Source: Betaproteobacteria bacterium
Lineage (GTDB): Bacteria; Pseudomonadota; Gammaproteobacteria; Burkholderiales; Ga0077523
Reading direction: 5' to 3'
DNA length: 64,000 nt
Assembly: GCA_025350245.1 (NCBI GenBank)
Contig: JANXYG010000052.1
Span: forward strand, 12,265 to 76,264
In this document: positions 1-64,000 of the stretch, one piece after another
Position numbering within the stretch: position 1 is the stretch's first letter
How the letters are laid out: every line of letters starts with the position of its first letter
Notes under the pieces: model-generated
Seen by the model: the letters and a program-made list of their open reading frames with translations, nothing else
What the model was told of the DNA's origin: nothing
Database searches by the model: none
Position numbers and translations under genes: made by a program

Positions 1-618
1 GAGGACCGCATCCTTGACGCTCTCGAACGACAGCTTTCCGGGCGGAAACAGCAAGGCCAGCTTGCGCACTTCCTGATGGGCGGCGAGCAGGTTGCCCTCG
101 ACGCGCGTAGCCATGAAATCGAGCGTCTGGTGATCGGCCTGATGGCCCTGTGCGGCAAGGCGTCCGGCCAGCCACGCCGGCAGCCGGGCGAGCGTGACCT
201 TTTGCGCCTGGACCACGACCGCCACCGCGGCCAGCGCCGCGAACCATTTTGCCGACTGTTGCTTGCGCTCCAGGCGCGGTAGTGTGACCAGCGAGACCGC
301 ATCATCGGGCAGCCGCGCCGCGAAGCCGGCCAGTGCGTCGCTGCCGTCGTTGCCGGGCGCGCCGGACGGGATGCGAAGGTCGATGATGCGTCGATCGCCG
401 AACAGCGACAGGCTGTTGGCCGCCGCGTGCAACTGGCTCCAGTCGAAGCCCTTCTCGGCCGTCAGGACCTCGCGGGTCGAATAGCCGGCCGCCGCTGCCG
501 CCGCCCGGATCCGGTCGGTGGCCTCGAGCACCAGGAGGGGCTCGTCGCCGAACACCACGTAGCAAGGCGCGACCTTGCGTTCGAGGTGCTTCGGCAGTGC
601 CTCGGTGTCGATCTCCAT
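1..618 (-). CDS. holA: DNA polymerase III subunit delta (HolA), N-terminal part; the 3' end lies beyond the window start
   Basis: Not in the ORF track because it is open at the window edge. Manual minus-strand translation from ATG 618-616 gives MEIDTEALPKHLERKVAPCYVVFGDEPLLVLEATDRIR..SLSLFGDRRIIDLR..KQQSAKWFAALA..LPAWLAGRL..EGNLLAAHQEVRKLALLFPPGKLSFESVKDAVL. This collinear pattern matches the HolA N-terminal domains. Confidence 0.8.
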   Translation of the reverse strand, partial: MEIDTEALPKHLERKVAPCYVVFGDEPLLVLEATDRIRAAAAAAGYSTREVLTAEKGFDWSQLHAAANSLSLFGDRRIIDLRIPSGAPGNDGSDALAGFAARLPDDAVSLVTLPRLERKQQSAKWFAALAAVAVVVQAQKVTLARLPAWLAGRLAAQGHQADHQTLDFMATRVEGNLLAAHQEVRKLALLFPPGKLSFESVKDAVL

Positions 619-650
619 CCGGTTCACTTTTGGAGGTAACGATGGTTGCT

Positions 651-749
651 GCCAAGCGAAGGGGCAACATCCGCAGGGTTCCCCGAGGAATGTTGCGCCC
701 CCTGGAGGGGGAAGGCGGAGCGTAGCAAAGCCTGGGGGTGGGCGTCACC
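651..749 (-). repeat. Structured intergenic repeat, family A, distal copy of a tandem pair (sense strand is minus)
   Basis: Sense read: GACGCCCACCCCCAGGCTTTGCTACGCTCCGCCTTCCCCCTCCAGGGGGCGCAACATTCCTCGGGGAACCCTGCGGATGTTGCCCCTTCGCTTGGC. Hairpin 1 is CCCCCTCCAGGGGG; hairpin 2 stem is GCAACAT/ATGTTGC. Confidence 0.9.
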
Positions 750-836
750 TGGGGCAACATCCGCAGGGTTCCCCGAGGAATGTTGCGCCCCCTGGAGGGG
801 GAAGGCGAAGCGCAGCGCAGCCTGGGGGTGGGTCAC
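750..836 (-). repeat. Structured intergenic repeat, family A, proximal copy of a tandem pair; starts 2-3 nt after the ptsI stop
   Basis: Near-identical to 651-749, with the same two hairpins. Preceded on the sense strand by TGAATGTGAC (ptsI stop codon plus leader). Confidence 0.9.
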
Positions 837-838
837 AT

Positions 839-2563
839 TCAGCCTGCGTTGAGTTTTTCGAGCAGGGCGTACATCTTGTCGGGCTCATCGGTGCGCAGCA
901 TGCGCCTGGCGATCTGGGCGACCTCATCGAGATCGGATTTGAGCACCACGCGCTTCACCGACAACACGTTGGCCGGATGCATCGAGAACTGGCGCAGGCC
1001 GAACCCGAGCAGCAGACGCGTGAGCGTGGGGTCGCCGGCCATTTCGCCACACACTGCCACCGGCTTGCCGGCCTTGGCGCCAGCCTGGATGATGCCGGCG
1101 ATCAGCTGCAGGACGGCCGGGTGCAGCGGGTCGTAGAGATGCGCCACGGCGTCATCGGTGCGGTCGATCGCGAGCGTGTACTGGATCAGGTCGTTGGTGC
1201 CGATCGACAGGAAGTCGAGCTTGCGAGTGAAGATGCCGAGCGAGAGCGCCGCGGCGGGGATCTCGATCATGCCGCCGACCGGGATCGCCGGATCGAAGGC
1301 GATCTCGTCGTCCTCGAGGCTGCGTTTCGCCTCGGCAATGGCCTGCAGGGTCTGGTTCAGCTCGTGCAGCGACGACAGCATCGGCACCAGCAGCCTGACC
1401 TTGCCGAAGGCCGACGCCCGCAGGATCGCGCGCAGTTGCCGCTGGAACATCTGCGGTTCGGCTAGGCATAGCCGGATCGCGCGGAGGCCCAGCGCGGGAT
1501 TCGCCGACACCCGTTCGGTGCCGTGCAGTTCCTTGTCGGCGCCCAGATCGAAGGTGCGGATGGTGACCGGCAACCCGTCCATCTCGGTCACGACCTTGCG
1601 ATAGGCCTCGAACTGCTCGTCCTCGTCCGGCAGGCCGCGCCGGTTCAGGTACAGGAATTCAGTCCGGAACAGGCCGATACCGGCTGCGCCCGCGGTGCGC
1701 ACCTGGTCGACGTCGCCGGGCAGCTCGATGTTCGCGTGCAGTTCGATGCGGGTACCGTCGAGCGTGGCCGCGCGGGTGGTCTTGAGGCGTTGCAGCTTCT
1801 GCCGGTCGAGATCCCATTCGTCCTGGCGCAGCCGATATTCGGCCAGCGTGGTTTCGTCCGGGTTGACGATGACCACGCCATGGCCGCCATCGACGATCAG
1901 CAATTCGTCTTCGCGCACCAGCTTGCGCGCGTGGTGCAGGGCGACGATGGACGGGATGCCCAGACTGCGCGCGACGATTGCGGTGTGCGACGTGGTGCCG
2001 CCCAGGTCGGTGATGAAGCTCGCGAACCGGTGCTGCTTGAACAGGATGACATCGGCGGGCGAAAGATCGCGGGCAACCAGGATGCTGCCGTCCTCCGGCG
2101 AGGCGATGGCGGCGCTGGTGGTGTCGAGTATGAGCGCCGCGAGCACGCGCTCGACCACCTGGCGCACATCGGTCTTGCGCTCGCGCAGGTAGGGGTCGTC
2201 GATGCGATCGAACTGCTCAAGCAGCGCCTCCATCTGTTGCTTGAGCGCCCACTCGGCATTGCACAGTTGCGCGGCGATCATGGCCTTCGGTGCCGCCGCG
2301 ATCATCTCGTCGCCCAGGATCATCAGGTGGACGTTGAGAAACGCGCCGAACTCGGCCGGCGCGTTGTGCGGGATGTGGCTCGCCAGTTGTGACAACTCGC
2401 CCCGCACCCGGCCGATCGCCGATTCGAAGCGCGCCTGCTCCTGCGCGACATCGGCCTCGGTGATCTCGAGGTGCGGCACCTCGAGCTGGGCGTGGGTGAC
2501 CAGGTGCGCCCGGCCGATGGCGATGCCGCTGGAGACGCCGATGCCGTGGAGAGTGAAGCTCAT
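839..2563 (-). CDS. ptsI: Phosphoenolpyruvate-protein phosphotransferase (PTS enzyme I)
   Basis: ORF 839..2605. MSFTLHGIGVSSGIAIGRAHLV is a typical EI N-terminus, with phospho-His region GGTTSHTAIVARSLGIP and C-terminal PEP-utilising domain FLSIGTNDLIQYTLA. Start set at ATG 2563; the track's 2605 start is a TTG. Start uncertain. Confidence 0.9.
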   Translation of the reverse strand: MSFTLHGIGVSSGIAIGRAHLVTHAQLEVPHLEITEADVAQEQARFESAIGRVRGELSQLASHIPHNAPAEFGAFLNVHLMILGDEMIAAAPKAMIAAQLCNAEWALKQQMEALLEQFDRIDDPYLRERKTDVRQVVERVLAALILDTTSAAIASPEDGSILVARDLSPADVILFKQHRFASFITDLGGTTSHTAIVARSLGIPSIVALHHARKLVREDELLIVDGGHGVVIVNPDETTLAEYRLRQDEWDLDRQKLQRLKTTRAATLDGTRIELHANIELPGDVDQVRTAGAAGIGLFRTEFLYLNRRGLPDEDEQFEAYRKVVTEMDGLPVTIRTFDLGADKELHGTERVSANPALGLRAIRLCLAEPQMFQRQLRAILRASAFGKVRLLVPMLSSLHELNQTLQAIAEAKRSLEDDEIAFDPAIPVGGMIEIPAAALSLGIFTRKLDFLSIGTNDLIQYTLAIDRTDDAVAHLYDPLHPAVLQLIAGIIQAGAKAGKPVAVCGEMAGDPTLTRLLLGFGLRQFSMHPANVLSVKRVVLKSDLDEVAQIARRMLRTDEPDKMYALLEKLNAG

Positions 2564-2621
2564 GTGTGGCGGTGCCGGTTTCGGGGTCGGATCAACGCGA
2601 TTCAAGCGCTGCGCAGGGACG

Positions 2622-2891
2622 CTACTCGCCCTCCCCGAACCGGGCCGCGATCAATTCCATCAGGGCCTGCATCGCTTCGGCTTCGTCGGGTCCGTCGGTT
2701 TCAACGGCCACCTTGGTTCCCTTGGCCGCGGCCAGCATCATCACGCCCATGATGCTCTTGGCGTTCACCCGGCGGCCATTGCGGGTGAGCCACACTTCGC
2801 ACTGATACTTTGCGGCGAGTTGCGTGAGCTTGGCGGACGCACGCGCGTGCAGCCCCAGCTTGTTGACGATATCAACGTCCCGTTGCTGCAT
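2622..2891 (-). CDS. ptsH: HPr-family phosphocarrier protein
   Basis: 89 aa from the internal Met of ORF 2622..3020: MQQRDVDIVNKLGLHARASAKL, with the active-site His in GLHARAS. Lies between the EIIA and EI genes. Confidence 0.9.
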   Translation of the reverse strand: MQQRDVDIVNKLGLHARASAKLTQLAAKYQCEVWLTRNGRRVNAKSIMGVMMLAAAKGTKVAVETDGPDEAEAMQALMELIAARFGEGE

Positions 2892-3285
2892 TCTGGATCG
2901 CCACCGGCATGCGGATGACGCCATCGATGCCACCGGAGATGGCCTTGGCGATGACGACATCCAGGGGTTCGTTGCGATAGGTGAGCGCCCGCACCAGCAT
3001 CGGCAGGTTGACCCCGGCAACGCCCTCGACGTGCTCGGATGTCAGCAGGCGGGCGGCGATGTTGCCCGGCGTCGCGCCGTAGACATCGGTGAGGACGAGT
3101 ACGCCCTGGCCCTGGTCGAGTTGCCTGACCAGGCGCAAGGCCTGCGGAAAGACCAGCGCCGGATCGTCGTGCGTGGTGATGCCGATCTGCATCAGTTGCG
3201 CGGGGCGCGCGCCCATCACGTGACTGGCGCAGTGGATCAGGCTCTCGCCCAGTGTTCCATGCGCCACGATGAGAATACCGACCAT
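2872..3285 (-). CDS. PTS EIIA component, mannose/fructose family
   Basis: 137 aa. MVGILIVAHGTLGESL matches the EIIA(Man)-type N-terminus with the phospho-His. Overlaps the HPr start by 20 nt. The gshB-EIIA-HPr-EI order is a conserved betaproteobacterial arrangement. Confidence 0.8.
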   Translation of the reverse strand: MVGILIVAHGTLGESLIHCASHVMGARPAQLMQIGITTHDDPALVFPQALRLVRQLDQGQGVLVLTDVYGATPGNIAARLLTSEHVEGVAGVNLPMLVRALTYRNEPLDVVIAKAISGGIDGVIRMPVAIQNAATGR

Positions 3286-3317
3286 GCGAGGTCCGCCGAA
3301 ACCGGAAGCTCCGGATT

Positions 3318-4268
3318 CTACGCTGCGCGCGGGCGCGCTTCGAGGGCGTCGATCACCATGCCGGGGATGTCGAACCCGGTCTGGTCGAGAATCTCGCGCA
3401 TGCAGGTCGGGCTGGTGACATTGACCTCCGTGAGGTGGTCGCCGATGATGTCCAGGCCGACGATGAGCAGGCCGTGTTCACGGGCGACCGGGCCGACGAC
3501 CGCCGCGATCTCGTGGTCGCGCGGACTCAGCGGTTGCGCCACACCGGTCCCGCCGGCGGCGAGATTGCCGCGACTCTCGCCCGGCTTCGGAATCCGCGCC
3601 AGCGCATAGGGGGCGGCCACGCCATCGATCAGCAGCACGCGCTTGTCGCCCTTGGCGATGTCGGGCAGGTAGCGTTGGGCCATGACGGTACGGGTACCGT
3701 CGGCGGTGATGGTTTCGAGAATCACGCTGGTATTCGGATCGTGCCGACCGAGACGGAACACCGACGATCCGCCCATGCCGTCGAGCGGCTTGACCACGAT
3801 CTCGCCGTGTTCGGTGAGAAAGGCGCGGATCGAGGTCTGATCACGGGTCACCAGTGTTGGTGCGGTGAACTGCGGGAAGCGCGCGATCGACAGCTTCTCG
3901 TTGAAATTGCGCAGGCTCGCGGGCCGGTTGTAGACGCGGGCGCCGTGCGCCTCGGCGAGCTCGAGCAGGTATGTGGTGTAGACGTATTCCAGGTCGAACG
4001 GCGGGTCCTTGCGCATCAGCACGGCGTCGAAGCGCGAGAGTTCGCATTCGTCTGCGTCGGCGACGACATACCAGGGCTCGTCGACATGCAGTGCGATCTC
4101 GAGGCGCCGCACCCGGGCGAAGACTCGACCGGCGCGCCACGACAGGTCTTCGGGATGGAGGGCGTAAACCCCGTGTCCGCGCGCGGTGGCGGCACGCATC
4201 ATCGCGATCGACGAATCCTTGTACGGCTTCAGCGCCGCTAGCGGATCGAGGACGAAAGCGATGTCCAC
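3318..4268 (-). CDS. gshB: Glutathione synthetase
   Basis: 316 aa from GTG 4268 within ORF 3318..4460. VDIAFVLDPLAALKPYKDSSIAMM.., ATP-grasp motifs KPLDGMGGSSVF and EVNVTSPT. The start lies 8 nt after the gshA stop. Confidence 0.9.
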   Translation of the reverse strand: MDIAFVLDPLAALKPYKDSSIAMMRAATARGHGVYALHPEDLSWRAGRVFARVRRLEIALHVDEPWYVVADADECELSRFDAVLMRKDPPFDLEYVYTTYLLELAEAHGARVYNRPASLRNFNEKLSIARFPQFTAPTLVTRDQTSIRAFLTEHGEIVVKPLDGMGGSSVFRLGRHDPNTSVILETITADGTRTVMAQRYLPDIAKGDKRVLLIDGVAAPYALARIPKPGESRGNLAAGGTGVAQPLSPRDHEIAAVVGPVAREHGLLIVGLDIIGDHLTEVNVTSPTCMREILDQTGFDIPGMVIDALEARPRAA

Positions 4269-4275
4269 GCGGCGC

Positions 4276-5568
4276 TCAGGCGGTGACGGCGAAGGCCGGT
4301 TCGGTGCGTTCGAGTTCGAGCGCGGCTGCCACCAGTGCCAGGCGGGCGACCACACCGTAGGCGTAGAAGCGGTTGGGCGGGGCATGCGGATTGCCGTCGA
4401 GGTCGGGCTGCGTGCAGCACGAATCGAAGGCGAGCGGCACGAACTGCATGCCGGGTGCATTCAGGTTCTGGTCGATGCCGCGCTCGGTGTGCACGCGGTA
4501 GAACCCGCCCACGACAAAGTGATCGATCATGTAGACCACCGGTTCAGCCACGGCGTCGTTGACGATCTCGAACGTCGGCACGCCTTCCTGCACCATCACG
4601 TGCGATACCTCCAGGCCTTCCTTGACCACCGCCATCTTGTTGCGCTGCTTGCGGTTCAGGCCGCGCACCTCGTCCGGCGACCGGACCGACATGATGCCCA
4701 TGCCATAAGTGCCGGCGTCGGCCTTGACGATCGCGAATGGCTGTTGATCGATGCCGTATTCGCGATACTTGGTGGCGGTCCGGGCGAGGATATCTTCGAC
4801 CCAGCCCGCCAGGCAATCCTCACCGGTACGCTCCTGGAAATCGATCTCGCCGCAAACCCCGAAGTAGGGATTGATGAACCAGGGGTCGATGCCGATCAGG
4901 GCGGCGAACTCGGTGGCGACCTCATCGTAGGCGGCGAAGTGATTCGACTTCCGGCGCGATGCCCAGCCGGCATGCAGCGGCGGGATCACCGTCTGTTCGA
5001 GGTTGCGCAATATTGCGGGGACACCGGCGGACATGTCGTTGTTGAGCAGGACCGTGCACGGGTCGAAATTCGCCAGGCCGATGCGGTTGCCTTTGCGCAC
5101 CAGCGGTTCGAGCAGCAGTTTCGAGCCGTTGGGCAGGTCGAGCGGCGTCGGCACGGTGATTTCCGGGATGAGCGTGCCGATTCGTACCTTCATGCCGGCC
5201 TGCCGAAGAATCGATTGCAGCGATGCCACGTTCTGCAGATAGAACGCATTGCGCGTGTGGTTTTCGGGGATCAGCAGCACGCCACGGGCGTCGGGGCAGA
5301 TTTTTTCCACCGCCACCATGATCGCCTGCACGCACAACGGCATGAACTCGGGGGCGAGATTGTTGAAACCGCCCGGAAACAGGTTGGTGTCGACCGGCGC
5401 CAGTTTGTAGCCGGCGTTGCGCAGGTCGACCGAGGCGTAGAAGGGCGAGGTGTGTTCCTGCCACTTGCCGCGCAGCCAGTGCTCGATGCTCGGTTGCGAC
5501 AGCAGGATCTGGCTTTCGAGTTCCAGGATCGGGCCGGTGAGGGAGGTAACCAGGTGCGGGACGGTCAT
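4276..5568 (-). CDS. gshA: Glutamate-cysteine ligase (about 430 aa proteobacterial type)
   Basis: 430 aa from the internal Met of ORF 4276..5727: MTVPHLVTSLTGPILELESQILLSQPSIEHWLR... Sits immediately upstream of gshB. Family assignment from recall of this GshA type. Confidence 0.8.
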   Translation of the reverse strand: MTVPHLVTSLTGPILELESQILLSQPSIEHWLRGKWQEHTSPFYASVDLRNAGYKLAPVDTNLFPGGFNNLAPEFMPLCVQAIMVAVEKICPDARGVLLIPENHTRNAFYLQNVASLQSILRQAGMKVRIGTLIPEITVPTPLDLPNGSKLLLEPLVRKGNRIGLANFDPCTVLLNNDMSAGVPAILRNLEQTVIPPLHAGWASRRKSNHFAAYDEVATEFAALIGIDPWFINPYFGVCGEIDFQERTGEDCLAGWVEDILARTATKYREYGIDQQPFAIVKADAGTYGMGIMSVRSPDEVRGLNRKQRNKMAVVKEGLEVSHVMVQEGVPTFEIVNDAVAEPVVYMIDHFVVGGFYRVHTERGIDQNLNAPGMQFVPLAFDSCCTQPDLDGNPHAPPNRFYAYGVVARLALVAAALELERTEPAFAVTA

Positions 5569-5865
5569 CGGGCAGCGTTCATTCGGGTGGCCGTGGCGCT
5601 CAGGCTGAACCTTGGCATTCGCCCGGGCAAAATTCGGACGCGGAGTATAGCCCACGGTCTGCGCTGCCCAAGTCCCGGCCCGGCACCGGTGGCGCGCTGC
5701 GGGCCTGCTGACCGCGGCATCGCGCAACCGGATTTCGTCGATGTTCCCGCTTGCCCGGAACTGCTGCGTCGAGATTGACTTGAGTACTGCCGAGCATTCA
5801 TCATATGAAGCAATTATTCATCGCAAGAACATTTCGAGCGACCCCGCGCCTCCGATCGCCAGCCA

Positions 5866-7107
5866 ATGCCTTATCAGCTACTCCGCTTCGCGTTCTCGTC
5901 GAAGCATCCCGAACCCCGCATGTTCCGCGAGCCGGATCGGCTCAAGGACACGTACGACGCCGTTATCATCGGCGCCGGCGGGCATGGCCTTGCAAGTGCC
6001 TACTATCTGGCGCGCGACCATGGAATGACGAATGTAGCGGTGCTCGACCGCGGCTATCTCGGCGGCGGCAACACCGGGCGCAACACCGCGATCATCCGGT
6101 CGAACTACCTCACGCCCGAGGGTGTTGCCTTCTACGATCAGTCGGTGCGTCTGTGGCAGGACCTCGCCCAGGACTTCGACCTCAACCTTTTCTACTCCAC
6201 GCGCGGCCACTTCACGCTCGCCCACACTGATTCTGCGGTGCGGACCATGCGCTGGCGGGCCGAGGTCAACAAGCACTTCGGCATCGACAGCGAACTGGTT
6301 GGCCCCGACGCCGTCGGCAAGGCCTGTCCGCAGATGGATCTGAGCTGCGGCGGTCACGCGCCGATCATGGGGGCCCTCTACCATGCGCCCGGCGCGATCG
6401 CCCGACATGATGCCGTTGCCTGGGGCTATGGGCGCGGCGCCGACCAGCGCGGCGTCGAGATCCATCAGCAGACCGAAGTGCTCGGCATCGATGTCGAGGC
6501 CGGGCAGGTCAAGGGCGTTCGGACCTCGAAGGGCTACATTTCCACGCGCAAGGTCCTGTGCGCCGTGGCCGGGTTCACCCCGCGCGTGTGCGACATGGTC
6601 GGGCTGCGCACGCCGATCTACATTCATCCGTTGCAGGCCATGGTGACCGAACCGCAGAAGCCGTGGCTCGATCCCATCCTGGTGTCGGGCAGCCTGCATA
6701 TCTATGTGAGCCAGTCCGCGCGGGGCGAACTGGTCATGGGCGCCTCGCTCGACCCCTACGAACTGCATTCGACCCGGTCCACGCTCGACTTCGTGGAGGG
6801 GCTCTCGGCACACATGCTGGACCTGTTCCCGTTCCTGTCGAACGCCCGCATCAACCGGCAATGGGCCGGCATGGCGGACATGACCCCTGACTTCGCGCCG
6901 ATCATGGGCAAGACGCCGGTGACCGGGTTCTACCTCGATTCGGGCTGGGGCACCTGGGGTTTCAAGGCAACGCCGGTGTGCGGCAAGACCATGTCGTACA
7001 CGCTGGCCAATGACCGCAACCATCCTCTGATCGAAGGGTTCGGCCTGGCGCGCTTCGAGCGCTACGAGCTCACCGGCGAGAAGGGTGCCGCCAGCGTGGG
7101 GCATTGA
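5866..7107 (+). CDS. mgdA: N-methylglutamate dehydrogenase / heterotetrameric sarcosine-oxidase family, beta subunit (FAD)
   Basis: 413 aa. DAVIIGAGGHGLASAYYLA dinucleotide fold; GGNTGRNTAIIRSNY is typical of SoxB. Followed by the delta, alpha and gamma subunits. Confidence 0.85.
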   Translation: MPYQLLRFAFSSKHPEPRMFREPDRLKDTYDAVIIGAGGHGLASAYYLARDHGMTNVAVLDRGYLGGGNTGRNTAIIRSNYLTPEGVAFYDQSVRLWQDLAQDFDLNLFYSTRGHFTLAHTDSAVRTMRWRAEVNKHFGIDSELVGPDAVGKACPQMDLSCGGHAPIMGALYHAPGAIARHDAVAWGYGRGADQRGVEIHQQTEVLGIDVEAGQVKGVRTSKGYISTRKVLCAVAGFTPRVCDMVGLRTPIYIHPLQAMVTEPQKPWLDPILVSGSLHIYVSQSARGELVMGASLDPYELHSTRSTLDFVEGLSAHMLDLFPFLSNARINRQWAGMADMTPDFAPIMGKTPVTGFYLDSGWGTWGFKATPVCGKTMSYTLANDRNHPLIEGFGLARFERYELTGEKGAASVGH

Positions 7108-7225
7108 AATGAAACGCCCACCCCCAGGCTGCGCTGCGCTGCGCCTTCCCCCTCGAGGGGGCGCCCCGTTCCTCGGGGGACCCTGCGGACGGGGCCCCTT
7201 CGCTTCGGGTATGCCCTTCGTTCAC
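7108..7225 (+). repeat. Structured intergenic repeat, family A, full-length copy
   Basis: The 12-mer TGAAATGAAACG (7105-7116, including the mgdA stop) is followed by CCCACCCCCAGGCTGCGCTGCGCTGCGCCTTCCCCCTCGAGGGGGCGCCCCGTTCCTCGGGGGACCCTGCGGACGGGGCCCCTTCGCTTCGGGTATGCCCTTCGTTCAC. Confidence 0.9.
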
Positions 7226-7296
7226 CTGGCGGGCTCGCAGGGCCTCGCGGGTCGCGCGCCGAGGTCGGCGCCCCACGGGGCCGAGGCGGGACGCAC

Positions 7297-7575
7297 ATGA
7301 AGCTGCTGCGCTGCCCGGTAAACGGGGTTCGCCCGGTATCCGAGTTCGCCTACGGCGGCGAGATCCGGTCGATGCCGGCCGACACCTGCTCCGATATCGA
7401 GTGGGCACACTATGTATTCAACCGCAGCGGGGTTCCCGGCGTGAAGGTGGAGTGGTGGTATCACATCGCCAGCGGCACCTGGTTTCACGCCGAGCGCGAT
7501 ACCGTGACCGACCGTGTGCTGCGCACCTGGCTCCCCGGCGACCTGCCGCCGGCGGCGGACGGTAAGGCGGCATGA
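7297..7575 (+). CDS. mgdB: Sarcosine-oxidase-family delta subunit
   Basis: 92 aa. MKLLRCPVNGVRPVSEFAYGGE...WWYH is the typical SoxD zinc-ribbon-like N-terminus. ATGA overlap with the next gene. Confidence 0.85.
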   Translation: MKLLRCPVNGVRPVSEFAYGGEIRSMPADTCSDIEWAHYVFNRSGVPGVKVEWWYHIASGTWFHAERDTVTDRVLRTWLPGDLPPAADGKAA

Positions 7576-10535
7576 CCTTCTCCACCCAGCGCCCGGTTAC
7601 GGCGGGCGCACCGGACATCGGGGCGAGCACCACCCCGGCACCGCCCGGACGTCTGCCTGTCATCGCTGGCGAATGGATCGACCGGACCAGGCGGCTCGCT
7701 TTCACCTTCGAAGGCAAGGCCTTTTCCGGATTCGACGGCGACACACCATCGAGCGCACTGTGGGCCGCCGGCGTGCGTATTCTCGGTCGCAGCTTCAAGT
7801 ACCACCGCCCGCGCGGTCTGTTGTCGATGGCCAATCACGATATCAACGCGCTGATGCAGGCGGGCCCACGGCTCAATTTGCGGGCCGACGTGGAGCCGCT
7901 CGAGGCCGCGCTGAATCTCACCGCGGTCAACACCCACGGCGGGGTCGACGTCGATCGCGCACGCCTGCTCGGCTGGTTCGGCGGGTTGTTGCCGGTGGGC
8001 TTCTATTACAAGGCGTTCCACAAGCCGAAGGCACTGTTTCCGTTCTGGGAGCGGCTGTTTCGCCGCATCACCGGCCTGGGCCGGGTGGAGTTCGACGCGC
8101 CGCACGTGCGCACCCCGAAGCGCTATGACTTCGCCGACCTGCTGGTGGTGGGAGCAGGGCCTGCCGGCTTGATGGCGGCACTGACCGCTGCGCGCGCTGG
8201 CGCGAAAGTCGTGCTGGTCGACGAGAACGCGCGCATCGGCGGCTCGCTCGGCTACCAGCGCGGCGGCAACGACGACACGCTGGCGCGGCTGCGAGCGCTC
8301 GAATCGCAGTTGGCCGAATTGCCGAATGTCTCGGTACGGACCAGCACTCTCGCTGCAGGGTGGTACGCCGATCACTGGGTGCCGCTGGTCGATGCGAAGC
8401 GCATGACCAAACTCCGCACGCGCGCCGTGCTGGTGGCTGGTGGCGCCTACGAACAGCCGGCCGTATTCCGTAACAACGACCTTCCCGGGGTCATGCTCGC
8501 GTCGGCCGCGCAGCGTCTCATCTACCGCTACGGCGTCAAGCCGATGGACAACGCGGTGGTGCTGACGGCAAATGCCGATGGCTACGTGGCGGCGCTGGAT
8601 CTGCTGGCCCAGGGCATCGGGGTTCCCGCCATCGTCGATCTGCGCCCCGAGGGCGACGCCTCCGACCTGCCGACCCGCGCCAGGCAGCTCGGCATCCAGG
8701 TGCTCGAAGGCCATTGCGTGTTCGAGGCCGAGGGGGGCAATCGCCTGGCCGCGGTGGTGGTGTGCCCGACCGATGCCGATGGCAGGCCGCAGACCTCGGC
8801 ACCGCAGCGCATCGCGTGCGATGGCCTGCTCATGAGCGTGGGCTGGGCGCCGGCCGCACCGCTGCTGTATCAGGCCGGGACCCGCATGGGTTTCGACACG
8901 ACGGTGCAGCAGTTTGTACCCCGCGAACTGCCGGCAGGCATGTTCGCGGCGGGCCGGGTCAACGGCGTGTTTGCGCTCGAAGCCAAGCTGCTCGATGGCG
9001 AACGCGCCGGGGCCGAGGCGGCGCGCTTTCTCGGGTTCGCCGCCACCTCGCGCATCACCGATCGCCCCACTGAAACCACGTCGCCGTCGCACCCGTGGCC
9101 GATCGTGGAACACGCCTCGGGCAAGAATTTCATCGACTTCGACGAAGACCTGCAGTTGCGCGACTTCTACAACGCCGCGCAGGAAGGCTTCGACAATATC
9201 GAGCTGATGAAGCGCTACACGACGGTGGGCATGGGGGCGTCGCAGGGCAAGCACTCGAACATGAACGCCATCCGGATTCTCGCGCGCATCCGTGGCCGCA
9301 CCCCGGGCGACATCGGGACCACCACCGCGCGCCCGTTCTTCCACCCGGTGCCGATGTCGCACCTGGCCGGACGCGGCTTCAGCCCGCATCGCGAGACCCC
9401 GCTGCATTCCCGGCACGAGGCCTTGCGCGCGGTCTGGATGCAAGCCGGCATCTGGCTTCGTCCCGAGTACTACGCCGCGCCGGACAAGACCCGTATCGAA
9501 CTGGTGCGCGAGGAAGCCGCCGCGGTGCGCAAGGCGGTCGGCCTCATCGACGTCGGCACGCTCGGCAAGATGGAGTTGTTCGGTCCCGATGCCGGCGAGT
9601 TCCTCGAGCGTGTCTACACCGCGCGCTTCGCCAACCTGAAGGTCGGCATGACCCGCTATGCGGTGATGCTCGACGAAGCCGGCGTGGTCATCGACGACGG
9701 CGTGGTTGCCCGGCTGGCGCCCGAGCACTTCTATTTCACCACCACGACCACCGGCGCGGCCACGGTCTATCGTGAGCTCCAGCGCCTGAATGCCATGTGG
9801 GGCCTGCGCATCGGCATCGTCAATGCCACCGGCGCCTTCGCGGCGATGAATCTGGCCGGGCCGGGTTCGCGCGCGGTGCTTGCGGGACTCACCGCCCTCG
9901 ATCTTGCAGACGCGGCGTTCCCCTATCTTGCGGTGCGCATCGGCGAAGTCGCCGGTGTCACCTGCCGCCTCATGCGGGTCGGGTTCGTCGGCGAACTCGG
10001 CTACGAGATCCACGTGCCGGCCGATCAGGCGGCAAGGGTCTGGGACGCCATCATGGCTGCCGACGCCGGTGTGCGGCCTTTCGGTGTCGAGGCGCAGCGC
10101 CTGTTGCGTCTGGAAAAGGGCCACATCATCGTCGGCCAGGATACCGACGGTCTGACGCAGCCCGACCAGGCAGGTCTGACCTGGGCGGTCAAGACCGACA
10201 AGCCGTTTTTCGTCGGCAAGCGCAGCGTCGAGATCGTGCGCAAGGGCGCGGTCCGGCAACGTCTGGTGGGATTCGATCTCACGGTCGCACCAGGCGGCCC
10301 CGTGCCCAAGGAATGTCACCTCGTCATCCGCGACGGCAACATCGCGGGCCGGGTCACCAGCATCGCCTGGAGCGACGCCCTTCAGCGTCATATCGGCCTT
10401 GCCTTCGTCGAGCCCGATCTTGCCGTGGACGCCACGCCTTTTTTCATCCGCGCCGACGGTGGCCTGATGGTGCAGGCCAAGGTGGCTCCGACCCCGTTCT
10501 ACGATCCGGCTGGCGCACGCCAGAAGCTGGCATGA
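7572..10535 (+). CDS. mgdC: Sarcosine-oxidase-family alpha subunit
   Basis: 987 aa. LLVVGAGPAGLMAALTAARAG nucleotide-binding fold, and a C-terminal aminomethyltransferase (GcvT-like) folate-binding domain. Confidence 0.9.
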   Translation: MTFSTQRPVTAGAPDIGASTTPAPPGRLPVIAGEWIDRTRRLAFTFEGKAFSGFDGDTPSSALWAAGVRILGRSFKYHRPRGLLSMANHDINALMQAGPRLNLRADVEPLEAALNLTAVNTHGGVDVDRARLLGWFGGLLPVGFYYKAFHKPKALFPFWERLFRRITGLGRVEFDAPHVRTPKRYDFADLLVVGAGPAGLMAALTAARAGAKVVLVDENARIGGSLGYQRGGNDDTLARLRALESQLAELPNVSVRTSTLAAGWYADHWVPLVDAKRMTKLRTRAVLVAGGAYEQPAVFRNNDLPGVMLASAAQRLIYRYGVKPMDNAVVLTANADGYVAALDLLAQGIGVPAIVDLRPEGDASDLPTRARQLGIQVLEGHCVFEAEGGNRLAAVVVCPTDADGRPQTSAPQRIACDGLLMSVGWAPAAPLLYQAGTRMGFDTTVQQFVPRELPAGMFAAGRVNGVFALEAKLLDGERAGAEAARFLGFAATSRITDRPTETTSPSHPWPIVEHASGKNFIDFDEDLQLRDFYNAAQEGFDNIELMKRYTTVGMGASQGKHSNMNAIRILARIRGRTPGDIGTTTARPFFHPVPMSHLAGRGFSPHRETPLHSRHEALRAVWMQAGIWLRPEYYAAPDKTRIELVREEAAAVRKAVGLIDVGTLGKMELFGPDAGEFLERVYTARFANLKVGMTRYAVMLDEAGVVIDDGVVARLAPEHFYFTTTTTGAATVYRELQRLNAMWGLRIGIVNATGAFAAMNLAGPGSRAVLAGLTALDLADAAFPYLAVRIGEVAGVTCRLMRVGFVGELGYEIHVPADQAARVWDAIMAADAGVRPFGVEAQRLLRLEKGHIIVGQDTDGLTQPDQAGLTWAVKTDKPFFVGKRSVEIVRKGAVRQRLVGFDLTVAPGGPVPKECHLVIRDGNIAGRVTSIAWSDALQRHIGLAFVEPDLAVDATPFFIRADGGLMVQAKVAPTPFYDPAGARQKLA

Positions 10536-11200
10536 CCGCCACGATGCGCACGAGTCCGCTCGCCGTTGCGGTTGCCGGTCGCAAGCCCGAACTGCGCGAG
10601 GTGCACGGCATGCCGGTGCCCGCGCGGTTCCCGGGTGAACGCGACACCTGGAAGGCAACGATCGGCATCTGCGACGTGTCGGCGCTGGTGCGTGCCGGCC
10701 TGAAAGGGCCCGGTGCCGAAGCCTGGCTCGCGGCTCGCAACGTGCCGGTCCCGGCGGCGGCCAACAGTTGGACCCATGCCGGCGGCGGACTGGTCGCACG
10801 GCTCGCCCGCACCGAGTTCCTGATCGAAGACGGCTGCGACGACGTCGCGGCCGCGCGACTGCGAGCCGAGCTGCAGGCGGGCGAGCCCGGCGTCTATCCG
10901 GTGATACGCCAGGACTGCGCGCTGGCGCTGGCGGGGGCCGCCGTGAACGAACTCCTGGTGCAGACCTGCAACGCCGACTTCGCCTCGCAATCGGCGGCCG
11001 ATTCCATCGTGACTCTCACCCAGATGGTCGGCGTGTCGGTGACGGTGCTGCGCGACGATCGCGGCACCGTGCCGTGCTACCGCGTCTGGTGCGACGGCAC
11101 CATGGGTCCGTATTTCTGGGAAACGCTCATCGGCATCGCCGAGGAACTCGGCGGTGGTCCGGTCGGCATCGCCAGCTTGTTCGCCGATACCGCCACCTGA
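10532..11200 (+). CDS. mgdD: Sarcosine-oxidase-family gamma subunit
   Basis: 222 aa from ATG 10532 (ATGA overlap with the alpha stop), in the frame of ORF 9797..11200. Size and position fit SoxG. Confidence 0.75.
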   Translation: MTATMRTSPLAVAVAGRKPELREVHGMPVPARFPGERDTWKATIGICDVSALVRAGLKGPGAEAWLAARNVPVPAAANSWTHAGGGLVARLARTEFLIEDGCDDVAAARLRAELQAGEPGVYPVIRQDCALALAGAAVNELLVQTCNADFASQSAADSIVTLTQMVGVSVTVLRDDRGTVPCYRVWCDGTMGPYFWETLIGIAEELGGGPVGIASLFADTAT

Positions 11201-11236
11201 TCCACCCACCACTGCAATCGCGAGGGGAAGCCGCCG

Positions 11237-12571
11237 ATGACACCCGCACAGGCCAGGAAGTTCTTCAAGGACAACGAGATCCGCTACATCCTCGCGCAGT
11301 TCGTGGACATCCACGGCACGGCGAAGGCCAAGGCGGTGCCGGTCGAGCACCTCGACATGGTCCTCGAGAACGGCGCCGGTTTCGCCGGCTTCGCGCTCTG
11401 GGGCTTCGGCATGGGCCCGCACGGCCCGGACTACATGGCGAAGGGCGACCTCACCACGTTGCAGGCGATGCCCTGGATGCCGGGCTTCGCGCGCATGGCG
11501 ACCTATGGCTACACCAACAACAAACCGTACGCGTACGACTCGCGGTACGCGCTCAAGCTGCAGCTCGACCAGCTCACGGCCAAGGGCCTCACGCTCTTCA
11601 CCGGTATCGAACCCGAGTTCATGCTGCTCAAGCGCGCGCCCGATGGCAGCATCGCGCCGTGCGATGACACCGATACCCTCGAGAAGCCCTGCTACGACTA
11701 CAAGGGGTTGGCGCGCAGCGCCGCGTTTCTCGACAAGTTCACGCAGTCGCTGCGCGCGGTGGGCATCGACGTGTACCAGATCGATCACGAAGACGCGAAC
11801 GGCCAGTTCGAGGTGAACTTCACCTACTCGGACGCGCTGACCTCGGCGGACCGCATCATCTTCCTCAAGATGGCAGCGTCGGAAATCGCCCACCAGATGG
11901 GCCTGATCGTGACCTTCATGCCCAAGCCGTTCTCGAATCGCACCGGCACCGGTTCGCACTTCCATCTGTCGATGGGCGACGGCAAGACCGCGAACCTGTT
12001 CCACGACGACAAGGACAAGCAGGGCCTCGGGCTGTCGAAGATGGCGTACCAGTTCCTGGGCGGCCTGCTGGCACACGCGCCCGGCCTGACCGCGCTGTGC
12101 GCACCGACGGTCAACTCGTACAAGCGGCTCGTGGTCGGCCGCGCGCTGTCGGGCGCGACCTGGGCGCCGGCCTACATCGCCTACGGCGACAACAACCGCA
12201 CCTGCATGGTCCGGGTGCCGTACGGGCGCCTGGAACTGCGCCTGCCGGATGGCGCGATCAATCCCTACCTGGTGACGGCCGCAGTGATCGGCGCCGGCAT
12301 GGACGGCATCGCGAACAAGGTCGATCCGGGTGCGCCGGTCAACGAAAACCTCTACGAGTGGTCGCCGAAGCAACTGGCCGACGCCGGCATCAAGGTCCTG
12401 CCGCAGAACCTCAGCGAGGCCCTGGATGCACTCGAAGCGGACGACGTCCTGTGCACAGCGCTCGGTCGCGATCTGGCGGCAGAGTTCATCCGGCTCAAGC
12501 GCATGGAATGGGTGGAGTACTCGCGCCATGTGTCGGCGTGGGAGGTCGAGCGGTACCTTGAATTCTTCTGA
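11237..12571 (+). CDS. gmaS: Glutamine-synthetase-family enzyme, predicted gamma-glutamylmethylamide synthetase
   Basis: 444 aa type-III-like GS fold ([28 protein letters not shown]). Sits between the mgd and mgs genes, as in described NMG clusters. Confidence 0.8.
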
Positions 12572-12665
12572 AATGAAACGTCCACCCCCAGGCTCCGCTG
12601 CGCTACGCCTTCCTCCTCGAGGGGGCCGGTGTCCTCGGGGGGGCCGGTTGTGGGCACCGTGGGAG
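12569..12665 (+). repeat. Structured intergenic repeat, family A (diverged 3' half)
   Basis: The same 12-mer TGAAATGAAACG contains the gmaS stop. It is followed by TCCACCCCCAGGCTCCGCTGCGCTACGCCTTCCTCCTCGAGGGGGCCGGTGTCCTCGGGGGGGCCGGTTGTGGGCACCG. Hairpin 2 stem is CGGTG/CACCG. Confidence 0.85.
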
Positions 12666-12672
12666 ACATGAC

Positions 12673-13569
12673 ATGTGCGGAATCGTAGGACTTCTGATCA
12701 AGAACCCGGCGCTGCGGCCCCGGCTCGGCGAGTTGATGACGCCCATCCTCGATGAGATGGCGGCGCGCGGGCCCGAGTCGGCCGGTCTGGCCGTGTTCAC
12801 CGACCAGCTCAGTGGAGTGCAGCGCAAGTACAGCATCCACGCGCCGATATGGGGCTACGACTGGTCGGGATTCGAGGCGAGATTCATCGAGCGCTTCGGC
12901 ACCGAAGCGCAACTGGCGGTGACGGGCAATCATGCCGTGCTGGTGTGCGACGAGGCGCCCGCCGCGGTCAAGAAATGGACGCAGGAGCACTTCGGGCAAT
13001 TGCACGTGCTCTCCGCCGGCCGTGTGATCGATGTCTACAAGGATATCGGCCACCCGAGCGAGATCGCGCTGCGCTACGACTTTCGCAAGCTGTCTGGCAC
13101 CCACGTCGTCGGGCACACGCGCATGGCTACCGAATCGGCGGTCACGCCGGATCGTGCCCATCCGTTCACCGCGGGCGAGGATTTCTGCCTGGTGCACAAC
13201 GGCACGATCTCGAATCCGTACATGATCCGGCGCAAGCTGGAGCATCGCGGCATCGTGTTCGAGACCGACAACGACACCGAGGCCGCAACCCGGTTCCTCG
13301 AGTGGCGCATGCGCGAAGGCGATTCGCTCGAGGACGCGCTGCGCCAGGGCTTTCGCGAGCTCGACGGCTTCTACACGTTCCTCATCGGGACCGACACCGA
13401 ACTCGCGCTGGTGCGCGATGCCTTCGCCTGCAAACCCGCGATCGTTGCCGAGACTGACGATTACGTCGCCATCGCCTCGGAGTTCCGCGGGCTCGCGCAT
13501 CTGCCGGGCGTCAACAATGCCCACCTCTTCGAACCGATGCCGGAGGAGCTCTACGTATGGAAAGTGTGA
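12673..13569 (+). CDS. mgsA: N-methylglutamate synthase subunit A (class-II glutamine amidotransferase, GltB N-domain-like)
   Basis: 298 aa beginning MCGIVGL (Ntn-type catalytic Cys2). Confidence 0.85.
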   Translation: MCGIVGLLIKNPALRPRLGELMTPILDEMAARGPESAGLAVFTDQLSGVQRKYSIHAPIWGYDWSGFEARFIERFGTEAQLAVTGNHAVLVCDEAPAAVKKWTQEHFGQLHVLSAGRVIDVYKDIGHPSEIALRYDFRKLSGTHVVGHTRMATESAVTPDRAHPFTAGEDFCLVHNGTISNPYMIRRKLEHRGIVFETDNDTEAATRFLEWRMREGDSLEDALRQGFRELDGFYTFLIGTDTELALVRDAFACKPAIVAETDDYVAIASEFRGLAHLPGVNNAHLFEPMPEELYVWKV

Positions 13570-14276
13570 TGCTCGACCGCTCGCCGGCGACCACCCGCAC
13601 CTTCGATCTCGAAGGCGGTTCGACGCGCGAGCTGAACCAGTTTCTGCACACTGACCTGGCGGCGAGCGGCGTGCGGCGGGTCGAGGTTCTCAACCCCAAG
13701 GGGGCCCACAGCATCGCGGTCGGCGTGAACCATCCGGTCGAGATCGACGTGCAGGGCCATGGCGGCTACTACCTCGGCGGCATGAACAAGCACGCCTCGA
13801 TCACGGTTCACGGCAACGTGGGCTGGGGTGTGGCCGAGAACATGATGTCGGGCATGGTGCGGGTGAAGGGCTTCGCGTCCGAATCCGCCGGGGCAACCGG
13901 CCACGGCGGACTGCTGGTGATCGAAGGCAATGCCAGCCTGCGTTGCGGTATCTCGATGAAGGGTATCGACATCGTGGTCGGCGGCGGCGTCGGCAACTAC
14001 TCCGCCTTCATGGCGCAGGCTGGCAGGCTCGTGGTCTGCGGCGACGCCGGCGATGCGCTCGGCGATTCGCTCTACGAGGCTGTTCTGTACGTGCGGGGAC
14101 GGATCAAGTCGCTGGGCGCGGATGCTCGCGAAGAGCCGATGGGCGCCGCCGATATTGCCGGTGTCGGTGACCTGCTGCGGCGGGCGGGCCTCGCCTACGA
14201 CCCGGCAGAGTTCAAACGCGTTGCGTCGGCACGCCAGTTGTATCACTGGAACGCCGATGCCAACCAGGAATACTGA
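13557..14276 (+). CDS. mgsB: N-methylglutamate synthase subunit B (GXGXG-motif, GltB C-domain-like)
   Basis: 239 aa with repeated G-rich beta-helix motifs (GHGGYYLGGMN, GNVGWGVAENM, GGGVGNYSAFM). 13-nt overlap with mgsA. Confidence 0.8.
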   Translation: MESVMLDRSPATTRTFDLEGGSTRELNQFLHTDLAASGVRRVEVLNPKGAHSIAVGVNHPVEIDVQGHGGYYLGGMNKHASITVHGNVGWGVAENMMSGMVRVKGFASESAGATGHGGLLVIEGNASLRCGISMKGIDIVVGGGVGNYSAFMAQAGRLVVCGDAGDALGDSLYEAVLYVRGRIKSLGADAREEPMGAADIAGVGDLLRRAGLAYDPAEFKRVASARQLYHWNADANQEY

Positions 14277-14310
14277 TCCGTACGCGCCGACCCAACCCCT
14301 GAGTGACCAC

Positions 14311-15681
14311 ATGAACAAGCCATTCGATCCCGTTTCCGCCAGCGCTGCGCACCGCATCCAGCGCGAGGAGTCCGCCGGCTACGATCGCCGGGTCATCGAC
14401 TACATCCATCACGCGGCCGCGAGCGGCCTGTACGAGATCCGCGGTCTAGGTGCGAAGCGTCATCTGCCGAGCTTCGACGACCTGGTGTTCCTGGCCGGCT
14501 CCGCCTCGCGGTATCCGCTCGAGGGGTATCGCGAACGATGCACGACCAAGACGGTGCTGGGCACGCGCTTCGCGAAGAAGCCGGTCGAGCTCGATATCCC
14601 GATCACCTTTGCCGGCATGAGCTTCGGGTCGCTCTCTGCGCGGGTGAAGCAGGCGCTCGGTCGTGCGGCGACGGCGCTGGGCACGTCGACGACCACCGGG
14701 GATGGCGGCATGACCCAGGAAGAACGCGAGTCGTCGAAGACGCTGGTCTACCAATGCCTGCCGTCGCGCTACGGCTTCAATCCGGACGACGTGCGCCGCG
14801 CCGACGCCATCGAGCTGGTGATCGGGCAGGGCGCCAAGCCTGGCGGCGGCGGGATGTTGCTGGGGCAGAAGGTCAATCCGCGCGTGGCCAAGATGCGCAC
14901 CCTACCGGAAGGCATCGACCAGCGCTCGGCCTGTCGGCATCCGGACTGGACCGGCCCCGACGACCTCGTGATCAAGCTCAACGAACTGCGCGAGATCACC
15001 GACTGGCAGATACCGATCTACGTGAAGATAGGCGCGACCCGTGTCTACCACGACGTGAAGCTCGCCGTGCACGCGGGTGCGGATGTGGTCGTGGTCGACG
15101 GCATGCAGGGTGGAACCGCTGCGACCCAGACCGTGTTCATCGAGAACGTGGGCATCCCGACGCTCGCGGCATTGCGCCAGGCGGTCGAAGCGCTCGAGGA
15201 AATGGACATGCGTGGCAAGGTGCAACTGGTGATCTCCGGCGGTATCCGTACCGGCGCCGACGTTGCCAAGGCGCTGGCGATGGGCGCGGATGCTGTCTCG
15301 GTCGGCCAGGGCGCGCTCATCGCGATGGGTTGCAACCACGACAGCTGGTTCGGCGATGGCGTGGCGCACTCGGCTGAAAGCGATTATGCGGTGCTCGGCA
15401 CCGCGCCCGGCTTCTGCCATCACTGCCATACCGGGCGGTGTCCGGTCGGCATCACCACCCAGGATGCGCTGCTGGAACAGCGTCTCGAGCCCGCAGTTGC
15501 CGCCAAGCGCCTGAAGAATTACTTCAAGACCATGAACATGGAGCTGACCACCATCGCCCGGGCGTGCGGCAAGTCGAACGTGCACAACCTGGAACGCGAG
15601 GATCTCGTCGCGCTGACGATCGAGGCGGCGGCGATGGCCAACTTGCCGCTTGCCGGCACGAACTGGATTCCAGGAGCCTGA
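14311..15681 (+). CDS. mgsC: N-methylglutamate synthase subunit C (FMN-dependent glutamate-synthase domain)
   Basis: 456 aa from the internal Met (MNKPFDP) of ORF 14053..15681. Motifs GQGAKPGGGG and DGMQGGTAA, and Cys-rich CHHCHTGRCPVGITTQD, are typical of GltB FMN-domain homologs. Confidence 0.85.
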   Translation: MNKPFDPVSASAAHRIQREESAGYDRRVIDYIHHAAASGLYEIRGLGAKRHLPSFDDLVFLAGSASRYPLEGYRERCTTKTVLGTRFAKKPVELDIPITFAGMSFGSLSARVKQALGRAATALGTSTTTGDGGMTQEERESSKTLVYQCLPSRYGFNPDDVRRADAIELVIGQGAKPGGGGMLLGQKVNPRVAKMRTLPEGIDQRSACRHPDWTGPDDLVIKLNELREITDWQIPIYVKIGATRVYHDVKLAVHAGADVVVVDGMQGGTAATQTVFIENVGIPTLAALRQAVEALEEMDMRGKVQLVISGGIRTGADVAKALAMGADAVSVGQGALIAMGCNHDSWFGDGVAHSAESDYAVLGTAPGFCHHCHTGRCPVGITTQDALLEQRLEPAVAAKRLKNYFKTMNMELTTIARACGKSNVHNLEREDLVALTIEAAAMANLPLAGTNWIPGA

Positions 15682-15712
15682 CCAACCGAGGTTCCGAACC
15701 GGAGAACACACC

Positions 15713-16306
15713 ATGTCCGCGAACGAAGCGCAGCTCTACCGATTTCTCGGTACCCGGGTCCGCGAACTCAGGCTCAAGAACGATTTGACCCTGGGCGAGA
15801 CCGCGACTCAGGCGGGCATCAGCCAGGGCATGTTGTCGAAGATCGAGAACGGGCAGGTGGCGATGAGCCTCGATACGCTGGGCAAGGTGGGGCGGGCGCT
15901 CGGCGTGCCGGTGGGAGATCTGTTCCGCGATTTCGATCTGCCGGAGGGCGGTGCGAAGTTCGTCAAGAATGGTGAGGGCATCGAGGTCGTGCGCCGGGGC
16001 ACCCGCAGCGGCCACACCTATCACCTGCTGTCGTACGATAAGGGTCCGCGCCGCAGTTTCGAGCCGTTCCTGGTGACGATCAACGATGCCTCGGAGGTTT
16101 TTCCGAGTTTCGAGCACCCTGGTACCGAGTTCATCTATGTGCTCAAGGGACGCATCGAGTATCGCCATGGCCAGCAGACGTACCTGCTGGAGCGTGGCGA
16201 TGTCCTGACCTTTCGCGGTGATGTGCCCCACGGCCCGGAGAAGCTGCTCGAAACGCCCATCGAGTTGCTGTCGGTCATCGTGTACGGCACGAGTGACTCA
16301 CCGTAG
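15713..16306 (+). CDS. XRE-family HTH plus cupin-domain transcriptional regulator (paralog 1)
   Basis: 197 aa from the internal Met of ORF 15650..16306. The HTH is LTLGETATQAGISQGMLSKIENG; the C-terminal cupin is HPGTEFIYVLKGRIEYRHG..GDVPHG. Architecture resembles PuuR-type amine regulators. Confidence 0.8.
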   Translation: MSANEAQLYRFLGTRVRELRLKNDLTLGETATQAGISQGMLSKIENGQVAMSLDTLGKVGRALGVPVGDLFRDFDLPEGGAKFVKNGEGIEVVRRGTRSGHTYHLLSYDKGPRRSFEPFLVTINDASEVFPSFEHPGTEFIYVLKGRIEYRHGQQTYLLERGDVLTFRGDVPHGPEKLLETPIELLSVIVYGTSDSP

Positions 16307-16334
16307 GGTCGGCGCGTAGCTCGGTGCTATTCGG

Positions 16335-16982
16335 TTAGGACGCCCTGGCCGGGTCCGCGACGCGCCTGCCGAGGAACCCGCCGAGACGCGCCTGGGCCGC
16401 CTGCTTCTCCTCCAGCGACATCTGTTCCTGCACCGGCTCCAGGGCGTTCAGGGCGTGCCCCGCCCCGTGATTCGCGGCGAGCGTCAGCCAGACGAAGGCC
16501 TCGATCCGGTTCTTGGGAACGTCATCGTTGCCGCAGTAGAGATAGCCGAGTCGCGCCTGCGATGGCGTGTGCCCCAGTTCTGCCGCCCGCCGGTACCACG
16601 ATAGCGCGATGTCGACGTTGCGGTCGACGCCCTGCCCCTTCATGTGAAAGACCGCAAGATTGAACATCGCATGCGTGTCGCCCTGTTCGGCGGCCTTCGC
16701 CAGCCACTTGGCGGCGTCCGCAAAACTCTGGTCCACACCCTTCCCGAGCCCGTACATCGCGCCGACGTTGTTCTGCGCGAGCCGGTTGCCGGCCTGGGCC
16801 GAGCGCAGGTACCACTCGAACGCCTTCGCGTCGGAGACCTCCACGCCGAGACCGCCTTCGTAGAGTGTCCCGATCCACGCCTGGCTGTCTGCGTCGCCGT
16901 TCTCGGCCAGCGGCAGCCAGTGCTCCAGCGCCGCCGGGTAGTTGCCCTGGCGATAGTTCTCGAGTGCATGGTCCATGCTCAT
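16335..16982 (-). CDS. Sel1-like (SLR/TPR-type) repeat protein, no signal peptide
   Basis: 215 aa from the internal Met (MSMDHALENY) of ORF 16335..17198. At least four A-x-x-W-(Y/L)-x-x-A-A-x-x-G repeats, e.g. AFEWYLRSAQAGN, AAKWLAKAAEQGD, ALSWYRRAAELGH. GAGG RBS. Confidence 0.75.
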   Translation of the reverse strand: MSMDHALENYRQGNYPAALEHWLPLAENGDADSQAWIGTLYEGGLGVEVSDAKAFEWYLRSAQAGNRLAQNNVGAMYGLGKGVDQSFADAAKWLAKAAEQGDTHAMFNLAVFHMKGQGVDRNVDIALSWYRRAAELGHTPSQARLGYLYCGNDDVPKNRIEAFVWLTLAANHGAGHALNALEPVQEQMSLEEKQAAQARLGGFLGRRVADPARAS

Positions 16983-17016
16983 GTGTTTGCCTCGCTTGAG
17001 TTGGTCTTGTGGTGAA

Positions 17017-17035
17017 CCGGTGCCAATGGCACCGG
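17017..17035. repeat. Perfect 19-nt palindrome (CCGGTGCCAATGGCACCGG) in the intercistronic gap between the RHO-like and Sel1 genes
   Basis: Read directly: 9-bp arms around a single central base. Confidence 0.7.
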
Positions 17036-17065
17036 AGGATTCGATCGCCTGTGCGGCCCGCGACG

Positions 17066-18334
17066 TCAACCCGCGCCCGCGTTGACGCTGGCGTTGAGCG
17101 AGCGACCGGGATTCGTGTAGAGCGGTCGCGACACATACTCGTGGCGCGCGAGCAGTCGCTCGACGACAAATCGCTGGAGATCGAGAGCCATCTCGCACGT
17201 TTCGAAGGTCGCGGGTTGGTCGTCAATCCGCTGCGACAGGAACGGTGACGGATTGTCGTTGCCGGCGATGTCGCGCTGGGCGCGTGCGGCCCGACCGGAC
17301 CACAGGTCGATCGCCGCGACCGCGGCGCTCATGGTTTCGTCGGGTACCCCGGTCGCCTCGGCGCCGGCGCCATGATCGCGTTGAAAGACGTCGACCTGGA
17401 GCAGGGTTTCGGTCAATCCGATCGGCTGCACGATCACCGTCGACATCCAGCGGTCATGCAGCTGCAGCAGCAGGTTGGGGTAGATCCAGATGACGTGGGA
17501 GCCCGGTCCCCGGTCGAGCGCCGGAAGCCGGGCATCGTGCAGTTCCAGGGGACGGGTCTGTTCGTCGGCCGCATCGAAGGAGATCCCCCAGAAGGCCTCC
17601 GTCGGGGGCGCCGATGCAGCGTGCGATGCAGCCGTGTCCGATGGCGGCATGGTCGTGGCGCTGACCGGTTCGAGCACGCTGCGCGGGAACAGCTTCCAGT
17701 TGAAATCGCCGACGCGCTGGAAGCGGCCGACGCGATTTATGCCGGACGCGAGATAGTGGCGCAGGGGCGAGGCCAGGCTTCCCAGCTGGTCTCCGAGATC
17801 CTGTCGGTCGACATCGAGATTGGCGAATGCCAGCGTGCCCAGCGCGGCAATCTGCACCGGGATCAGCTTGTCGGGATTGTTGCCGAGGTACATGTACATC
17901 TCCGGCGTCTCGACACCGCCCGGTTCGGCGTGCATCACATCGCGGTCGCGCGAGTGTCCGCAGGAGGTGAAGGAGCAGGTCGTCTTCCTGCCGGTCTGGC
18001 ACTGGCGCGGCACGAAGCGGCACCCGCCGTGCTGCGCGAAATTGAAATGACCCTCAAGGCCCAGGTCTGCGCGGCGGCGAAGGTGAACACCATGGCTTCC
18101 GATCGTGAACGGCAGGATGTCGCCGACATCGGGGATCCGGTCCTGGTGTCCCATGCAGACCCAGGCGCGCGTCCAGATCTTCTCGTCCTCGAGTTCGGCG
18201 AACGCCTTCGAGCGATAGGCAAGTGGCGGGAGCGTGGTGCCGAGGCCGAACGGCTTCAGCGCTGAATCGTAGAAAGCACGACCGGTCAGATCGTGTCCCT
18301 GGTCGTAGTAACCAAGCAAGGGTTGGAGTGCCAT
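17066..18334 (-). CDS. Rieske-oxygenase alpha-subunit-like protein with non-canonical or degenerate metal-ligand motifs
   Basis: 422 aa from the Met of ORF 17066..18361. The N-terminal region AFAELEDEKIWTRAWVCMGHQDRIPDVGDILPFTIGSHGVHLRRR..GHFN has a RHO-alpha-like layout, with a C-terminal FNWKL motif. In place of CxH..CxxH it has FAQHGGCRFVPRQCQTGRKTTCSFTSCGHS, and no DxxHxxxxH follows NWK. Confidence 0.6.
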   Translation of the reverse strand: MALQPLLGYYDQGHDLTGRAFYDSALKPFGLGTTLPPLAYRSKAFAELEDEKIWTRAWVCMGHQDRIPDVGDILPFTIGSHGVHLRRRADLGLEGHFNFAQHGGCRFVPRQCQTGRKTTCSFTSCGHSRDRDVMHAEPGGVETPEMYMYLGNNPDKLIPVQIAALGTLAFANLDVDRQDLGDQLGSLASPLRHYLASGINRVGRFQRVGDFNWKLFPRSVLEPVSATTMPPSDTAASHAASAPPTEAFWGISFDAADEQTRPLELHDARLPALDRGPGSHVIWIYPNLLLQLHDRWMSTVIVQPIGLTETLLQVDVFQRDHGAGAEATGVPDETMSAAVAAIDLWSGRAARAQRDIAGNDNPSPFLSQRIDDQPATFETCEMALDLQRFVVERLLARHEYVSRPLYTNPGRSLNASVNAGAG

Positions 18335-18436
18335 GCGTTCCTCGCTGTCGGTAGGACACACAGGCGCGAGCGCGCCAGTGTGTCTTGCTTCCGGATTCCT
18401 TCGTCGGCCCGGGTGGTGCCCGGACCGGCGTCGGGC

Positions 18437-20848
18437 TCAACCGCCCCGGGAACTCGAGACCTTGTTGCCGGGCGGATCGTAGTCGGCGCGCCCGCGATGC
18501 TTGAAGGCATCCTGGGGTGGCGGCGGCAACGGGCCGTCCTTCATGAAGCGATCGAGCACGTTCTTGACCAGGCGAGAGATATTGTTCTTCGCCGGGTCAC
18601 CGTTGTTCCAGGGAAGCGATCCGCAGAATGCAATGGAACTGAACGCGAAGCAGCCGCCGCCATTCGGGGTCTCGTGATAGGCGATGTCCGAGCGCACGCG
18701 AGGATGCTGCGTTCCGTCCAGGCCTTGCTGGTTGAAGCCGAAATCCTCCATGACGAGCAGGTAGCCTTCGGTGTGCCTGCCAGCCGACGTTGCCACCACC
18801 AGGGTATGCGGAGGAGACCCGAGCATGGTGTCGACGATATCCAGTTCGGTGCCGGCTGCGCCGCCACCCACGAGGCCGAAGTTACCCAGCTTCTCGTCGT
18901 AACCGATACCTTCGAATGCCCACGCGACGCGCGCGTCGTTGCTCTCCGGTGTCCGGCTGTAGTAGGTCGAGATGTCGAAACCTTCGGAAGACATGCCCGT
19001 GCCCGCGACGGTGTGCAGGTATCGGCCACGATAGCGCCACATCCCGCCGAGTTCGCCGGTCGATTGGTGGTAGTACTCGCCGGGGTCGGCGCGCCAGGTG
19101 CGGATGCCGGACTCGCAGCGACGCATCTCGGTGATCACGCCGCGGCCCAGATGGTCGTATCCAGGGTGATAGGAATGCACCCAGTACCAGCCGTCGGCGC
19201 CCATGTACATGAACCGGCCGCCTTGCTGCGTGTAGTTGTGCAAGGCATCGAGCTGCGGCCCGGTGTTGTGCTCCGGGTGGGAGCCGCTGATCACGACGTT
19301 GTAGCCCTTGATCCGGGCGAGGCCGTCGTAGTTCACGTCCTCGTCGGTGATCACGTCGTAGTTGTAGCCGTTGACCTCCAGCCAGTAGATCAGGTGCAGG
19401 TCCGCCGGATACTGCCACGGCGACTGGCTCAGGAAGTGGTCGTATTTGGGGCGCACGCTCAGGATCGGGCGCAGACGCGACGACAGGCAAAGGCCGCTGC
19501 CGTCGGTGTGCGTGTCGTAGATCGATCCGCCGTACTCACGGTGCTCCGACAGGAACATGTTCTGGTGCTGCATGATCGGCACGCGGTACACCAGCAACTC
19601 GGCGCCGCCCGCATTGTTGGCGAGGTGCTCGTTCGCGTAGGCCATGTAGCTGATCGTGGGCATCATGACGGCGATCTTCGCCGTCTCCTGCCCGACATGC
19701 GGCACCACGAAGAACGGAACATAGTCCTCGTCGCCTTCGTTGGTGGTGAGCTTCGCGGCATAGCACGCGCTCTTCAGGTCCTTGGGGACCTCCCATTCGA
19801 AATCCACATCCCAGCGGGCATCGTCCACGTCGTCGTCATGGAAGTGGATCGCGCCGTACTGGCCGGCCGCATGCTTCCAGTCGAATTCATGGCCGGACCA
19901 GTTGTAGCCGGTCATCGCGCGCGTCGGGCAGTTGACGATGCTGGCGTGATGCAGGTACGGCCCCTTGTCCGCGGCGACGATCGTGTTGATGCCGACGCTG
20001 AAATCCCACGCGGCGACGATGCACTCGGAGAGCTTCGGGGTGGGGCCGCTGCCACGGCGCTCGTCCAGGCCGGTCTGTGCGCCGAGCTTCATGGTCTCGA
20101 TCTCGAGCCGGGACAGCGCCCGGTTGCAGACGCGGGGGCTGTCGATCTTGCCGTTGTAGTGACCGGAGATCACGATTCCCTTCGGCACCGAGGACGCGGC
20201 CTTCACGCCGCCGGCACTGTCACCGACAAAGCCGGCGATGACGCACGGGATGCCGCTGTTCCTGACCTTCTCCTTGATGGTGGTCGTCACCGGCGCAATC
20301 TCGGGATCGAGCGCATAGGTGATCTGGGGCTCGTGATACAGAATCGCCTCGCCGGTCTTCGCATCGAAGGTGGCCGCGAGAAAATGCCAGGCGTGATCGC
20401 GCAGCGGCGCGCTGGTGGCCAGCTTGACGCCATTCACGCGCAGCTCGGCACAGCCGGCCTCGTTGATAAACAGCCCGTAGCCGCCTTCGGCCGCGGACCA
20501 CTTCGTGACCAGTCCCTGCGGGCCGTGCTTCCAGTACTTCGGGTGCGTCTTCGGCGTCGTCGGCCAGATCCAGCACTGGAGCGTGAAGCTGTCGAGCTTG
20601 AAACGGATGTTGTCGAGCACATAGCCATACGAGCCGCTGTGAACGACCTGCTTGCGCCCGGTGTATTCGGCGTTCACCGAGACGCTGATCGGCTTCTCGA
20701 TGAAGCCCGGCCCGCGCGGATTGGTGTCACCGTTGATCATCTTGACGATCTCGGCCTTGTACTTCTTCGGGCCGTCGCAGTTCACGAAGAACTTGATCTT
20801 GTCCCCTGGATGGACGCCGAACTTGTCGGCATAACCTGTGAGTCGCAT
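18437..20848 (-). CDS. dmfA2: N,N-dimethylformamidase large (beta) subunit family protein
   Basis: 803 aa from the internal Met (MRLTGYADKFGVHPGDKIKFFV) of ORF 18437..20962, with an AAGGAGA RBS. It has an N-terminal beta-sandwich, a LamG-like segment (LQCWIWP..HAWHFLAATFDAKTGEAILY) and a C-terminal region (AVMMPTISYMAYANEH.., VISGSHPEH). I recall this layout from DMFase large subunits. Not confirmed by search. Confidence 0.7.
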   Translation of the reverse strand: MRLTGYADKFGVHPGDKIKFFVNCDGPKKYKAEIVKMINGDTNPRGPGFIEKPISVSVNAEYTGRKQVVHSGSYGYVLDNIRFKLDSFTLQCWIWPTTPKTHPKYWKHGPQGLVTKWSAAEGGYGLFINEAGCAELRVNGVKLATSAPLRDHAWHFLAATFDAKTGEAILYHEPQITYALDPEIAPVTTTIKEKVRNSGIPCVIAGFVGDSAGGVKAASSVPKGIVISGHYNGKIDSPRVCNRALSRLEIETMKLGAQTGLDERRGSGPTPKLSECIVAAWDFSVGINTIVAADKGPYLHHASIVNCPTRAMTGYNWSGHEFDWKHAAGQYGAIHFHDDDVDDARWDVDFEWEVPKDLKSACYAAKLTTNEGDEDYVPFFVVPHVGQETAKIAVMMPTISYMAYANEHLANNAGGAELLVYRVPIMQHQNMFLSEHREYGGSIYDTHTDGSGLCLSSRLRPILSVRPKYDHFLSQSPWQYPADLHLIYWLEVNGYNYDVITDEDVNYDGLARIKGYNVVISGSHPEHNTGPQLDALHNYTQQGGRFMYMGADGWYWVHSYHPGYDHLGRGVITEMRRCESGIRTWRADPGEYYHQSTGELGGMWRYRGRYLHTVAGTGMSSEGFDISTYYSRTPESNDARVAWAFEGIGYDEKLGNFGLVGGGAAGTELDIVDTMLGSPPHTLVVATSAGRHTEGYLLVMEDFGFNQQGLDGTQHPRVRSDIAYHETPNGGGCFAFSSIAFCGSLPWNNGDPAKNNISRLVKNVLDRFMKDGPLPPPPQDAFKHRGRADYDPPGNKVSSSRGG

Positions 20849-20897
20849 GTTGTGGTCTCCTTCTGTTTGCGATGTGGTCGCGAGTGGGATCGGTCGA

Positions 20898-21338
20898 TCA
20901 GGTGGCGGTCCAGTTGTCGGAGCGACGCTTCCAGCCTTCGTGGAAGTGCTCCGGCATGCCATCGAATTCGGCCATCTCCTCCAGTCGCATCAGGAAGATC
21001 GCGTGTTGCACCTCCTGCTCGTCGGAGAACACGCGTTCGTCCACCAGTTCCGGCGGCACGCCGCGGATGCCGGACAGCCTGCCGATGCGCCATTCCTTCT
21101 CGAGCTTGGTGCAGATCACCACCAGCTTGTTCTTGGCGGGCAGGGTCCGCATGCGCAGCAGGACGCGATTCAGGAGCAGATCCTCGTGGATGCCGCCCGT
21201 GACCACGGTCGTGTCGCCCGGTGTCTCGCACATCAGCACGGAGCAACCCGCAACACCCTTCATGGACTTCATGCACGCCTCGTGTTCTGCCACGAGCCGG
21301 TCGTACTCCGGTGTGCCCTTCCTTGGAATCCGAATCAT
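20898..21338 (-). CDS. dmfA1: Putative N,N-dimethylformamidase small (alpha) subunit
   Basis: 146 aa (MIRIPRKGTPEYDRL..) with a strong RBS (GAGGAGACTCGAATG), 49 nt upstream of the large subunit. Assigned only by size and synteny with described dmfA1-dmfA2 pairs. Confidence 0.5.
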   Translation of the reverse strand: MIRIPRKGTPEYDRLVAEHEACMKSMKGVAGCSVLMCETPGDTTVVTGGIHEDLLLNRVLLRMRTLPAKNKLVVICTKLEKEWRIGRLSGIRGVPPELVDERVFSDEQEVQHAIFLMRLEEMAEFDGMPEHFHEGWKRRSDNWTAT

Positions 21339-21478
21339 TCGAGTCTCCTCATGAGATGGGTAAGCCACGTTTGAACATCGATGCAGGGCCGTCGTGGTAT
21401 CGGTGCGCCCGCTGATCCAGCTGCGCGACGGCGCGTCGACTGGTGTCTCTCTCCTGCATGTCGTACCTGGCCACTGGT

Positions 21479-22174
21479 CTAGATGGTCAGGTGCTGCTCG
21501 ATCAGGTCGTCACTCAGATCCTCCACCGGGCCCTTGGCCGCGATGGCCCCCTTGTCCATGATCACGAAGCGGGTCGCGGCGTTCTTGGCGAACTCCACGT
21601 TCTGTTCGATCAGGATCACGGTGATGCCGAGCTGGCGGTTCAGGCTGATGACGAGTTGCTGGATCTGCTCGACGATGTTGGGCTGGATTCCCTCGGTGGG
21701 CTCGTCGAGGATCAGGAGGCTCGGATCCGTGGCCAGCGCGCGCGCGATGGCGAGTTGCTGGGCCTGGCCGCCCGACAGGATGCCGGCGCTCTTGTCGAGG
21801 TTGTCGGCGAGATAGGGAAACAGATCGAGGACCTTCGCGGGCACTTCGGCATTGCCATCCTTGCGCGCGAAGGTGCCCAGCAGGATGTTCTCCCGGACCG
21901 AGAATTTCGGCAGGATCCCGCGGCCCTGGGGGATGTAGCCGATGCCCGCCGCCGCACGCCGATGGGTGGGCAACTGGGCAACTTCCTGACCGTTGATCCG
22001 GATGGATCCGGTGACGCGCGTGGTCAGGCCCAGGATGGTTCGTGCGAGGGTGGTTTTGCCGACCCCGTTGCGACCGATCACCGACAGCAGGTCGCCTTTC
22101 GCGAGATCGAGCGACAAGCCCTGGATGATCGGGGTCGACCCGTAATAGGAGGTGACGTCGCGCAGCTCAAGCAT
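21479..22174 (-). CDS. ABC transporter ATP-binding protein (UrtE/LivF-like; urea/short-chain-amide importer family)
   Basis: 231 aa from the Met of ORF 21479..22198. Walker A GRNGVGKTT, signature LSGGQAQQL, Walker B LLILDEPTEG. 8-nt overlap with the upstream ATPase gene. Confidence 0.85.
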   Translation of the reverse strand: MLELRDVTSYYGSTPIIQGLSLDLAKGDLLSVIGRNGVGKTTLARTILGLTTRVTGSIRINGQEVAQLPTHRRAAAGIGYIPQGRGILPKFSVRENILLGTFARKDGNAEVPAKVLDLFPYLADNLDKSAGILSGGQAQQLAIARALATDPSLLILDEPTEGIQPNIVEQIQQLVISLNRQLGITVILIEQNVEFAKNAATRFVIMDKGAIAAKGPVEDLSDDLIEQHLTI

Positions 22175-22919
22175 GGGAGGCCTTGCCTTCCTTGCCAAGA
22201 TAGACGCGCCGGACTTCGCTGTCGTTCTCGATCTCCGCGATGGTCCCCTCGGCGAGAAACCGGCCCATGTGCATCACGGTTACGCGCTCGGCGATCTGGC
22301 GCACGAACCCCATGTCGTGCTCGACGACCAGCAGCGTGTGCGAGCCCTTCAGGCTGTTGAAGATCTCGCCGGTCTTGTAGGTCTCCTGCGCGGTCATGCC
22401 GGCCGTGGGCTCGTCCATCAGCAGGACCTGGGGGTTCTGGATCAGCACCATGCCGATCTCAAGCCACTGCGTCTCGCCGTGGGAGAGCTCCTCGGCCTTG
22501 TCCCGCAGGCGCCGCGCCAGACCGACCTGTGTCGCAACCTGCCGCACGCGCGTCTGCGCGGCGCCGTCGCGCAGGACGAACATGTTGCGGATCGGACTCG
22601 TGGTCCGGTTGTGGGCGACCGTGAGGTTTTGCTGCACGGTCAGGCCCTTGAACACCGCCGGCACCTGGAACTTGCGACCCAGACCGTGACGCACCCGCAG
22701 ATGCTCGGGCCAGTGGGTGATGACAGTGTCGTTGAGCGAGATGATTCCCGAGGTTGCCTTCTGCCGTCCGGTGATGAGGTCGAGCGTCGTGGTCTTGCCG
22801 GCGCCGTTGGGGCCAAGGAGGCAGCGCAGTTCACCTTGATGGACCTTCAGGTCGAAGGTGTCGACCACTTTCAACTGGTCGTATGCCTTGGTCAGGCCCT
22901 TGACTTCGAGCAGCGCCAT
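22167..22919 (-). CDS. ABC transporter ATP-binding protein (UrtD/LivG-like)
   Basis: 250 aa. Walker A GPNGAGKTT, signature-like LSHGETQWL, Walker B LLMDEPTAG. Confidence 0.85.
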   Translation of the reverse strand: MALLEVKGLTKAYDQLKVVDTFDLKVHQGELRCLLGPNGAGKTTTLDLITGRQKATSGIISLNDTVITHWPEHLRVRHGLGRKFQVPAVFKGLTVQQNLTVAHNRTTSPIRNMFVLRDGAAQTRVRQVATQVGLARRLRDKAEELSHGETQWLEIGMVLIQNPQVLLMDEPTAGMTAQETYKTGEIFNSLKGSHTLLVVEHDMGFVRQIAERVTVMHMGRFLAEGTIAEIENDSEVRRVYLGKEGKASHA

Positions 22920-24043
22920 CAGACCTGACTCCGCGGTGCGGCAGAGGCCGCGACTGGTGGCGTCCCGGGCTCGGCGTCGGGTCCGGGGGCCTTCGAACGT
23001 CCGATGCGGGCAAGCGCCATTTCGAGGAGACCCGCGAGGCCGTTCGGCAGGAAGCGCACGATGACGATGAACAGGCCCCCGAGCACCAGCAGGAAGCCGT
23101 ACAGCAGTTCGTCACCGAGATAGCTCTGGATGCCATTGACGAAGAACGCGCCGATGATCGCCCCCAGCAGGGACATGCGTCCGCCGACCGCCGCCCAGAT
23201 CACCATACTCACGCTGAACTGGACCTCGAGCGCGGTCGGGGAAACGTACTGCACGATCATCACCCACAGGACGCCGGCGACCGCGGCGATGAATCCGGAG
23301 ATCGTGAAGATCGTGACCTGGTATCCCGCCACGCTGTAGCCGAGGAAGCGGGCGCGTTCCGGATCGTCGCGGATCGCCTGCACCACCAAGCCGAACTTGG
23401 TGCTGAGCAGGAGCTTCATCCCGAGCGTCAGCGCGGCGAGGAACGCCAGGACGATCCAGTACGCCTCGTGGCTGTACGGATCGATGGCGTGACCGGCGAT
23501 GTTCAGGGGGGCCGGCGGCGAGATGCCGTTGAAGCCGGCGGTGTAGGGCTGCATGTCGAACGCCATGCTGTACCAGGCCGAGAGCATCGCCAGGGTGACG
23601 ATCGCCACGAACACGCCCACCAGGCGCGCCTGGAACATCATGGCGCCGAACACGCCGAAGAAGATGGTCGGCACGATCAAGGCCAGGGCGATACCCGTCG
23701 GGGTGTGCCAGAAGGGGATCCACAGCGCCGGCAGTTCGGTCAGCTCATTGGTCAGCATGAAGCTCGGGATCGGCGCGTTGACCGGATCCTGCGACTGCAT
23801 CTGCATGGTCATGCCCATGCCGTAGGCGGCGAGGCCGAACGCGATGCCCTGACCGAGGCTCAGGATCCCGCCGAAGCCCCAGACCACGCTGACCGACAGC
23901 GCCAGCATGCCGAGCACGATGAACCGGGAGAACAGATTGGTCGTGAAGGCGTTCTCGATGAACATCGGCAGCACGGCCAGGACCGCGAAGAACACGAAGT
24001 AGACGATCCACTGCAGGGTGCGGTTGTCGTAGAGGGAATTCAT
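22919..24043 (-). CDS. ABC transporter permease (UrtC/LivM-like)
   Basis: 374 aa from the internal Met (MNSLYDNRTLQWIVYFVFF) of ORF 22919..24154; polytopic and hydrophobic. Start uncertain: there is no clear RBS, and the track start is a TTG at 24154. Confidence 0.75.
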   Translation of the reverse strand: MNSLYDNRTLQWIVYFVFFAVLAVLPMFIENAFTTNLFSRFIVLGMLALSVSVVWGFGGILSLGQGIAFGLAAYGMGMTMQMQSQDPVNAPIPSFMLTNELTELPALWIPFWHTPTGIALALIVPTIFFGVFGAMMFQARLVGVFVAIVTLAMLSAWYSMAFDMQPYTAGFNGISPPAPLNIAGHAIDPYSHEAYWIVLAFLAALTLGMKLLLSTKFGLVVQAIRDDPERARFLGYSVAGYQVTIFTISGFIAAVAGVLWVMIVQYVSPTALEVQFSVSMVIWAAVGGRMSLLGAIIGAFFVNGIQSYLGDELLYGFLLVLGGLFIVIVRFLPNGLAGLLEMALARIGRSKAPGPDAEPGTPPVAASAAPRSQV

Positions 24044-24128
24044 CGTTGCGTGTGGTCGGGCATGGTGTCGGCTGCAAGGCAGCGAGCTGCGCAGACTGGA
24101 AACCGCGGGAACCGGGTGGTCACGGGCA

Positions 24129-25034
24129 TCACCTGCGACCCAGCGATTCGGCAAACAGGCCCTGGGGCCTGAATCGAAGGAACACGACCACCAGCAGGAA
24201 GAGCCAGAACTTGGCGAAGGTACCGTTGGTGAAGTAGGCGAACACCGAATAGATTTCGCCCAGCCCGACTGCGCTGACGAGACTGCCGATCAGCGAACCG
24301 ACGCCGCCGACCACGACGACCAGGAATGCCTCGACGATGTAGCCGCTGCCCATGTCGGGGAAGACGTTCTTGATGGCACCGAACATCGCGCCTGCCAGAC
24401 CGGCGAGACCGGCACCGTAGGCGAAGGTGAGCGTGTAGACCCGGCCTGTATCGATGCCGTGGGCGGAGGCGATCTCCTTGTTCTGCATGACGGCGCGCAC
24501 CATCAGGCCCACCCGCGTGCGATGCATGAGCCACCATGTGCCCGCGAAGGTTGCCAGCGTGACCGCGATGACGAAGAGCCTGAACAGGGAAAGTGAGAAC
24601 ACCCAGAACTGCACGGAGGAGTTCAGGAATTCCGGGCTGGCGATGTTCTTGGGTTCAGGTCCGAGTATCAGCCGGACCGTCTGGATCAGCACCAGCGACA
24701 ATCCCCAGGTTGCCAGCAACGTGTCGAGCGGGCGACGATAGAGATAGCGGACGAGGCCGAGTTCGATCACGGCGCCGATGGCCGCGACGATGACGAATGC
24801 GCATGGAATGCACGCGAGGAACGGGACGCCGAGGTAGCGCTCGAGCACGAACGCGGAGTAGGCGCCGAGCATGACGAATTCGCCGTGCGCCATGTTGATC
24901 ACGCCCATGGTGCCGTAGACGATCGCGAGGCCGAGCGCGGCGATCAACCAGATGCTGGCGACGCTGAGTCCGATCAGCAGCGCGTTCATGAACGGACCGA
25001 ACGCGAAGGCTGTCCAGAAGTGGTCAACGCTCAT
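24129..25034 (-). CDS. ABC transporter permease (UrtB/LivH-like)
   Basis: 301 aa polytopic membrane protein (GVINMAHGEFVMLGAY is typical of the LivH family). Confidence 0.85.
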   Translation of the reverse strand: MSVDHFWTAFAFGPFMNALLIGLSVASIWLIAALGLAIVYGTMGVINMAHGEFVMLGAYSAFVLERYLGVPFLACIPCAFVIVAAIGAVIELGLVRYLYRRPLDTLLATWGLSLVLIQTVRLILGPEPKNIASPEFLNSSVQFWVFSLSLFRLFVIAVTLATFAGTWWLMHRTRVGLMVRAVMQNKEIASAHGIDTGRVYTLTFAYGAGLAGLAGAMFGAIKNVFPDMGSGYIVEAFLVVVVGGVGSLIGSLVSAVGLGEIYSVFAYFTNGTFAKFWLFLLVVVFLRFRPQGLFAESLGRR

Positions 25035-25129
25035 CGAGCAGCTCCGTGCTGATGGAGTCGACCGGTGGCAATCGGTGGCAGAGGCGTGGATCCGGATTCA
25101 ATTGCGGTGGCCGCGGTGGTCCGACAGAG

Positions 25130-25196
25130 AAAAAAAGGCGTCACGTGAAGAGGAGAGGTCTTCGTGCAGGGCAAAGGATCCTGCGCGTGACGCCTT
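25130..25196 (-). terminator. Intra-operon hairpin plus U-tract after the binding-protein gene (putative partial terminator or attenuator)
   Basis: Sense strand: AAGGCGTCACG..(inner GCAGG/CCTGC hairpin)..CGTGACGCCTT followed by TTTTTTT. Starts 9 nt after the SBP stop. Confidence 0.45.
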
Positions 25197-25204
25197 GCCG
25201 TGCA

Positions 25205-26530
25205 CTACAGGACGTTCTTCAGGACCTTGCCGTCCTTGGTGTGAAGCCCGTCGAACTTGCAGACGCCGCGCTCGGGGTAGATCACGAACGGATCGGGAGC
25301 GATGTGGGCGTCGGCCGCCTTGACGATCTTGAACTGGCCGTTGGCCTGGCACTGACCGATCTTGGGTTTCATGTAGAGGTGGCAGGTCTCGTCGAAATAG
25401 ACCAGGCCTTCGGGCGACACGTCGTCCTCGATGCGGATGCCGGGGGTGACGTCGCGGATCATGCGCGGCGTGATGGCCTCGACGCTGCCGGCCTTGGCCA
25501 GTGCCTTTTCGAACGCGTACTTGAAGGCCCAGACCGACAGGTAGGTCTCTTCCATGTTGTAGTGGGTCACGCCGCCCTTGCCGTACTTGCTGGCGAGGTA
25601 TTCCTCGACGAACTTCTTGTTGGTCGGCGTATCCAGGGTCTGGAAGTACGGTGCCGACAGGAAGTGACCGGCACCGAACTCGGCACCCATGGCGCGGGTT
25701 TCGATTTCACCGGTGGTCAGCGCGGCGATCGGCATCTTGTCGACCTTGAAGCCTTCCTGCTTGAACTGCTTGTGCAGGGCGATATCCGAGTCGCCGACCA
25801 CGGTGGAGAAGATGAAGTCGGGCTTGGTCTGGCGGATCTTGTTGAAGATGGACGAGAAGTCGGAGCCGCCGAGCTCGACGTACTCTTCTCCGAGCAGCTC
25901 GCCGCCGACCTTCTCCAGCCAGACCTTCGCATTCTTGTTCGATTCCTTCGGCCAGATGTAGTTGGAGCCGACGAAGTAGGTCTTCTTGCCGAAGCTCTTG
26001 ACCATGAACGGGATCAGGTCCTGCGAGTGCTGGTTCGCCAGCGGACCGGTGTTGACGATGTTCTGCGTGCACTCGCGACCTTCGTAGCAGGTCGGGTAGT
26101 ACAGCAGGTGGTCACGTGCCATCACGACCGGCGCCATCGCGCGGCGGCTCGCCGACGTGTAGCCGCCGAAGGTGGCGATCACGCGATCCTTCAGGATCAG
26201 CTGGCTGATCTTCTCGGAGAACACCTTGATGTCCGACTTGGCGTCGATGATCACCGGCTCGACCTGCATGCCGGCGATGCCGCCCGCCTTGTTGATCTTG
26301 TCGATCGCGAACTGAACAACCTGGTTCGAGTCGGTCTCGACCACGGCAAGGGCGCCGGTGAGGGAGAACAGCACGCCGACCTTGATCTTGTCGCCTTTCT
26401 TCACCCAGGGCGTCGACTGCGCCCCCGCGTCCTTCACGAAGAAGTACGGGAACCCTCCTAGTGATCCTGCGCCAGCGGTAGTGGCGATGGCGGTGCTGGT
26501 TTTGAGAAAGGTTCTCCGTTTTCCGTCCAT
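25205..26530 (-). CDS. Periplasmic substrate-binding protein of a urea/short-chain-amide ABC transporter (UrtA/FmdD-like), Tat-type signal
   Basis: 441 aa from the internal Met of ORF 25205..26581. MDGKRRTFLKTSTAIATTAGAG has a twin-Arg-like signal. Type-I PBP (Leu/Ile/Val-binding fold) pattern KIKVGVLFSLTGALA. AGGAGAG RBS. Confidence 0.8.
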   Translation of the reverse strand: MDGKRRTFLKTSTAIATTAGAGSLGGFPYFFVKDAGAQSTPWVKKGDKIKVGVLFSLTGALAVVETDSNQVVQFAIDKINKAGGIAGMQVEPVIIDAKSDIKVFSEKISQLILKDRVIATFGGYTSASRRAMAPVVMARDHLLYYPTCYEGRECTQNIVNTGPLANQHSQDLIPFMVKSFGKKTYFVGSNYIWPKESNKNAKVWLEKVGGELLGEEYVELGGSDFSSIFNKIRQTKPDFIFSTVVGDSDIALHKQFKQEGFKVDKMPIAALTTGEIETRAMGAEFGAGHFLSAPYFQTLDTPTNKKFVEEYLASKYGKGGVTHYNMEETYLSVWAFKYAFEKALAKAGSVEAITPRMIRDVTPGIRIEDDVSPEGLVYFDETCHLYMKPKIGQCQANGQFKIVKAADAHIAPDPFVIYPERGVCKFDGLHTKDGKVLKNVL

Positions 26531-26865
26531 GGTGGTGTCTCTCCTGAATAGGGTGTGGGAAGCGTGTTTCTTGCAGTGCACGCTTGTTTAACTAACGGCA
26601 ACTCGCATACCAACCACTGCCAGGAGGTAGAAACGAATAAATACAAAGACATAAGTTCCTATCTGCCCCCATCCCTTGCACTTGAACGGTGCGCGGCTCT
26701 ATTTTATGCACAAAAGTTTCCCCATAGGCAATATCTGTGTCCATAAAGAGCATCATGATGTTCGTGTAGAGAAACTTACGACCGCAGTGCTGCGTGACGT
26801 GACCTGGTTTCGGGTCTCGCCCGTTGCCAGCATTGCGTCGTGAGCCGTCGATCCAGGAGCGGGAA
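26531..26865. promoter_or_regulatory. AT-rich divergent control region between the amide-ABC/DMFase operon (-) and the hypothetical gene/regulator (+)
   Basis: The GC drop is visible by eye (e.g. aaacgaataaatacaaagacataagttcct). Contains a perfect 10-bp palindrome CATCATGATG (26751-26760), CGCAGCACTGCG (26783-26794), and a 5'-UTR inverted repeat AAGCGTG..CACGCTT (26560-26585). No promoter hexamers assigned with confidence. Confidence 0.5.
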
Positions 26866-27201
26866 ATGGTCTTCAGCGTGCAACAGATCAAGTACGAGTT
26901 CCTCGGCTACATCAAGGGCCTGGGTGGGCGGTTCGAGGACTGGTACGTGGGCGTCACGGACGATCCGGAGCAGGCGTTGTTTGCGCTCCACGGGATCGAG
27001 CGAAGTACCGATCCCTGGATCTACAAGCCGGCCCTGACGGCAAGGGCGAGTGCAACGGTGCTGAAGTACTTCAGGGAGATATTGAAGACCGATGGTGCTG
27101 ACCCGGGCCTCGTGCCCGACGAGGCGACCATCGTGTTTCTCTTCCGGAAGGGCGCCGGGACCATGCCGCCCATGTCGCCATCGGCCCGGCCAGTCGAGTG
27201 A
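26866..27201 (+). CDS. Hypothetical small protein (111 aa)
   Basis: Internal Met (MVFSVQQIKYEFLGYIKGLGG) of ORF 26824..27201, preceded by GGAGCGGGAA. WYVGVTDDPEQALFALHG faintly resembles a GIY-YIG 'YVGxT..H' core. Weak; no function assigned. Confidence 0.45.
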   Translation: MVFSVQQIKYEFLGYIKGLGGRFEDWYVGVTDDPEQALFALHGIERSTDPWIYKPALTARASATVLKYFREILKTDGADPGLVPDEATIVFLFRKGAGTMPPMSPSARPVE

Positions 27202-27469
27202 CGCCGGTATTCAGGCAGGTCGAAGATTGGCGCCATCAGTCCGCATGACGCATGGTGGTCATGCGCAGGCATCGAGTCGCTCTGGCGTAAGCTGGCTGGT
27301 CGGTGCGCTTGTGAGCCGGCTTCCGCTGGCCCTGAATGCCTCGCAGGTCCGATGTATCATGAAGTTTCCCGCGTTCGCTCCCAGTCGAGAGTCGGCCGAG
27401 CGGCATCATGCCGTTCGATGTGCGGGACCCTGAACCCGCTCCGTACGCAACTGCCCGCTCTCGAATTTC

Positions 27470-28150
27470 ATGACTGAGAATCCATCCCGCTCCGGCACCG
27501 CGAACAGTGCCGGGTCACGAGAGGCACCGAAAGTCGACACTCCCTCGGTCCCGCCTACTCGGGAAGGCAGCACCGGCTTGGAGCGCCATATCGGCCACGT
27601 GCTCAAGTCGCTGCGGCTGCAGCAGAAACTCACCATCGCCGACGTCGCGGCAGAAGCCCGCATCAGCCGGGGCATGCTCTCGAAGATCGAGAACGGCCAG
27701 TCCTCCGCCAGTCTGGAGACGCTCGCCAAGCTGTGCGACGTGCTGGGCGTTTCGCTCGGCCACCTGTTCAGGAACTACGACCGACCCGATGGCGGTGCCC
27801 AGCTGGTAAAGGACGATGCCGGCATGGAGGTCGTACGCCGGGGCACCAAGCGCGGCCACACCTATCAATTGCTCGCCTACGACAAGGGGCCGCGCAAGAG
27901 TTTCGAGCCGTTCCTCATCTCGATGGATGACAGCAGCGAGATCTTCCAGAGCTTCGAGCACCCCGGCACGGAGTTCATCTACATGCTCACCGGCAGGATC
28001 GACTATCGCCATGGGCAGCACACCTATGTGCTCGAACCGGGCGATGCGCTCACGTTCCGTGGCGAGGTCCCACACGGACCAGAGAAGCTCCTGGAAGTCC
28101 CGATCAGGTTCCTGTCCGTGATCGTCTACAGCGAGCCGGGCGACGGCTGA
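27470..28150 (+). CDS. XRE-family HTH plus cupin-domain transcriptional regulator (paralog 2, with an about 35 aa N-terminal extension)
   Basis: 226 aa. The HTH is LTIADVAAEARISRGMLSKIENG; the cupin is HPGTEFIYMLTGRIDYRHG..GEVPHGPEKLLEVPI. Collinear with the 15713..16306 product. Confidence 0.8.
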   Translation: MTENPSRSGTANSAGSREAPKVDTPSVPPTREGSTGLERHIGHVLKSLRLQQKLTIADVAAEARISRGMLSKIENGQSSASLETLAKLCDVLGVSLGHLFRNYDRPDGGAQLVKDDAGMEVVRRGTKRGHTYQLLAYDKGPRKSFEPFLISMDDSSEIFQSFEHPGTEFIYMLTGRIDYRHGQHTYVLEPGDALTFRGEVPHGPEKLLEVPIRFLSVIVYSEPGDG

Positions 28151-28240
28151 GCGGACACCCACCCCCAGCCAGAGCGCGTTCGGATTCCACACCTTGGCGC
28201 GGGTGGCGCTCGGGACTGACCTGCGCCGCAACCACAAAGG

Positions 28241-28271
28241 AAAACGGGCGCCGCGAGGCGCCCGTTTTTTT
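28241..28271. terminator. Bidirectional intrinsic terminator between regulator 2 (+) and amtB (-)
   Basis: AAAACGGGCGCC-GCGA-GGCGCCCGTTTTTTT: a 9-bp GC stem and a tetraloop, with an A-tract upstream and a 7-T tract downstream. Confidence 0.85.
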
Positions 28272-28317
28272 GCCCCCGAGTACCGCCCCGGAAGGCGGCA
28301 TCGAGTTCGATCTTCGA

Positions 28318-29832
28318 CTACATGTGATACGCGGTTTCGCCGTGCTCGGTGACATCGAGACCTTCGCGTTCCTTCTCTTCGGTCACCCGCAGGCCGACCA
28401 CCAGATCGGTGATCTTGTACGCGATGAACGCGACCACGCCCGACCAGATCAGCGTGGTGCCGACTCCCCAGGCCTGGGACACAAGCTGCGTTGCCATCGA
28501 GAAGTCCGGATCGTACTTGTTCGCGACATAGTCGTACACGCCGGTGCCGCCGAGTGACGGCGAGCAAAACACGCCAGTGAGCATGGCGCCCAGGATGCCG
28601 CCGGTGCAGTGCACACCGAAGACGTCGAGCGAGTCGTCGTAGCCGAACATCCGCTTGAGCGACGTGACCGACCAGAGGCAGACCAGGCCAGCGAGGATCC
28701 CGATCACGATCGAGCCCATCGGGCCGACGTAACCGCAGGCCGGCGTGATGGCGACCAGACCGGCAACCGCACCGGAAGCGATGCCGAGCATCGACGGCTT
28801 GCCCTTCAGGCCCCACTCGGCAAACATCCACGCCAGCGCCGCCGCAGCGGTAGCGAGCATGGTGTTGACGAACACCATCGCGGCGAAGCCCGTGGACTCG
28901 AGGTTGGAACCGACGTTGAAGCCGAACCAGCCCACCCACAGCAGGGACGCGCCGATCATGGTCATGGTCAGCGAGTGCGGCGGCATCGGCTCCTTGCCGA
29001 AGCCGATGCGCTTGCCGATCAGGAGACAGCCCACCAGGCCCGCGATACCGGCATTGATGTGCACCACCGTTCCGCCCGCGAAGTCGAGCGCACCCTTCTG
29101 CGAGAGGAAGCCGGCAGTGGCGATTGCCGCTTTGGCAGCCTTGGCATCGGTGAAGGCATCCGGACCCGCCCAGTACCACACCATGTGCGCGATCGGCAGG
29201 TAGGAGAACGTGAACCACAGCACCATGAACATCAGCACTGCCGAAAACTTCACGCGCTCGGCAAAAGCGCCGATGATCAGCGCTGGCGTGATCGCGGCAA
29301 AGGTCAGCTGGAACGCGATGTAGATGTACTCCGGGATCACGACGCCCTTGCTGAAGGTCGCGACATTGGAGTCAGGTGTGACACCAGCCAGGAACGCCCG
29401 CGAGAATCCGCCGAAGAACGCGTTGCCTTCCGTGAATGCCAATGAATAGCCGTAGATCGCCCACAGGATCGCGAGCAGCGAGAAGGTGGCGAATACCTGC
29501 ATCAGCACCGACAGCATATTCTTGGTGCGCACCATGCCGCCATAGAACAGCGCCAGCCCGGGAATCGTCATCAGGATGACCAGCACCGTGGCGACGATCA
29601 TCCATGCGGTGTCACCCTTGTTGGGCACGGGCGCCGGTGCGGCTGCAGGCGCTGCGGCCGCGGGAGCTGCCGCAGCCGGCGCAGCATCCGCGGGTATCGC
29701 CGCGTCGGCGGCGGGAGCGGTAGCTGGAGCTGTGACCGCAGCTCCAGCTGTCGGCTTGTCGTCCGCGAACCCCGGCGTGCCGAAACCGAAGGCCGCCAGC
29801 AGCGCGAACAAAGTCAGGATTTTCTTCATCAA
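28318..29832 (-). CDS. amtB: Ammonium transporter
   Basis: 504 aa. Signal peptide plus an Ala/Pro-rich linker, then the Amt core (DFAGGTVVHINAGIAGL, GVHCTGGILG). Directly downstream of glnK. Confidence 0.95.
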   Translation of the reverse strand: MMKKILTLFALLAAFGFGTPGFADDKPTAGAAVTAPATAPAADAAIPADAAPAAAAPAAAAPAAAPAPVPNKGDTAWMIVATVLVILMTIPGLALFYGGMVRTKNMLSVLMQVFATFSLLAILWAIYGYSLAFTEGNAFFGGFSRAFLAGVTPDSNVATFSKGVVIPEYIYIAFQLTFAAITPALIIGAFAERVKFSAVLMFMVLWFTFSYLPIAHMVWYWAGPDAFTDAKAAKAAIATAGFLSQKGALDFAGGTVVHINAGIAGLVGCLLIGKRIGFGKEPMPPHSLTMTMIGASLLWVGWFGFNVGSNLESTGFAAMVFVNTMLATAAAALAWMFAEWGLKGKPSMLGIASGAVAGLVAITPACGYVGPMGSIVIGILAGLVCLWSVTSLKRMFGYDDSLDVFGVHCTGGILGAMLTGVFCSPSLGGTGVYDYVANKYDPDFSMATQLVSQAWGVGTTLIWSGVVAFIAYKITDLVVGLRVTEEKEREGLDVTEHGETAYHM

Positions 29833-29843
29833 GTTCCCCTTGG

Positions 29844-30254
<411 letters not shown>

Positions 30255-31157
30255 TCAGAACGCTTTGGTGGCGGAGACGAAAAACACGTTGTCGCCGACA
30301 TTGCTGCCGAACTTGTTGCCCCAGACGGCGGTGGTGAGGCCGGTGCTGCCTACGACGGTCTTGTCGGCGGTACTGCCCCAGTAATAGGCGCCGAAGGTGA
30401 AGCCGAGCCAGTCCTTGGTGATGCCGATCTTGTAGTCGACGGCGTCGTACATGTCGTTCTTCTGGCCTACACCGCCGTTGGCGGTCTTCAGGTAATCGGC
30501 CGTGCCGCTCCATTTCCAGGTGCCGACGCCGCCGACGATGCTGAAACCCGTGTCGCCGATCGGCACGGTGGCGCCGAGGTTGAAGTAGTACGAGCCGCGC
30601 GCATCGGGGATCATGAACACGCCTTCGGAGATGGCGTAATACAGCTTGGCGGTGATCCACTTCCAGCCGACGGCGCCGTAGATTTCAGCGGTGTTGCCGC
30701 TCTTCAGTCCGCGCGTTGCCTGAAGCTTGTACTCCCCAGGATACCAGTAGTAGACCGCGCCGACATCATAGGAAAAGTCTTCCATGAACTTATTGCGGAA
30801 GCCGGCGTAGAGGTCGATCTCGAGGCTGGCGCTGATGGTGTTGCCGCCGCCGTATACCGCCGGATTGACGCCCGGAGCTGCCGCTTCCCAGGCATCACTC
30901 AGCCAGCTCACATTGGAGCCGAACAGGCCCGCATAGAAACCACTGTTGTGGCCGAACTCGACGGTGCCCTGGATGGCGGGCTTGTTATTCGTCTGGGTGA
31001 GGCCACGAACAACGTAATCGCTGAGAAAAGTCACGTTGCCGGCAATGGTGTACGGCGACGCGGGAGCCGCCGCCGGTGCGGTGTCGTCCGCGAACGCAGC
31101 TGCGGCAGCCAGTCCGAGGCTTGCAAGCGCAGCGGTCAGGACGTTCGGGTTCAACAT
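30255..31157 (-). CDS. Putative outer-membrane beta-barrel porin (TorF/TIGR02001-like), first gene of the glnK-amtB operon
   Basis: 300 aa from the internal Met of ORF 30255..31337. Signal peptide MLNPNVLTAALASLGLAAAAAFA, alternating aromatic/Gly strands and a C-terminal ..SATKAF. Confidence 0.6.
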   Translation of the reverse strand: MLNPNVLTAALASLGLAAAAAFADDTAPAAAPASPYTIAGNVTFLSDYVVRGLTQTNNKPAIQGTVEFGHNSGFYAGLFGSNVSWLSDAWEAAAPGVNPAVYGGGNTISASLEIDLYAGFRNKFMEDFSYDVGAVYYWYPGEYKLQATRGLKSGNTAEIYGAVGWKWITAKLYYAISEGVFMIPDARGSYYFNLGATVPIGDTGFSIVGGVGTWKWSGTADYLKTANGGVGQKNDMYDAVDYKIGITKDWLGFTFGAYYWGSTADKTVVGSTGLTTAVWGNKFGSNVGDNVFFVSATKAF

Positions 31158-31224
31158 GGTGGGTGTCCTCTCTGAAGGGCGGTTGGAAGAAGCACGGAGA
31201 AGAGAAACTCTGCAAACGCCAGTC

Positions 31225-31240
31225 TGCAATTTAAGTGCCA
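31225..31240 (-). promoter_or_regulatory. Sigma54 (-24/-12) promoter for porin-glnK-amtB
   Basis: The sense strand reads TGGCACTTAAATTGCA, an exact fit to TGGCAC-N5-TTGCA, about 68 nt upstream of the porin ATG. The nitrogen-regulated context fits. Confidence 0.8.
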
Positions 31241-31412
31241 TAAGTAATAAACATTTGAAACAATAACTTACGGTACATTTTTTGGAGCGAAGACAGCTTT
31301 CTGCACCACAACCGGGCGGGTGATGGAGGTGACGCACTCAATAGGGGCGCGGCTCTTCCTGAGCGCGCCTTTGCTACACTTGCCGCATCGAAGGTTCGGG
31401 AGGAATGCAGCC

Positions 31413-31658
31413 ATGTCGCCATCGTCCATGCTCGATGATCTTGCCAGTCGTCTGCGTGCCTTCGCCGCCGATTCACCGGCGGCGGACTTCGAGCGCAATG
31501 CCCGCGCAATGCTGGGCAACATGTTCAGCCGGCTCGATCTGGTCACGCGCGAGGAGTTCGATGCCCAGGCGCGGGTGCTCGCGCAGACCCGGTCACAGCT
31601 CGATCGGCTCGAACAGCGCCTCGCCGCTCTCGAAGCGCCGCCCGATCCCGGCGTCTGA
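31413..31658 (+). CDS. ubiK: UbiK/YqiC (BMFP) family accessory factor
   Basis: 81 aa from the internal Met of ORF 31320..31658, with a GGGAGG RBS. Coiled-coil LDLVTREEFDAQARVLAQTRSQLDRLEQRLAALE is typical of the family. Confidence 0.6.
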   Translation: MSPSSMLDDLASRLRAFAADSPAADFERNARAMLGNMFSRLDLVTREEFDAQARVLAQTRSQLDRLEQRLAALEAPPDPGV

Positions 31659-31686
31659 TCCCCGGGCGGTTGCAGGCTGCCGGCCG

Positions 31687-33210
31687 ATGAGCGTTGCGGT
31701 AGTACGCAGTCGTGCTCTTGCGGGCATGGACGCACCCGAGGTCGAAGTCGAGGTTCATCTCTCCAACGGACTGCCGAGCTTCACCATCGTCGGTCTGCCC
31801 GAAACCGAGGTCAAGGAGGCCAAAGACCGGGTCCGCGCCGCGATCATCAACTGCCGGTTCGAGTTTCCGGCGCGCCGCATCACCGTCAACCTTGCCCCGG
31901 CCGATCTGCCCAAGGAAAGCGGGCGTTTCGACCTCCCGATCGCCATCGGCATCCTCGCGGCATCCCGTCAGGTCTCGGGCAATCTCCTTCCCACCATGGA
32001 GTTCGCCGGTGAGTTGGCGCTCACCGGAATGCTGCGCCCGGTTCGTGGGGCGCTGGCGATGACCTACCAGGCCCATGCCGGCGGGCGTGCTTTTGTCGTG
32101 CCGATGGAGAGCGTAGCCGAGGCCGCGCTGGTCAGTGGCGCCGAGGTGTTCGGCGCCGCCAACCTCCTCGAAGTCTGTGCACACCTCAATGGCGACGTGC
32201 CGCTCGCCCGTGCGCCGGGTTGCCCTGAACCTGAATCGCCGCGCTATCCCGATTTGACCGACGTCAAGGGCCAGGCACAGGCACGCCGGGCCCTGGAGGT
32301 TGCCGCAGCTGGCGGCCACAGCCTGTTGATGATGGGTCCGCCGGGCACCGGCAAGACCATGCTGGCCGAGCGGTTCCCGGGCATCCTGCCGAGCATGAGT
32401 GCGGACGAAGCGCTCGCGTCGGCGGCAATGCAGTCGCTGGCCCATGGTGGCTTTGACGTTCGGCGCTGGAAGCAGCGGCCCTATCGGGCGCCTCATCACA
32501 CGGCCTCGGCGGTCGCCCTGGTCGGGGGCGGCAGCATTCCCCGTCCCGGAGAAATCTCGATGGCCATGCATGGCGTGTTGTTCCTCGATGAGCTGCCGGA
32601 GTTCGACCGGCATGTTCTCGAAGTCCTGCGGGAGCCCCTGGAGTCGGGGCGCATCAGCGTGTCGCGTGCGGCGCGACAAGTCGAATTTCCGGCACGGTTC
32701 CAGTTGGTGGCGGCAATGAACCCTTGTCCGTGCGGCTATCTCGGTCATCCGGCCAATCGCTGCCAGTGCACCCCCGATCAGGTTGCCCGCTATCGCAATC
32801 GCGTTTCCGGACCTTTGCTCGATCGTATCGATATCCAGATCGAGGTCCCGGCGGTGCCGGAGGAAGACCTCGTTGGCCGAACGTCGGCCGCGGAATCGAG
32901 CGCCGCGGTGCGCAATCGGGTCGAGGCAGCGGCGCGAGTCCAGATCGAGCGCCAAGGCATGAGCAATGCGCGCCTCGATCCCGGAGCGGTTGACGAAATC
33001 TGTGCGCCGGATGCCGCCGCCCAGGCCCTGCTTCGCGCCGCGATCGGGCGATTGGGTCTTTCGGCCCGGGCCTACCATCGAATCCTCAAGGTCGCCCGGA
33101 CCATTGCCGATCTTGCAGGAGTGTCGCGGGTCCAATCCGCACAGGTGGCCGAGGCCATTCAATACCGGCGGCTCACCGGTATGCGGCCTGCGATGTCGGC
33201 CCGCGATTGA
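31687..33210 (+). CDS. yifB: YifB/ComM family Mg-chelatase-like AAA+ ATPase
   Basis: 507 aa from the internal Met (MSVAVVRSRALAG) of ORF 31405..33210. Walker A GPPGTGKTMLA, Walker B VLFLDELPEF, and Cys cluster NPCPCGYLGHPANRCQC. Confidence 0.9.
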   Translation: MSVAVVRSRALAGMDAPEVEVEVHLSNGLPSFTIVGLPETEVKEAKDRVRAAIINCRFEFPARRITVNLAPADLPKESGRFDLPIAIGILAASRQVSGNLLPTMEFAGELALTGMLRPVRGALAMTYQAHAGGRAFVVPMESVAEAALVSGAEVFGAANLLEVCAHLNGDVPLARAPGCPEPESPRYPDLTDVKGQAQARRALEVAAAGGHSLLMMGPPGTGKTMLAERFPGILPSMSADEALASAAMQSLAHGGFDVRRWKQRPYRAPHHTASAVALVGGGSIPRPGEISMAMHGVLFLDELPEFDRHVLEVLREPLESGRISVSRAARQVEFPARFQLVAAMNPCPCGYLGHPANRCQCTPDQVARYRNRVSGPLLDRIDIQIEVPAVPEEDLVGRTSAAESSAAVRNRVEAAARVQIERQGMSNARLDPGAVDEICAPDAAAQALLRAAIGRLGLSARAYHRILKVARTIADLAGVSRVQSAQVAEAIQYRRLTGMRPAMSARD

Positions 33211-33302
33211 CACGTAACAGGCGCCTCGGTACCTTCCTTGCTTTCCGCGCCGTTTTGACCGCAGCTTGCGGGCGCGTAACAAATACCGCTAAAGCGCTCG
33301 GA

Positions 33303-33340
33303 AACCCGACCGCTTTCAGCGCCCCGGGTTTTTTCTTTTC
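33303..33340 (+). terminator. Possible weak terminator after yifB
   Basis: AAACCCG..16-nt loop..CGGGTTT followed by TTTTCTTTTC. The large loop makes it only a weak candidate. Confidence 0.3.
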
Positions 33341-33354
33341 AGGGACCACATTCC

Positions 33355-37104
<3,750 letters not shown>

Positions 37105-37219
37105 GTTGACGCCCACCCCCAGGCTGCGCTGCGCTGCGCCTTCCCCCTCGAGGGGGCGCCCCGTCCTCGGGGGGGCCCTGTGGGCGGGGTCCCTTCGTTT
37201 CGGATGTTTCCTTCGTTCA
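37105..37219 (+). repeat. Structured intergenic repeat, family A, first of a tandem pair
   Basis: The metH stop and leader TGAGTTGAC are followed by GCCCACCCCCAGGCTGCGCTGCGCTGCGCCTTCCCCCTCGAGGGGGCGCCCCGTCCTCGGGGGGGCCCTGTGGGCGGGGTCCCTTCGTTTCGGATGTTTCCTTCGTTCA. Confidence 0.9.
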
Positions 37220-37330
37220 GCGCCCCCAGGCTGCGCTGCGCTGCGCCTTCCCCCTCGAGGGGGCGCCCCGTCCTCGGGGGGGCCCTGTGGACGGGGGCCC
37301 TCCGCTTGCCAGAGTTCCCGCCTTGGCTGG
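37220..37330 (+). repeat. Structured intergenic repeat, family A, second of a tandem pair
   Basis: GCGCCCCCAGGCTGCGCTGCGCTGCGCCTTCCCCCTCGAGGGGGCGCCCCGTCCTCGGGGGGGCCCTGTGGACGGGGGCCCTCCGCTTGCC..; a head-to-tail direct repeat of the previous copy. Confidence 0.9.
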
Positions 37331-37486
37331 TCCGGCCGCTCACCGGGTCTGGAGGCTGCCGCAACCGGGATCGTGAATCGGAGGTACTGGTCGATGATGA
37401 TGATCGCATGGGTCGATTCGGCGTCGATTGCAACTGTCGACGGACGCCGCGGTCACAGCCGGCATGACCGGCCGGCCACCGCTGCG

Positions 37487-38956
37487 ATGAACCTCTCCCG
37501 TTTCCTGCTTCCCGTGCTGTTGCCCGTCTGCACGAGCTTGTTCGCGGCCGATCGCATCCATCGCTACGAGGTGACGGTAGACCCGCAACTGCGCCAGCTC
37601 GATGTCCACGCCTGCTTCGCCGGGCGGCCGCCCGCCGAGCTGTCGGCCGAATCGCTTGATGCATCCGGCGCGTTCGTCGACGGCCGTGTCGCCGACCGGC
37701 GCCAGAGCATCGTCCCGAACGGGACCGACATGAAGCTCAAGGACCTGCCCGACAACGGCTGCATCCGCTACAGCGTCGACATCGCCCACCTGCCCAGCAT
37801 GAACGACGCGTTTGGCGCCGGTAACCAGCGCGTCGGGCGCGATCTGCTGACATCGACCGGTGTCTGGTTCTGGCGGCCGGCCGAAATGGGTGCCGATGAA
37901 GACATCGAAGTCGCCTTTCATCTACCGCCGGGCATGAGCGTGTCGGCGCCCTGGCCACCGGTCACGCCCGCGCGCGATATGCCCACTTTCAAGGTCGGGC
38001 GCGGCGCCTTCGACCGGCCGTCGAACGTGGCCTTCGGCCGATTCGAAGAGGTGGCGATCGAAGTGCCCGGTGCCGTTCTCCGGGTCGCGATCCTCGATGG
38101 CAGTCCGCCGATGAGCGTCGAGTCCGCCCGTCGGTGGCTGCACGATGCCGCCAGTTCCGTGGCGTCGATCTACGGGCGGTTTCCGGTGCGCTCGCCGCAG
38201 GTTCTGGTGCTCCCGGGTGCCCGGGCCGCGGAGCCGGCGCCATGGGCATTCGTATCGCGCGGGGGCGCCGCAGCGGTTCACTTCGACGTCAATCAGCGGC
38301 GCCCGTTGCGCGAATTCGTCGACGACTGGACTGCAGCGCACGAGATGTCGCACCTGCTCCTGCCCTACGTCTCCCTCAACGAATCGTGGCTGTCCGAAGG
38401 GATCGCGTCGTACTACCAGAACATCGCGCGGGCGCGAAGCGGCGCGGTGACACCCGAAGAAGCGTGGCAGCGCATGCATTCGAGTTTCCGGCGGGCCGCC
38501 GAATGGGCCGCTCGCACGCCGACCATCACGCTTGCCCAGGCCGCTGCCCGCATGTATCGCGACGGTGGCTACATGCGGGTCTACTGGTCGGGAGCCGCCA
38601 TCCTGATGCTGGCCGATATCCAGCTGCGTGAACAATCGGCCGGATCGCAATCCCTCGACAGCGTGCTCGGCAGGTTCGCCGACTGCTGTCTCGATCCCGA
38701 CCCCGAATGGACCACGCGACAGGTATTCGCCAAATGGGATGAGCTGTCGGGCACCGGCATCTTCCGCGCGCTATACGACCAGTACGTCGATGCCGGCGGT
38801 TTTCCCGATCTGGTGCCGGTCTATGCGCGCATCGGGCTCGAGTCGCTCGGCGGCAAGATCGGGCTGCTGGATGCGGCACCGCAAATCGCGGTTCGCGACG
38901 CCATCATGGCCCGCGGCAACTACACGACACCGGCCGAACTGCTCGATCGTCGCTGA
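37487..38956 (+). CDS. Secreted putative zinc metallopeptidase (gluzincin-like; HEMSH ... WLSEG)
   Basis: 489 aa from the internal Met of ORF 37058..38956. Signal peptide MNLSRFLLPVLLPVCTSLFA. HExxH (AAHEMSHLLL) is followed 15 residues later by WLSEGIASYY, as in the M1/MA clan. Confidence 0.55.
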   Translation: MNLSRFLLPVLLPVCTSLFAADRIHRYEVTVDPQLRQLDVHACFAGRPPAELSAESLDASGAFVDGRVADRRQSIVPNGTDMKLKDLPDNGCIRYSVDIAHLPSMNDAFGAGNQRVGRDLLTSTGVWFWRPAEMGADEDIEVAFHLPPGMSVSAPWPPVTPARDMPTFKVGRGAFDRPSNVAFGRFEEVAIEVPGAVLRVAILDGSPPMSVESARRWLHDAASSVASIYGRFPVRSPQVLVLPGARAAEPAPWAFVSRGGAAAVHFDVNQRRPLREFVDDWTAAHEMSHLLLPYVSLNESWLSEGIASYYQNIARARSGAVTPEEAWQRMHSSFRRAAEWAARTPTITLAQAAARMYRDGGYMRVYWSGAAILMLADIQLREQSAGSQSLDSVLGRFADCCLDPDPEWTTRQVFAKWDELSGTGIFRALYDQYVDAGGFPDLVPVYARIGLESLGGKIGLLDAAPQIAVRDAIMARGNYTTPAELLDRR

Positions 38957-38989
38957 CCGCGGGCGGGTCCGGCGGTTATCATCGCTGAC

Positions 38990-39439
38990 ATGGAACCGTT
39001 GTTTGCTTGGCTGCATTTCGTGGCGATGCTCGCGCTCGGTTCGACCCTCGTGGCCGAACTGGTGCTGTGCACGGCGTCGTTGCGGGCGGCCCAGCTCGCC
39101 GCATTGCTTCGGGTCGACTCGCTCTATCTGCTGGCCGCGGTGGCCGTCCTGGCAACCGGTCTTGCGCGCCTGATCTGGTTCGCCAAAGGCCCCGGCTTCT
39201 ATCTGTCCAATCCGTCGTTCCAGATCAAGATCGGCTTGTTCATCGCGATCGGCCTGCTATCGTTGTCACCGACTCGGCACTATGTGCGCTGGCGCCGCGC
39301 GGCCCGCGATGGTCGCGGTGATCCGCCGCCCGCCGAGATTGCGCGCGTGCACCGCTACCTGGTGGCCGAACTCGTACTGTTGGCCGCGATGCCCTTGATG
39401 GCGTCACTCATGGCGCGCGGCATCGCTGTCTGGAACTGA
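38990..39439 (+). CDS. Small integral membrane protein (DUF2214-like)
   Basis: 149 aa with four hydrophobic segments. Family name from memory only. Confidence 0.5.
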   Translation: MEPLFAWLHFVAMLALGSTLVAELVLCTASLRAAQLAALLRVDSLYLLAAVAVLATGLARLIWFAKGPGFYLSNPSFQIKIGLFIAIGLLSLSPTRHYVRWRRAARDGRGDPPPAEIARVHRYLVAELVLLAAMPLMASLMARGIAVWN

Positions 39440-39559
39440 AAATGAGGACCACCCCCCCAGGCTGCGCTTGTGCTCCGCCTTCCCCCCTCGAGGGGGCGCA
39501 GCGTTCCTCGGGAAACCCAGCGGAGGCTGCCCCTTCGCTTCAGAGTTTCCCTTCGTTCA
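39437..39559 (+). repeat. Structured intergenic repeat, family A, full-length
   Basis: TGAAAATGAGGA (includes the stop) is followed by CCACCCCCCCAGGCTGCGCTTGTGCTCCGCCTTCCCCCCTCGAGGGGGCGCAGCGTTCCTCGGGAAACCCAGCGGAGGCTGCCCCTTCGCTTCAGAGTTTCCCTTCGTTCA. Confidence 0.9.
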
Positions 39560-39649
39560 GCATTCTCGGGGGATGCTGCGGACATGACCGATTGATTCAG
39601 AATCCTCTGATCTCCATTCGTTCCCCATCCTGAAACGGTACTGTCCTTC

Positions 39650-41059
39650 ATGAACCACGACATCGTTTGGCGCGACGCCATCGATCTCACGCGCCTCATC
39701 CAGGCGCGTGAAGTTTCCGCCGTCGAGGTGGCGCGAGCGCACATCGCGCAGATCGAGCGCGTGAACCCGGTCATCAACGCGTTCGTCACCATGACTTTCG
39801 ATGCGGCGTTGATCGACGCCGCCGACATCGATGCGCGCATCGGTCGTGGCGAACCGCCGGGCCCGCTCGCCGGCGTTCCCGTCGGCCACAAGGATCTCGC
39901 CGTCACCAGAGGCGTGCGTACCACTTTCGGTTCGCCCATCTTCCGTGATTTCGTGCCGAACGAGGACGCGCTCATCGTCGAACGTCTGAAGGCGGCCGGC
40001 GCGGTGACGCTCGGCAAGACCAACACGCCTGAATTCGGTGCCGGCTCGCAGACCTTCAATACCGTCTTCGGCGCGACCCGCAATCCGTGGGACCCGATGA
40101 AGACACCGGGCGGCTCCAGCGGTGGCGCCGCGGCGGCGCTCGCGACCGGCATGGTCCCGATCGCCGACGGCAGCGATCTCGGGGGATCGTTGCGCAATCC
40201 CGCGAGCTTCTGCAATGTGGTCGGCCTGCGTCCGTCTCCCGGCCGGGTGCCCAATTGGCCGAGCCCGAACGCCTGGTTTTCGCTTGGCGTGGTGGGGCCG
40301 ATGGCGCGCACGGTGGGCGATGTCGCACTGATGCTGTCCGCGATCGCCGGACCGGATCCGCGATCGCCGGTTGCCTACGATGAAGCGGGCGCGGGCTTCG
40401 CACGGCCGCTGGGGCGCGATTTCGCCGGCGTGCGGGTCGCCTGGACTGCCGATTTCGGCGGGCTGCCAATGGAGCCCGAAGTCCGGGAGGTGCTGGCAGC
40501 GAGCCGGGCCACCCTCGCGGCGCTGGGCTGCATCGTCGAGGACGCGCTTCCCGATCTCGCCGGTGCGGACGAGATCTTTCAGGTCCTGCGGGCCTGGAGC
40601 TTCGAATCCACCCACGGCACCTTGCTGGCGAAGCATCGCGGTCAGATGAAGCACACGGTGATCTGGAACATCGAGGAAGGGCAGCGTCTGACCGGCGCCG
40701 ATGTCGGGCGCGCGGAATGCCTGCGCACCGGGCTTTTTCATCGGCTGCGGGCGTTCTTCGAGCGCTACGATTTCATTGCCGGGCCGGTGGCGCAGGTACT
40801 CCCGTTCGATGTCTCGATCGAGTATCCATCGGCGATCGACGGCGTGCCGATGGGAAACTACATCGAGTGGATGAAGTCCTGTTATCTCGTGTCGGCCACC
40901 GGATTGCCGGCGCTGTCGGTGCCGGCGGGTTTCAGCCGTGGCGGACTGCCGGTCGGGCTGCAACTGATCGGCGGCCACCGCGATGATTTCGGCCTGCTGC
41001 AACTCGGGCATGCCTTCGAACAGGCCACCGGCGCCAGCCGGCGCCGACCGCCAATCTAG
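39650..41059 (+). CDS. Amidase (amidase-signature family)
   Basis: 469 aa. GKTNTPEFG and GGSSGGAAAALA amidase-signature motifs. Confidence 0.85.
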   Translation: MNHDIVWRDAIDLTRLIQAREVSAVEVARAHIAQIERVNPVINAFVTMTFDAALIDAADIDARIGRGEPPGPLAGVPVGHKDLAVTRGVRTTFGSPIFRDFVPNEDALIVERLKAAGAVTLGKTNTPEFGAGSQTFNTVFGATRNPWDPMKTPGGSSGGAAAALATGMVPIADGSDLGGSLRNPASFCNVVGLRPSPGRVPNWPSPNAWFSLGVVGPMARTVGDVALMLSAIAGPDPRSPVAYDEAGAGFARPLGRDFAGVRVAWTADFGGLPMEPEVREVLAASRATLAALGCIVEDALPDLAGADEIFQVLRAWSFESTHGTLLAKHRGQMKHTVIWNIEEGQRLTGADVGRAECLRTGLFHRLRAFFERYDFIAGPVAQVLPFDVSIEYPSAIDGVPMGNYIEWMKSCYLVSATGLPALSVPAGFSRGGLPVGLQLIGGHRDDFGLLQLGHAFEQATGASRRRPPI

Positions 41060-41158
41060 GCGGTCTGCAACGCTCGAACGCGGGTATCATCGCGCGACTT
41101 CGCGGCCAGGGTGCCCGCACCCGCGCTGTCCTTCACCCCCACACATCCGCGAGATCCC

Positions 41159-42019
41159 ATGACCCACGCAATGCATCGTTGTCTTGCCCTTGCTCTGGTG
41201 GCGGCCGTTGCCTGCTGCAATGCAATGGCCCAAACCGAGGCCACTCGCAAATCCAACCAGCCGGAACGCCCCAAGTCCGCGAAGCAGATCAACCGCGTCT
41301 TCGTGAAGGATATCGAGGGCCTGTGGATCACTGCCGACTACGCAAGCGCACTGCGCGCGACGCGCATGCCGCATCAGGCAGCGCGCAAGGCGCGCCCCGT
41401 GGTCGTCAACATCCAGAAAGAGGGGCGCAGCTATCCGATCCTTCGCACCGACTTCGACAAGGCGGTCATGCAGCGTGTTCTCGACATCGAGCCCGACAAG
41501 GCGCCCAACACCAACCGCATCGTCGCTGCCAACAGTGACACCGAAGCGGTTGCCGCGAGCGAAGCCACTTACATTCCGTTTCGCGGGCAGAAAGGGGTGC
41601 AAGGCCGTTTCGACACGCTATCCATGGCCGAGCCGCAGTTCTCTCGTGGCAAGTTCCGCACCTACATCCGGTTGGTCGACAGCAGCCTGGTCGGCTTCAT
41701 CAATGGCGTCGTCCTGGCGGGCAGATACACCGACGAACAGGGCCGCGGGTACCAGTTCACCGAAACCGGCGAGGCGACGTTTCCGGATACCTCGTTCCCC
41801 TATGAAGTGTCGCTGGCCGCGCTCGGCGCCACCTGCGAATACTTCGAGACCCCGGACGATAAGGTGGCCGGCGGCAAGCGCCGCACCGGCTTCGCCTGGG
41901 TCGGCGGCAAGCTGCAGTTGTTTGAGGCAACCGGTGATTCGCCGGCCAAGGTCCGGTGCCGCAAGAAGCCCTTCGCCGTGCTGACGCCGCAACCGGCCGA
42001 AAGCGCGGGCAAGACCTAG
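41159..42019 (+). CDS. Hypothetical exported protein
   Basis: 286 aa from the internal Met of ORF 41111..42019. Signal peptide MTHAMHRCLALALVAAVACCNAMA-Q. No recognisable domain. Confidence 0.5.
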   Translation: MTHAMHRCLALALVAAVACCNAMAQTEATRKSNQPERPKSAKQINRVFVKDIEGLWITADYASALRATRMPHQAARKARPVVVNIQKEGRSYPILRTDFDKAVMQRVLDIEPDKAPNTNRIVAANSDTEAVAASEATYIPFRGQKGVQGRFDTLSMAEPQFSRGKFRTYIRLVDSSLVGFINGVVLAGRYTDEQGRGYQFTETGEATFPDTSFPYEVSLAALGATCEYFETPDDKVAGGKRRTGFAWVGGKLQLFEATGDSPAKVRCRKKPFAVLTPQPAESAGKT

Positions 42020-42074
42020 CAGCCGGCGGTCCGCCCGCCCCTGCTCCCGGGCGGTGCGCCTGACACCGATTTTT

Positions 42075-42096
42075 CGTGGCGTCGCGCGACGCCACG
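42075..42096. repeat. Perfect 22-bp palindrome upstream of mgtE
   Basis: CGTGGCGTCGCGCGACGCCACG, flanked by TTTTT (5') and AAA (3'). 52 nt before the mgtE ATG. Confidence 0.7.
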
Positions 42097-42147
42097 AAAC
42101 TACAATCCGGGGCTGACCCGAATCGCAGGTGCCACGGACTGCCCGTC

Positions 42148-43593
42148 ATGTCTGAAGTGCAAGAGACTCGCCCTCGACCGGAGACTTTGCGGGAGCACCT
42201 GAAACAGGTTCAGGACATGCTTCGGAAACACCGGCTCGTCGAGCACCTGGTGCACAGCCAGGACATGCCGCGGCACGAGCTGGTGGAGTCGCTCGTCCAC
42301 AAGCAGAACCTCGCCGAACTGCGCAAGAAGCTCGACGTGCTGCACCCGGCCGACGTCGCCTACATTCTTGAATCGGTGCCGCTGGCCGAACGGCGGGTGG
42401 TGTGGGATCTGGTCAAGGCGGATCGCGATGGCGAGATCCTGCTCGAAGTGTCGGATGCGGTGCGCGAATCGCTCATCGCGAGCATGGCACCGCAGGAACT
42501 GGTCGCGGCGGCCGAGCATCTCGACACCGATGAACTCGCCGACCTCGCCCCCGATCTTCCCGGCAATGTTCTCGAGGACGTCTTTCGTTCGTTGTCGGTG
42601 GAGGAGCGCCAGCAGTTGCGCGCCGCCATGTCATATCCGGAGGATTCGGTCGGCGCCCTCATGGATTTCGACATGGTAACGGTGCGCGAGGACGTCACGC
42701 TCGAAGTCGTGCTGCGCTATCTGCGGCGGCTCGACGAGCTGCCGGACCACACCGACCAGTTGTTCGTGGTCGATCGTGACGAAAAGCTCAAGGGTCGTCT
42801 GCCGGTCAACCGGCTGCTGGTGAGCGATCCCGAGCGGCTGGTCGGCGAACTGATGGATACCGATGTCGTGCGCTTCACGCCGCAGCAGAATGCGGACGAG
42901 GCGGCCCAGGCATTCGAGCGCTATGACCTCGTCTCCGCCCCGGTGGTCGACGCCAGCGAGGCGCTGGTCGGCCGGGTCACGGTCGATGTGATGGTCGACT
43001 TCATCCGTTCAGAGTCCGAAACCGAAGTGCTCAATCTCGCCGGCCTGCGCGAAGAGGAGGACATCTTCGCCTCGGTCTGGAAATCGGCGAAGAACCGCTG
43101 GACCTGGCTCGCCATCAATCTCGTCACCGCCTTCGTCGCTTCGCGGGTGATCGGTCTGTTCGAGGGCAGCATCGAGAAGCTGGTGGCGCTGGCGGCGCTG
43201 ATGCCGATCGTCGCCGGTATCGGTGGCAACTCCGGCAACCAGACCATCACCATGATCGTCCGCGCCATGGCGCTCGGACAGATCACCCCGCGCAACGCCC
43301 GTGGCCTGCTCAAGAAAGAGCTCGTGATCAGCCTGCTCAACGGCCTGGTATGGGGATCGATCTTCGGCGTGTTCGCGACTGTCCTGTATCACAGCATTCC
43401 GCTCGGCCTGGTGATGATGTCGGCCATGGCGCTCAATCTGATCGTGGCGGCCAGCTTCGGTGTGTTCATCCCGATGCTCCTGCATCGGTTCGGGCGCGAC
43501 CCGGCGGTCGGGTCGAGCGTGCTGATCACAGCCATCACCGACAGTGGCGGGTTCTTCATCTTTCTCGGACTGGCAACGCTATTCCTGGTGTGA
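42148..43593 (+). CDS. mgtE: Magnesium transporter MgtE
   Basis: 481 aa from the internal Met of ORF 42076..43593. N-domain, CBS pair and TM domain, with GIGGNSGNQ and ITDSGGFF motifs. Confidence 0.9.
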   Translation: MSEVQETRPRPETLREHLKQVQDMLRKHRLVEHLVHSQDMPRHELVESLVHKQNLAELRKKLDVLHPADVAYILESVPLAERRVVWDLVKADRDGEILLEVSDAVRESLIASMAPQELVAAAEHLDTDELADLAPDLPGNVLEDVFRSLSVEERQQLRAAMSYPEDSVGALMDFDMVTVREDVTLEVVLRYLRRLDELPDHTDQLFVVDRDEKLKGRLPVNRLLVSDPERLVGELMDTDVVRFTPQQNADEAAQAFERYDLVSAPVVDASEALVGRVTVDVMVDFIRSESETEVLNLAGLREEEDIFASVWKSAKNRWTWLAINLVTAFVASRVIGLFEGSIEKLVALAALMPIVAGIGGNSGNQTITMIVRAMALGQITPRNARGLLKKELVISLLNGLVWGSIFGVFATVLYHSIPLGLVMMSAMALNLIVAASFGVFIPMLLHRFGRDPAVGSSVLITAITDSGGFFIFLGLATLFLV

Positions 43594-43700
43594 GGTGACA
43601 GGTGACGCCCACCCCCAGGCTGCGCTGCGCTGCGCCTTCCCCCTCAAAAGGGGGCGCAGCATCCTCGGGGAACCCTGTGGTGCTGCCCGTACGATTCGGG
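43591..43700 (+). repeat. Structured intergenic repeat, family A
   Basis: TGAGGTGACAGGTGAC is followed by GCCCACCCCCAGGCTGCGCTGCGCTGCGCCTTCCCCCTCAAAAGGGGGCGCAGCATCCTCGGGGAACCCTGTGGTGCTGCCCG. Hairpin 1 loop is changed to CAAA; hairpin 2 stem is GCAGCA/TGCTGC. Confidence 0.9.
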
Positions 43701-43766
43701 CCGGTCCTGCATCCGCAGCGCGCCTGCTCGCGTATCGTCCGGCTCCTCACCCATCGATCGCTGCAC

Positions 43767-44630
43767 ATGGCCTTGAAGCATTCTCTTGCCCTGATCGGCG
43801 TCGCGGGCGTCGCGTTGGCGGTAGTCGCCGCCTGCTTGCCGCTGAAACTGATCAACGCCGTATCCCACGCACAGGGCGTGGAGCGCACCGGGAACATCGC
43901 CTATGGCACCGATCCGCGCCAGCGGCTCGATGTCTACCGTCCCGCTGGCGCGCGTGAACTGCGGCCACTGGTGGTGTTCTTCTACGGCGGTTCCTGGCAG
44001 GGCGGAAAGCGCCAGGACTATCGCTTCGTCGGCGAAGCGCTGGCCGAACGCGGCTTCGTTGCCGTGGTGGCCGACTACCGCGTGCATCCGCAAGTGCTGT
44101 ATCCGGAGTTCCTCAGGGATTCGGCAGCGGTTGTGGCCTGGTGCCGCGGGCATGCGGCAGAGTTCGGTGGCGACGACCGCCGCCTGTTCCTGATGGGCCA
44201 CTCGGCCGGCGCCTACAACGTGGCCATGCTGGCGCTCGACCGGCGCTGGCTCGATGGCGTCGGCCTCGATGCGCGGCGCGATGTGCGTGGCTGGATCGGC
44301 ATCTCCGGTCCGTACGATTTTCTGCCGATCAAGGACCCGGTCGTCCAGGAGATCTTCGGCCCGAAGCAGAACTGGCCCGACACCCAGCCGATCAATCACG
44401 CGAGCGCCGGGGCGCCGCCCGCGCTGCTGCTCACCGGCGATGCCGACGACAAGGTGTCCCCACGCAACACCCGCAACCTGACGCAGAAACTGCAAGGGCT
44501 GGGCGTCGGCGTCGAGAAGGTGCTGTTCCCCGGCGTGGGGCACGTGCGCACCGTGGTGTCGTTCGCCGGGCCCTTCCGGGATGGTGTCCCGGTGCTCGAG
44601 GAAGCCGCTCGCTTCATCGATGCGCATTGA
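43767..44630 (+). CDS. Alpha/beta hydrolase (esterase/lipase-like)
   Basis: 287 aa from the internal Met of ORF 43602..44630. N-terminal anchor, oxyanion region VVFFYGGSW and nucleophile elbow GHSAG. Confidence 0.8.
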   Translation: MALKHSLALIGVAGVALAVVAACLPLKLINAVSHAQGVERTGNIAYGTDPRQRLDVYRPAGARELRPLVVFFYGGSWQGGKRQDYRFVGEALAERGFVAVVADYRVHPQVLYPEFLRDSAAVVAWCRGHAAEFGGDDRRLFLMGHSAGAYNVAMLALDRRWLDGVGLDARRDVRGWIGISGPYDFLPIKDPVVQEIFGPKQNWPDTQPINHASAGAPPALLLTGDADDKVSPRNTRNLTQKLQGLGVGVEKVLFPGVGHVRTVVSFAGPFRDGVPVLEEAARFIDAH

Positions 44631-44732
44631 ATCTGCGGTGGTGGCGCCTGCGTAGAATCGGCATCGCGGCCCGAACCCTCCGGCGCCCCGATGTTCACAG
44701 CGTCGTCGCTGCAGTCCAACCAGGAGTCGTCC

Positions 44733-45689
44733 ATGCTCATCCGGCGTCCGTCCGATATCGCCCCCTCCGAGATCACCCCACGCGCGCTGTTTGAAGACCG
44801 GCGGCAATTCATCCGTGATGCCGGGCTGTTCGCCGCGGCCGCCGGGCTGGCTGTCACGGGGGTGCATCCACGATCCGCGCGCGCCCAGACCGGCAAGGGG
44901 TTTCCAAACCTGAAGAAGGGGGCCTATCCGATCGGCGAAGCATCGACGCCGTTCAAGGACGTCACCTCGTACAACAACTTCTACGAGTTCGGCACCGGCA
45001 AGGAAGATCCCGCCGAGAATGCGGGCACGCTCAAGCCACGGCCGTGGTCGGTGTCGGTCGAGGGCGAATGTGCCAAGCCAAGGCGCTGGGATCTCGATGA
45101 ACTGCTGAAACTCGCCGCGCTCGAGGAGCGCATCTACCGCCTGCGCTGCGTCGAAGGCTGGTCGATGGTGATTCCCTGGGTGGGTTACCCGCTGGCAGAG
45201 CTGATCAAGCGGGCCGAGCCGGCGTCCAAGGCGAAGTATGTCGAGTTCACCACGCTCATGGACCCGAAGCAGATGCCCGGTCAGCGCATGGCCGTACTCG
45301 ACTGGCCCTACGTCGAAGGCCTGCGCATCGACGAGGCCATGAATCCGCTCACCTTGCTGACGCTCGGTCTCTATGGCGACGTGCTCCCGAACCAGAACGG
45401 TGCCCCGGTGCGCGTGGTCGTGCCGTGGAAATACGGCTTCAAGAGCGCCAAGTCGATCGTGCGCATCCGCTTCACCGAGCAGGAACCGCGCACCGCCTGG
45501 AACAAGGCGATCGCCAGCGAGTACGGGTTCTACTCCAACGTCAATCCGCAGGTCGATCATCCGCGCTGGAGCCAGGCGCGCGAGCGGCGCATCGGTGAAT
45601 TCACCAAGCGTCCGACCCTGATGTTCAACGGCTACGGCGAGCAGGTCGCAAGCCTGTATACCGGCATGGATCCGAAGAAGTTCTTTTGA
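44733..45689 (+). CDS. msrP: Protein-methionine-sulfoxide reductase catalytic subunit MsrP (molybdopterin)
   Basis: 318 aa from the internal Met of ORF 44691..45689, with a CAGGAG RBS. Tat signal [16 protein letters not shown]; YNNFYEFG motif. Confidence 0.9.
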
Positions 45690-46369
45690 TCCCGAGCTGG
45701 CGTCCCGACGCCGGGCAGGCGCGGTGGCTCAAGGTCGCCTTGTTTCTGCTGTGCCTTGCGCCTTTCGTGCGCCTGGGGTGGCTGGCCTGGCACCACGGTC
45801 TGGGCGCCAACCCGATCGAGCACATCACCCGCGCCACCGGCTGGTGGACACTGACCTTCCTGATGATCACGCTCACAGTCACGCCGGCGCGCAAGCTGCT
45901 GTCGCAACCATGGCTGCTGCGCCTGCGGCGCATGCTCGGCCTGTTTGCGTTTTTCTACGGGAGCCTGCACTTCACCACCTACCTCTGGCTCGACCAGTTC
46001 TTCGATGTCGGCGCGATCATCAAGGATGTGATCAAGCGGCCCTTCATCACGCTTGGCTTCAGCGCCTTCGTGCTGCTGATTCCGCTGGCGGCGACCTCCA
46101 CCAATGCCATGGTCAGGCGTCTCGGCGCAAGACGTTGGCAATGGCTGCACCAGGCGGTCTTCGTGATCGGCACGCTCGGCGTCATCCACTTCTGGTGGCT
46201 GGTGAAGAAGGACATCACCGAGCCGCTGATCTTCGCGGCGATTCTGTCGGTGTTGCTGGGTACGCGCGTGGTCTATCGCCTGCGCGATACCCGGCCCGAA
46301 GCCCGAAACCGGAGCGTTGTCCGGCCTTACCCCCGAGGACGGGGCGCCCCCTCGAGGGGGAAGGCGTAG
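45686..46369 (+). CDS. msrQ: Protein-methionine-sulfoxide reductase heme-binding subunit MsrQ; last about 15 codons lie inside a repeat element
   Basis: 227 aa with an ATGA overlap with msrP. Ferric-reductase-like TM domain (His in LHFTTYLW and LGVIHFWW). The C-terminal tail ..[15 protein letters not shown] is encoded by the antisense of the repeat at 46326-46388. Confidence 0.85.
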
Positions 46370-46388
46370 CGCGCAGCCTGGAGGGCTA
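46326..46388 (-). repeat. Structured intergenic repeat, family A, 3'-truncated copy (sense is minus)
   Basis: Sense read: TAG (stop of 46386..47000) CCCTCCAGGCTGCGCGCTACGCCTTCCCCCTCGAGGGGGCGCCCCGTCCTCGGGGG. Only the first hairpin and the start of the second are present. Confidence 0.8.
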
Positions 46389-47000
46389 CACCTTTACCCA
46401 CGTTTCCGCGAAGGCGAGATGGGCGGTCGAGCTGTCTTTTTTTCCGGCGAACTCGCGGGGAAAAGGGCGACCCGGCAGTGCCTTGCCGTTGATGTGCCCG
46501 GCGATCTCGTGCACGTCCACGAACATCGAGAACATCTCGTGCTTGCCGGTGACCGAGCGCTCCTTCGACATCTCGACCATGAAGCGGTCGCCCCAGCCCT
46601 TCCACACCAGTTGCACCTCGCCGATGGCGGAACGGAAGCCTTCGGTATGCTGGGTGCCGCCATCGCCGGCAGGCGCGAAATCCCAACCCGGAACCATCCT
46701 CGCCCCCGCCAGCGCCTGGTTGCCCCGGAACGCCAGGAAGTTGGCGACGAAGTTGTCGCGCAGGTAGGCTGCCAGCGGTTCGTTGTCGGTGATGCAGACA
46801 TTGGGCCGTTCCGGATCGTGGCCATCACCATGCGGATCGAGCAGCATGAACGCCGCGTGCCCGGCACCGTGTGCCGAAACCACCACGCGGAAGAAACTGA
46901 TCAGGGTGATGAAGGGGCCGTCGGCCTGGTGGCGCAGATACATGCCGGGGTTTTCGCCGGCCCATTCCACGGTGCCGGGGTTGACGAGAGGGCGGGTCAT
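46386..47000 (-). CDS. Hypothetical protein (204 aa)
   Basis: Internal Met (MTRPLVNPGTVEW) of ORF 46386..47030 with an AGGAGA RBS. No recognisable motifs. Confidence 0.55.
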   Translation of the reverse strand: MTRPLVNPGTVEWAGENPGMYLRHQADGPFITLISFFRVVVSAHGAGHAAFMLLDPHGDGHDPERPNVCITDNEPLAAYLRDNFVANFLAFRGNQALAGARMVPGWDFAPAGDGGTQHTEGFRSAIGEVQLVWKGWGDRFMVEMSKERSVTGKHEMFSMFVDVHEIAGHINGKALPGRPFPREFAGKKDSSTAHLAFAETWVKV

Positions 47001-47063
47001 GGATCGTCTCCTGTGTGGGTTCGCGGGCAAGCGTTGCCGTCGATGGCGGCGCAGTATCGAAGA

Positions 47064-47549
47064 CTACCCTGTCGCCTCGGGCGCTAGGCGTCTGACATCA
47101 TGCCCGAGCCGGATCGCGGCTTCCCGGCCGCGGTAGTAGCCTGGCATCAGGAACAGCTCGTGGTAGCCCAGGGCCGCATAGAAGCGCCGCGCGGCGGTGT
47201 TCGAGGCGCGCGCCTCCAGATAGACCGTGCCGATACCGGCGGTGCGGGCGCTGTCTTCGAGCCAGGTAACCAGCGCGCGCCCAAGGCCCCGGCCATGCCA
47301 GGCGGGGTCGATCGCCAGCAGTGAAAGATGCGCGTGCTCATCGTGGAACTCCATGATGGCGAAGCCGGCACGGGCATCGCCCGCCTCGGCGACGATGGTG
47401 CAGGTGGCGAGGTCGGCAATGGCGCGGGCAACCCGGTGTCCCGTCCAGCGCCAGCCCAGGCCCGACTCGATCAGGTCTCGCGACCAGCTGGCAATGCGGG
47501 GCGCGTCGTCGATGCTTGCCAAGCGGATGACGGGTGGTGGCATCACCAC
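47064..47549 (-). CDS. GNAT-family N-acetyltransferase
   Basis: 161 aa. Acetyl-CoA pocket HGRGLGRALV; ..ARRFYAALGY. The start is either GTG 47549 or ATG 47543. Confidence 0.8.
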   Translation of the reverse strand: MVMPPPVIRLASIDDAPRIASWSRDLIESGLGWRWTGHRVARAIADLATCTIVAEAGDARAGFAIMEFHDEHAHLSLLAIDPAWHGRGLGRALVTWLEDSARTAGIGTVYLEARASNTAARRFYAALGYHELFLMPGYYRGREAAIRLGHDVRRLAPEATG

Positions 47550-47550
47550 G

Positions 47551-47636
47551 GCGCCCGCCCGGCCGCCCCGAAGGGCGCCGGCCCCCCATCGGGGGGTAGC
47601 GACCGAAGGAAGCTTGGGGGGGAGGTCAACTCAGCG
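47551..47636 (-). repeat. Structured intergenic repeat, subfamily B (sense is minus)
   Basis: Sense read: (lysA stop) TGACGCTGAGTTGAC CTCCCCCCCAAGCTTCCTTCGGTCGCTACCCCCCGATGGGGGGCCGGCGCCCTTCGGGGCGGCC. Hairpins are CCCCCCGATGGGGGG and GCCCTTCGGGGC. Confidence 0.8.
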
Positions 47637-48884
47637 TCAGGCGGGGAGTCGGTGTTCCAGCGCGAACAGCCCGCGCGTCGATTCGCGTTCACGAACGAGG
47701 TGCAGGTCGGCACCGTCCACCATCACCTCCGCCGCCCGCCCGCGGCTGTTGTAGTTGGATGCCTGCGCCATGCCATAGGCGCCGGCCGAGAGCACCGCCA
47801 GCAGGTCACCTTCGGCCACTGCGAGCGTCCGGTCGCGGCCGAGAAAATCGCCACTCTCGCAGACCGGTCCGACGACATCGTAGGTGACCGCCTCGGCCCG
47901 ACCCGGCGTCACCGGCACGATCTCGTGATGGGCGTCGTAGAGAGCGGGCCGGATGAGATCGTTCATCGCGGCATCGACGATGGCGAAGTTCTTCGCGTCG
48001 CCGCGCTTGAGATACTCCACCCGCGTGAGCAGCAGGCCGGCGTTGCCCACCAGGTTGCGGCCCGGCTCGAAAATCAGCTTCTGCGGGCGCTCGTGCAGGC
48101 GCGCCAGCAAGGCGTCGATGTAGGCGCGAGGCGGCGGCGGTGTTTCGTCGCGGTAGCGGATGCCCAGACCGCCACCGACGTCGATGTGCTCGAGCGCGAT
48201 GCCGTCCCGCGCCAAAACATCCACCAGGCCGAGGACCCGGTCGAGCGCGTCCACGAACGGGGCGACGTCGGTGATCTGCGACCCGATGTGGCAGTCGATG
48301 CCGGTGACGCGGATGCCGGGGAGGGCTGCGGCCTCGCGATACAGAGCCGGCGCATCCTCGAAGGCAACGCCGAACTTGTTCTCGCGCAGGCCGGTGGAAA
48401 TGTAGGGGTGCGTGCCGGCGTCGACATCCGGATTGACGCGCAGGCTCACCGGCGCGGTGCGGCCGAGCGCTCTCGCCACCGCCGACAGCCGCCGCAGTTC
48501 GCCCGCCGATTCGACGTTGAAGCACAGGATGCCGGCGGCCAGCGCCTGGCGCATCTCGGCCTCGGTCTTGCCCACCCCGGAGAAGACCACTTTGCGGGGA
48601 TCGCCCCCGGCCGCGATCACCCGCTCCAGCTCGCCGCCCGACACGATGTCGAAGCCGCTGCCGAGACGCGCGAACAGATCGAGGATCGCGAGATTCGGGT
48701 TCGCCTTCATGGCATAGCACACGAGGTGCGAGCGATTGCCCAATGCGTGTTCGAAGGCCAGAAAGGCCGCGGTCAGTGCCGCGCGCGAATACACATAGCA
48801 CGGCGTGCCGAAGCGCGCGGCGATCTCGGTCAGCGGTACCTGTTCGACCCGCATCACGCCGCCGGGCTCGACGAGGTTGTTCAC
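47637..48884 (-). CDS. lysA: Diaminopimelate decarboxylase
   Basis: 415 aa. PLP-dependent fold-III decarboxylase (YAMKANPN with the PLP Lys; CESGDFL). GTG start, overlapping the upstream small-gene stop (GTGA). Confidence 0.9.
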   Translation of the reverse strand: MNNLVEPGGVMRVEQVPLTEIAARFGTPCYVYSRAALTAAFLAFEHALGNRSHLVCYAMKANPNLAILDLFARLGSGFDIVSGGELERVIAAGGDPRKVVFSGVGKTEAEMRQALAAGILCFNVESAGELRRLSAVARALGRTAPVSLRVNPDVDAGTHPYISTGLRENKFGVAFEDAPALYREAAALPGIRVTGIDCHIGSQITDVAPFVDALDRVLGLVDVLARDGIALEHIDVGGGLGIRYRDETPPPPRAYIDALLARLHERPQKLIFEPGRNLVGNAGLLLTRVEYLKRGDAKNFAIVDAAMNDLIRPALYDAHHEIVPVTPGRAEAVTYDVVGPVCESGDFLGRDRTLAVAEGDLLAVLSAGAYGMAQASNYNSRGRAAEVMVDGADLHLVRERESTRGLFALEHRLPA

Positions 48885-49012
48885 TGCTTCCGGTCCGGCG
48901 GTTTCGATGCCGCCGGGTCGTCCTTGGGCAGCACCAACGGGCCCTTGTTGCCGCAGGCACAGAGCAGCAGCGCTGCGATCACGGCGACCGCGAAGAACCG
49001 GGCGATTTTCAT
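48881..49012 (-). CDS. lptM: Small lipoprotein, LptM/YifL family (43 aa)
   Basis: Below the ORF-track size cut-off. Manual translation: MKIARFFAVAVIAALLLCACGNKGPLVLPKDDPAASKPPDRKQ*. It has a lipobox Cys followed by GxKGPLxLP, and sits in the conserved position just upstream of lysA. Confidence 0.65.
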   Translation of the reverse strand: MKIARFFAVAVIAALLLCACGNKGPLVLPKDDPAASKPPDRKQ

Positions 49013-49758
49013 AGCGACATGAAATGCCGGCTCATCGCCGACAATTCCGCGCGCGCCGCTTCGTAGTCGGGGTAGATGCGCCCGACGGCGCGCCAGAAGC
49101 AGCGCGAGTGATCGAGGTGCACCAGGTGCGCCAACTCGTGCGCGACGACGTAATCCACTAGGGGTGCCGGCGCCTGCATCAGTCGCCAGTTCAGGCGCAC
49201 CTCGCGCTTGATGTTGCAGCTACCCCAGCGGGTCGAGGCGTCGGTCAGGAACACCTTGGGCTTGTCGACGCCGAGCAAGTTGGCAAAGTGGTCGATGCGC
49301 TCCGGGAAATGATGCTCGGCGTGGCGGCGATACCACTTGACCACCGCGATGCGCACCGCCGCCTGGTCATCGGGTTGCGGCAGCCGCACTGACAGCACGC
49401 CGGTATCGGCATCGAGCTGCGTGAGCGTGATGTGGGCATCGTGCTCCACCGCCAGCGACAGGGGGCGCCCCAGGTAGTCGAGGGCGTCGCCCGCCGACCA
49501 TGAGCGGGGCCGGCTCGGCGAACGGCTCGACCAGTCGTCGAGCTGGTGGAGTATCCAGTGGGCGGCGTCATGGATGGCCTGTTCGACGGCCTGGTCCGGC
49601 GCGCGCCACGGGGCATGCACCGAAAGCCCATGGTCGTCGACCAGAAACGCGATGCGCCGACGGCGCTGGCTACGCTTGAGCAGGAACGGCACCTGGCGTC
49701 CGCGCAGGGCGACACTGCGCGGCTGCTCGACTGACACCACCGGAAACAGGTCGTCCAT
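49009..49758 (-). CDS. YgjP-like (DUF45 / M48-type) HExxH metal-dependent hydrolase
   Basis: 249 aa from the internal Met (MDDLFPVV) of ORF 49009..49914. WGSC.. and VVAHELAHLVHLDHS motifs. ATGA overlaps at both ends. Confidence 0.75.
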   Translation of the reverse strand: MDDLFPVVSVEQPRSVALRGRQVPFLLKRSQRRRRIAFLVDDHGLSVHAPWRAPDQAVEQAIHDAAHWILHQLDDWSSRSPSRPRSWSAGDALDYLGRPLSLAVEHDAHITLTQLDADTGVLSVRLPQPDDQAAVRIAVVKWYRRHAEHHFPERIDHFANLLGVDKPKVFLTDASTRWGSCNIKREVRLNWRLMQAPAPLVDYVVAHELAHLVHLDHSRCFWRAVGRIYPDYEAARAELSAMSRHFMSL

Positions 49759-50471
49759 CAGATCCGGGCCGATCCGAGCCGTTCGACTTCTGCCTCGATC
49801 CATGCTTCGACCTGGCGATTGAGCGCATCGGGTTTGAGGCCGGCGGGGTCGATGACGGGGCCGATGCTCAGGGTCACCATGCCGGGGTATTTCAGGAATG
49901 CGTGCTTGGGCCACACCGTGCCGGCATTATGGGCCACCGGCACGACCGGCGCACCGGTGTGCGTGGCGAGCCATGCGCCGCCGATCTGGTAGGGGCGCCG
50001 CTCGCCCGGTGCGACCCGCGTGCCTTCCGGGAACACCACGATCCAGAAGCCGGCCCGCAACCGGGCCGCGCCCTGCTGCTGCAACTGCTGCAACGCGCGG
50101 CGCCCCGCGCTGCGGTCGATCGCGATCGGACTCATCATCGCCAGCCCCCAGCCGAAGAAAGGCACCCGCAGGAGTTCACGCTTGAGTACCCAGACCTGCG
50201 GCGGAAACACGCTCTGTAGCGCCAGTGTCTCCCAGGCCGACTGATGCTTCGACAGCACGATGCCGGCGCGATCGGGAATGCGCTCCGCACCGATGACTCG
50301 CCAATGCACGCCGCACACGTGCTGTGCCAGCCACAGCACCGCGCGCGACCACTGGGTGATGACCCGGTAGCGGGTGAAGGGGTGGAACGGAAACGTCAGC
50401 AGCGCCGCGATCGAGAACACTACCGTGAGCGCGCTCTGCGCCACCATGAATACCAGCGAACGGATGAACAT
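49758..50471 (-). CDS. plsC: 1-acyl-sn-glycerol-3-phosphate acyltransferase
   Basis: 237 aa from the internal Met (MFIRSLVFMVAQ) of ORF 49758..51071. Motifs KHQSAWET and FPEGTR. Confidence 0.85.
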   Translation of the reverse strand: MFIRSLVFMVAQSALTVVFSIAALLTFPFHPFTRYRVITQWSRAVLWLAQHVCGVHWRVIGAERIPDRAGIVLSKHQSAWETLALQSVFPPQVWVLKRELLRVPFFGWGLAMMSPIAIDRSAGRRALQQLQQQGAARLRAGFWIVVFPEGTRVAPGERRPYQIGGAWLATHTGAPVVPVAHNAGTVWPKHAFLKYPGMVTLSIGPVIDPAGLKPDALNRQVEAWIEAEVERLGSARI

Positions 50472-50494
50472 CGTCGATCGGCTGGTCTGGCTGA

Positions 50495-51028
50495 TTACTG
50501 GACGATGTGGCGGACAGCTTCCGCGAGGTCGGCGAACACGCGCGTGCCCTCCGGGAATCCGCCGGCGGCCATGGTCTTCACGCCCTTGCCGGTGAGCACC
50601 AGCATGGGTTGCGCGCCACCGGTGTGCGCCGCCTGCAGGTCGCGCAACGAATCGCCGACGCCGGGCACCCCGGCAAGGCTGATGCCGAAGCGTTGCGCGA
50701 TCTCGAGGAACATGCCGGGTTGGGGCTTGCGGCACTCGCAGTTGTGATCCGCCGCGCAAGGGCAATAGAACACCGCATCGATGCGACCGCCCACCTGACC
50801 GAGCATGCGGAACATCTTGTCGTGGATGGCGTTGAGCATGGCCATGTCGAACAGTCCGCGCCCGATGCCGGACTGGTTGGTGGCGACCACCACATGGAGA
50901 CCGGTGTGGTTGAGACGGGCGATCGCTTCGAGACTGCCCGGGATCGGCTTCCACTCCTCGGGAGACTTGATGAAGTGGTCGCTGTCGACGTTGATCACGC
51001 CGTCGCGGTCGAGTATGACGAGCTTCAC
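50495..51028 (-). CDS. gmhB: D-glycero-beta-D-manno-heptose-1,7-bisphosphate 7-phosphatase
   Basis: 177 aa. HAD motif ILDRDGVIN; Zn-binding CPCAADHNCECRKP. GTGA overlap with the glyS stop. Confidence 0.85.
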   Translation of the reverse strand: MKLVILDRDGVINVDSDHFIKSPEEWKPIPGSLEAIARLNHTGLHVVVATNQSGIGRGLFDMAMLNAIHDKMFRMLGQVGGRIDAVFYCPCAADHNCECRKPQPGMFLEIAQRFGISLAGVPGVGDSLRDLQAAHTGGAQPMLVLTGKGVKTMAAGGFPEGTRVFADLAEAVRHIVQ

Positions 51029-53127
51029 GAGGCGCCTCCGGATGCCAACTTCGAGATGTCCGCCACGGCATTCATCAGCCGGTCGAGCCGGCTGAGCAGA
51101 CCCAGGCGATTCATGCGGATGCTGTGCTCGTCGGCCATGACCATGACCTGATCGAAGAAGGCGTCGACCGGCGCGCGCGCACCGGCCAGCAGCTTGAGCG
51201 CTTCGGTGTAGTCCTCGCCCCGCACCAGAGACGCGACCCTGGGTGCGAGTTGGTCGACGGTGGCGAGCAGCGCCTTTTCGGCGGGCTCCCGCATGAGCGC
51301 GAGGTCGGGGTCGGGCGCCTGGATGTCGGCCTTCTTGAGGATGTTGCGGATGCGCTTGTTGGCTGCGGCCAGGCTCTCGGCTTCGGGCAGTCGCGCGAAT
51401 GCGCGGACCGCCTCCAGACGCGGCAGAACCAGATCGATGCGCCCCGGCCGCTGGGTGACGACGGCGTCGACGGCGTCGACTTCGAAACCGCGCTCGCGCA
51501 GATAGCCGCGAAGCCGCTCGAGCATGAAGCCGTACAGCTCGAGTGCGACGCCCGGCGCCACGGTCTCATCCGAGAACTGGCCGCGCGCCAGATCGAGCAG
51601 GTGCGGCAGATCGAGGGGCAGCCGGCTCTCGGCGAGGATGCGCAGCACGCCGAGCGCGGCGCGCCGTAGCCCGAAGGGATCCTTGTCGCCGGTGGGAACC
51701 AGACCGACGCCATAGATGCCTGTCAAGATGTCGAGCTTGTCGGCGAGCGCCACGGCCGCGGCGATATTGCCTGCGGGGAGGGTGTCGTTGGCGAAGCGCG
51801 GGCGATAGTGATCTTCGATGGCTCGTGCGACGGATTCGTCCTCGCCGTCGTGGCGTGCGTAATGCATGCCCATCGTGCCCTGGAGTTCGGGAAACTCGCC
51901 GACCATATCGGTGACCAGATCGGCCTTTGCAAGCCGACCCGCGCGCTCGGCCTTGCCGACATCCGCGCCCAGGAGCCCGGCGATGGCGCCGGCGAGTTTC
52001 GTGAGCCGCTCCACTCGCCGCAGTTGCGTGCCGAGCTTGTTGTGATAAACCACCGAGCCGAGCTTGTCGACGCGCGAAGCCAGCGTGTGCCGGCGATCCT
52101 GATCGAAGAAGAATCGTGCGTCCGCGAGGCGTGCCCGCAGCACCCGTTCATTGCCGCGCACGATGTTCACCGGGTCGTCGGTCTGGATGTTCGAGACGAT
52201 CAGGAACTGCGGCAGCAGCTGGCCGGCGGCATCGACCAGCGGGAAGTATTTCTGATGCTGCTTCATCGACAGGATCAGGCATTCCTGCGGCACCGCGAGA
52301 AATGCCGCGTCGAAACGGCCACCGTACACCACCGGAAACTCCACCAGGGCGGTCACCTCGTCGAGCAGCGCCCCGGCGTCGGCGAGCCGAGCCTGCCGGG
52401 TTTCTGCAGCAGCGTGCAACGCCGTCGCGATAGCGGCATGCCGCAGGGCGAACTCGCCCAGCACCCGTCCTTCATCGTGCAACTGGCGCTGGTAGGAATC
52501 GGCCGAGTCGATGCGAATCGGGCCCTTGCTCATGAACCGGTGGCCTTGCGTTTCGCGTCCGGCGGCGAGCCCGAGCGCAGTCACCGGCACGACATGGCTG
52601 CCGTGCAGGGCTACCAGCGCATGCACCGGCCGGACGAACTGCACGTCTTCGCCGGCCGGTGTCTGATAGCGCATCACCTTCGGAATCGGCAACTGCGCCA
52701 GCGCTTCGGTGAGCGCCTGCTGCAGGCCGTCCGCGAGGGCGATGCCGGCGGCGACGAAGCTGCGGTACAACGTGTCCTGCTTGCCGTCGGAAGCGCGTTC
52801 GAGTTGATCGAGCGTGACGTGCGCGGCGTTCATCGCGGCCAACTTCCTGGTCAGGGCCTGGGTCGGCAGGCCGTCGGTACCGATGGCGACCGAGACCGGC
52901 AGAACCTTGTCGCGTCGCGGCTGGTCGGGTGCCCGTGCGAGCACCGACTCGATGGTGACGCCCAGGTGCCGCGGCGTCGCCACGATCCGATGCGCCGCGT
53001 CGGGTGCGACCAGGCCGCGCTTTGCCAAGCCGTTGAGGATGCCGGCGGCGAATGCGTTGCCGATGGCATCGAGCGCTTTCGGCGGCAGCTCTTCGGTGAA
53101 CAGCTCAACCAACAAGGTGGCGTTCAT
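51025..53127 (-). CDS. glyS: Glycine-tRNA ligase beta subunit
   Basis: 700 aa from the internal Met (MNATLLVELFTEELPPKAL) of ORF 51025..53157. Confidence 0.95.
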   Translation of the reverse strand: MNATLLVELFTEELPPKALDAIGNAFAAGILNGLAKRGLVAPDAAHRIVATPRHLGVTIESVLARAPDQPRRDKVLPVSVAIGTDGLPTQALTRKLAAMNAAHVTLDQLERASDGKQDTLYRSFVAAGIALADGLQQALTEALAQLPIPKVMRYQTPAGEDVQFVRPVHALVALHGSHVVPVTALGLAAGRETQGHRFMSKGPIRIDSADSYQRQLHDEGRVLGEFALRHAAIATALHAAAETRQARLADAGALLDEVTALVEFPVVYGGRFDAAFLAVPQECLILSMKQHQKYFPLVDAAGQLLPQFLIVSNIQTDDPVNIVRGNERVLRARLADARFFFDQDRRHTLASRVDKLGSVVYHNKLGTQLRRVERLTKLAGAIAGLLGADVGKAERAGRLAKADLVTDMVGEFPELQGTMGMHYARHDGEDESVARAIEDHYRPRFANDTLPAGNIAAAVALADKLDILTGIYGVGLVPTGDKDPFGLRRAALGVLRILAESRLPLDLPHLLDLARGQFSDETVAPGVALELYGFMLERLRGYLRERGFEVDAVDAVVTQRPGRIDLVLPRLEAVRAFARLPEAESLAAANKRIRNILKKADIQAPDPDLALMREPAEKALLATVDQLAPRVASLVRGEDYTEALKLLAGARAPVDAFFDQVMVMADEHSIRMNRLGLLSRLDRLMNAVADISKLASGGAS

Positions 53128-53227
53128 GACAGTCCGGAGCGAAGGGGCAGCGCCCACAGGGCTCCCCGAGGACGCTGCGCCCCCTCGGGGGGAAGGCGAA
53201 GCGCAGCGCAGCCTGGGGGGGGCGTTC
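53128..53227 (-). repeat. Structured intergenic repeat, family A, filling the entire glyQ-glyS spacer (sense is minus)
   Basis: Sense read: TGAGAACGCCCCCCCCAGGCTGCGCTGCGCTTCGCCTTCCCCCCGAGGGGGCGCAGCGTCCTCGGGGAGCCCTGTGGGCGCTGCCCCTTCGCTCCGGACTGTC followed directly by ATG (glyS). Confidence 0.9.
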
Positions 53228-54112
53228 TCATGCTGCCCTCTGGTTCGCGGCGAGCATCGGAAAGCCCAGTCGCTCGCGCGACTGGTAGTAGGCCTGCGCC
53301 ACCGCCCGGGCGAGCGTGCGGATGCGCCCGATGTACCCGGCCCGCTCGGTCACGGAGATGGCTCCCCGTGCGTCGAGCATGTTGAAGGTGTGCGCGCTCT
53401 TGAGCACCATCTCGTAGGCGGGAAGTGCCAGTCCGACGCCGATCAGGCGCTTCGCCTCGCCCTCGAAGTCGTTGAACTGCCGCAACAGCCAGTCGGCATT
53501 CGAGTGCTCGAAGTTGTAGGCCGACTGCTCGACTTCGTTCTGGTGGAATACGTCGCGGTAGGTGATGCCCGGCGTCCACACCAGGTCGAACACGTTCTCG
53601 ACGCCCTGCAGATACATGCACAGGCGTTCGAGGCCGTAGGTGATCTCGCCCAGCACCGGCTTGCAGTCGATGCCGCCGACCTGCTGGAAATAGGTGAACT
53701 GTGTCACTTCCATGCCGTTGAGCCAGACCTCCCAGCCCAGCCCCCAGGCGCCGAGCGTGGGATTCTCCCAGTCGTCCTCGACCAGGCGGATGTCGTTGAT
53801 CGTCGGGTCGATGCCGATGGCTTCGAGCGAACCGAGATACAGGTCGAGGATGTCCTGCGGCGCGGGTTTCAGAACCACCTGGAACTGGTAGTAGTGCTGC
53901 AGCCGGTTCGGGTTGTCGCCGTAGCGACCGTCTTTCGGGCGGCGCGAGGGTTGCACGTAGGCCGCACGCCAGGGCTCCGGCCCCAGGGCGCGCAGGAACG
54001 TCGCGGTGTGCGAGGTTCCTGCGCCGACCTCCATGTCGTAGGGTTGCACCAGCGCACAGCCGCGCATGCCCCAATAGTTCTGGAGCGTGAGAATGAGGTC
54101 CTGGAAATGCAT
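53228..54112 (-). CDS. glyQ: Glycine-tRNA ligase alpha subunit
   Basis: 294 aa from the internal Met ([14 protein letters not shown]) of ORF 53228..54244. Confidence 0.95.
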
Positions 54113-54277
54113 TCGCCGTGATTGGAGTTTTTGCCGCGACGCAGTGCCCGTGCCCGTGTCGCTCGAGCGGCGAGTGTAACTGCTGTCAGGACGCGGCGGG
54201 ATCAACGCCGGCAACCCCGGCGCGATTCGATGCCCCGACCGCACGGTGCCGCCGGGTTGTGCCGTTGGTCGGGGCCG

Positions 54278-55288
54278 CTACTTGCGAGCGCGCAGTTGCT
54301 CGATCTGCCCTTCGAGAATTTCGATCCGCCCCTGCAACTGGTTGAGCAGATTGTTGACGCGGCCGACGTTGAAGTACGAGACGCTCTCGGCCGGCGCGTC
54401 GATCTGATTGCCATAGCCGAGCCAGGACGAGTCGTATACCTTGACCTTGTCGAAACCGAGCGTCTGCAACACCGCCGCGGTGTTCGATGCCCTGACGCCG
54501 CTCTGGCAATAGACGATGGTCTCCTTGGTGCGATCGAGCTTCGCGTACAGTCTCAGGAGTTGTTCCTCGGACTTGAGATCGAAGCCGTCCTTGTTCGCGA
54601 CCAGCTTGCGTTGCAACTTGCGTGGGGTATCGGGGTCGGCCCAGTTGGCCTCGTACGGGATGTTGATCGCGCCGGGGATGTGGCCGCCGCGCAATGCCCG
54701 CACGTCGTCGCCGGCGAATTCCTTCGCCGTGCGGGCATCGACGATCTGCACGTCGGGCTGGTCGAGGCTGGCGATCATCTCCCGGGTGGACACCAGCGTG
54801 CCGGCGTTCGGTCGCAGAGCGAGGGCGATCGTCGGCAGGCGCGTGGGGTCGGTCGCGGTCGGTTTACCGGCGGCCTTCCAGTCGTCGATGCCGCCGTGAT
54901 AGACGCTGGCGCGATTGCCGCCCAACCACTGCATGGTGATGAGGCCGAAGTAAGGACTGGTGGCCGCCTTGGCGCCATAGAGCACGATCTCCCGCGCCGG
55001 ATCGATGCCGGCATCACCGAGCAACTGTTGTAGTTGCGCGACTGGCAGATAGTCTTCGGTCCTGGCGTCGCGTAGCTGGACCAGCACATCGTCGATGTTG
55101 ACCGCGCCCGGAATGTGACCCTGGCGATAGTCTTCCTCGGCGCGGACGTCCCAGATCAACGCGCCGCGAGCGCGGGCGGCCTCGACCTCATCGGTGCCCA
55201 CGATCGGGGCTGCAATGGCACTCGCCGCAGTCGCGAGCGCGGCGACGAGCAACAGACACAAGGACAAGGGCTTGGCGGGGTTGGTCAT
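54278..55288 (-). CDS. Periplasmic tandem-rhodanese sulfurtransferase with a C-terminal coiled coil
   Basis: 336 aa from the internal Met of ORF 54278..55681, with an AGGAGA RBS. Signal peptide, two rhodanese domains and active-site loop CQSGVRAS. Confidence 0.75.
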   Translation of the reverse strand: MTNPAKPLSLCLLLVAALATAASAIAAPIVGTDEVEAARARGALIWDVRAEEDYRQGHIPGAVNIDDVLVQLRDARTEDYLPVAQLQQLLGDAGIDPAREIVLYGAKAATSPYFGLITMQWLGGNRASVYHGGIDDWKAAGKPTATDPTRLPTIALALRPNAGTLVSTREMIASLDQPDVQIVDARTAKEFAGDDVRALRGGHIPGAINIPYEANWADPDTPRKLQRKLVANKDGFDLKSEEQLLRLYAKLDRTKETIVYCQSGVRASNTAAVLQTLGFDKVKVYDSSWLGYGNQIDAPAESVSYFNVGRVNNLLNQLQGRIEILEGQIEQLRARK

Positions 55289-55401
55289 CGGGGATCTCCT
55301 GGGGCGCGCCGTGAGGGCGACTTCGGTTATAACGCGGCGCATCCGGGGTCGCAACGCCGCCTGCGCGCCGCCCCCGACGGCAGTCGGGGAGAATCGGCGC
55401 C

Positions 55402-56883
55402 TCAGCCGCGGCGCATCGCGATCAGCAGCGCGGTGAGCGCCAGCACGATCACCGGCGTGTTGCCGAAGCGCACGAACGGCGTTGCGCCGCTTCGACCGGT
55501 CACCACCTGGGTCAGCACAGTCTGCTCGAATTCGGGCATGACGTTCAGCACGCGGCCGCGGTGGTCGATGGCGGCGGTGCGGCCGGTGTTGGTCGCGCGC
55601 AGCATGGTCCGGCCGGTTTCGAGCGCCCGGGTCTGCGACATCTGCAAATGCTGCTCCGATGCCCACGACTCGCCGTACCACGCGTCGTTGGTCAGGTTGA
55701 CCAGCATCGTGGCGGCCGGCAACTGGCGGATGATCTCCTCGCCGAACGCGTCTTCGTAGCAGATGTCGATGGCGACCTTCTGGCCGGCGACATCGATTGG
55801 TTGCTGGTTCTCCGTGCCCCGCGTCTGGTCCGAGAGCGGAATCCGGAGCACCTCGTTGATGAACGGCGCCAGCAGCGGCTTCAGCGGGATGAACTCGCCG
55901 AACGGCACCAGGTGGACCTTGCGGTAGTGCTGCCGGGGCGAGACGCCGAGCGAGATCGCGGCGTTGAAGTAGCGATCGCTGCCGACCGGGTCGTTCTCGA
56001 ACACCCCGGCGATGAGATCGCCGTTGCGGCGCTGCATCCGCGCGGCCAGGTTGTCGAGGTAGTCGCGCGGCATGTCATCGAGCAGCATCGGAAACGCCGT
56101 TTCCGGCAGGATCACCAGCGGACTGCGGGTCTCGCTCACCAGCCGATCGAACAGGCGCAGGGTTTCGGTGAGGCTTTCGGCACGGAACTTCGCTTCCTGC
56201 GCGATGTTTCCCTGGATCAGGCTGACCTCGATCGGCTGCCCGGTCGTCTGCGTCCACGGCACCCACCCGAGCGCACCGCCACCGCCGATCAGCGCCACGA
56301 GCGCGACCAGGCTGTTCCTGCGTGACCTTCCGGTGACCAATCCGGCCAGCGCCGCGCCGGTCGCGGCAGTGGCCAGGGTGACGCCGTAAACCCCGAGCAC
56401 CGGTGCATAGCCGGCGAGCGGGCTCCATGGGGTCTGCGAGTAGCCCATCGCGAGCCAGGGAAAGCCGGTGAACACCCAGCCGCGCAGCCATTCGGTGAGT
56501 GTCCAGGTAGCGGCGAAGGCGATGCTCCAGGAAGCCGGCGCCAGGCGCTTGGCGCTGTAGAGCGCGAGTGCCGGGTAGAGCGCCAGGAACCCCGCGAAGA
56601 TCGCGGTGGCGAGCACGGCCAGGGCCGGCGGCATGCCGCCGAACACATGCAGCGCGATGTAGATCCACGGGATGCCGAAGGTGAACAGGCCCGCGCCGAA
56701 GCCGTATCCCGCGTAGCCGGCGGCGCGTGCCGACGGCGACTCGTGCCCGAGCCACGCCAGCACCGCCAATGCGGCGAGCGTCAGCGGCGCGAAACCGAGT
56801 GGCGCGAAGCCCGCCACCGCGACGCCGCCAGCCACGAAACCGGTGCTGGCGAGCGACCACGCGCGCTGCGGCGCCGCAATCAT
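55402..56883 (-). CDS. lnt: Apolipoprotein N-acyltransferase
   Basis: 493 aa. N-terminal polytopic TM domain plus a C-terminal nitrilase-like domain (ICYEDAF with the catalytic Cys). Confidence 0.9.
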   Translation of the reverse strand: MIAAPQRAWSLASTGFVAGGVAVAGFAPLGFAPLTLAALAVLAWLGHESPSARAAGYAGYGFGAGLFTFGIPWIYIALHVFGGMPPALAVLATAIFAGFLALYPALALYSAKRLAPASWSIAFAATWTLTEWLRGWVFTGFPWLAMGYSQTPWSPLAGYAPVLGVYGVTLATAATGAALAGLVTGRSRRNSLVALVALIGGGGALGWVPWTQTTGQPIEVSLIQGNIAQEAKFRAESLTETLRLFDRLVSETRSPLVILPETAFPMLLDDMPRDYLDNLAARMQRRNGDLIAGVFENDPVGSDRYFNAAISLGVSPRQHYRKVHLVPFGEFIPLKPLLAPFINEVLRIPLSDQTRGTENQQPIDVAGQKVAIDICYEDAFGEEIIRQLPAATMLVNLTNDAWYGESWASEQHLQMSQTRALETGRTMLRATNTGRTAAIDHRGRVLNVMPEFEQTVLTQVVTGRSGATPFVRFGNTPVIVLALTALLIAMRRG

Positions 56884-56886
56884 CGA

Positions 56887-57762
56887 TTACTTGGGCACCG
56901 CGGCCTTTTCCACGAGCAGCAAGTGGACCCGGCGGCTGTCGGCGCGCAGCACCTTGAAACGCAGGTCGCCGATGGCGATCTCCTCGCCCCGCTTGGGGAC
57001 GCGGCCGACCCGGGCCATCACGATGCCGCCGATGGTGTCCTGATCCTCGTCGCTGAACAGGGTGTGGAAGGCGGCGTTGAAGTCAGCGATCTCGGTCGTG
57101 GCCTTGACGCGGAACCTGCCGCCGGGCTGCGAAACGATGTTGTCCTCGGTTTCGTCGAAGTCGAACTCGTCTTCGATGTCACCGACGATCTGTTCGAGCA
57201 CGTCCTCGATCGTCACCAGACCCGACACGCCGCCGTATTCGTCGGCGACGATCGCGATGTGATTGCGGTTGGCACGAAACTCCTTGAGCAGGACGTTCAG
57301 ACGCTTCGATTCGGGAATGAACACCGCCGGGCGCAGCATGTCGCGCATGTCGAACTCCTCGCCCGCGTAATACCGCAGCAGGTCTTTCGCGAGGAGGATC
57401 CCGATGACCTTGTCCTTGGTTTTCTCGATGACCGGAAAGCGCGAATGCGCGGTCTCGATGACCGTGGGGATGAATTTCTCGGGCGGATCGCCGATCTCGA
57501 TCACGTCCATCTGCGCCCGCGGCACCATGATGTCGCGCGCCTGCATCTCGGACACCTGGAGCACGCCTTCTATCATCGCCAGGGCGTCGGCATCCATCAG
57601 TTGCCGCTCGTATGACGAGTGCAACAATTCGAGCAATTGCTCGCGGTCTTCGGGCTCGCGCATGAGGATGGCGCCGAGCCGTTCCAGCAGAGTGGGTTTG
57701 GCGGAGTGCGAACTGTCCATGTAAACCAGTGTCGGCGGCCGGTAGCCCGCCGACGCGACCAT
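56887..57762 (-). CDS. corC: CorC/TlyC-family CBS-domain Mg/Co efflux-associated protein
   Basis: 291 aa with a CBS pair plus a CorC_HlyC C-domain. The start at 57762 gives an ATGA overlap with the ybeY stop; an alternative ATG lies at 57720. Confidence 0.85.
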   Translation of the reverse strand: MVASAGYRPPTLVYMDSSHSAKPTLLERLGAILMREPEDREQLLELLHSSYERQLMDADALAMIEGVLQVSEMQARDIMVPRAQMDVIEIGDPPEKFIPTVIETAHSRFPVIEKTKDKVIGILLAKDLLRYYAGEEFDMRDMLRPAVFIPESKRLNVLLKEFRANRNHIAIVADEYGGVSGLVTIEDVLEQIVGDIEDEFDFDETEDNIVSQPGGRFRVKATTEIADFNAAFHTLFSDEDQDTIGGIVMARVGRVPKRGEEIAIGDLRFKVLRADSRRVHLLLVEKAAVPK

Positions 57763-58211
57763 CAGGCCGCCATACGATACGGGTCAGGATACCCGAGTTC
57801 GGTCACGATCTGTGTTTCACGCGCCTCCATGCGCGCGGCGTCGGCGTCGTTGTCGTGGTCGTAGCCCTGCAAGTGCAGTACGCCGTGCACCACCAGATGC
57901 GCCCAGTGCGCCCCGACCGCCTTGCGCTGCTGCCGCGCCTCTTCGGCCACGACCGGTGCGCACAGGGCGATGTCGCCTTCGAGCACCGGATCGCCGCCAT
58001 AGTCGAAGGTGAGCACGTTGGTGGCGTAGTCGCGGCCCCGGTATTCGCGGTTCAAGGTTCGCGCTTCGTCGGTGCCGATGATGCGAATGGTCATCCGCGC
58101 GTCACGCTCCAGCGCCCTGCGCACCCAGCGGCGCAGGGTGGCGCGGTCAGGCGGTTCGGCGGACTCGTCGGCGTACTGGACGCTCAGCGACAGCCGCGGC
58201 GCCACGCTCAC
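57762..58211 (-). CDS. ybeY: rRNA maturation endoribonuclease YbeY
   Basis: 149 aa. Zinc motif HGVLHLQGYDH. GTG start overlapping the phoH stop. Confidence 0.9.
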   Translation of the reverse strand: MSVAPRLSLSVQYADESAEPPDRATLRRWVRRALERDARMTIRIIGTDEARTLNREYRGRDYATNVLTFDYGGDPVLEGDIALCAPVVAEEARQQRKAVGAHWAHLVVHGVLHLQGYDHDNDADAARMEARETQIVTELGYPDPYRMAA

Positions 58212-59173
58212 GACCCGGCGTCTTCGCGCGCCGTGCGCGCCTCGTAGGCGCTGACGATGCGCTGGACCAGCGGGTGGCGTACCACGTCCTCCACGGTGAA
58301 GTGGACGAAGGCGATGCCGCGCACGTCGACGAGCACTTCGCGTGCATCCACCAGACCGCTGCGCTGCCCTCGGGCAAGGTCGACCTGGGTCACGTCGCCG
58401 GTGAGCACGGCCTTGGAGCCGAAGCCGATGCGGGTGAGGAACATCTTCATCTGTTCCGGCGTGGTGTTCTGCGCCTCGTCGAGAATCACGAACGAATGGT
58501 TGAGCGTGCGGCCACGCATGAAAGCGAGGGGCGCGATCTCGATGGTGGCGCGTTCGAACAGCTTGCCCACCTTTTCGTATCCCATCAGGTCGTAGAGCGC
58601 GTCGTACAGCGGCCGCAGATACGGGTCGACCTTCTGGGTCAGGTCACCGGGCAGGAACCCGAGGCGTTCGCCCGCCTCCACCGCCGGGCGCACCAGCACC
58701 AGGCGTTTGACGGCGTCTCGCTCCAGCGCATCGACCGCGCAAGCCACGGCCAAGTAGGTCTTGCCGGTGCCGGCCGGGCCGATACCGAAGGTGATGTCGT
58801 GTTCCGCGATCGCCCGCAGATAGTCGCTCTGGTTGCGGGTGCGGCCGCGCAGGTCGCGCCGTTTCGTCTGCAGCACCGGTTCGTCGCCCGCGCCGTCGCT
58901 ATCGGCGTCGTCGCCGCGTCGCATCTCGATCAGGGCAAGCTGGATGTCCTCGATCCCCAGATCGGCGGTGGCGCGGCGGTAGAACATCTGCAACGCGTCG
59001 ACCGCGATCTTCTGTTGTCGCGGTTCGCCATCGACGCGGAAACGTTCGCCGCGCCGGGCGATGGTCACGTCGAGGGCATTCTCGATCTGTCGCAGGTTGC
59101 GGTCGAGCGCCCCGCAGAGCTTGGCCAGCCGCTGGTTGTCGACCGGATCGAGCGTGAATTCGGTGGTGCTCAA
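58208..59173 (-). CDS. ybeZ: PhoH-like ATPase (YbeZ)
   Basis: 321 aa. Walker [12 protein letters not shown], and ILDEAQNTT. Confidence 0.9.
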
Positions 59174-59177
59174 GCGT

Positions 59178-60518
59178 TCAGGTTACCGTATCGGCCTGCT
59201 GGACCTCGCCACGCAAGGTATGCGGGCTGGCTGCCGTGATCGTCACGTCGGTGAAGTGGCCGATCAGGCGCGGGGGGGCGGCAAAATTGACCACCCGGTT
59301 GTTGTCGGTGCGCCCGGCGAGTTCGTGCACGTCGCGCCGCGAAACGCCCTCGACCATGACGCGCTGAACGGTGCCGATCATGCCGGCGCTGACGGCGTCG
59401 GCAAGCGCATCGATGCGGATCTGCAACCGCTTCAGGCGCTCCAGCTTCACGGTCTGCGGTGTCGGGTCGTCCAGGTTGGCGGCGGGCGTGCCGGGTCGCG
59501 GGCTGTAGACGAAGCTGAAGCTGGCGTCGAAACCGACGGCGTCGATCAGGCTCATGGTGGCCTCGAAGTCCGAGTCGGTTTCGCCGGGGAACCCGACGAT
59601 GAAATCGGACGAGATCGAGATGCCTGGGCGGGTGCCGCGCAGCCGGCGCACGATCGACTTGTATTCGAGCGCGGTATAACCGCGCTTCATGGCCGTCAGG
59701 ATGCGGTCGGACCCGGACTGCACCGGCAGGTGCACATGCGAAACCAGCTTCGGCAGACGCGCGTAGCAGTCGATCAGGCGCTGGGTGAATTCGCGCGGAT
59801 GGGACGTGGTGTAGCGCAGGCGTTCCACACCGGGAACCTCGGCCGCGTATTCGAGCAGGAGCGCGAGGTCGGCGACCGCGCCATCGCCGGACGCATCGCG
59901 GTAGGCATTGACGTTCTGGCCGAGCAGCGTGATCTCGCGCACGCCCTGGTCGGCGAGGTCGGCGATCTCGGTGAGCACGTCGTCGAACGGCCGCGAGACC
60001 TCCTCGCCACGGGTGTAAGGGACGACGCAGAAGCTGCAATACTTGGAGCAGCCTTCCATGATCGACACCAACGCCTGTGCGCCCTTGACGCTCGGTGGCG
60101 GCAGGTGATCGAACTTCTCGATCTCCGGAAAGGCGATGTCGACCTGCGGGCGTCCCGATGCGCGCCGGGCGCGGATGAGCTGCGGCAACCGATGCAGGGT
60201 TTGCGGCCCGAACACCACGTCGACGTACGGCGCACGCGCCACGATGTTTGCGCCTTCCTGACTGGCGACACAACCGCCGACGCCGATCACGAGCTCGGGT
60301 TTGGCCTGCTTGAGCCGGCGCAGGCGGCCGAGATCGTGGAACACGCGCTCCTGCGCGTTCTCGCGCACCGAACAGGTGTTGAACAGGATCACATCGGCGG
60401 CCTCGACGTCGTCGGTAGGCTCCAGGCCCTCGGTGGCGCGCAGTACGTCGGCGATGCGCGCCGAGTCGTAGACGTTCATCTGGCAGCCGAAGGTGCGGAT
60501 GTAGACCTTGCCCGCCAT
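59178..60518 (-). CDS. miaB: tRNA-2-methylthio-N6-dimethylallyladenosine synthase
   Basis: 446 aa from the internal Met ([19 protein letters not shown]) of ORF 59178..60797. Radical-SAM CSKYCSFC and a TRAM domain. Confidence 0.95.
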
Positions 60519-60523
60519 GGCGC

Positions 60524-60859
60524 CTACTTGAAGCTGTAGCCGCGCGCGTAGAGCGCGTCGATTTCTTCGTTGCTGAGGATCCACAGGCTCCAGACCTGTC
60601 CGCGTGGATCGAGGGTGTAGGCGACCCACCCCGACCCCTGCACCGACCCCGGCATCACGATGCGGTTGCTCTGGTCGCGAATCTTGGCCGCCGGCGACAG
60701 CTGCAGGAGGCGTTTGCCGATGATGACCTCGCCCTGGTCGACACCCTTGAACTCGCCCACCAGGATGTCCTGCGGGAAGTTGCGCACGAAACCCCACGCG
60801 TATCCGGCCGACAGCGTCAGCGCCAGAACGACCAAAAACACCCTTGCGATACCGCGCAC
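60524..60859 (-). CDS. Hypothetical membrane-anchored or exported small protein
   Basis: 111 aa with an N-terminal hydrophobic segment ([18 protein letters not shown]). No recognisable domain. Confidence 0.4.
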
Positions 60860-60928
60860 GTGATTCGGTGGACTTTCGTGAGATCTGCTCGCTGCGACCC
60901 TCGCAGCAGGGCAGGCCGATCGTTGAAC

Positions 60929-61004
60929 TGGTGGCGAATCAGGGATTTGAACCCCGGACCAACGGATTATGATTCCGCTGCTCTAACCGCTGAGCTAATT
61001 CGCC
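60929..61004 (-). tRNA. tRNA with anticodon CAU; body resembles the lysidine-modified tRNA-Ile2 type rather than initiator or elongator Met
   Basis: Sense read: GGCGAATTAGCTCAGCGGTTAGAGCAGCGGAATCATAATCCGTTGGTCCGGGGTTCAAATCCCTGATTCGCCACCA (76 nt, encoded CCA). A cloverleaf can be drawn by hand. It lacks the 3 G-C pairs of an initiator anticodon stem and is similar to my recollection of E. coli ileX. Confidence 0.85.
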
Positions 61005-61027
61005 ATGACCCCTTCGCAGGGCCGCAG

Positions 61028-61056
61028 AATGTACTTTTCCGACCCCCCCTTGTCAA
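61028..61056 (-). promoter_or_regulatory. Sigma70-type promoter for the tRNA
   Basis: Sense read: TTGACA-17 nt-TACATT followed by a GC-rich discriminator CTGCGGCC. The -10 element ends 23 nt before the mature tRNA 5' end. Confidence 0.7.
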
Positions 61057-61060
61057 CCAA

Positions 61061-61130
61061 GTGAGACCCACCCCAGGTTGCGCTGCGCTGCGCCTTCTCC
61101 CAATGGGGCGCCGCGAGCTTGGGAGCGGCC
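61061..61130 (+). repeat. Structured intergenic repeat, short A/B-intermediate copy; the only one not behind a co-oriented stop codon
   Basis: GTGAGACCCACCCCAGGTTGCGCTGCGCTGCGCCTTCTCCCAATGGGGCGCCGCGAGCTTGGGAGCGGCC. Ends 3 nt before the ubiH-family ATG. Confidence 0.8.
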
Positions 61131-61133
61131 ACC

Positions 61134-62294
61134 ATGACTGATACCGATGTGGTGGTCATCGGTGCCGGATTGGTCGGCGCCGCCTTCGCGCTGGCGGCAA
61201 GCCGCATCGGGTTTCGGGTCGACCTGCTCTCCAACGCGGGGCCGCCGATGCCGCCGGGTCCCAACCCCGGCAGGGTTTACGCCCTGAGCCAGGGCAGCCG
61301 GGCGCTGTTGCAATCGATCGGCGTCTGGCAGCGGCTCGATCCGGCTCGCATCCAGGCCGTGGTCGGCATGCGGGTGTCAGGCGACCGCCCCGGCGCCGGG
61401 ATCGACCTCGATGCCCTCGACGGTGGCGTCGAGGCCCTCGCCTGGATCGTCGAGAGCGATGCCGTCGCCTGGGCTTTGGCGGAGCAGGTTGCCACCGATG
61501 ACGGGATCACGTGTCGGTGCCGGGCGCACCCGGTGTCGCTGCGTATCGATGCCGGCGCGGCGCATGTGGCGCTCGCGGATGGCAGTTCGTATCGGGCCGC
61601 CTTGCTGGTGGGTGCCGACGGGCGGGATTCGTGGGTACGCACCGAAGTCGGTATCCGGGTGCGGGGTCGCAACTATGCCCACCAGGGCGTGGTGGCGAAC
61701 TTCACCGCCGAGAGGGCGCACGGCGGGATCGCACGCCAATGGTTTCGCACCGATGGCGTGCTCGCGTTGCTTCCCATGCCATCGAAACAGGTGTCCATGG
61801 TGTGGTCTGCGCCCGATGCGGTGGCTGCGGACCTGATGGCGCTGGACGACGGCGCCTTGTGCGAACGGGTCATGGGCGCCACCGGCGATTGCCTCGGCAC
61901 TCTGCGGCTGGTCACACCGCCGTCATGTCTGCCGATCACACTGGGTCATGCCCGGCAGTTGGTCGGTCCGCGCCTTGCCTTGGTCGGAGACGCCGCCCAT
62001 AATCTTCATCCGCTTGCCGGACAGGGCGTCAATCTGGGTCTGCGCGATGTCGGCGCCTTGTGCCGGATTCTCGGCGCCGACGTACGCAGGGAACCCGGCG
62101 CTGTTTCGGTACTCCGACGTTACCAGCGGTCGCGCCGTGAAGACGTAGCGACCATGATCGCCCTCACCGACGGGTTGCAGCGGCTGTTTTCCAGCCGCCT
62201 TCCCGGTATCGCGTGGGCACGCAACCGCGGGCTTGATCTGGTATCCCGCCTGCCCCATCTCAAGGGACTGCTGCTGCAACACGCGTTGCGCTGA
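61134..62294 (+). CDS. UbiH/UbiF/VisC/COQ6-family FAD-dependent ubiquinone-biosynthesis hydroxylase
   Basis: 386 aa from the internal Met (MTDTDVVVIGAGLVGAAFA) of ORF 61119..62294. Signature GDAAHNLHPLAGQGVNLG. Confidence 0.85.
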   Translation: MTDTDVVVIGAGLVGAAFALAASRIGFRVDLLSNAGPPMPPGPNPGRVYALSQGSRALLQSIGVWQRLDPARIQAVVGMRVSGDRPGAGIDLDALDGGVEALAWIVESDAVAWALAEQVATDDGITCRCRAHPVSLRIDAGAAHVALADGSSYRAALLVGADGRDSWVRTEVGIRVRGRNYAHQGVVANFTAERAHGGIARQWFRTDGVLALLPMPSKQVSMVWSAPDAVAADLMALDDGALCERVMGATGDCLGTLRLVTPPSCLPITLGHARQLVGPRLALVGDAAHNLHPLAGQGVNLGLRDVGALCRILGADVRREPGAVSVLRRYQRSRREDVATMIALTDGLQRLFSSRLPGIAWARNRGLDLVSRLPHLKGLLLQHALR

Positions 62295-62332
62295 GCAGTT
62301 TCAGCTCTCCAATCCACCCTCAGGAGCCGTTC

Positions 62333-63064
62333 ATGTTGCAGCGAATCCTCGCGCGCGCCCTTTCCGCTTCCCTTTTCGTGGCCGTCGCCGCCCATGCCGA
62401 TGAAGCCTCGGTGAAGAAGGCATTTCTCGCCAAGTTCCCGAAGGCGACCGTCGATACGGTCACCAAGCTCAAGGATCTGCCCCTGTACGAGATCGTCATT
62501 CCGCGCAGCGGCGAGCCGGTGATCATCTACACCGACGAAGCCTTCAGTTTCATCATGCAAGGCAACGTGGTCGACAACAAGACCGGCGTCGATCTCACCG
62601 AGCAAAAGAAGAACAAGCTCACCGCGATCGATTTCGATTCCCTGCCTCTCGACAAGGCAATCAAGAAGGTGAAAGGCACCGGAGCGCGCAAGGTCGCGGT
62701 GTTCACCGACCCCGACTGCCCGTTCTGCAAGCGCATCGAGCAGGAATTCGAGAAGATGACCGATGTCACCATCTACCTGTTCCTGTTTCCCATCGAGCAG
62801 TTGCACCCCAAGGCGCCGCAGCGGGCAAAGGCCATCTGGTGCTCGCCGAACCGGCTCAAGGCCTGGGACGACTACGTGTTGCGGGGCGTCCTGCCCACGG
62901 CTGCGGGAGATTGCGACAACCCGATCGATGCGCTGATCGAGCTCGGACAATCCAAGGGCATCAATGCCACGCCGACACTGGTGTTTGCGGATGGCAGCAA
63001 GGTGCCAGGCGCGCTCAACTCAAGCCAGCTCGAACAGCAGCTCACGGCGGCCGGCAGAAAGTAG
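62333..63064 (+). CDS. dsbC: Thiol:disulfide interchange protein DsbC
   Basis: 243 aa. Signal peptide, dimerisation N-domain and a thioredoxin fold with CPFC. Confidence 0.85.
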   Translation: MLQRILARALSASLFVAVAAHADEASVKKAFLAKFPKATVDTVTKLKDLPLYEIVIPRSGEPVIIYTDEAFSFIMQGNVVDNKTGVDLTEQKKNKLTAIDFDSLPLDKAIKKVKGTGARKVAVFTDPDCPFCKRIEQEFEKMTDVTIYLFLFPIEQLHPKAPQRAKAIWCSPNRLKAWDDYVLRGVLPTAAGDCDNPIDALIELGQSKGINATPTLVFADGSKVPGALNSSQLEQQLTAAGRK

Positions 63065-63102
63065 ACGCAGACAGCACGCGAGGCGGGCCGGGCCCCGCGG
63101 CG

Positions 63103-63813
63103 ATGGTTGCCGGTCCCGTGATCCCGGTGAGGAGGCTCGCCTTGTTTGTCGCTGCGTCGGCGTGCATCCATGGGCTGATTCTCGCAGTGCCGGTGACCGC
63201 GATGCGATCGCCGGGTGTTCCGGGGTCTGGTTCGGCGGTGGCGACGCTGCAGTTGCGCCTGGCAACCGCGCCGGCAAAGGCGGTCCCGAAAGCCGGGACG
63301 ACGCCGAGTCCGGAGCACAAGGCCGTGATGTCGGCCGCAGTGCCGGATGCCGCACCCGTCCGGACCGAGGCAGACCGGCGCCCCGAACCGGCGCCGGTTC
63401 CTGAATCCCCGCCCGATTCCGCCGCTGCGCCGGCCGGCGACGCACCATCGGCCGAACCGGCCGCCGCGATCCCGATCCCGCAGATCGCCGATCCCGAATA
63501 CCTGCCGTCACGTCTGCTCGATGTCTATCCGAAGCCCATGGCCGAGGTGCCCATGGTCTATCCGGATGCCGCGGCATCGATCGACATGAGCGGCCGGGTC
63601 ACCCTGCTGCTGCTGATCGACGAACTCGGATCGGTGGTCGAGGCGAGCGTGGTCGAGGCGGTTCCACCCGGCTACTTCGAGCAGGCGGCCGTGGATACCT
63701 TCCGCGGCGTGCTGTTCGCGCCCGGGATGCGCGATGGCCGTCCGGTCAAGAGCCGGCTCGTGGTCGAGGTGTCGTTCGAAGCCCGAGCCGAGTCGGCCCG
63801 CGGGGCTCGCTGA
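63103..63813 (+). CDS. TonB-family protein (energy-transducer C-terminal domain)
   Basis: 236 aa from the internal Met of ORF 62839..63813. N-terminal TM anchor, a Pro/Ala-rich spacer and a C-terminal YP..A...GRVTLLLLIDELGSV..EASVVEA domain. Confidence 0.65.
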   Translation: MVAGPVIPVRRLALFVAASACIHGLILAVPVTAMRSPGVPGSGSAVATLQLRLATAPAKAVPKAGTTPSPEHKAVMSAAVPDAAPVRTEADRRPEPAPVPESPPDSAAAPAGDAPSAEPAAAIPIPQIADPEYLPSRLLDVYPKPMAEVPMVYPDAAASIDMSGRVTLLLLIDELGSVVEASVVEAVPPGYFEQAAVDTFRGVLFAPGMRDGRPVKSRLVVEVSFEARAESARGAR

Positions 63814-63885
63814 GAGTTGCCCCCCCCAAGCGTCCTTCGGTCGCTACTCCCAATGCGGGGCCAGTTCCCTTGTGGAGTGAGGCCA
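63811..63885 (+). repeat. Structured intergenic repeat, subfamily B
   Basis: TGAGAGTTG (includes the stop) is followed by CCCCCCCCAAGCGTCCTTCGGTCGCTACTCCCAATGCGGGGCCAGTTCCCTTGTGGAGTGAGGCC. Collinear with 47551-47636. Confidence 0.8.
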
Positions 63886-64000
63886 GACCCTCACGGCTTC
63901 GGCGACATGCCTCGCGGCAGGAGGACCCACATCCGCAACGGCTGCCGCATCCGGCCTGCCAGCTCGCCGGCCTCGTCGCCGAACCCGAAGAAGAAGTCGG

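Follow-up and report, generated by a model that had tools for sequence, protein, structure and literature searches.

Among described repeats, the closest in arrangement to the family reported here are MIRU (mycobacterial interspersed repetitive units), which were reportedly described by Supply et al. in 1997. Rickettsia palindromic elements (RPE) insert within coding sequences and end up as segments of the encoded protein. Mycobacterial repeats that have the MIRU type of coupling arrangement are summarised in PMC12548453. In REP families inverted dimers dominate, head-to-tail dimers are negligible and most copies lie downstream of genes (PMC3733652).

The 64-kb window (the whole stretch of DNA analysed) contains a lineage-specific family of modular repeats with a unit length of about 65–120 bp. 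We favour, with moderate confidence, the reading that these are MIRU-like repeats between cistrons, probably mobile, which keep translational coupling intact, their small ORFs being presumably translated and their copies moved by a putative enzyme. Such a MIRU-type arrangement has apparently not been described before in Betaproteobacteria.

All 13 copies listed in a preliminary description of the window are present at the coordinates given there, and the family is real; their combined length is 1254 nt (1.96% of the window), in agreement with the earlier figure of about 2%. A covariance model (R1, filters off) recovered 12 of the 13 at E<1e-3, with copy 47551 returned as 47534-47632(−), while 63811-63885 was missed in this search of the window. 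A 24-mer core gave six matches with three or fewer mismatches where none was expected, nhmmer recovered 11 family copies and a separate repeat search of the window found the family independently. The head 11-mer CCCACCCCCAG has six exact matches in the window, all six within family copies, and is carried by the proposed remnant at 28151 directly 3′ of a stop codon. Copies 63811 and 47551 have a variant head, CCCCAAGCKTCCTTCGGTCGCTAC, in common; as intermediates of this head occur in the sister genome, we place both in the same superfamily. The genes encoded in the window include no transposase, as had been noted, and no RAYT, integrase or reverse transcriptase.

Table 1. Repeat units of the family in the window and the reading frames that open at their heads
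Feature	Position	Strand	Score (bits)	Context
Unit 1 of two-unit head-to-tail array, head ATGTGAC	750..836	-	84.6	tail absent; begins 2 nt past stop 841-839 of PEP-utilising (ptsI-like) gene
Unit 2 of the array, full type-A (head GGTGACG, H0, H1, H2, tail start)	651..749	-	106.7	
70-codon small ORF	624..836	-		from head GTG through both units; terminal TGA overlaps (GTGA) DNA polymerase III delta-like start at 627
Full type-A repeat (head AATGAAACG, H0, H1, H2, double CCCTTCG tail)	7108..7225	+	110.1	directly 3′ of stop 7105-7107 of DAO/soxB-like gene
63-codon small ORF	7109..7300	+		ATG 7109 is 1 nt past upstream stop; TGA 7298-7300 overlaps (ATGA) SoxD-like start 7297, also an independent gene call (L001)
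Repeat with variant 3′ hairpin	12569..12665	+	62	fills spacer from glutamine-synthetase-like gene (stop 12569-12571) to amidotransferase gene (ATG 12673)
32-codon small ORF from head ATG	12573..12671	+		stop 1 nt before ATG 12673 (MCG... amidotransferase)
Head-only remnant GCGGACACCCACCCCCAGCC	28151..28180	+		exact 11-mer; no covariance-model match; directly 3′ of stop of HTH-cupin regulator gene 27578-28150
Full type-A unit with tail, first of two-unit array	37105..37219	+	102.4	abuts metH stop 37102-37104
Second unit of the array, 5′-truncated	37220..37330	+	82.5	joined to first unit at recurrent tail-to-head junction, CGTTCA to GCGCCCCCAGG
Stop-free reading frame from head TTG	37106..37393	+		in frame with downstream M61-like peptidase gene (independent start call ~37394; ORF runs on to 38956)
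Full type-A repeat	39437..39559	+	87.8	after DUF2214 gene stop 39437-39439; kept at orthologous sister-MAG site (L051 6625-6719); followed by degenerate partial unit ~39560-39640
63-codon small ORF from head ATG	39442..39633	+		ends 16 nt before amidase ATG 39650; chain not closed under strict criterion
Type-A repeat, duplicated head GGTGACAGGTGACG	43591..43700	+	100.6	after mgtE stop 43591-43593; head GTG 43602 in frame with downstream esterase gene
Short copy (head, H0, H1, type-C 3′ module)	46326..46392	-	45.4	previously given as 46326-46388; directly 3′ of TAG stop of gene 46386-47000(-), convergent spacer; opposing MsrQ-like gene 45686-46369 terminates within copy
Variant-head copy	47551..47636	-	24.4	E 6e-4; fills lysA-to-GNAT spacer
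28-codon small ORF from head TTG	47543..47629	-		TGA 47545-47543 overlaps GNAT ATG 47543 (TGATG)
Type-A repeat	53128..53227	-	101.6	fills entire glyQ-glyS spacer
35-codon small ORF	53124..53231	-		ATG overlaps glyQ stop (ATGA); TGA overlaps glyS ATG (ATGA)
Short copy (head, H0, H1, type-B hairpin)	61061..61130	+	40.1	divergent spacer between tRNA-Met(-) and FAD-monooxygenase gene
26-codon upstream ORF from head GTG	61061..61141	+		8-nt overlap with ATG 61134
Variant-head copy, type-C-like 3′ module	63811..63885	+		abuts TonB-C gene stop 63811-63813

Some units stand alone, and others form head-to-tail arrays of at most four. From its 5′ end, a unit has an NTGA head followed by a C-run, then the short helix H0, the hairpin H1 (CCCCC/GGGGG) and the long hairpin H2; some units also carry a CCCTTCG tail. 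The head follows the pattern RR-NTGA-(A)CG-C-run, in which NTGA combines a start codon with an overlapping stop codon. There are three helices rather than the two hairpins first described, and the run of three GCGCT motifs is in fact the loop of H0 (AGGC/GCCT). All three helices are preserved through compensatory changes, including a G-C to C-G compensation in H0, and helix pairing is more complete on the sense strand (97.6%) than on the antisense strand (91.7%). Towards its 3′ end the unit is modular: at least three different hairpin modules alternate there, and H2 exists in several versions. No terminal inverted repeat or target duplication that we saw was convincing. The compensatory changes indicate that the folded form is also selected; the relay proposed below itself needs no fold. 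The predicted hairpins, at −39 to −55 kcal/mol, are strong and could hinder a reinitiating ribosome.

At least 163 copies of the family were collected. Enrichment beyond the window, which had been extrapolated from the window alone, was strong in a genome scan where the matches listed lay mostly in one sister MAG, and among these matches high abundance of the family was confined to this species and two sister MAGs. It was absent from plasmids, viral contigs and ∼1.1 Mb of related Betaproteobacteria, and it gave no Rfam match even at E≤1, consistent with the earlier failure to assign it to a named family. In relatives, the spacing between glyQ and glyS, filled by an element here, is −4 to +22 nt, and the lysA-to-GNAT position has a GTGA overlap or other genes. 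One site (L063) is empty, with an ATGA overlap, and its ortholog in L065 is filled, with ATGA at both sides. The family is lineage-restricted, and its copy number changes between orthologous sites.

The preliminary description overlooked that the copies are co-oriented with the upstream gene and abut its stop codon. In our array and chain statistics, which used our own simple gene caller and loci picked by repeat pattern, mostly from one MAG, arrays between co-oriented genes were in the sense orientation in 54 cases and antisense in six (p=1e-10). The head lay 0–3 nt past the upstream stop in ∼40 of 70 first copies, and the head's own TGA served as the upstream stop in ∼16. The stops preceding the element were TGA (53), TAG (13) and TAA (4), against a background of 68, 22 and 10%, respectively.

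The NTG of the head opens a small ORF that is stop-free through the element. The first base of NTGA was A, G or T in 44 of 47 heads, in a genome with ∼33% C. On the sense strand, 47 of 58 copies had a body without stops in any of the three frames; on the antisense strand 25 of 58 did. Of 47 arrays, 26 had a head-NTG ORF that ended −4 to +3 nt from an in-frame start of the next gene, compared with ∼9% for control frames. An unbroken stop-to-start chain reached the next gene in 35 of 54 operon-type arrays, where shuffled spacers predicted 10.6, and the remaining 19 had no closed chain. Such chains were found in 61% of element-bearing spacers and 27% of element-free spacers from the same DNA; in relatives without the family the figure was 22% (Fisher 1.5e-7). 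Within the window, the small ORFs were confirmed base by base, and independent gene calls agree with the starts of the following genes at 7297, 12673 and 47543. No evident Shine-Dalgarno sequence was found upstream of the head NTG. Since different copies use all three frames (15, 7 and 4 copies), there is no conserved peptide.

We propose that a ribosome leaving the upstream gene would terminate at or beside the head, reinitiate at the head NTG, translate the entire insert and terminate at the start codon of the next gene or only a few bases from it. An operon insertion of 100–400 nt could thereby keep translational coupling and leave no long untranslated RNA, which may benefit the host. Most likely, the element itself is a selfish, non-autonomous repeat, which would spread to stop codons and stop-start junctions, with tandem arrays growing or shrinking. 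As for the conserved hairpins, they probably either serve as the structure that is recognised during copying or shield the RNA while it is untranslated. Coupling alone is not sufficient to account for the position of the element, because arrays in convergent spacers also abut stop codons; of 84 arrays, 24 are found in spacers of the convergent or divergent type, which allow no hand-over.

The preliminary description rightly saw a dense, structured intergenic family, but its implied REP/BIME/MITE framing finds no support. We consider it unlikely that the element is a REP/BIME-type palindrome moved by a RAYT and acting as an RNA hairpin (in mRNA stabilisation or termination) or as a DNA site, with the through-ORFs a by-product of selection against polar insertions. 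Its GC-rich hairpins with compensatory changes, its high, lineage-specific copy number and its location downstream of genes, as for most REPs (PMC3733652), would agree with this; however, all 107 arrays were head-to-tail, with none of mixed orientation, whereas REPs form head-to-head or tail-to-tail dimers. The units have three helices and 65–120 bp rather than 20–40 bp, and no GTAG or CGTC tag was found beside a 20–40 bp palindrome. In Polaromonas and two other betaproteobacterial contigs the architecture is conserved and the stem sequences are changed, which resembles co-evolving REP–RAYT pairs, but 0.55 Mb of sequence from this species and its sister genome yielded no RAYT/RayT homologue; one could lie elsewhere in the genome. 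Termination is disfavoured by a sense strand with no terminator-like sites and no T-run, and copies are present within essential operons, glyQS among them. Placement at stop codons, an NTGA head and a surplus of closed chains are not REP properties. Because of its defining features, namely the strict sense orientation, the start at a stop codon and the gene-linking through-ORF, all overlooked in the preliminary description, we regard the family as MIRU-like rather than REP.

The small ORF might instead act as a sensor, which would make the element a regulatory leader or a peptide switch between cistrons; EF-P-dependent stalling at prolines encoded by the C-run, for instance, could tune the downstream gene or Rho-dependent polarity. 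The most used frame does encode MKRPPPGCAALRLPP..., with PPP and LPP motifs, but polyproline arises from only one of the three frames in use. The ORF stop overlaps downstream starts, copy 61061 provides an upstream ORF overlapping a start codon in a promoter-side spacer and alternative pairing of the C-run and G-run could in principle act as a switch; nevertheless, the flanking genes are functionally unrelated, copy number differs between the sister genomes and relatives manage without the element, which makes this explanation doubtful.

A minisatellite (VNTR) arising purely by slippage and unequal recombination, without transposition, and reaching new loci by gene conversion between similar stop-codon contexts, is very improbable given that the family occupies more than 100 unlinked loci, that copies up to 98.8% identical occur at unlinked loci and that filled sites correspond to gene overlaps in relatives. 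Such processes would suit the difference between orthologous mgtE sites (one unit here, three in the sister MAG), the two fixed types of unit junction that recur and the microhomology at recurrent junctions, e.g. GGGCGCTG to ACGCC in L026. Integron attC-like recombination sites or intrinsic terminators after gene cassettes, which the imperfect palindromes in sense orientation 3′ of stop codons might suggest, are effectively refuted by flanking housekeeping genes syntenic with relatives that lack the element, by the finding of no integrase in the window, by the lack of RYYYAAC/GTTRRRY core sites and of a T-run and by copies inside operons.

The family falls under none of the definitions of REP/REPIN, MITE, attC or terminator. 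Like attC sites of the VCR type (60–140 bp), it consists of structured repeats in fixed orientation 3′ of each ORF's stop, but here there are no cassettes and the neighbours are syntenic housekeeping genes. RPE and other in-frame repeats are also palindromic repeats that survive by staying open for translation; the present element lies between genes and has a separate small ORF. With REP, BIME and REPIN it has in common high-copy, GC-rich, transcribed extragenic palindromes, mostly downstream of genes, a lineage-specific sequence with conserved architecture and a mosaic of modules. In contrast to REPs, which are mainly inverted dimers, its strictly head-to-tail units begin at a stop codon with NTGA and bear through-ORFs. 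It differs from MIRU in its host, an uncultured Betaproteobacterium rather than a mycobacterium, in its three compensation-supported helices and modular 3′ part, in the use of all three frames, in also following stop codons in convergent spacers and in a far higher density, about one per 5 kb in the window. The likeness to MIRU is one of arrangement: both are short intergenic repeats inside operons (about 50–100 bp for MIRU) with no known transposase, in one fixed orientation relative to transcription and in head-to-tail tandem arrays of variable copy number, and in both the small ORF overlaps the starts and stops of the flanking genes (−4 spacing), an arrangement by which translational coupling would be retained.

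We examined the intergenic repeat copies of the window by inspection of the sequence, which confirmed the 13 copies (∼65–120 bp) and the head-only remnant at 28151–28180 that the preliminary description had read by eye; the ∼2% of the window claimed for them came to 1.96%, the 13 copies summing to 1254 nt. The family is real and abundant. A core 24-mer matched six times in the window with three or fewer mismatches and not at all in shuffled sequences, a profile built from 11 copies recovered the same 11, and a repeat finder recovered the family independently. The covariance model of the family (R1), which was built from 58 full copies and run with filters off, found 12 of the window copies at E < 1e-3. 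The copy missed by R1, at 63811, has a variant 5′ end (the head) in common with the copy at 47551; the exact pattern of this head had no match in the collected loci, and intermediate forms of it were found in the sister genome by fuzzy search. The remnant at 28151 is the exact head 11-mer directly 3′ of a stop codon, and all six exact matches to this 11-mer in the window lie within family copies. We also observed a degenerate partial unit at 39560–39640 (+), TTCTCGGGGGATGCTGCGG ... CCATTCGTTCC, behind the full copy 39437–39559 and likewise present in the sister MAG. The remnant is preceded by an HTH-cupin regulator gene (27578–28150) with a paralogue at 15713–16306 (∼72% identical over ∼400 nt).

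As the preliminary description had stated for transposases, no transposase, RAYT, integrase or reverse transcriptase gene was present among the 58 called window genes, all of which are ordinary housekeeping genes. Several other features of the window were noted. A match to the SAM-II (SAM_alpha) riboswitch at 33237–33313 (+), scoring 36.7 bits against the Rfam threshold of 36, lies directly upstream of a gene for a 1249-aa methionine synthase (33355–37104) in a record titled betaproteobacterium. The cluster at 5866–15681 (+), which has two repeat copies inside it, resembles the N-methylglutamate route of methylamine use, with genes for sarcosine-oxidase-like subunits (DAO, SoxD, SoxA-like and GCV_T) and for glutamine-synthetase-like, amidotransferase, GXGXG and glutamate-synthase-domain proteins. 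The stretch 18437–26437 (−) encodes an ABC amide/urea-type transporter (Peripla_BP_5, two permeases and two ATPases) together with an N,N-dimethylformamidase-like large subunit, next to whose gene lies a small ORF.

In the sense direction, the consensus of the full form (type A) begins after a stop codon with RR-NTGA-(A)(A)CG-YCC(A)CCCCC, followed by helix H0 (AGGC-TGCGCTGCGCTNC-GCCT), a T, helix H1 (CCCCC-TCGA-GGGGG) and CGC. Helix H2 is a long hairpin with a variable outer stem and a conserved interior, TCCTCGGGGRACCCTGYGG, and the 3′ end, CCCCTTCGCTTC...CCCTTCGTTCA, forms the tail. Across the 58 full copies, 97.6% of the pair cells held standard pairs, compared with 45–59% when the partners were slid, and one pair of H0 and three of H2 showed compensatory changes. 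The sense strand pairs better than its complement (97.6% versus 91.7%; 93 G-U versus 17 A-C). Since the DNA is very GC-rich, the folding energies of single copies were no better than those of shuffles (Z-scores −1.2 to +1.4, not significant), and covariation is therefore the sole support for the structure. The 3′ half is modular: at least two different hairpins can take the same place there, and a second type of head exists. Median identity among copies was 84.5%, with some unlinked pairs reaching 98.8%. Unit length in multiples of three, as in mycobacterial interspersed repetitive units (MIRUs), is not general: among the matches listed, spacings of 78, 81 and 90 nt occurred together with 80, 85, 106 and 107 nt.

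The preliminary description had extrapolated from the density of the window to a genome-wide family, and enrichment beyond the window was indeed found: a scan of reference genomes with the head pattern matched at least 72 loci, most from the MAG 'Betaproteobacteria bacterium OTE_88' and a few from the MAG GFS_541. Over the ∼15 kb that OTE_88 shares with the window the identity is 93–95%, which makes it a sister species; the record names suggest glacier-fed streams as source habitats. From the window and the matched loci 163 copies were gathered, so that the counts below describe loci picked by head pattern, mostly from one MAG, of an organism known from metagenomes alone; gene calls were made with a simple codon-usage caller written for this analysis. 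The copies form 107 arrays (62 single, 35 double, 9 triple and 1 quadruple), none of mixed orientation; in each of the 45 with more than one unit, the units follow one another head-to-tail. Of the copies, 132 point the same way as the gene upstream and 17 the opposite way, the 17 including several second units preceded by a truncated one. Where the two flanking genes are co-oriented, 54 arrays lie in the sense direction and 6 in the antisense direction (p = 1e-10); a further 17 lie in convergent and 7 in divergent spacers.

The position of the head relative to the upstream gene, which like the orientation to neighbouring genes is absent from the preliminary description, is also constrained. 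Of 70 first copies, ∼40 have the head starting 0–3 nt past the stop codon, and in another ∼16 the TGA of the head is itself the stop codon of the gene. Stop codons before the element are used in the same proportions (TGA, TAG, TAA) as in the background, and targeting specific to TGA was therefore rejected. Two further placements were observed. An MsrQ-like (ferric-reductase-domain) gene at 45686–46369 (+) ends in the antisense strand of the repeat copy 46326–46392 (−), and its last ∼14 codons and stop codon are therefore repeat-derived. In a divergent spacer (60929–61141) a tRNA-Met gene (−) adjoins a repeat copy, whose head GTG opens an upstream ORF of 26 codons that overlaps the start of a FAD-monooxygenase gene by 8 nt.

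In the NTGA of the head a start and a stop codon overlap, and the N is almost never C. The ORF that opens at this NTG spans the element, often through two or three units. For 26 of the 47 arrays between co-oriented genes, the ORF ended within −4 to +3 nt of an in-frame start codon of the gene that follows, compared with ∼9% in control frames, and 14 of these 26 ends were NTGA overlaps. We defined a closed chain as an unbroken series of ORFs that links the stop of the upstream gene with the start of the downstream one, with a hand-over spacing of −4 to +5 allowed. Such chains were found at 35 of 54 arrays, compared with 10.6 expected from shuffles that keep base composition only. In the same DNA, 61% of the spacers with an element were closed compared with 27% of those without, and GC-rich relatives without the family (0.79 Mb) had a rate of 22% (Fisher 1.5e-7). 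The window examples in the table were verified base by base, and three of the downstream starts match independent database gene calls.

Small ORFs and head starts of repeat copies in the window, and low-scoring single elements in contigs outside it
Feature	Position	Strand	Setting
Small ORF, 70 codons	624–836	−	ptsI-like to holA-like gene
Small ORF, 63 codons	7109–7300	+	soxB-like to soxD-like gene
Small ORF, 32 codons	12573–12671	+	
Small ORF, 28 codons	47543–47629	−	lysA to GNAT gene
Small ORF, 35 codons	53124–53231	−	glyQ to glyS, ATGA at each end
Small ORF	39442–39633	+	stops 16 nt before next start
Head start	37106		in frame with downstream gene
Head start	43602		in frame with downstream gene
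Low-scoring single element	L015 2549–2652		C-run, H0, CCCC/GGGG hairpin, long hairpin
Low-scoring single element	L059 5788–5891		C-run, H0, CCCC/GGGG hairpin, long hairpin
Low-scoring single element	L099 7605–7705		C-run, H0, CCCC/GGGG hairpin, long hairpin
Low-scoring single element	L144 9533–9616		C-run, H0, CCCC/GGGG hairpin, long hairpin

In 47 of the 58 copies no sense frame of the body held a stop codon; on the antisense strand all three frames were open in 25 of 58. The frames used differ among copies (15, 7 and 4 across the three frames); all three are used and there is therefore no conserved peptide, which rules out a conserved small protein.

Comparison of orthologous sites indicated where the element arrives. 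The glyQ–glyS junction is an ATGA overlap or a spacer of 5–22 nt in relatives and is wholly filled by the element in the window. Where GFS_541 has an ATGA overlap at one junction, the OTE_88 orthologue holds an element of ∼150 nt with ATGA on either side, and one relative has a GTGA overlap at the lysA junction. It follows that the element arrives in, or immediately beside, spots that had no spacer before, an outcome seldom expected from random insertion and later selection. Copy number also changes at a single site, with one unit at window position 43591 and three in the OTE_88 orthologue; at site 39437, spacing was identical throughout the population-level contigs and no polymorphism was seen. 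The ATGA...ATGA arrangement at glyQS and at L065, the filled OTE_88 site just described, resembles a 4-bp duplication and is equally explained by the head NTGA together with the original start. Against a duplication at glyQS, closer relatives have 5–22 nt spacers there and glyS always begins ATGA. No direct duplication was seen after the tails, and in a test for terminal inverted repeats the head and tail of full type-A copies shared only the 6-nt match TGAACG/CGTTCA.

No copy was present in 96 kb from the nearest relatives that could be retrieved (GlyQ 87–89% identical) or in 1.0 Mb of metagenome contigs with GlyQ 74–85% identical; the GlyQ-based metagenome scan and near-homologue look-ups gave empty sites and no further carriers. 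Plasmids (by BLAST) and viral contigs (by pattern scan) held no match. No copy matched an Rfam family, whether the gathering threshold or a cut-off of E ≤ 1 was applied, in line with the preliminary description, which could assign the repeat to no named REP, BIME or MITE family; neither Rfam nor a limited look at the literature gave a described counterpart. R1 did find single, weaker elements of the same architecture with different stem sequences in Polaromonas and other betaproteobacterial contigs (see table). One lies at an orthologous site in two Polaromonas genomes, and those of L099 and L144, two non-Polaromonas betaproteobacterial contigs, are directly 3′ of a stop codon. These elements hint at a wider superfamily, usually of low copy number. 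The head pattern also matched L011, L019, L024, L032, L053, L057 and L069, which come from Abditibacteriaceae, Nitrospinaceae, Anaerolineales, Alphaproteobacteria and Acetobacteraceae bins and an Aromatoleum plasmid. Among these off-lineage matches as listed, the 3.4-kb contig L069 has the sole full element (85 bits) and is therefore probably assigned to the wrong bin; the others match only in part or by chance. One window gene is identical in the MAG GCA_043726285.1 and in short assemblies that end within the repeat. Several short-read assemblies of the organism (L002–L005) end within the copy 7108–7225, at window positions ∼7135–7143, which indicates that the family fragments assemblies of this lineage.

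The best-supported reading of these data is that of a MIRU-like, non-autonomous repeat that would live at stop codons and stop–start junctions. We infer translation, benefit and mobility: the element may be tolerated because its retained reading frame relays ribosomes to the next gene. Such a relay would explain why the copies lie in the sense direction, why the head is NTGA, why the body lacks stops and why closed chains are in excess. On its own it does not account for two points, the abutment on stop codons in convergent spacers and the compensatory changes in the helices. Both suggest that insertion is targeted and that a folded form serves in copying or in protecting the RNA. It is unlikely, in our estimate, that the family is active mobile DNA that targets stop sites and stop–start overlaps with any stop codon, its own start/stop overlap and its body open in all frames being adaptations to this. 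If that were true, the family would represent a second, independent invention of the MIRU strategy, in hundreds of copies, and its density would offer a route to the long-unknown enzyme that moves MIRU-like elements. As the commonest frame begins with a proline run, ribosome hand-over could also need EF-P, which, if true, would give the host a genome-wide handle on operon polarity.

The same proline run makes it possible that some copies act as leader-peptide switches, a reading opposed by the use of three frames and by neighbours that are unrelated. Pure slippage accounts for the changes in array size and leaves more than 100 unlinked loci unexplained. A REP is defined as an imperfect palindrome of 20–40 bp with an unpaired GTAG or CGTC tag at one end (PMC3733652), and a REP/REPIN reading fails on unit size, on the tag and, above all, on array geometry. 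The units are 65–120 bp long with three helices; they contain no GTAG, and the GACG (the complement of CGTC) in the head lies ∼10 nt from the nearest helix, not beside a palindrome. REPs and REPINs are mainly inverted dimers, joined head to head or tail to tail, with orientation alternating in BIMEs, whereas the family arrays run head-to-tail. Searches with E. coli RayT against the window and 72 loci (0.55 Mb; tblastn and phmmer) yielded nothing credible (best E 0.08), and the weak match followed up in one contig (L077) was not a transposase. Integron attC sites and intrinsic terminators also fail as readings, the former on housekeeping neighbours syntenic with relatives lacking the repeat and the lack of an integrase in the window, the latter on the absence of a T-run, on 0 of 15 terminator-like sites (36000–54500) falling on the repeat sense strand and on copies that sit within glyQS and other operons.

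Small intergenic repeats are usually classed as REPs or MITEs and viewed as hairpins. The present family appears to act instead as a 'translated linker' that lands between a gene's stop and the next start and keeps ribosomes flowing, a view that accounts for both the orientation of the repeats and their abutment on stop codons. If so, the MIRU solution would be a general route for selfish DNA inside operons and no mycobacterial oddity. For annotation, hundreds of spacers in these genomes would hold unannotated ORFs, and some gene ends and stop codons are repeat-derived.

Supply et al. reportedly described MIRUs in 1997 as oriented, tandem repeats with an internal ORF coupled at −4. The family shares with MIRUs a fixed orientation to flanking transcription (54 sense versus 6 antisense arrays; 0 of 107 mixed), an inner small ORF that abuts or overlaps the start and stop of its neighbours, and head-to-tail arrays whose copy number varies between species (one versus three units). 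MIRUs are likewise described as oriented and tandem, with an internal ORF coupled at −4 (PMC12548453). As the carriers of the family are titled Betaproteobacteria, we treat it as an analogue of the MIRU and not as a member. The family combines a REP-like structure with the oriented, intercistronic placement of MIRU-type repeats.

Follow-up and report, generated by a model that had tools for sequence, protein, structure and literature searches.

Repeat Copies in the Window and Their Architecture

The window—the whole 64,000-nt stretch of DNA from an uncultured betaproteobacterium analyzed here—contains copies of a structured repeat, which we recovered with nhmmer and repeat finding. Its genes were placed with a codon-model map and Pfam, which identified among the upstream genes a PEP-utilizing enzyme (ptsI), MetH, DUF2214, MgtE, a LysA-type decarboxylase, GlyQ, TonB_C, and an HTH-cupin regulator. 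The focal copy (7105..7300, plus strand) follows mgdA, a sarcosine-oxidase-beta-like gene. The mgdA stop codon (TGA, 7105–7107) and a single A precede an ATG at 7109, and an L-type unit reaching to ~7229 (7105–7229+) is followed by ~70 nt of decayed repeat. From this ATG, an open reading frame (ORF) of 63 codons (7109–7300) runs as far as soxD, its TGA sharing bases with the soxD start ATG at 7297 (ATGA). At gmaS (12569..12672, plus strand), the stop TGA (12569–12571) and an A again lead to an ATG, at 12573; the unit consists of the head and a variant hairpin 2 (repeat match 12569–12642+), and the bridging ORF of 32 codons ends in TGA-C-ATG, with its stop at 12669–12671 and the ATG of the MCG... 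amidotransferase at 12673. The earlier note had reported one 12-mer, TGAAATGAAACG, at both stop codons, and it is indeed found at 7105 and 12569. What that note overlooked is that the 12-mer contains a stop plus a start, TGA-A-ATG, and that the frame of this start bridges to the next start codon.

Three minus-strand copies are bridged as well. The glyQ–glyS copy (53124..53231) fills its junction with one L-type unit (53230–53133): an ATG at 53231 overlaps the glyQ stop (TGA, 53230–53228), and the final TGA of the 35-codon ORF overlaps the glyS ATG at 53127, so that the bridge has an ATGA overlap at both ends. Behind the ptsI-like gene (619..841; stop TGA 841–839, leader ATGTGAC), two L-type units (833–751 and 748–652) and a degenerate tail are crossed by a 70-codon ORF from GTG 836 to TGA 626–624, 5 nt from the holA-like ATG at 618. 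At the lysA-type gene (47543..47639), the native stop (TGA, 47639–47637) and CGC are followed by a complete leader, TGAGTTGAC, with its own TGA and by an S'-type unit (47622 downwards). The 28-codon bridging ORF, from TTG 47629 to TGA 47545–47543, overlaps at its end GTG/ATG start candidates of the next ORF.

On the plus strand, the metH array (37102..37307; leader TGAGTTGAC) comprises tandem L-type units at 37108–37219 and 37223–37307, and the mgtE copy (43591..43714; leader TGAGGTGACAGGTGAC) is one chimeric unit (43597–43710+). The frames from TTG 37106 and GTG 43602, respectively, are in frame with the downstream ORFs, that of metH being open throughout. The orthologous metH copy in L045 has the leader TGAGGTGAC, and the mgtE site in a metagenome-assembled genome (MAG) holds three units vs. 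one in the window. The DUF2214 copy (39437..39633; leader TGAAAATGAGGAC), which has an orthologue in L028, is an L-type unit (39440–39560+) with a 63-codon ORF from ATG 39442 to TGA 39631, 16 nt short of the next called start.

The remaining copies are shorter or differently placed. A truncated unit on the minus strand (46312..46388; unit 46385–46312) forms the beginning of a nested module and lies behind a hypothetical gene (46386..47000) that stops on TAG, and a convergent ORF (45686..46369, plus strand) terminates within it. The TonB_C copy (63811..63880, plus strand; stop TGA 63811–63813, leader GAGTTGC, S'-type unit 63821+) lies in a convergent spacer. Behind the HTH-cupin regulator (28148..28175, plus strand), only the head remains, TGAGCGGACACCCACCCCCAGCC at 28151+, with a canonical bidirectional terminator (28241–28268) on its 3' side. 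A last copy (61061..61133, plus strand), an S-type unit at 61066–61123, lies in the leader of an FAD-monooxygenase gene, with a divergent tRNA-Met on the other side. The loop motif of this unit, GGGAG, is 8 nt before ATG 61134, and a Pfam FAD_binding_3 match begins at residue 3 counted from that ATG.

The repeat unit is a mosaic of modules, 80–125 nt long with three GC-rich hairpins, and occurs as L-type, S-type, S'-type, and chimeric units in several sub-families. The head, CCACCCCCAGGC, is rich in C and poor in G, but on no strand other than the sense strand (CGCCCACCCCCAGGCTGCGC...CCTTCCCCC), hairpin 2 is followed by CCCCUUCGCUUC, and S-type units end in CACTGA. The ends of the element are NTGAC and GTTCAGC, and their end-to-end inverse match is weak (5–8 nt, TGAAC...GTTCA). 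Pairing is present in 98.1% of hairpin cells compared with 40–58% in slid controls, compensatory changes occur at five pairs, and 100 sense-strand G·U pairs stand against 16 A·C cells, the equivalents of antisense G·U. Folding energy was no better than that of shuffled sequence on either strand (z = −0.3 and −0.2), so the case for structure rests on covariation. A search against Rfam gave no family match to the repeats; only tRNA and SAM_alpha reached the gathering score in the window, and the best E-value over the focal copy was 0.84. An IS110-like fragment inserts into these repeats in L049 and L016.

Across copies, the leader follows the consensus [stop]-N-NTGA-C, which places TGA in two frames and ATG, GTG, or TTG in the third; the earlier note's description of leaders rich in TGA in more than one frame thus holds. 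The leader belongs to the element itself: internal array units carry (T/G/C)GAGGTGAC, the stop is followed by G or A in 46 of 54 arrays (background 43%), the lysA-type copy brings a complete leader behind a native stop, and 87 of 93 first units have A, G, or T as the N of NTGA. Among internal units, TGA has been lost in 31 of 68, and ATG is rare in the remaining ones. A Shine–Dalgarno reading of the leader GAGGTGA, the complement of the usual 16S anti-Shine–Dalgarno sequence (the window holds no 16S rRNA gene), was dropped, as leaders such as GTTGAC, GATGAC, and AATGAAAC do not fit it.

Placement at Stop Codons and Insertional Origin

How strictly are the repeats tied to gene ends? We assembled a census of 516 kb, consisting of the window and 67 loci fetched with the element pattern, mostly from a MAG ~94% identical; genes in these loci were called with our own script, and a few loci are orthologues of the window or of one another. 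The census contains 178 heads in 110 arrays of one to five units, all of them direct and head-to-tail, with periods of ~33, 80–85, and 104–107 nt. The window holds 13 copies or remnants; 12 of them begin 0–15 nt past a same-strand stop codon, the exception being the unit at 61066. Upstream sequence was available for 102 census arrays, and 86 of these are anchored no more than 25 nt behind a same-strand stop, one of them (arfB) by manual rescue. The distance from the stop to CCACCCCC has its mode at 8 nt, and the joins are nucleotide-precise, reading stop + 0–2 nt + NTGAC in most arrays. Where genes were called on both sides, 75 of 87 arrays are anchored; random position and orientation within the residual spacer would give 27.5 (z = 14).

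Orientation is constrained as well. Co-directional spacers hold 59 sense arrays vs. 5 antisense as called, or 4 after the arfB correction (binomial P ~ 1e-12, computed on 59:5). Sense arrays leave a gap of at most 5 nt on the stop side in 55 of 59 cases (10.4 expected), and this gap is shorter than the start-side gap in 56 and longer in 1. Because the median native spacer measures just 34 nt, closeness to the stop codon is partly geometric. Anchoring extends to convergent spacers (14 of 18 arrays), and convergent gene ends are themselves enriched, accounting for 21% of arrays vs. 9% of gene pairs. The earlier note had claimed that 10 of 11 loci begin at a stop codon in the sense orientation of the upstream gene and had proposed a comparison with random expectation; with that comparison made on 516 kb, both the anchoring and the orientation of the repeats are real, lie far beyond chance, and recur in a second genome. 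A by-product of replication direction, in the manner of IS200/IS605, was set aside because the strand of the element tracks that of the gene, which switches repeatedly within 64 kb. Of the long ORFs whose ends coincide with the leader of exceptional arrays, a single one is a real gene, arfB, with its GGQ motif; the others resemble arginine-rich antisense frames.

The repeat copies are of insertional origin. Orthologous sites in relatives are empty, with native spacers of −1, 11, and 29 nt: L158 lacks the array at ptsI (11-nt spacer) and at gmaS (29-nt spacer), and at mgdA–soxD it has a TGATG overlap, L156 is without the element, and L157 carries another sub-family, bridged by 58 codons of its own. 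The glyQ–glyS junction in relatives is an ATGA overlap or a spacer of <30 nt. Empty sites, together with a different sub-family at the same junction, mean that the copies are insertions into formerly coupled junctions. The earlier note's suggestion of oriented insertion at gene ends is borne out by these filled and empty orthologous sites and by the independent insertions at mgdA–soxD.

Does the repeat also supply the stop codon, as the same note proposed? For ~15 arrays it does: the gene terminates on the TGA of the element's own NTGAC motif, the base before this TGA is A or T in 13 of the 15 (background 33%), and in two filled/empty pairs the native stop has decayed and lies at the 3' side of the array. 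The proposal fails for the focal loci, mgdA and gmaS, where empty relatives stop at the same position; MgdA is 413 aa long in 116 of the best 120 homologues, and GmaS is 444 aa long in nearly all. Stops of anchored genes (66 TGA, 13 TAG, and 6 TAA) are near the usage of all genes. Reading a stop triplet at the downstream start as a displaced native stop was abandoned as a general test; NTGA starts are equally common in spacers that lack elements (34% vs. 39%).

A scan of the 516 kb in six frames for the motif of a RAYT/Y1 transposase (HxH... Y..NP) found none, and target duplications of at least 8 nt showed no excess around arrays relative to permuted controls (10-mers at the stop). Possible duplications of 3–5 nt (TGA and CATGA) appear at single sites only: CATGA flanks the inserted array on both sides at glyQ, and in filled vs. 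empty comparisons, TGA...TAT corresponds to a native TAG and TGA...CTAA to a native CTAG. These observations bear on the idea that the repeat is purely selfish, with strict target and orientation specificity. A recombinase would target T-R-R/TGA triplets in the orientation of the triplet, perhaps duplicating it, selection would merely purge copies within genes, and the bridging frames described below would be a by-product of G+C richness. The precision of the joins, the anchoring in convergent spacers, the stop-like triplets on both sides of inserted arrays, the CACTGA ends of S-type units, and the repeated use of the mgdA–soxD junction all fit such an element. A 3-nt target, however, cannot separate real stops from the other triplets of a spacer, and 84% of arrays are at real stops; the idea also leaves the preference for the NTG frame, indels in multiples of three, and the enrichment of ATG in first units unaccounted for, and neither a duplication of at least 8 nt nor a transposase was found in the material searched. 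We regard a purely selfish element as unlikely.

Bridging Frames and Possible Roles

In five of the eight co-directional window arrays, the frame opened by the NTG runs through the array and ends on or beside the next start codon, and in two further arrays (metH and mgtE) it reads into the next ORF. Across the census, this frame ends between −12 and +4 nt from the called start in 21 of 65 arrays, compared with 6 for control frame 2, and a complete bridge is present in 25 of ~65 arrays, compared with 11. The fraction with a complete bridge is just ~38% of co-directional census arrays, and start-codon calls may be partly responsible for this low value. At a G+C content of 65%, frames are often open by chance, and about one-third of start codons precede an A and hence form NTGA; the signal is therefore carried by one frame being preferred (P ~ 0.006–0.03) and by orthologue comparisons. 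The gmaS frame is kept across three relatives at 32, 31, and 31 codons (31 in L156 and L157), with length differences between orthologues in multiples of three, and that of the ptsI array is kept in two at 70 and 67 codons (67 in L156). The mgdA–soxD junction received arrays of different sub-families on two independent occasions, and the bridge in each finishes with an NTGA overlap. In other lineages, where unrelated inserts have expanded the glyQ–glyS junction, 6 of 10 such junctions (5 of 9 independent ones) contain a bridging ORF.

The bridging frames exist at the positions given; we infer that they are translated and matter for expression. A conserved peptide was rejected, as leaders of the ATGAAAC type and the GTGAC type read the head in different frames (MKRPPPGCAALRLPP... 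vs. VTPTPRLRCA... or VTHPQAALRF...) and copies differ by 1- to 2-nt indels in hairpin loops. This variation of the bridge peptide, with different frames of the head read by different leader types, counts against the bridging reading.

Could the hairpins instead end transcription? The repeats might be terminators or attenuators, either hairpins without a U-tract, as the earlier note had suggested, or Rho-dependent sites at the C-rich head. The composition of the head, C-rich and G-poor on the sense strand alone, is suggestive, as is the scarcity of canonical intrinsic terminators: the earlier note had seen only one, and the terminator at 28241–28268 is indeed the only one in the 60 kb scanned, that is, the window without 60001–64000. 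Nonetheless, copies sit inside operons, between the genes of co-produced subunits (glyQ–glyS, mgdA–soxD, and gmaS–mgsA), their hairpins have no T-run behind them, and the terminator scan yielded no more sites than shuffled sequence and flagged no element on the sense strand within those 60 kb. The suggestion of terminators without a U-tract is not supported, and a role in termination or attenuation is highly improbable.

A different RNA role, and the main reading of the earlier note, would be that of hairpins in the 3' UTR or between cistrons, which block 3'–5' exonucleases or mark processing sites and so stabilize the upstream message or set unequal levels within an operon, as in REP, ERIC, and Correia repeats; hairpins near the stop might also perturb termination, as Escherichia coli REPs do. 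Three conserved hairpins with compensatory changes and sense-strand G·U pairs, the enrichment at convergent gene ends, and the scarcity of canonical terminators speak for it, and there is precedent in E. coli, where 260 of 496 REPs are found no farther than 15 nt from a stop codon and stall ribosomes (PMC12306157). A stabilizer, however, would need neither a distance of 0–2 nt to the stop nor a start codon nor stops in two frames; minimum free energies resemble those of shuffled sequence, and a translated bridge would melt the hairpins of operon-internal copies. We consider it rather improbable that this role explains the repeats, slightly more so than a purely selfish element. A role in stabilization or processing is possible, especially at convergent gene ends, since the hairpins are real and better formed on the sense strand.

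The best explanation, and one that we hold to be on balance probable, is that these are mobile stop–restart repeats that restore translational coupling after insertion. The repeats would be a lineage-specific, nonautonomous mobile mosaic that forms direct tandem arrays and whose copies settle at the 3' boundaries of ORFs in a single orientation. Their 5' end would act as a stop–restart cassette, with TGA in two frames and ATG, GTG, or TTG in the third, and could for that reason land on or behind a stop codon, even at ATGA or TGATG junctions, and leave the length of the upstream protein unchanged. After terminating at the upstream gene, ribosomes would restart at the NTG, read through the folded repeat, and terminate at or next to the following start codon, a relay that would restore the coupling otherwise broken by the insertion, as described for mycobacterial MIRUs. 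Orientation and anchoring would then reflect oriented insertion near stops plus purifying selection in very short native spacers. Anchoring in convergent spacers is equally tight, and there is nothing to couple there, so selection for the relay is not the whole cause; a preference of the insertion for stop codons must be assumed, for which there is no known mark at the DNA level, and the nature of the insertion machinery we can only infer. The fullest form of the idea—a portable stop–restart cassette, mobile DNA that is found nearly only at stops and survives at coupled junctions as a translated, throw-away bridge—is one that we put forward tentatively and would sooner doubt than accept.

If the frames are used, the repeats would be a second, independent invention of the MIRU strategy, in Proteobacteria and with far more copies, and would show how a compact genome absorbs hundreds of structured insertions without uncoupling overlapping operon junctions. 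They would offer a model for termination–reinitiation across 30–70 codons of strongly folded RNA, with natural filled and empty junctions in close relatives (glyQ–glyS, mgdA–soxD, and gmaS–mgsA). The same bridging rule seems to apply to the unrelated glyQ–glyS inserts of other lineages; if so, coupled junctions in bacteria would generally need a bridging ORF in order to expand. That the repeats are placed almost exclusively at stop codons, in convergent spacers too, is not accounted for by any known insertion mechanism. The cassette reading, if true, would also raise the question of how in-frame stops are recognized during insertion, one example being by way of single-stranded DNA that the last ribosome leaves exposed behind it. 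For annotation, short spacer ORFs may be repeat-derived, as may N-terminal extensions in the genes that follow an array, such as those after metH and mgtE here, and a repeat can supply a gene's stop or last codon.

Comparison with Known Repeat Systems

Do the repeats belong to a mobile class that is already known, be it RAYT-moved REPs or REPINs, classical MITEs with terminal inverted repeats, or integron attC sites? REPs are ~35-nt palindromes with a GT[AG]G head; their orientation varies, they also form inverted pairs, and RAYT transposases move them. Like REPs and BIMEs, the repeats are extragenic, GC-rich hairpins that lie mostly behind genes, near their 3' ends; unlike them, they have units about three times longer, strict orientation, direct arrays, and a start codon, with no RAYT seen in the 516 kb. 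The counts of E. coli REPs near stop codons reportedly come from Liang et al. 2015. IS110-like elements target the repeats, as IS110-family elements do REPs (PMC12288879).

Among the MITE-like elements that act on mRNA are ERIC/IRU in Yersinia, Correia/NEMIS in Neisseria, and SMAG in Stenotrophomonas, whose orientation can alter the fate of the message. They share with our repeats an intergenic, co-transcribed position and folding in RNA, at ~100–150 nt, and they have clear terminal inverted repeats and TA duplications, are found in either orientation, and do not adjoin stop codons, whereas the repeats here are oriented and stop-joined, with only a weak inverse match between their ends (TGAAC...GTTCA). 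Sites of the attC kind start at or within the preceding stop codon in a fixed orientation and fold as single strands with strand-specific features; they depend on cassette arrays and the integrase of an integron, and their cores read RYYYAAC/GTTRRRY. The repeats abut stops in one orientation as attC sites do, but their neighbors are scattered housekeeping genes (ptsI, metH, glyQ, lysA, and mgtE), and the ends NTGAC and GTTCAGC miss those cores. With units of 80–125 nt and three hairpins, no GT[AG]G head, direct arrays only (no inverted pairs among 178 heads), and neither a RAYT-like ORF in 516 kb nor a target duplication of at least 8 nt, membership in any of these classes is very unlikely indeed. 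The G-rich heptamers of Xanthomonas and Nostoc also lie within 50 bp of stop codons or overlap them, strand-biased and between co-oriented ORFs, and are 7-nt tandem repeats that form G-quadruplexes (PMC4692102), unlike the ~100-nt structured units with a stop–restart leader found here.

The closest known kind are the mycobacterial MIRUs, whose description is said to go back to Supply et al. 1997. MIRUs (~40–100 bp) are described as lodging at start codons, with an ORF inside them that is coupled at −4 nt, and as forming direct tandem arrays in the spacers of co-transcribed genes (PMC12548453; PMC3184786). The resemblance to our repeats extends to an orientation that matches the genes (here 59 sense vs. 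4–5 antisense), a short ORF inside the repeat that meets or overlaps the flanking stop and start codons (here in five of the eight co-directional window arrays), filled and empty sites that point to mobility, and the proposed benefit of insertion with little effect on the expression of neighbors. MIRUs stand apart in their described placement at start codons, where the repeats here are anchored at the upstream stop, also in convergent spacers, and in numbering 40–50 per genome, where we find about one head per 3 kb in loci enriched for the element. The hosts differ too, being Betaproteobacteria rather than Actinobacteria, the sequences are presumably unrelated, and the leader with TGA in two frames and the three hairpins with compensatory changes are further differences from MIRUs as described. 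A betaproteobacterial host makes common descent unlikely. By analogy, then, the repeats would work like MIRUs, their closest known kind, without being filed as members of that family.

Copies in the window and their placement across related genomes

How many copies of the repeat does the window hold, and how are they placed relative to genes? A repeat search and an nhmmer run with the focal copy as query located 11 clear copies of one element in the window, whose G+C content is 65.5%. On the forward strand they lie behind mgdA (7105-7229), gmaS (12569-12642), metH (in tandem, 37108-37219 and 37223-37307), the DUF2214 gene (39440-39560) and mgtE (43597-43710), and at 61066-61123; on the reverse strand they lie behind ptsI (in tandem, 833-751 and 748-652), at 46385-46312 and in the glyQ-glyS junction (53230-53133). 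The same searches found sister-type copies behind lysA (47622 downwards, reverse strand) and a TonB-like gene (from 63821, forward strand), together with a remnant of the head, the 5' part of a unit (from 28151, forward strand). All copies except that at 61066 start 0-15 nt past a gene's stop codon on their own strand, as the earlier note had claimed, and the 12-mer TGAAATGAAACG is indeed common to the mgdA and gmaS copies. The gene names it gave are right according to a codon-model map and Pfam (PEP-utilising enzyme I, MetH, DUF2214, MgtE, LysA-type decarboxylase, GlyQ, TonB_C, HTH-cupin regulator), and separate checks bore out MgdA and GmaS.

Several other features of the window were seen. 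A convergent forward-strand ORF (45686-46369) terminates within the reverse-strand copy at 46312-46385; its final ~19 codons are repeat antisense, and its C-terminus and stop codon (TAG) may be repeat-derived. The two HTH-cupin regulator genes (15650-16306 and 27470-28150) are paralogues with ~72% nucleotide identity across ~400 nt (repeat families D3 and D6), and only the second precedes the repeat remnant and a bidirectional terminator of canonical form (28241-28268). Just 5' of metH, positions 33237-33313 (forward strand) match the SAM_alpha (SAM-II) riboswitch at 36.7 bits (Rfam gathering score 36), in a betaproteobacterial host.

Does this placement hold beyond the window? A species-representative genome collection scanned with a 25-nt core pattern gave at least 67 loci (452 kb), those listed coming nearly all from the MAG "Betaproteobacteria bacterium OTE_88_metabat_364" and a few from the MAG GFS_541. 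Two listed loci are syntenic with the window at ~94% identity; thus, the OTE_88 MAG is a close relative and a different genome. With heads found by pattern and genes called by our own codon model, as in the window (coding fraction 0.86), the census of window plus loci holds, among the matches listed, at least 178 heads in at least 110 arrays of one or more tandem units (61 single, 34 double, and 15 longer). On these gene calls, 85 of the 102 listed arrays having upstream sequence are anchored, beginning no more than 25 nt past a same-strand stop codon, or 86 of 102 once an arfB-like gene is added. That gene (locus L001, ~2745-3302, reverse strand; GGQ motif, ...RASGPGGQNVNKVSTAVELRF...) was missed by the codon-model caller and ends 9 nt 5' of an element head, so some census exceptions are gene-calling errors.

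Among listed arrays with a called gene on each side, 75 of 87 were anchored, against 27.5 expected from random position and orientation in the spacer left after array removal. The sense orientation described earlier also recurs: co-directional spacers hold 59 sense and 5 antisense arrays among the matches listed (P ~1e-12), or 4 antisense after the arfB correction. In 55 of the 59 listed sense arrays the stop-side gap is no more than 5 nt (10.4 expected), part of this closeness being unavoidable because native spacers between co-directional genes have a median length of just 34 nt; the stop side has the smaller gap in 56 arrays and the start side in 1. Convergent spacers, which hold 21% of listed arrays and 9% of gene pairs, obey anchoring too (14 of 18 arrays), and divergent spacers are under-represented. 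A 3.4-kb contig binned as an Acetobacteraceae MAG (JAYVCG010000665.1) carries a typical stop-anchored copy (caaTGACGC-CCACC), but the contig may simply have been misbinned, rather than showing that the element has spread to Alphaproteobacteria.

Filled and empty sites

The elements are insertions, not conserved motifs. We set the window against syntenic 21-kb loci from the OTE_88 MAG (L156) and from two relatives, L157 (MgdA 96% identical) and L158 (MgdA 89%). L158 has no element at any of three junctions: ptsI-holA (11 nt), mgdA-soxD (a TGATG overlap), and gmaS-mgsA (29 nt). At mgdA-soxD, the window carries one L-type unit, L157 two S'-type units behind a TAA stop, and the OTE_88 MAG a spacer of only 25 nt; the insertions in the window and L157 are independent events at one junction. 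In most of 80 relatives glyQ and glyS overlap (ATGA) or are less than 30 nt apart; in the window their junction holds one unit flanked by CATGA at each side. In two more filled/empty pairs the TGA of the element is the stop and the former stop has decayed 3' of the array (...GTCGC TGA [array] TAT ATCGG vs. ...GCCGC TAG ATCGG; GACCGCC TGA [head] CTAAAAGG vs. GACCGCC AAT CTAG G). Together with the census, these sites uphold the specific placement at gene ends that the earlier note had suspected. Arrays lacked flanking direct repeats of 8 nt or longer, and a search of the window and listed loci turned up no RAYT-like gene.

Two spacers of relatives deserve mention. The "empty" gmaS-mgsA spacer of L158 (16502-16530) contains a small C6/G5 hairpin (CGCCCCCCGGGGGCG) resembling hairpin 1 of the element, which could be what a lost copy left behind or a site where copies naturally land. 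In L154 (MgdA 86% identical), an unrelated 138-nt insert occupies the mgdA-soxD spacer (1943-2080), and by hand translation an ORF of ~44 codons runs from right after the stop (TGA-ATG) to 6 nt 5' of the soxD ATG.

Unit structure and the leader

An alignment of 63 full units gave the consensus nnAGGTGAC-GCCCACCCCCAGGCTGCGCTGCGCTnCGCCTTCCCCC-TCGA-GGGGGCGC-[stem]-TCCTCGGGGRACCCTGYGG-[stem']-CCCCTTCGCTTCnGAnnnnCCCTTCGTTCAGCA, for which RNAalifold predicted three hairpins. In the AGGC/GCCU hairpin, 4 copies have C-G in place of G-C, the second predicted hairpin is C5/G5, and the outer stem of the long hairpin 2 varies among sub-families by paired changes (GCCCCGT/ACGGGGC, GCAACAT/ATGTTGC, GCAGCGT/GCGCTGC). 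Paired cells make up 98.1%, vs. 40-58% with partners slid, and the covariation score is 0.162, vs. 0.071 for shuffles, figures that reflect few events because the sub-families share ancestry. Sense-strand G·U pairs number 100, vs. 16 A·C cells (which would be G·U on the opposite strand), most of them falling at two positions, so the fold is better on the sense strand. Folding energies showed no improvement over shuffled sequence, and no Rfam family matched the element. The family is a mosaic of L-type units, S and S' types with a distinct second hairpin (CAGTGCGC-TTGGGAGCGGCCCGG-CGCGCACTG), head-only units (33 nt), and a nested module of ~75 nt inside the loop of hairpin 2. The mgtE site has one chimeric unit in the window and three units in the MAG; thus, arrays change also by unequal recombination.

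S-type units (61066-61133 in the window; L011, L029, L044, L046, and L056) tend toward 3'-end anchoring, their hairpin closing with CACTGA and the ATG of the next gene lying 0-2 nt beyond; the truncated window copy has the loop motif GGGAG 8 nt 5' of the ATG at 61134, and just three of eight S-type first units are stop-anchored.

Where does the stop codon come from? The leaders of the 85 anchored arrays fall into two groups. In the first (~15 arrays) a conserved TGAC provides the TGA at which the gene stops (...caaTGACGC-CCACC), and A or T precedes it in 13 of 15 cases, vs. 33% in other genes, so the element gives N-TGA at the least, and with it the end of the gene's last codon. In the second (54 arrays) the gene's stop lies 5' of the element TGA, mostly exactly 2 nt apart (TGA-G-GTGAC, TGA-A-ATGAAAC, TAA-G-GTGAC, TAG-GTGAC), and G or A follows it in 46 of 54, vs. 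43% background, so the element starts right at the stop. Most stops of anchored genes look native, since their usage (66 TGA, 13 TAG, and 6 TAA) is similar to that of all genes (265, 81, and 40). The proposal that the repeat supplies the stop is therefore true of a subset, the ~15 arrays, and not of the focal loci, where the stop is in its native position: MgdA is 413 aa long in 116 of the best 120 homologues, and GmaS 444 aa in nearly all. At lysA a native TGA is followed by CGC and the complete leader TGAGTTGAC, so the leader owns a TGA. The N of NTGA makes a start codon (A, G, or T) in 87 of 93 first units; 36 first units have ATG there but just 2 of 37 internal units do, and the TGA itself has been lost from 31 of 68 internal units. 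As a cassette, then, the leader offers TGA in two frames and a start codon in the remaining one.

It is possible that the hairpins are RNA stabilisers or processing sites, mainly at operon ends; REPs of E. coli that lie no more than 15 nt from a stop are known to disturb termination (PMC12306157), but such a role needs neither a start codon nor nucleotide-exact placement. That the elements are terminators is unlikely: a terminator scan of 60 kb of the window found no T-runs behind the hairpins, and the copies in the glyQ-glyS, mgdA-soxD, and gmaS-mgsA junctions speak against the U-tract-less form suggested earlier.

The bridging frame and relation to known repeats

The earlier interpretation overlooked the start codon and the frame it opens. 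The shared 12-mer reads as stop plus start, TGA-A-ATG-AAA-CG, and we translated each window array from this ATG or the equivalent NTG, following the frame toward a bridge to the next gene's start. The mgdA bridge (63 codons) has a stop overlapping the soxD ATG (ATGA); that of gmaS (32 codons) ends TGA-C-ATG at the amidotransferase start, which is secure because the protein begins MCG; and that of glyQ (35 codons) has an ATG overlapping the glyQ stop and a TGA overlapping the glyS ATG. The ptsI bridge spans 70 codons over two units and ends 5 nt 5' of the holA ATG, a start pinned down by conservation in both L156 and L157, and the lysA bridge (28 codons) ends on GTG/ATG start candidates of the next ORF. 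The frame continues into the next ORF at metH and mgtE and ends 16 nt before the next start at the DUF2214 gene. Among the matches listed, it stops between -12 and +4 nt relative to the called start of the downstream gene in 21 of 65 arrays, vs. 6 for the other open frame, and reaches an in-frame start candidate as a complete bridge in 25 arrays vs. 11.

The frame is also conserved. The gmaS copy keeps it in three relatives (32, 31, and 31 codons), the extra A of L157 lying outside the ORF, the ptsI array keeps it in two (70 and 67 codons), and the independent S' array of L157 at mgdA-soxD has a 58-codon bridge of its own, whose stop lies in a GTGA overlap. In other lineages, 6 of 10 expanded glyQ-glyS junctions (5 of 9 independent) with unrelated inserts have bridges of 21-101 codons from on or next to the glyQ stop to on or next to the glyS start (L081, L116, L118/L121, L124, and L134); the L124 insert resembles the element family in antisense orientation, the bridge being present all the same. 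Because G+C-rich DNA often has open frames, about one-third of starts precede A and hence form NTGA, and the encoded peptides vary with leader type, the argument is one of frames and positions, not of a protein.

Anchoring, orientation, structure, an origin by insertion, and the frames with their conservation are demonstrated here; we infer that these frames are translated and beneficial. Most likely, the family would be mobile, non-autonomous DNA with a stop-restart cassette at its 5' end; copies would persist almost only where a stop codon is close enough to the NTG for reinitiation, in the orientation whose transcript presents the NTG and an open frame, and at operon-internal sites the bridge would pass ribosomes to the next start, an effect also described for mycobacterial interspersed repetitive units (MIRUs; Supply et al. 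1997, cited in PMC12548453 and PMC3184786). A purely selfish, target-specific element accounts for the precise joins but leaves the frame preference unexplained, and we consider it rather improbable. Anchoring is equally tight in convergent spacers, which suggests that insertion itself favours the stop region; a 3-nt DNA signal alone cannot provide such a preference, and, speculatively, single-stranded DNA exposed behind the last ribosome might.

Placement follows an unusually clean rule, and direct tests of the system are feasible. How does the element compare with known repeats? REP/REPIN and attC membership fails on defining features, and classical MITE membership is improbable. The same ~150-nt insert splits hairpin 1 of two copies (L049, ~3075-3217; L016, ~7664-7788) and encodes ...KKVALTACSHKLLRILNAMARA..., resembling the C-terminus of an IS110-family transposase, a likeness that suggests an IS or IS remnant targeting the repeat. 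REPs are known IS110-family targets (PMC12288879). The element itself is a stop-anchored mosaic repeat of an uncultured betaproteobacterial lineage, similar to the MIRU, whose internal ORF is described as coupling neighbouring genes.

Follow-up and report, generated by a model that had tools for sequence, protein, structure and literature searches.

The validated DMFases (DmfA1A2; EC 3.5.1.56) come from Paracoccus sp. DMF (PDB 6LVB), Paracoccus aminophilus pAMI2 and Methylobacterium sp. DM1, and their large subunits are 84% identical to one another. A sequence-only reading of the DNA analysed here had stated that described DMFase loci consist of dmfA1 and dmfA2 with a LuxR-type activator, which was confirmed for pAMI2 and Methylobacterium DM1; these loci are plasmid-borne, IS-flanked and controlled by the LuxR-type DmfR. 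The solved Paracoccus enzyme favours N-methylformamide over DMF (kcat/Km of 6167 vs 256), does not use urea as a substrate and works in recombinant form without accessory proteins (PMC7686228). It does not hydrolyse acetamide-type ligands, and Asn547 is essential in DMFase, where mutation of this residue abolishes activity. Besides, the dmfA1-dmfA2-like genes on chromid pAMI5 of P. aminophilus JCM 7686 (JCM7686_pAMI5p063-064) were "not found to be linked to DMF utilization", the one statement published on this locus, while DMF use was lost when P. aminophilus was cured of pAMI2 (PMC4543880).

On the transport side, the closest systems are the short-chain amide/urea transporter FmdDEF of Methylophilus methylotrophus, the acetamide sensor AmiC of Pseudomonas aeruginosa (PDB 1PEA) and UrtABCDE. 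Here we report that the operon found in a 64-kb window (the whole stretch of DNA that was analysed, 64,000 nucleotides) is one instance of a ten-gene cluster that many Proteobacteria have in common, a description of which was not found in the searchable literature. With moderate confidence, we regard this locus as a module by which a small, uncharged, short-chain amide, probably an N-methylated one, is taken up with high affinity and hydrolysed in the cytoplasm.

Gene content and conservation of the cluster

The nine closely spaced minus-strand genes of the sequence-only reading were all found, with intergenic distances of -8 to 170 nt, and independent gene calls on the identical public contig agree with their coordinates; no convincing terminator was found within the nine-gene operon. 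The proposed architecture, in which a DMFase-like alpha/beta pair is combined with an amide-type ABC importer and with two accessory genes, proved right by family assignments. The operon is listed below in gene order with product lengths, followed by the elements around it.

25205..26530, minus: periplasmic substrate-binding protein (SBP), 441 aa, Tat signal; Peripla_BP_5, E=1e-111
24129..25034, minus: UrtB-like ABC permease, 301 aa; TIGR03409, 339 bits vs cut-off 250
22919..24043, minus: UrtC-like ABC permease, 374 aa, with the start codon of the independent gene call; TIGR03408, 304 bits vs cut-off 296
22167..22919, minus: UrtD-like ABC ATPase, 250 aa; TIGR03411, 302.6 bits vs cut-off 304.1
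21479..22174, minus: UrtE-like ABC ATPase, 231 aa; TIGR03410, 285.0 bits vs cut-off 285.8
20898..21338, minus: alpha (small) subunit of the DMFase-family amidohydrolase, 146 aa; PF26354 DMF_alpha (precomputed Pfam)
18437..20848, minus: beta (large) subunit of the DMFase-family Fe amidohydrolase, 803 aa; PF20254 DMFA2_C, E=5e-90
17066..18334, minus: RHO-like protein (RHOL), 422 aa, Rieske-oxygenase alpha-subunit fold; weak matches to Rieske-oxygenase alpha subunits, E ~1e-10
16335..16982, minus: cytoplasmic Sel1-repeat protein, 215 aa; four Sel1 repeats, E=1e-35
26866..27201, plus: tenth conserved gene ("orf125L"), 111 aa, MVFSVQQIKYEFLGY...; no Pfam family
26598..26612, minus: sigma-54-type -24/-12 promoter element, TGGTATGCGAGTTGC, located 67 nt before the start codon of the SBP gene
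26677..26693, minus: dyad GCAC-N7-GTGC, ~80 nt farther upstream than the -24 element
15713..16306, plus: XRE-HTH and cupin regulator (HTH_3, Cupin_2), convergent with the Sel1 gene
27470..28150, plus: second XRE-HTH and cupin regulator (HTH_3, Cupin_2)
5866-15681: N-methylglutamate (NMG) pathway (mgd/sox-like genes, gmaS, mgsABC)

The count of nine holds for the operon itself but falls one short of the conserved unit, to which 26866-27201 has to be added. In the window, this tenth gene and the SBP gene are transcribed divergently, whereas in most other genomes the tenth gene lies inside the operon, adjoining the Sel1 gene. Its product is homologous to a 108-aa hypothetical protein of pAMI5 and to ~100-aa ORFs beside RHOL/Sel1 elsewhere, and its AF2 model (pLDDT 92) has a best PDB fold match at E=0.5.

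The operon had also been described as a local fusion, a view replaced by that of a widely conserved unit, since the cluster recurs, its gene order almost unchanged, in 80 or more genomes of alpha-, beta- and gammaproteobacteria, including those of Methylorubrum extorquens, Bradyrhizobium, Hyphomicrobium and many aquatic MAGs. All 80 fetched loci have the same gene order as far as their flanks reach, and the RHO-like protein has 177 relatives in genome representatives. In a reverse test, three large-subunit homologues with at least 75% identity (M. extorquens, B. canariense and one metagenome) sit in the same ten-gene context; divergent RHO-like proteins are likewise placed after DMF_alpha and DMFA2_C. 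The cluster is chromosomal and common in open-water MAGs, and methylotrophs are enriched among its cultured carriers.

The pAMI5 genes are true orthologues of the hydrolase (73% identity for the large and 69% for the small subunit) and are followed, as in the cluster, by a RHO-like gene and a ~100-aa gene. Unlike the window, pAMI5 has an AmiS/UreI channel in place of the ABC importer, as does one further locus (L089), and lacks the Sel1 gene; its RHO-like protein is shorter (326 aa), and the locus is adjoined by a cytoplasmic AmiC-like sensor and a two-component system.

The hydrolase and its importer

In common with DmfA1A2, the enzyme has two subunits of ~15 and 85-90 kDa. The family searches proposed by the sequence-only reading returned PF26354 for 20898..21338 and PF20254 for 18437..20848, and the 2-Tyr-1-Glu iron site that it wished to see is intact. 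The large subunit matches PDB 6LVB_A with E=3e-158 and 41% identity, and the iron ligands Tyr399/Tyr440/Glu521 are kept in 76/76 sequences together with His519, Glu657 and Phe693. It nevertheless belongs to an orthologous clade of its own, separate from the xenobiotic, solvent-degrading DMFase, with a median identity of 79% within the clade and about 40-42% to the validated DMFases. The small subunit is a clade-specific variant with an additional N-terminal segment, matching 6LVB_B in its C-terminal part (E=2e-4) and sharing 27-28% identity with validated DmfA1 and 62-75% inside the clade. Moreover, Asn547 is replaced by Asp in 75/76 clade members, including the 803-aa protein, and because this change hits a residue essential in DMFase the chemistry may differ.

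A genuine DMF catabolic operon, importing DMF, releasing dimethylamine and formate, and carrying DMF-specific accessory genes, would also agree with the strong homology to the solved enzyme, its conserved iron site, the frequent methylotrophy of the carriers and the adjoining methylamine pathway, but we consider it unlikely: the distance to the validated DMFases is far greater than that among them, the Asn547 position differs, no link to DMF use was found for the pAMI5 orthologue in a species that did not grow on DMF once cured of pAMI2, the validated loci have the plasmid setting described above rather than a conserved chromosomal one, and dimethylamine-oxidising genes are absent from the 64-kb window. 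These findings speak against the DMF regulon first envisaged, while the accompanying caveat that the substrate could be another small N-substituted amide stands. Unlike the DmfA1A2 loci, the cluster has no LuxR-type DmfR, and its enzyme is consistently accompanied by a transporter and three extra proteins.

The Tat-like signal ascribed to the SBP was borne out by a twin-arginine motif (MDGKRRTFLK). In common with FmdDEF and AmiC systems, the locus combines a Peripla_BP_5 binding protein with Liv/Urt-type permeases (both BPD_transp_2) and ATPases; unlike them, its partner enzyme is of the DMFase family and not a formamidase or aliphatic amidase. The pocket of the SBP agrees with that of AmiC at 11/13 positions, invariant in 55/55 orthologues, and differs by Cys for Pro107 and Trp for Tyr152. 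Judged by these residues, which were compared with those of AmiC, it is of the AmiC/FmdD-like small-amide type and not of the urea type. SBP paralogues adjoin histidine kinases and are likely sensors.

As in UrtABCDE, the membrane and ATPase components score about at or over the Urt equivalog thresholds, with both permeases above the UrtB/UrtC cut-offs, and the solved proteins nearest to the SBP are 8TG1 and then UrtA proteins. This likeness, along with an apparent nitrogen-dependent regulation, could suggest nickel-independent use of urea or a substituted urea (e.g., methylurea), with Urt import and an iron amidohydrolase replacing urease. Such a system seems quite unlikely, however, since the SBP falls far under the UrtA cut-off (339 vs 493 bits), the contacts W120, Q144 and N246, each needed to bind urea, are Y, C and V in the SBP and in 55/55 orthologues, and the Paracoccus DMFase is inactive on urea. 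Uptake of a small neutral amide, which also agrees with the AmiS/UreI channel that stands in for the ABC system in pAMI5 and L089, is the reading that we retain.

The RHO-like and Sel1 partners

The 422-aa protein had been called Rieske-oxygenase-like, which is correct for its alpha-subunit fold and not for its cofactors. The AF2 model (pLDDT 84) finds TPADO, CntA and Stc2 as best Foldseek matches, and RHOL shares its two-domain fold with the alpha3-type Rieske oxygenases (CntA, Stc2, GbcA and the choline monooxygenase group), to which its nearest sequence outgroup also belongs. Unlike these, RHOL gives no Pfam Rieske match and lacks both cofactor sites: in an alignment with BphA, the CxH and CxxH ligands are replaced by AQH and CSFT, and across 76 sequences the minimally conserved C-terminal domain has no conserved His/His/Asp triad. 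The former cluster loops are occupied by the motif AQHGGC-x6-C-x7-C-x4-C, in which H102, C105, C112, C120 and C125 are invariant across the 76 sequences; one divergent RHO-like protein (P0243) is without the full Cys motif. RHOL has thus lost the two cofactor sites of the oxygenases and gained a Cys4(+His) set as a putative metal motif.

It is very unlikely that RHOL is an active oxygenase working alongside the hydrolase, for example as an N-demethylase of the oxidative DMF "pathway II", the enzymes of which are not yet identified: although its structural relatives include the N-demethylating CntA and Stc2, the Rieske ligands and the 2-His-1-carboxylate site are missing, its nearest canonical relatives retain both sites, and no cluster has a reductase or ferredoxin gene.

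The identification of the 215-aa product as a Sel1-repeat protein was upheld, and a signal peptide is missing from this protein as well as from its orthologues. The RHOL gene always directly follows the large-subunit gene, and the Sel1 gene adjoins RHOL in 59 loci. That the three accessory genes are neighbours functionally unlinked to the hydrolase or transporter, as the independence of the recombinant canonical DMFase from partners might suggest, is scarcely credible, since gene order and orientation are kept across three proteobacterial classes despite divergence of the RHO-like proteins to 33-48% identity, and the linkage outlasts transporter replacement and relocation of the tenth gene. 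We infer instead that the three cytoplasmic partners, RHOL, the Sel1 adaptor and the ~100-aa protein, act non-catalytically, either as extra subunits or in assembly, metal loading or redox maintenance of the iron enzyme; a maturation role would be without precedent, because recombinant Paracoccus DMFase needs no accessory proteins for its activity.

Regulation, neighbouring genes and proposed function

The GG and TTGC positions of the sigma-54-type element are invariant in four related loci, and in the one of these four that lacks the transporter the element stands before the small-subunit gene. The 64-kb window contains only two such sites (0.46 expected). A perfect sigma-54 site is present at the neighbouring glnK-amtB operon. 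The upstream dyad, whose columns are invariant in the alignment, resembles the NtrC consensus and may be a site for an NtrC-type enhancer-binding protein. Based on these sequence patterns in four related loci, expression of the operon is probably driven by the sigma-54 promoter, i.e., by nitrogen limitation.

The NMG pathway adjoins the operon, as had been noted, with only an XRE-cupin regulator gene in between; the same flanking arrangement of this regulator is found in Bradyrhizobium canariense, and the two XRE-cupin regulators of the window are paralogues with 65% identity. NMG/gmaS genes lie beside the cluster not only in the window but also in the betaproteobacterial relatives, in Bradyrhizobium/Rhodopseudomonas and in one Rhodospirillaceae MAG. 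At most marine alphaproteobacterial loci, NMG genes are absent within 10 kb, so a methylamine product may not apply to the cluster in general.

Taken together, the locus most likely serves to scavenge, under nitrogen control, a small amide that is probably N-methylated. The Tat-exported AmiC/FmdD-type binding protein would capture the amide, the UrtBCDE-like ABC transporter would import it, and the two-subunit DMFase-family hydrolase, with its predicted mononuclear Tyr-Tyr-Glu iron, would split the amide into an acid (formate) and an amine (either methylamine or ammonia). In this organism, the amine may then enter the N-methylglutamate pathway encoded next to the operon; expression would come from the sigma-54 promoter under nitrogen limitation. 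N-methylformamide is our leading guess for the substrate, extrapolated from an enzyme with 41% identity and from the genes nearby, and the AmiC-like pocket could equally suit acetamide-type ligands. Overall, the conservation of a cluster that unites an importer, a distinct iron amidase and helper proteins probably reveals the natural function of the DMFase enzyme family.

Gene content and distribution of the cluster

The nine minus-strand open reading frames proposed in the sequence-only reading were all found. The same genes were predicted independently on a contig of the metagenome-assembled genome (MAG) GCA_043726285.1 that shows 100% identity, where the products measure 441, 301, 374, 250, 231, 146, 803, 422 and 215 aa. 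The spacing of consecutive genes ranges from an 8-nt overlap up to 170 nt, and no convincing terminator was detected inside the operon. The genes discussed below are the following:

16335-26530 (-), nine-gene operon: binding protein (SBP), UrtB-, UrtC-, UrtD- and UrtE-like transporter proteins, small and large DMFase-family subunits, Rieske-oxygenase-like (RHO-like) protein, Sel1-repeat protein
20898-21338 (-), small subunit, 146 aa
18437-20848 (-), large subunit, 803 aa
17066-18334 (-), RHO-like protein, 422 aa
26866-27201 (+), tenth gene, encoding the 100-aa protein (111 aa in the window)

The N-methylglutamate (NMG) pathway directly adjoins the operon, as had been claimed (5866-15681; sox-like mgd genes, the type III GS-like gmaS and mgsABC), and the opposite flank carries a Gcw_chp porin gene, glnK and amtB. 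Two paralogous XRE-cupin regulators are encoded, one on each side of the cluster. The remaining window consists of chromosomal housekeeping genes, including ptsI, gshAB, metH, glyQS, lnt and miaB, and these flanks rule out a mobile-element or plasmid origin. An amidase-signature gene (PF01425, E=4e-105; 39650-41059, +) was also observed 13 kb from the operon, between a gene for a DUF2214 membrane protein and an unannotated 302-aa ORF (41111-42019, +); this ORF and another of 632 aa (37058-38956, +) have coding-like GC3 and match no Pfam family at E<=1e-5.

The operon had been described as a fusion of an amide importer with a DMFase pair, and a local fusion is not what the comparative data indicate, since the ten-gene unit is kept across Alpha-, Beta- and Gammaproteobacteria. 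When each GTDB species was represented by a single genome and searched with the RHO-like protein, 177 relatives emerged, from which 80 loci were retrieved in these three classes, many of them in marine and freshwater MAGs and others in Hyphomicrobium, Methylobacterium, Hansschlegelia, Ancylobacter, Mesorhizobium, Bosea, Rhodopseudomonas and Stutzerimonas tarimensis. Wherever the contig was long enough, the genes followed one another on one strand in the order SBP-UrtB-UrtC-UrtD-UrtE-small-large-RHO-like, followed by the 100-aa and Sel1 genes in either order. Across the three classes the large subunit shares 74-90% identity with the window protein and the RHO-like protein only 33-48%. In the reverse test, large-subunit homologues with at least 75% identity (from Methylorubrum extorquens, Bradyrhizobium canariense and a metagenome) led to the ten-gene arrangement each time, and the M. 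extorquens cluster also takes in strain CM4 (ACK82371.1) and M. aminovorans.

More distant arrangements were recovered as well. Two divergent RHO-like proteins found by exhaustive profile search are encoded directly 3' of DMF_alpha and DMFA2_C genes, and at one of the two loci the ABC system gives way to an AmiS/UreI channel. Of the annotated plasmids and chromids, the Paracoccus aminophilus chromid pAMI5 gave the best match at the DNA level; it carries in a row genes for the small subunit, the large subunit, a "biphenyl 2,3-dioxygenase", a hypothetical protein of 108 aa and a channel of the AmiS/UreI type. The 108-aa protein is homologous to the 111-aa product of the tenth gene, which in the window is divergent from the SBP gene. 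Full-text literature searches under several names returned nothing on the cluster beyond a one-sentence remark on pAMI5.

Several loci also differ in local composition. In four Methylobacterium loci (L071, L075, L076 and L081), the unit is split in two between the transporter and small-subunit genes by genes for a hybrid histidine kinase and a LuxR-type response regulator together with a 427-aa gene (about 2.4-6.6 kb in L075), and many alpha- and gammaproteobacterial loci have an upstream LuxR-type response regulator where the window has XRE-cupin regulators. In two divergent lineages (L088, 4668-5366; L089, 8409-9287) the gene after the RHO-like gene encodes not a Sel1 protein but a 232-292-aa protein with the common motif GIPPWxWxPR...DDPANV...GFFIVGPG and no Pfam family. 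Moreover, an uncultured Thiotrichales MAG (L034, 14289-21036) carries just 3' of the main cluster a second, divergent DMFA2-like gene (773 aa) with a small ORF and Liv/Urt-type ABC transporter genes of its own; because of this second set, amide-type ABC importers may have come together with DMFase-family enzymes on more than one occasion.

The hydrolase, its importer and the candidate substrate

The assignment of the two hydrolase genes to a DMFase pair was borne out with respect to the two-subunit family, an architecture shared with DmfA1A2 (EC 3.5.1.56), and to the iron ligands. The large subunit matches PF20254 (DMFA2_C, E=5e-90) and aligns over its full length with chain A of the Paracoccus enzyme (PDB 6LVB; E=3e-158, 41% identity). 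The small subunit is assigned to PF26354 (DMF_alpha) in precomputed annotation and had no match in our local Pfam copy; in its C-terminal part it corresponds to chain B, the small subunit of 6LVB. The 2-Tyr-1-Glu iron site, which had been singled out for checking, is present as Y399, Y440 and E521 in the window protein, and each of the 76 sequences examined from the operon-type clade shares it; His519, Glu657 and Phe693 are kept throughout as well, with a single Tyr at the Phe693 position.

At the sequence level, the hydrolase nevertheless departs from DMFase proper in two respects, orthology and Asn547. The clade has Asp at the latter position in 75 of 76 members, the residue being Asp552 in the window enzyme, whereas the validated enzymes of P. 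aminophilus pAMI2 and Methylobacterium DM1 have Asn, and in the Paracoccus DMFase Asn547 is essential, the N547A mutant being inactive (PMC7686228). Identity of the large subunit splits in the same way: the window protein shares 40-42% with the enzymes of pAMI2, DM1 and 6LVB, while the validated enzymes share 84% with one another and the clade has a median of 79%. Validated loci are IS-flanked LuxR-dmfA1-dmfA2 units on plasmids, and the pAMI5 orthologue was reported as not linked to DMF use (Dziewit et al., PMC4543880). On this basis we place the window enzyme among the iron amidohydrolases of the DMFase family, outside the orthologues of DMFase. The family is known to include other amide specificities, such as N-acetyl-(R)-beta-phenylalanine acylase. 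As a further observation, comparison of the window small subunit (20898-21338, -) with those of two retrieved loci (L086, 2314-2739; L087, 7543-7941) revealed a conserved insertion of ~25 residues with two Cys (MKGVAGCSVLMCETPGDTT...) in the clade, which is absent from validated DmfA1, where a longer N-terminal helix region occupies this place.

The importer had been described as Urt/Fmd-type, and the transporter is indeed akin to the FmdDEF and Urt systems; its binding protein, on the other hand, is not UrtA. Against the NCBIfam equivalogs, the UrtB-like (339 bits, cut-off 250) and UrtC-like (304 bits, cut-off 296) permeases both scored above threshold, the UrtD-like and UrtE-like ATPases came just short of it with 302.6 bits (cut-off 304.1) and 285.0 bits (cut-off 285.8), and the binding protein reached 338.9 bits with the UrtA model, whose cut-off is 492.75. 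The proposed Tat-like signal of this protein was recovered as the twin-arginine stretch MDGKRRTFLK, together with a Peripla_BP_5 match in the family search. Its nearest solved structures are 8TG1, for which a literature search found no describing paper, three structures of UrtA and that of the acetamide sensor AmiC (1PEA, E=1e-48). Nine urea-pocket residues have been listed for Prochlorococcus UrtA, in which mutating W120, S122, Q144, Y190 or N246 lowers or abolishes binding (PMC10392092); these five positions are occupied by Y, S, C, Y and V in the window protein. Its 13 pocket positions (Y, S, Y, T, C, E, Y, W, V, V, L, T, T), 11 of which are as in AmiC, are invariant or nearly so among 55 orthologues, so that the predicted pocket is of the AmiC/FmdD, short-chain amide type. 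This AmiC-like pocket, the replacement of the ABC system by AmiS/UreI in two lineages and the paralogues of the binding protein that adjoin histidine kinases all speak for a small uncharged amide rather than urea.

The B. canariense island has the same layout as the window (mgsC-like gene, GS-like gene, XRE-cupin, cluster, XRE-cupin), and NMG-type genes also adjoin the cluster in Rhodopseudomonas, a Rhodospirillaceae MAG and beta relatives. This adjacency was rejected as a universal trait, since most marine alphaproteobacterial loci have no NMG genes within 10 kb. In four gamma- and alphaproteobacterial MAGs (L017, L047, L052 and L056), genes downstream of the cluster, at +6 to +8 kb as counted from the RHO-like gene, encode proteins with glutamate-synthase-like domains that are 33% identical to mgsA and 40% to mgsC and may belong either to NMG synthase or to ordinary glutamate synthase. 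Methylotrophs are enriched among the cultured carriers, the window has no dimethylamine genes, and the Paracoccus DMFase strongly prefers N-methylformamide over DMF (PMC7686228); from these three points, the most economical guess is that the substrate would be an N-monomethyl amide, above all N-methylformamide.

The Rieske-oxygenase-like protein and the accessory set

The label given to the RHO-like protein holds for its two-domain fold and not for its cofactors, as both sites are missing. The AlphaFold (AF2) model (pLDDT 84, pTM 0.88) combines a Rieske domain with an SRPBCC catalytic domain fold, and Foldseek retrieved the alpha3-type Rieske oxygenases TPADO, CntA and Stc2 (E=1e-17 to 1e-15). 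However, the protein does not match the Pfam Rieske family (PF00355), and in the alignment with biphenyl dioxygenase CxH is replaced by AQH and CxxH by CSFT. The substitutions hold across the family: A100, T123, H102, C105, C112, C120 and C125 are invariant or nearly so among 76 members, forming the N-terminal motif AQHGGC-x6-C-x7-C-x4-C; one divergent member has Gln for His102 with the four Cys intact, and another is without part of the motif. Conservation is mostly N-terminal, the C-terminal domain retaining NWK, PNL, QP and little else. In the family alignment, the stretch after NWK shows neither a conserved His-x4-His nor a conserved Asp that could correspond to a 2-His-1-carboxylate site, and D174, E378 and H398 are only partly conserved. 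By comparison, the nearest canonical relatives (E about 1e-30) keep both CRHRG...CPYH and E-x-Y-H-x4-H. In addition, a reductase or ferredoxin gene was absent from every cluster examined. We conclude that the RHO-like protein is not an oxygenase, and we infer from the conserved motif a putative Cys4-type metal site.

Regarding the other accessory proteins, the Sel1-repeat assignment was confirmed by four PF08238 repeats (E=1e-35), and no signal peptide was found in this protein or its orthologues. The 100-aa protein belongs to no Pfam family and its model (pLDDT 92) has no structural neighbour in the PDB, the best hit being RidA/YjgF-like (E=0.5, TM 0.3) and judged not meaningful; its origin as a duplicate of the small subunit was rejected (hhalign probability 0.1%). 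Because these three accessory proteins are strictly linked to the hydrolase clade, a functional partnership with the hydrolase is suggested. Recombinant canonical DMFase is active without such partners (PMC7686228); the three proteins may act as subunits, as maturation factors or as regulators.

Regulation and significance of the clade

The intergenic region between the SBP gene and the divergent 100-aa gene spans 335 nt. It contains no Rfam riboswitch at E up to 1, and a sigma-70 promoter scan returned no sites. A sigma-54-type element was recovered by aligning related intergenic regions, having been missed by the strict consensus with two mismatches. The relevant features are:

26598-26612 (-), sigma-54-type element TGGTATGCGAGTTGC, 67 nt 5' of the SBP start codon
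31226-31240 (-), perfect sigma-54 consensus TGGCACTTAAATTGCA, the sole other site in the window, before the porin-glnK-amtB operon
30255-31337, Gcw_chp (porin-like) gene, downstream of the perfect site
29844-30182, glnK, downstream of the perfect site
28318-29832, amtB, downstream of the perfect site

Four related loci share the GG and TTGC of the operon element and an upstream dyad, GCAC-N7-GTGC, without variation; in one of them, which has no transporter, the element precedes the small-subunit gene. Since an ORF starting at 31337 would contain the promoter, the true start of Gcw_chp is probably further downstream. The conservation of the element and the dyad, together with the position of the other window site before porin-glnK-amtB, makes nitrogen control of the operon likely, as judged from these motifs.

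Our observation of the cluster is solid, and the cluster is both widespread and experimentally tractable. DMFase has usually been regarded as an enzyme for a man-made solvent, with its natural origin in question, and DMF itself was stated to have no known natural occurrence (PMC7686228). The results presented here describe a tightly constrained sister clade of DMFase that is widespread in Proteobacteria. It goes together with an amide importer of its own and probably with nitrogen control, and in several lineages there is a further link to methylamine assimilation. A tentative reading, which we consider possible although rather doubtful, is that this clade would represent the ancestral, natural state of the DMFase family, giving many soil and aquatic Proteobacteria a nitrogen-regulated means of obtaining nitrogen and C1 units from naturally formed N-methylated amides or formamides. 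The hydrolase would then require a new three-protein partner set, whose core would be a "pseudo-Rieske-oxygenase" with its cluster loops rebuilt as a Cys4(His) metal site, acting as a structural subunit or as an iron-delivery or redox-maintenance factor. The RHO-like protein itself is a clear case of an oxygenase scaffold reused without its cofactors. These findings also call for caution in annotation, as genome surveys score every K03418 match as a DMF degrader, and proteins matching K03418 or PF20254 should not be annotated in this way. The natural substrate and the roles of the accessory proteins can now be tested in genetically amenable hosts, among them Methylorubrum extorquens CM4 and Bradyrhizobium, and, with DmfA-like proteins being found in ocean metaproteomes, the cluster may represent an overlooked route of organic-nitrogen and C1 cycling.
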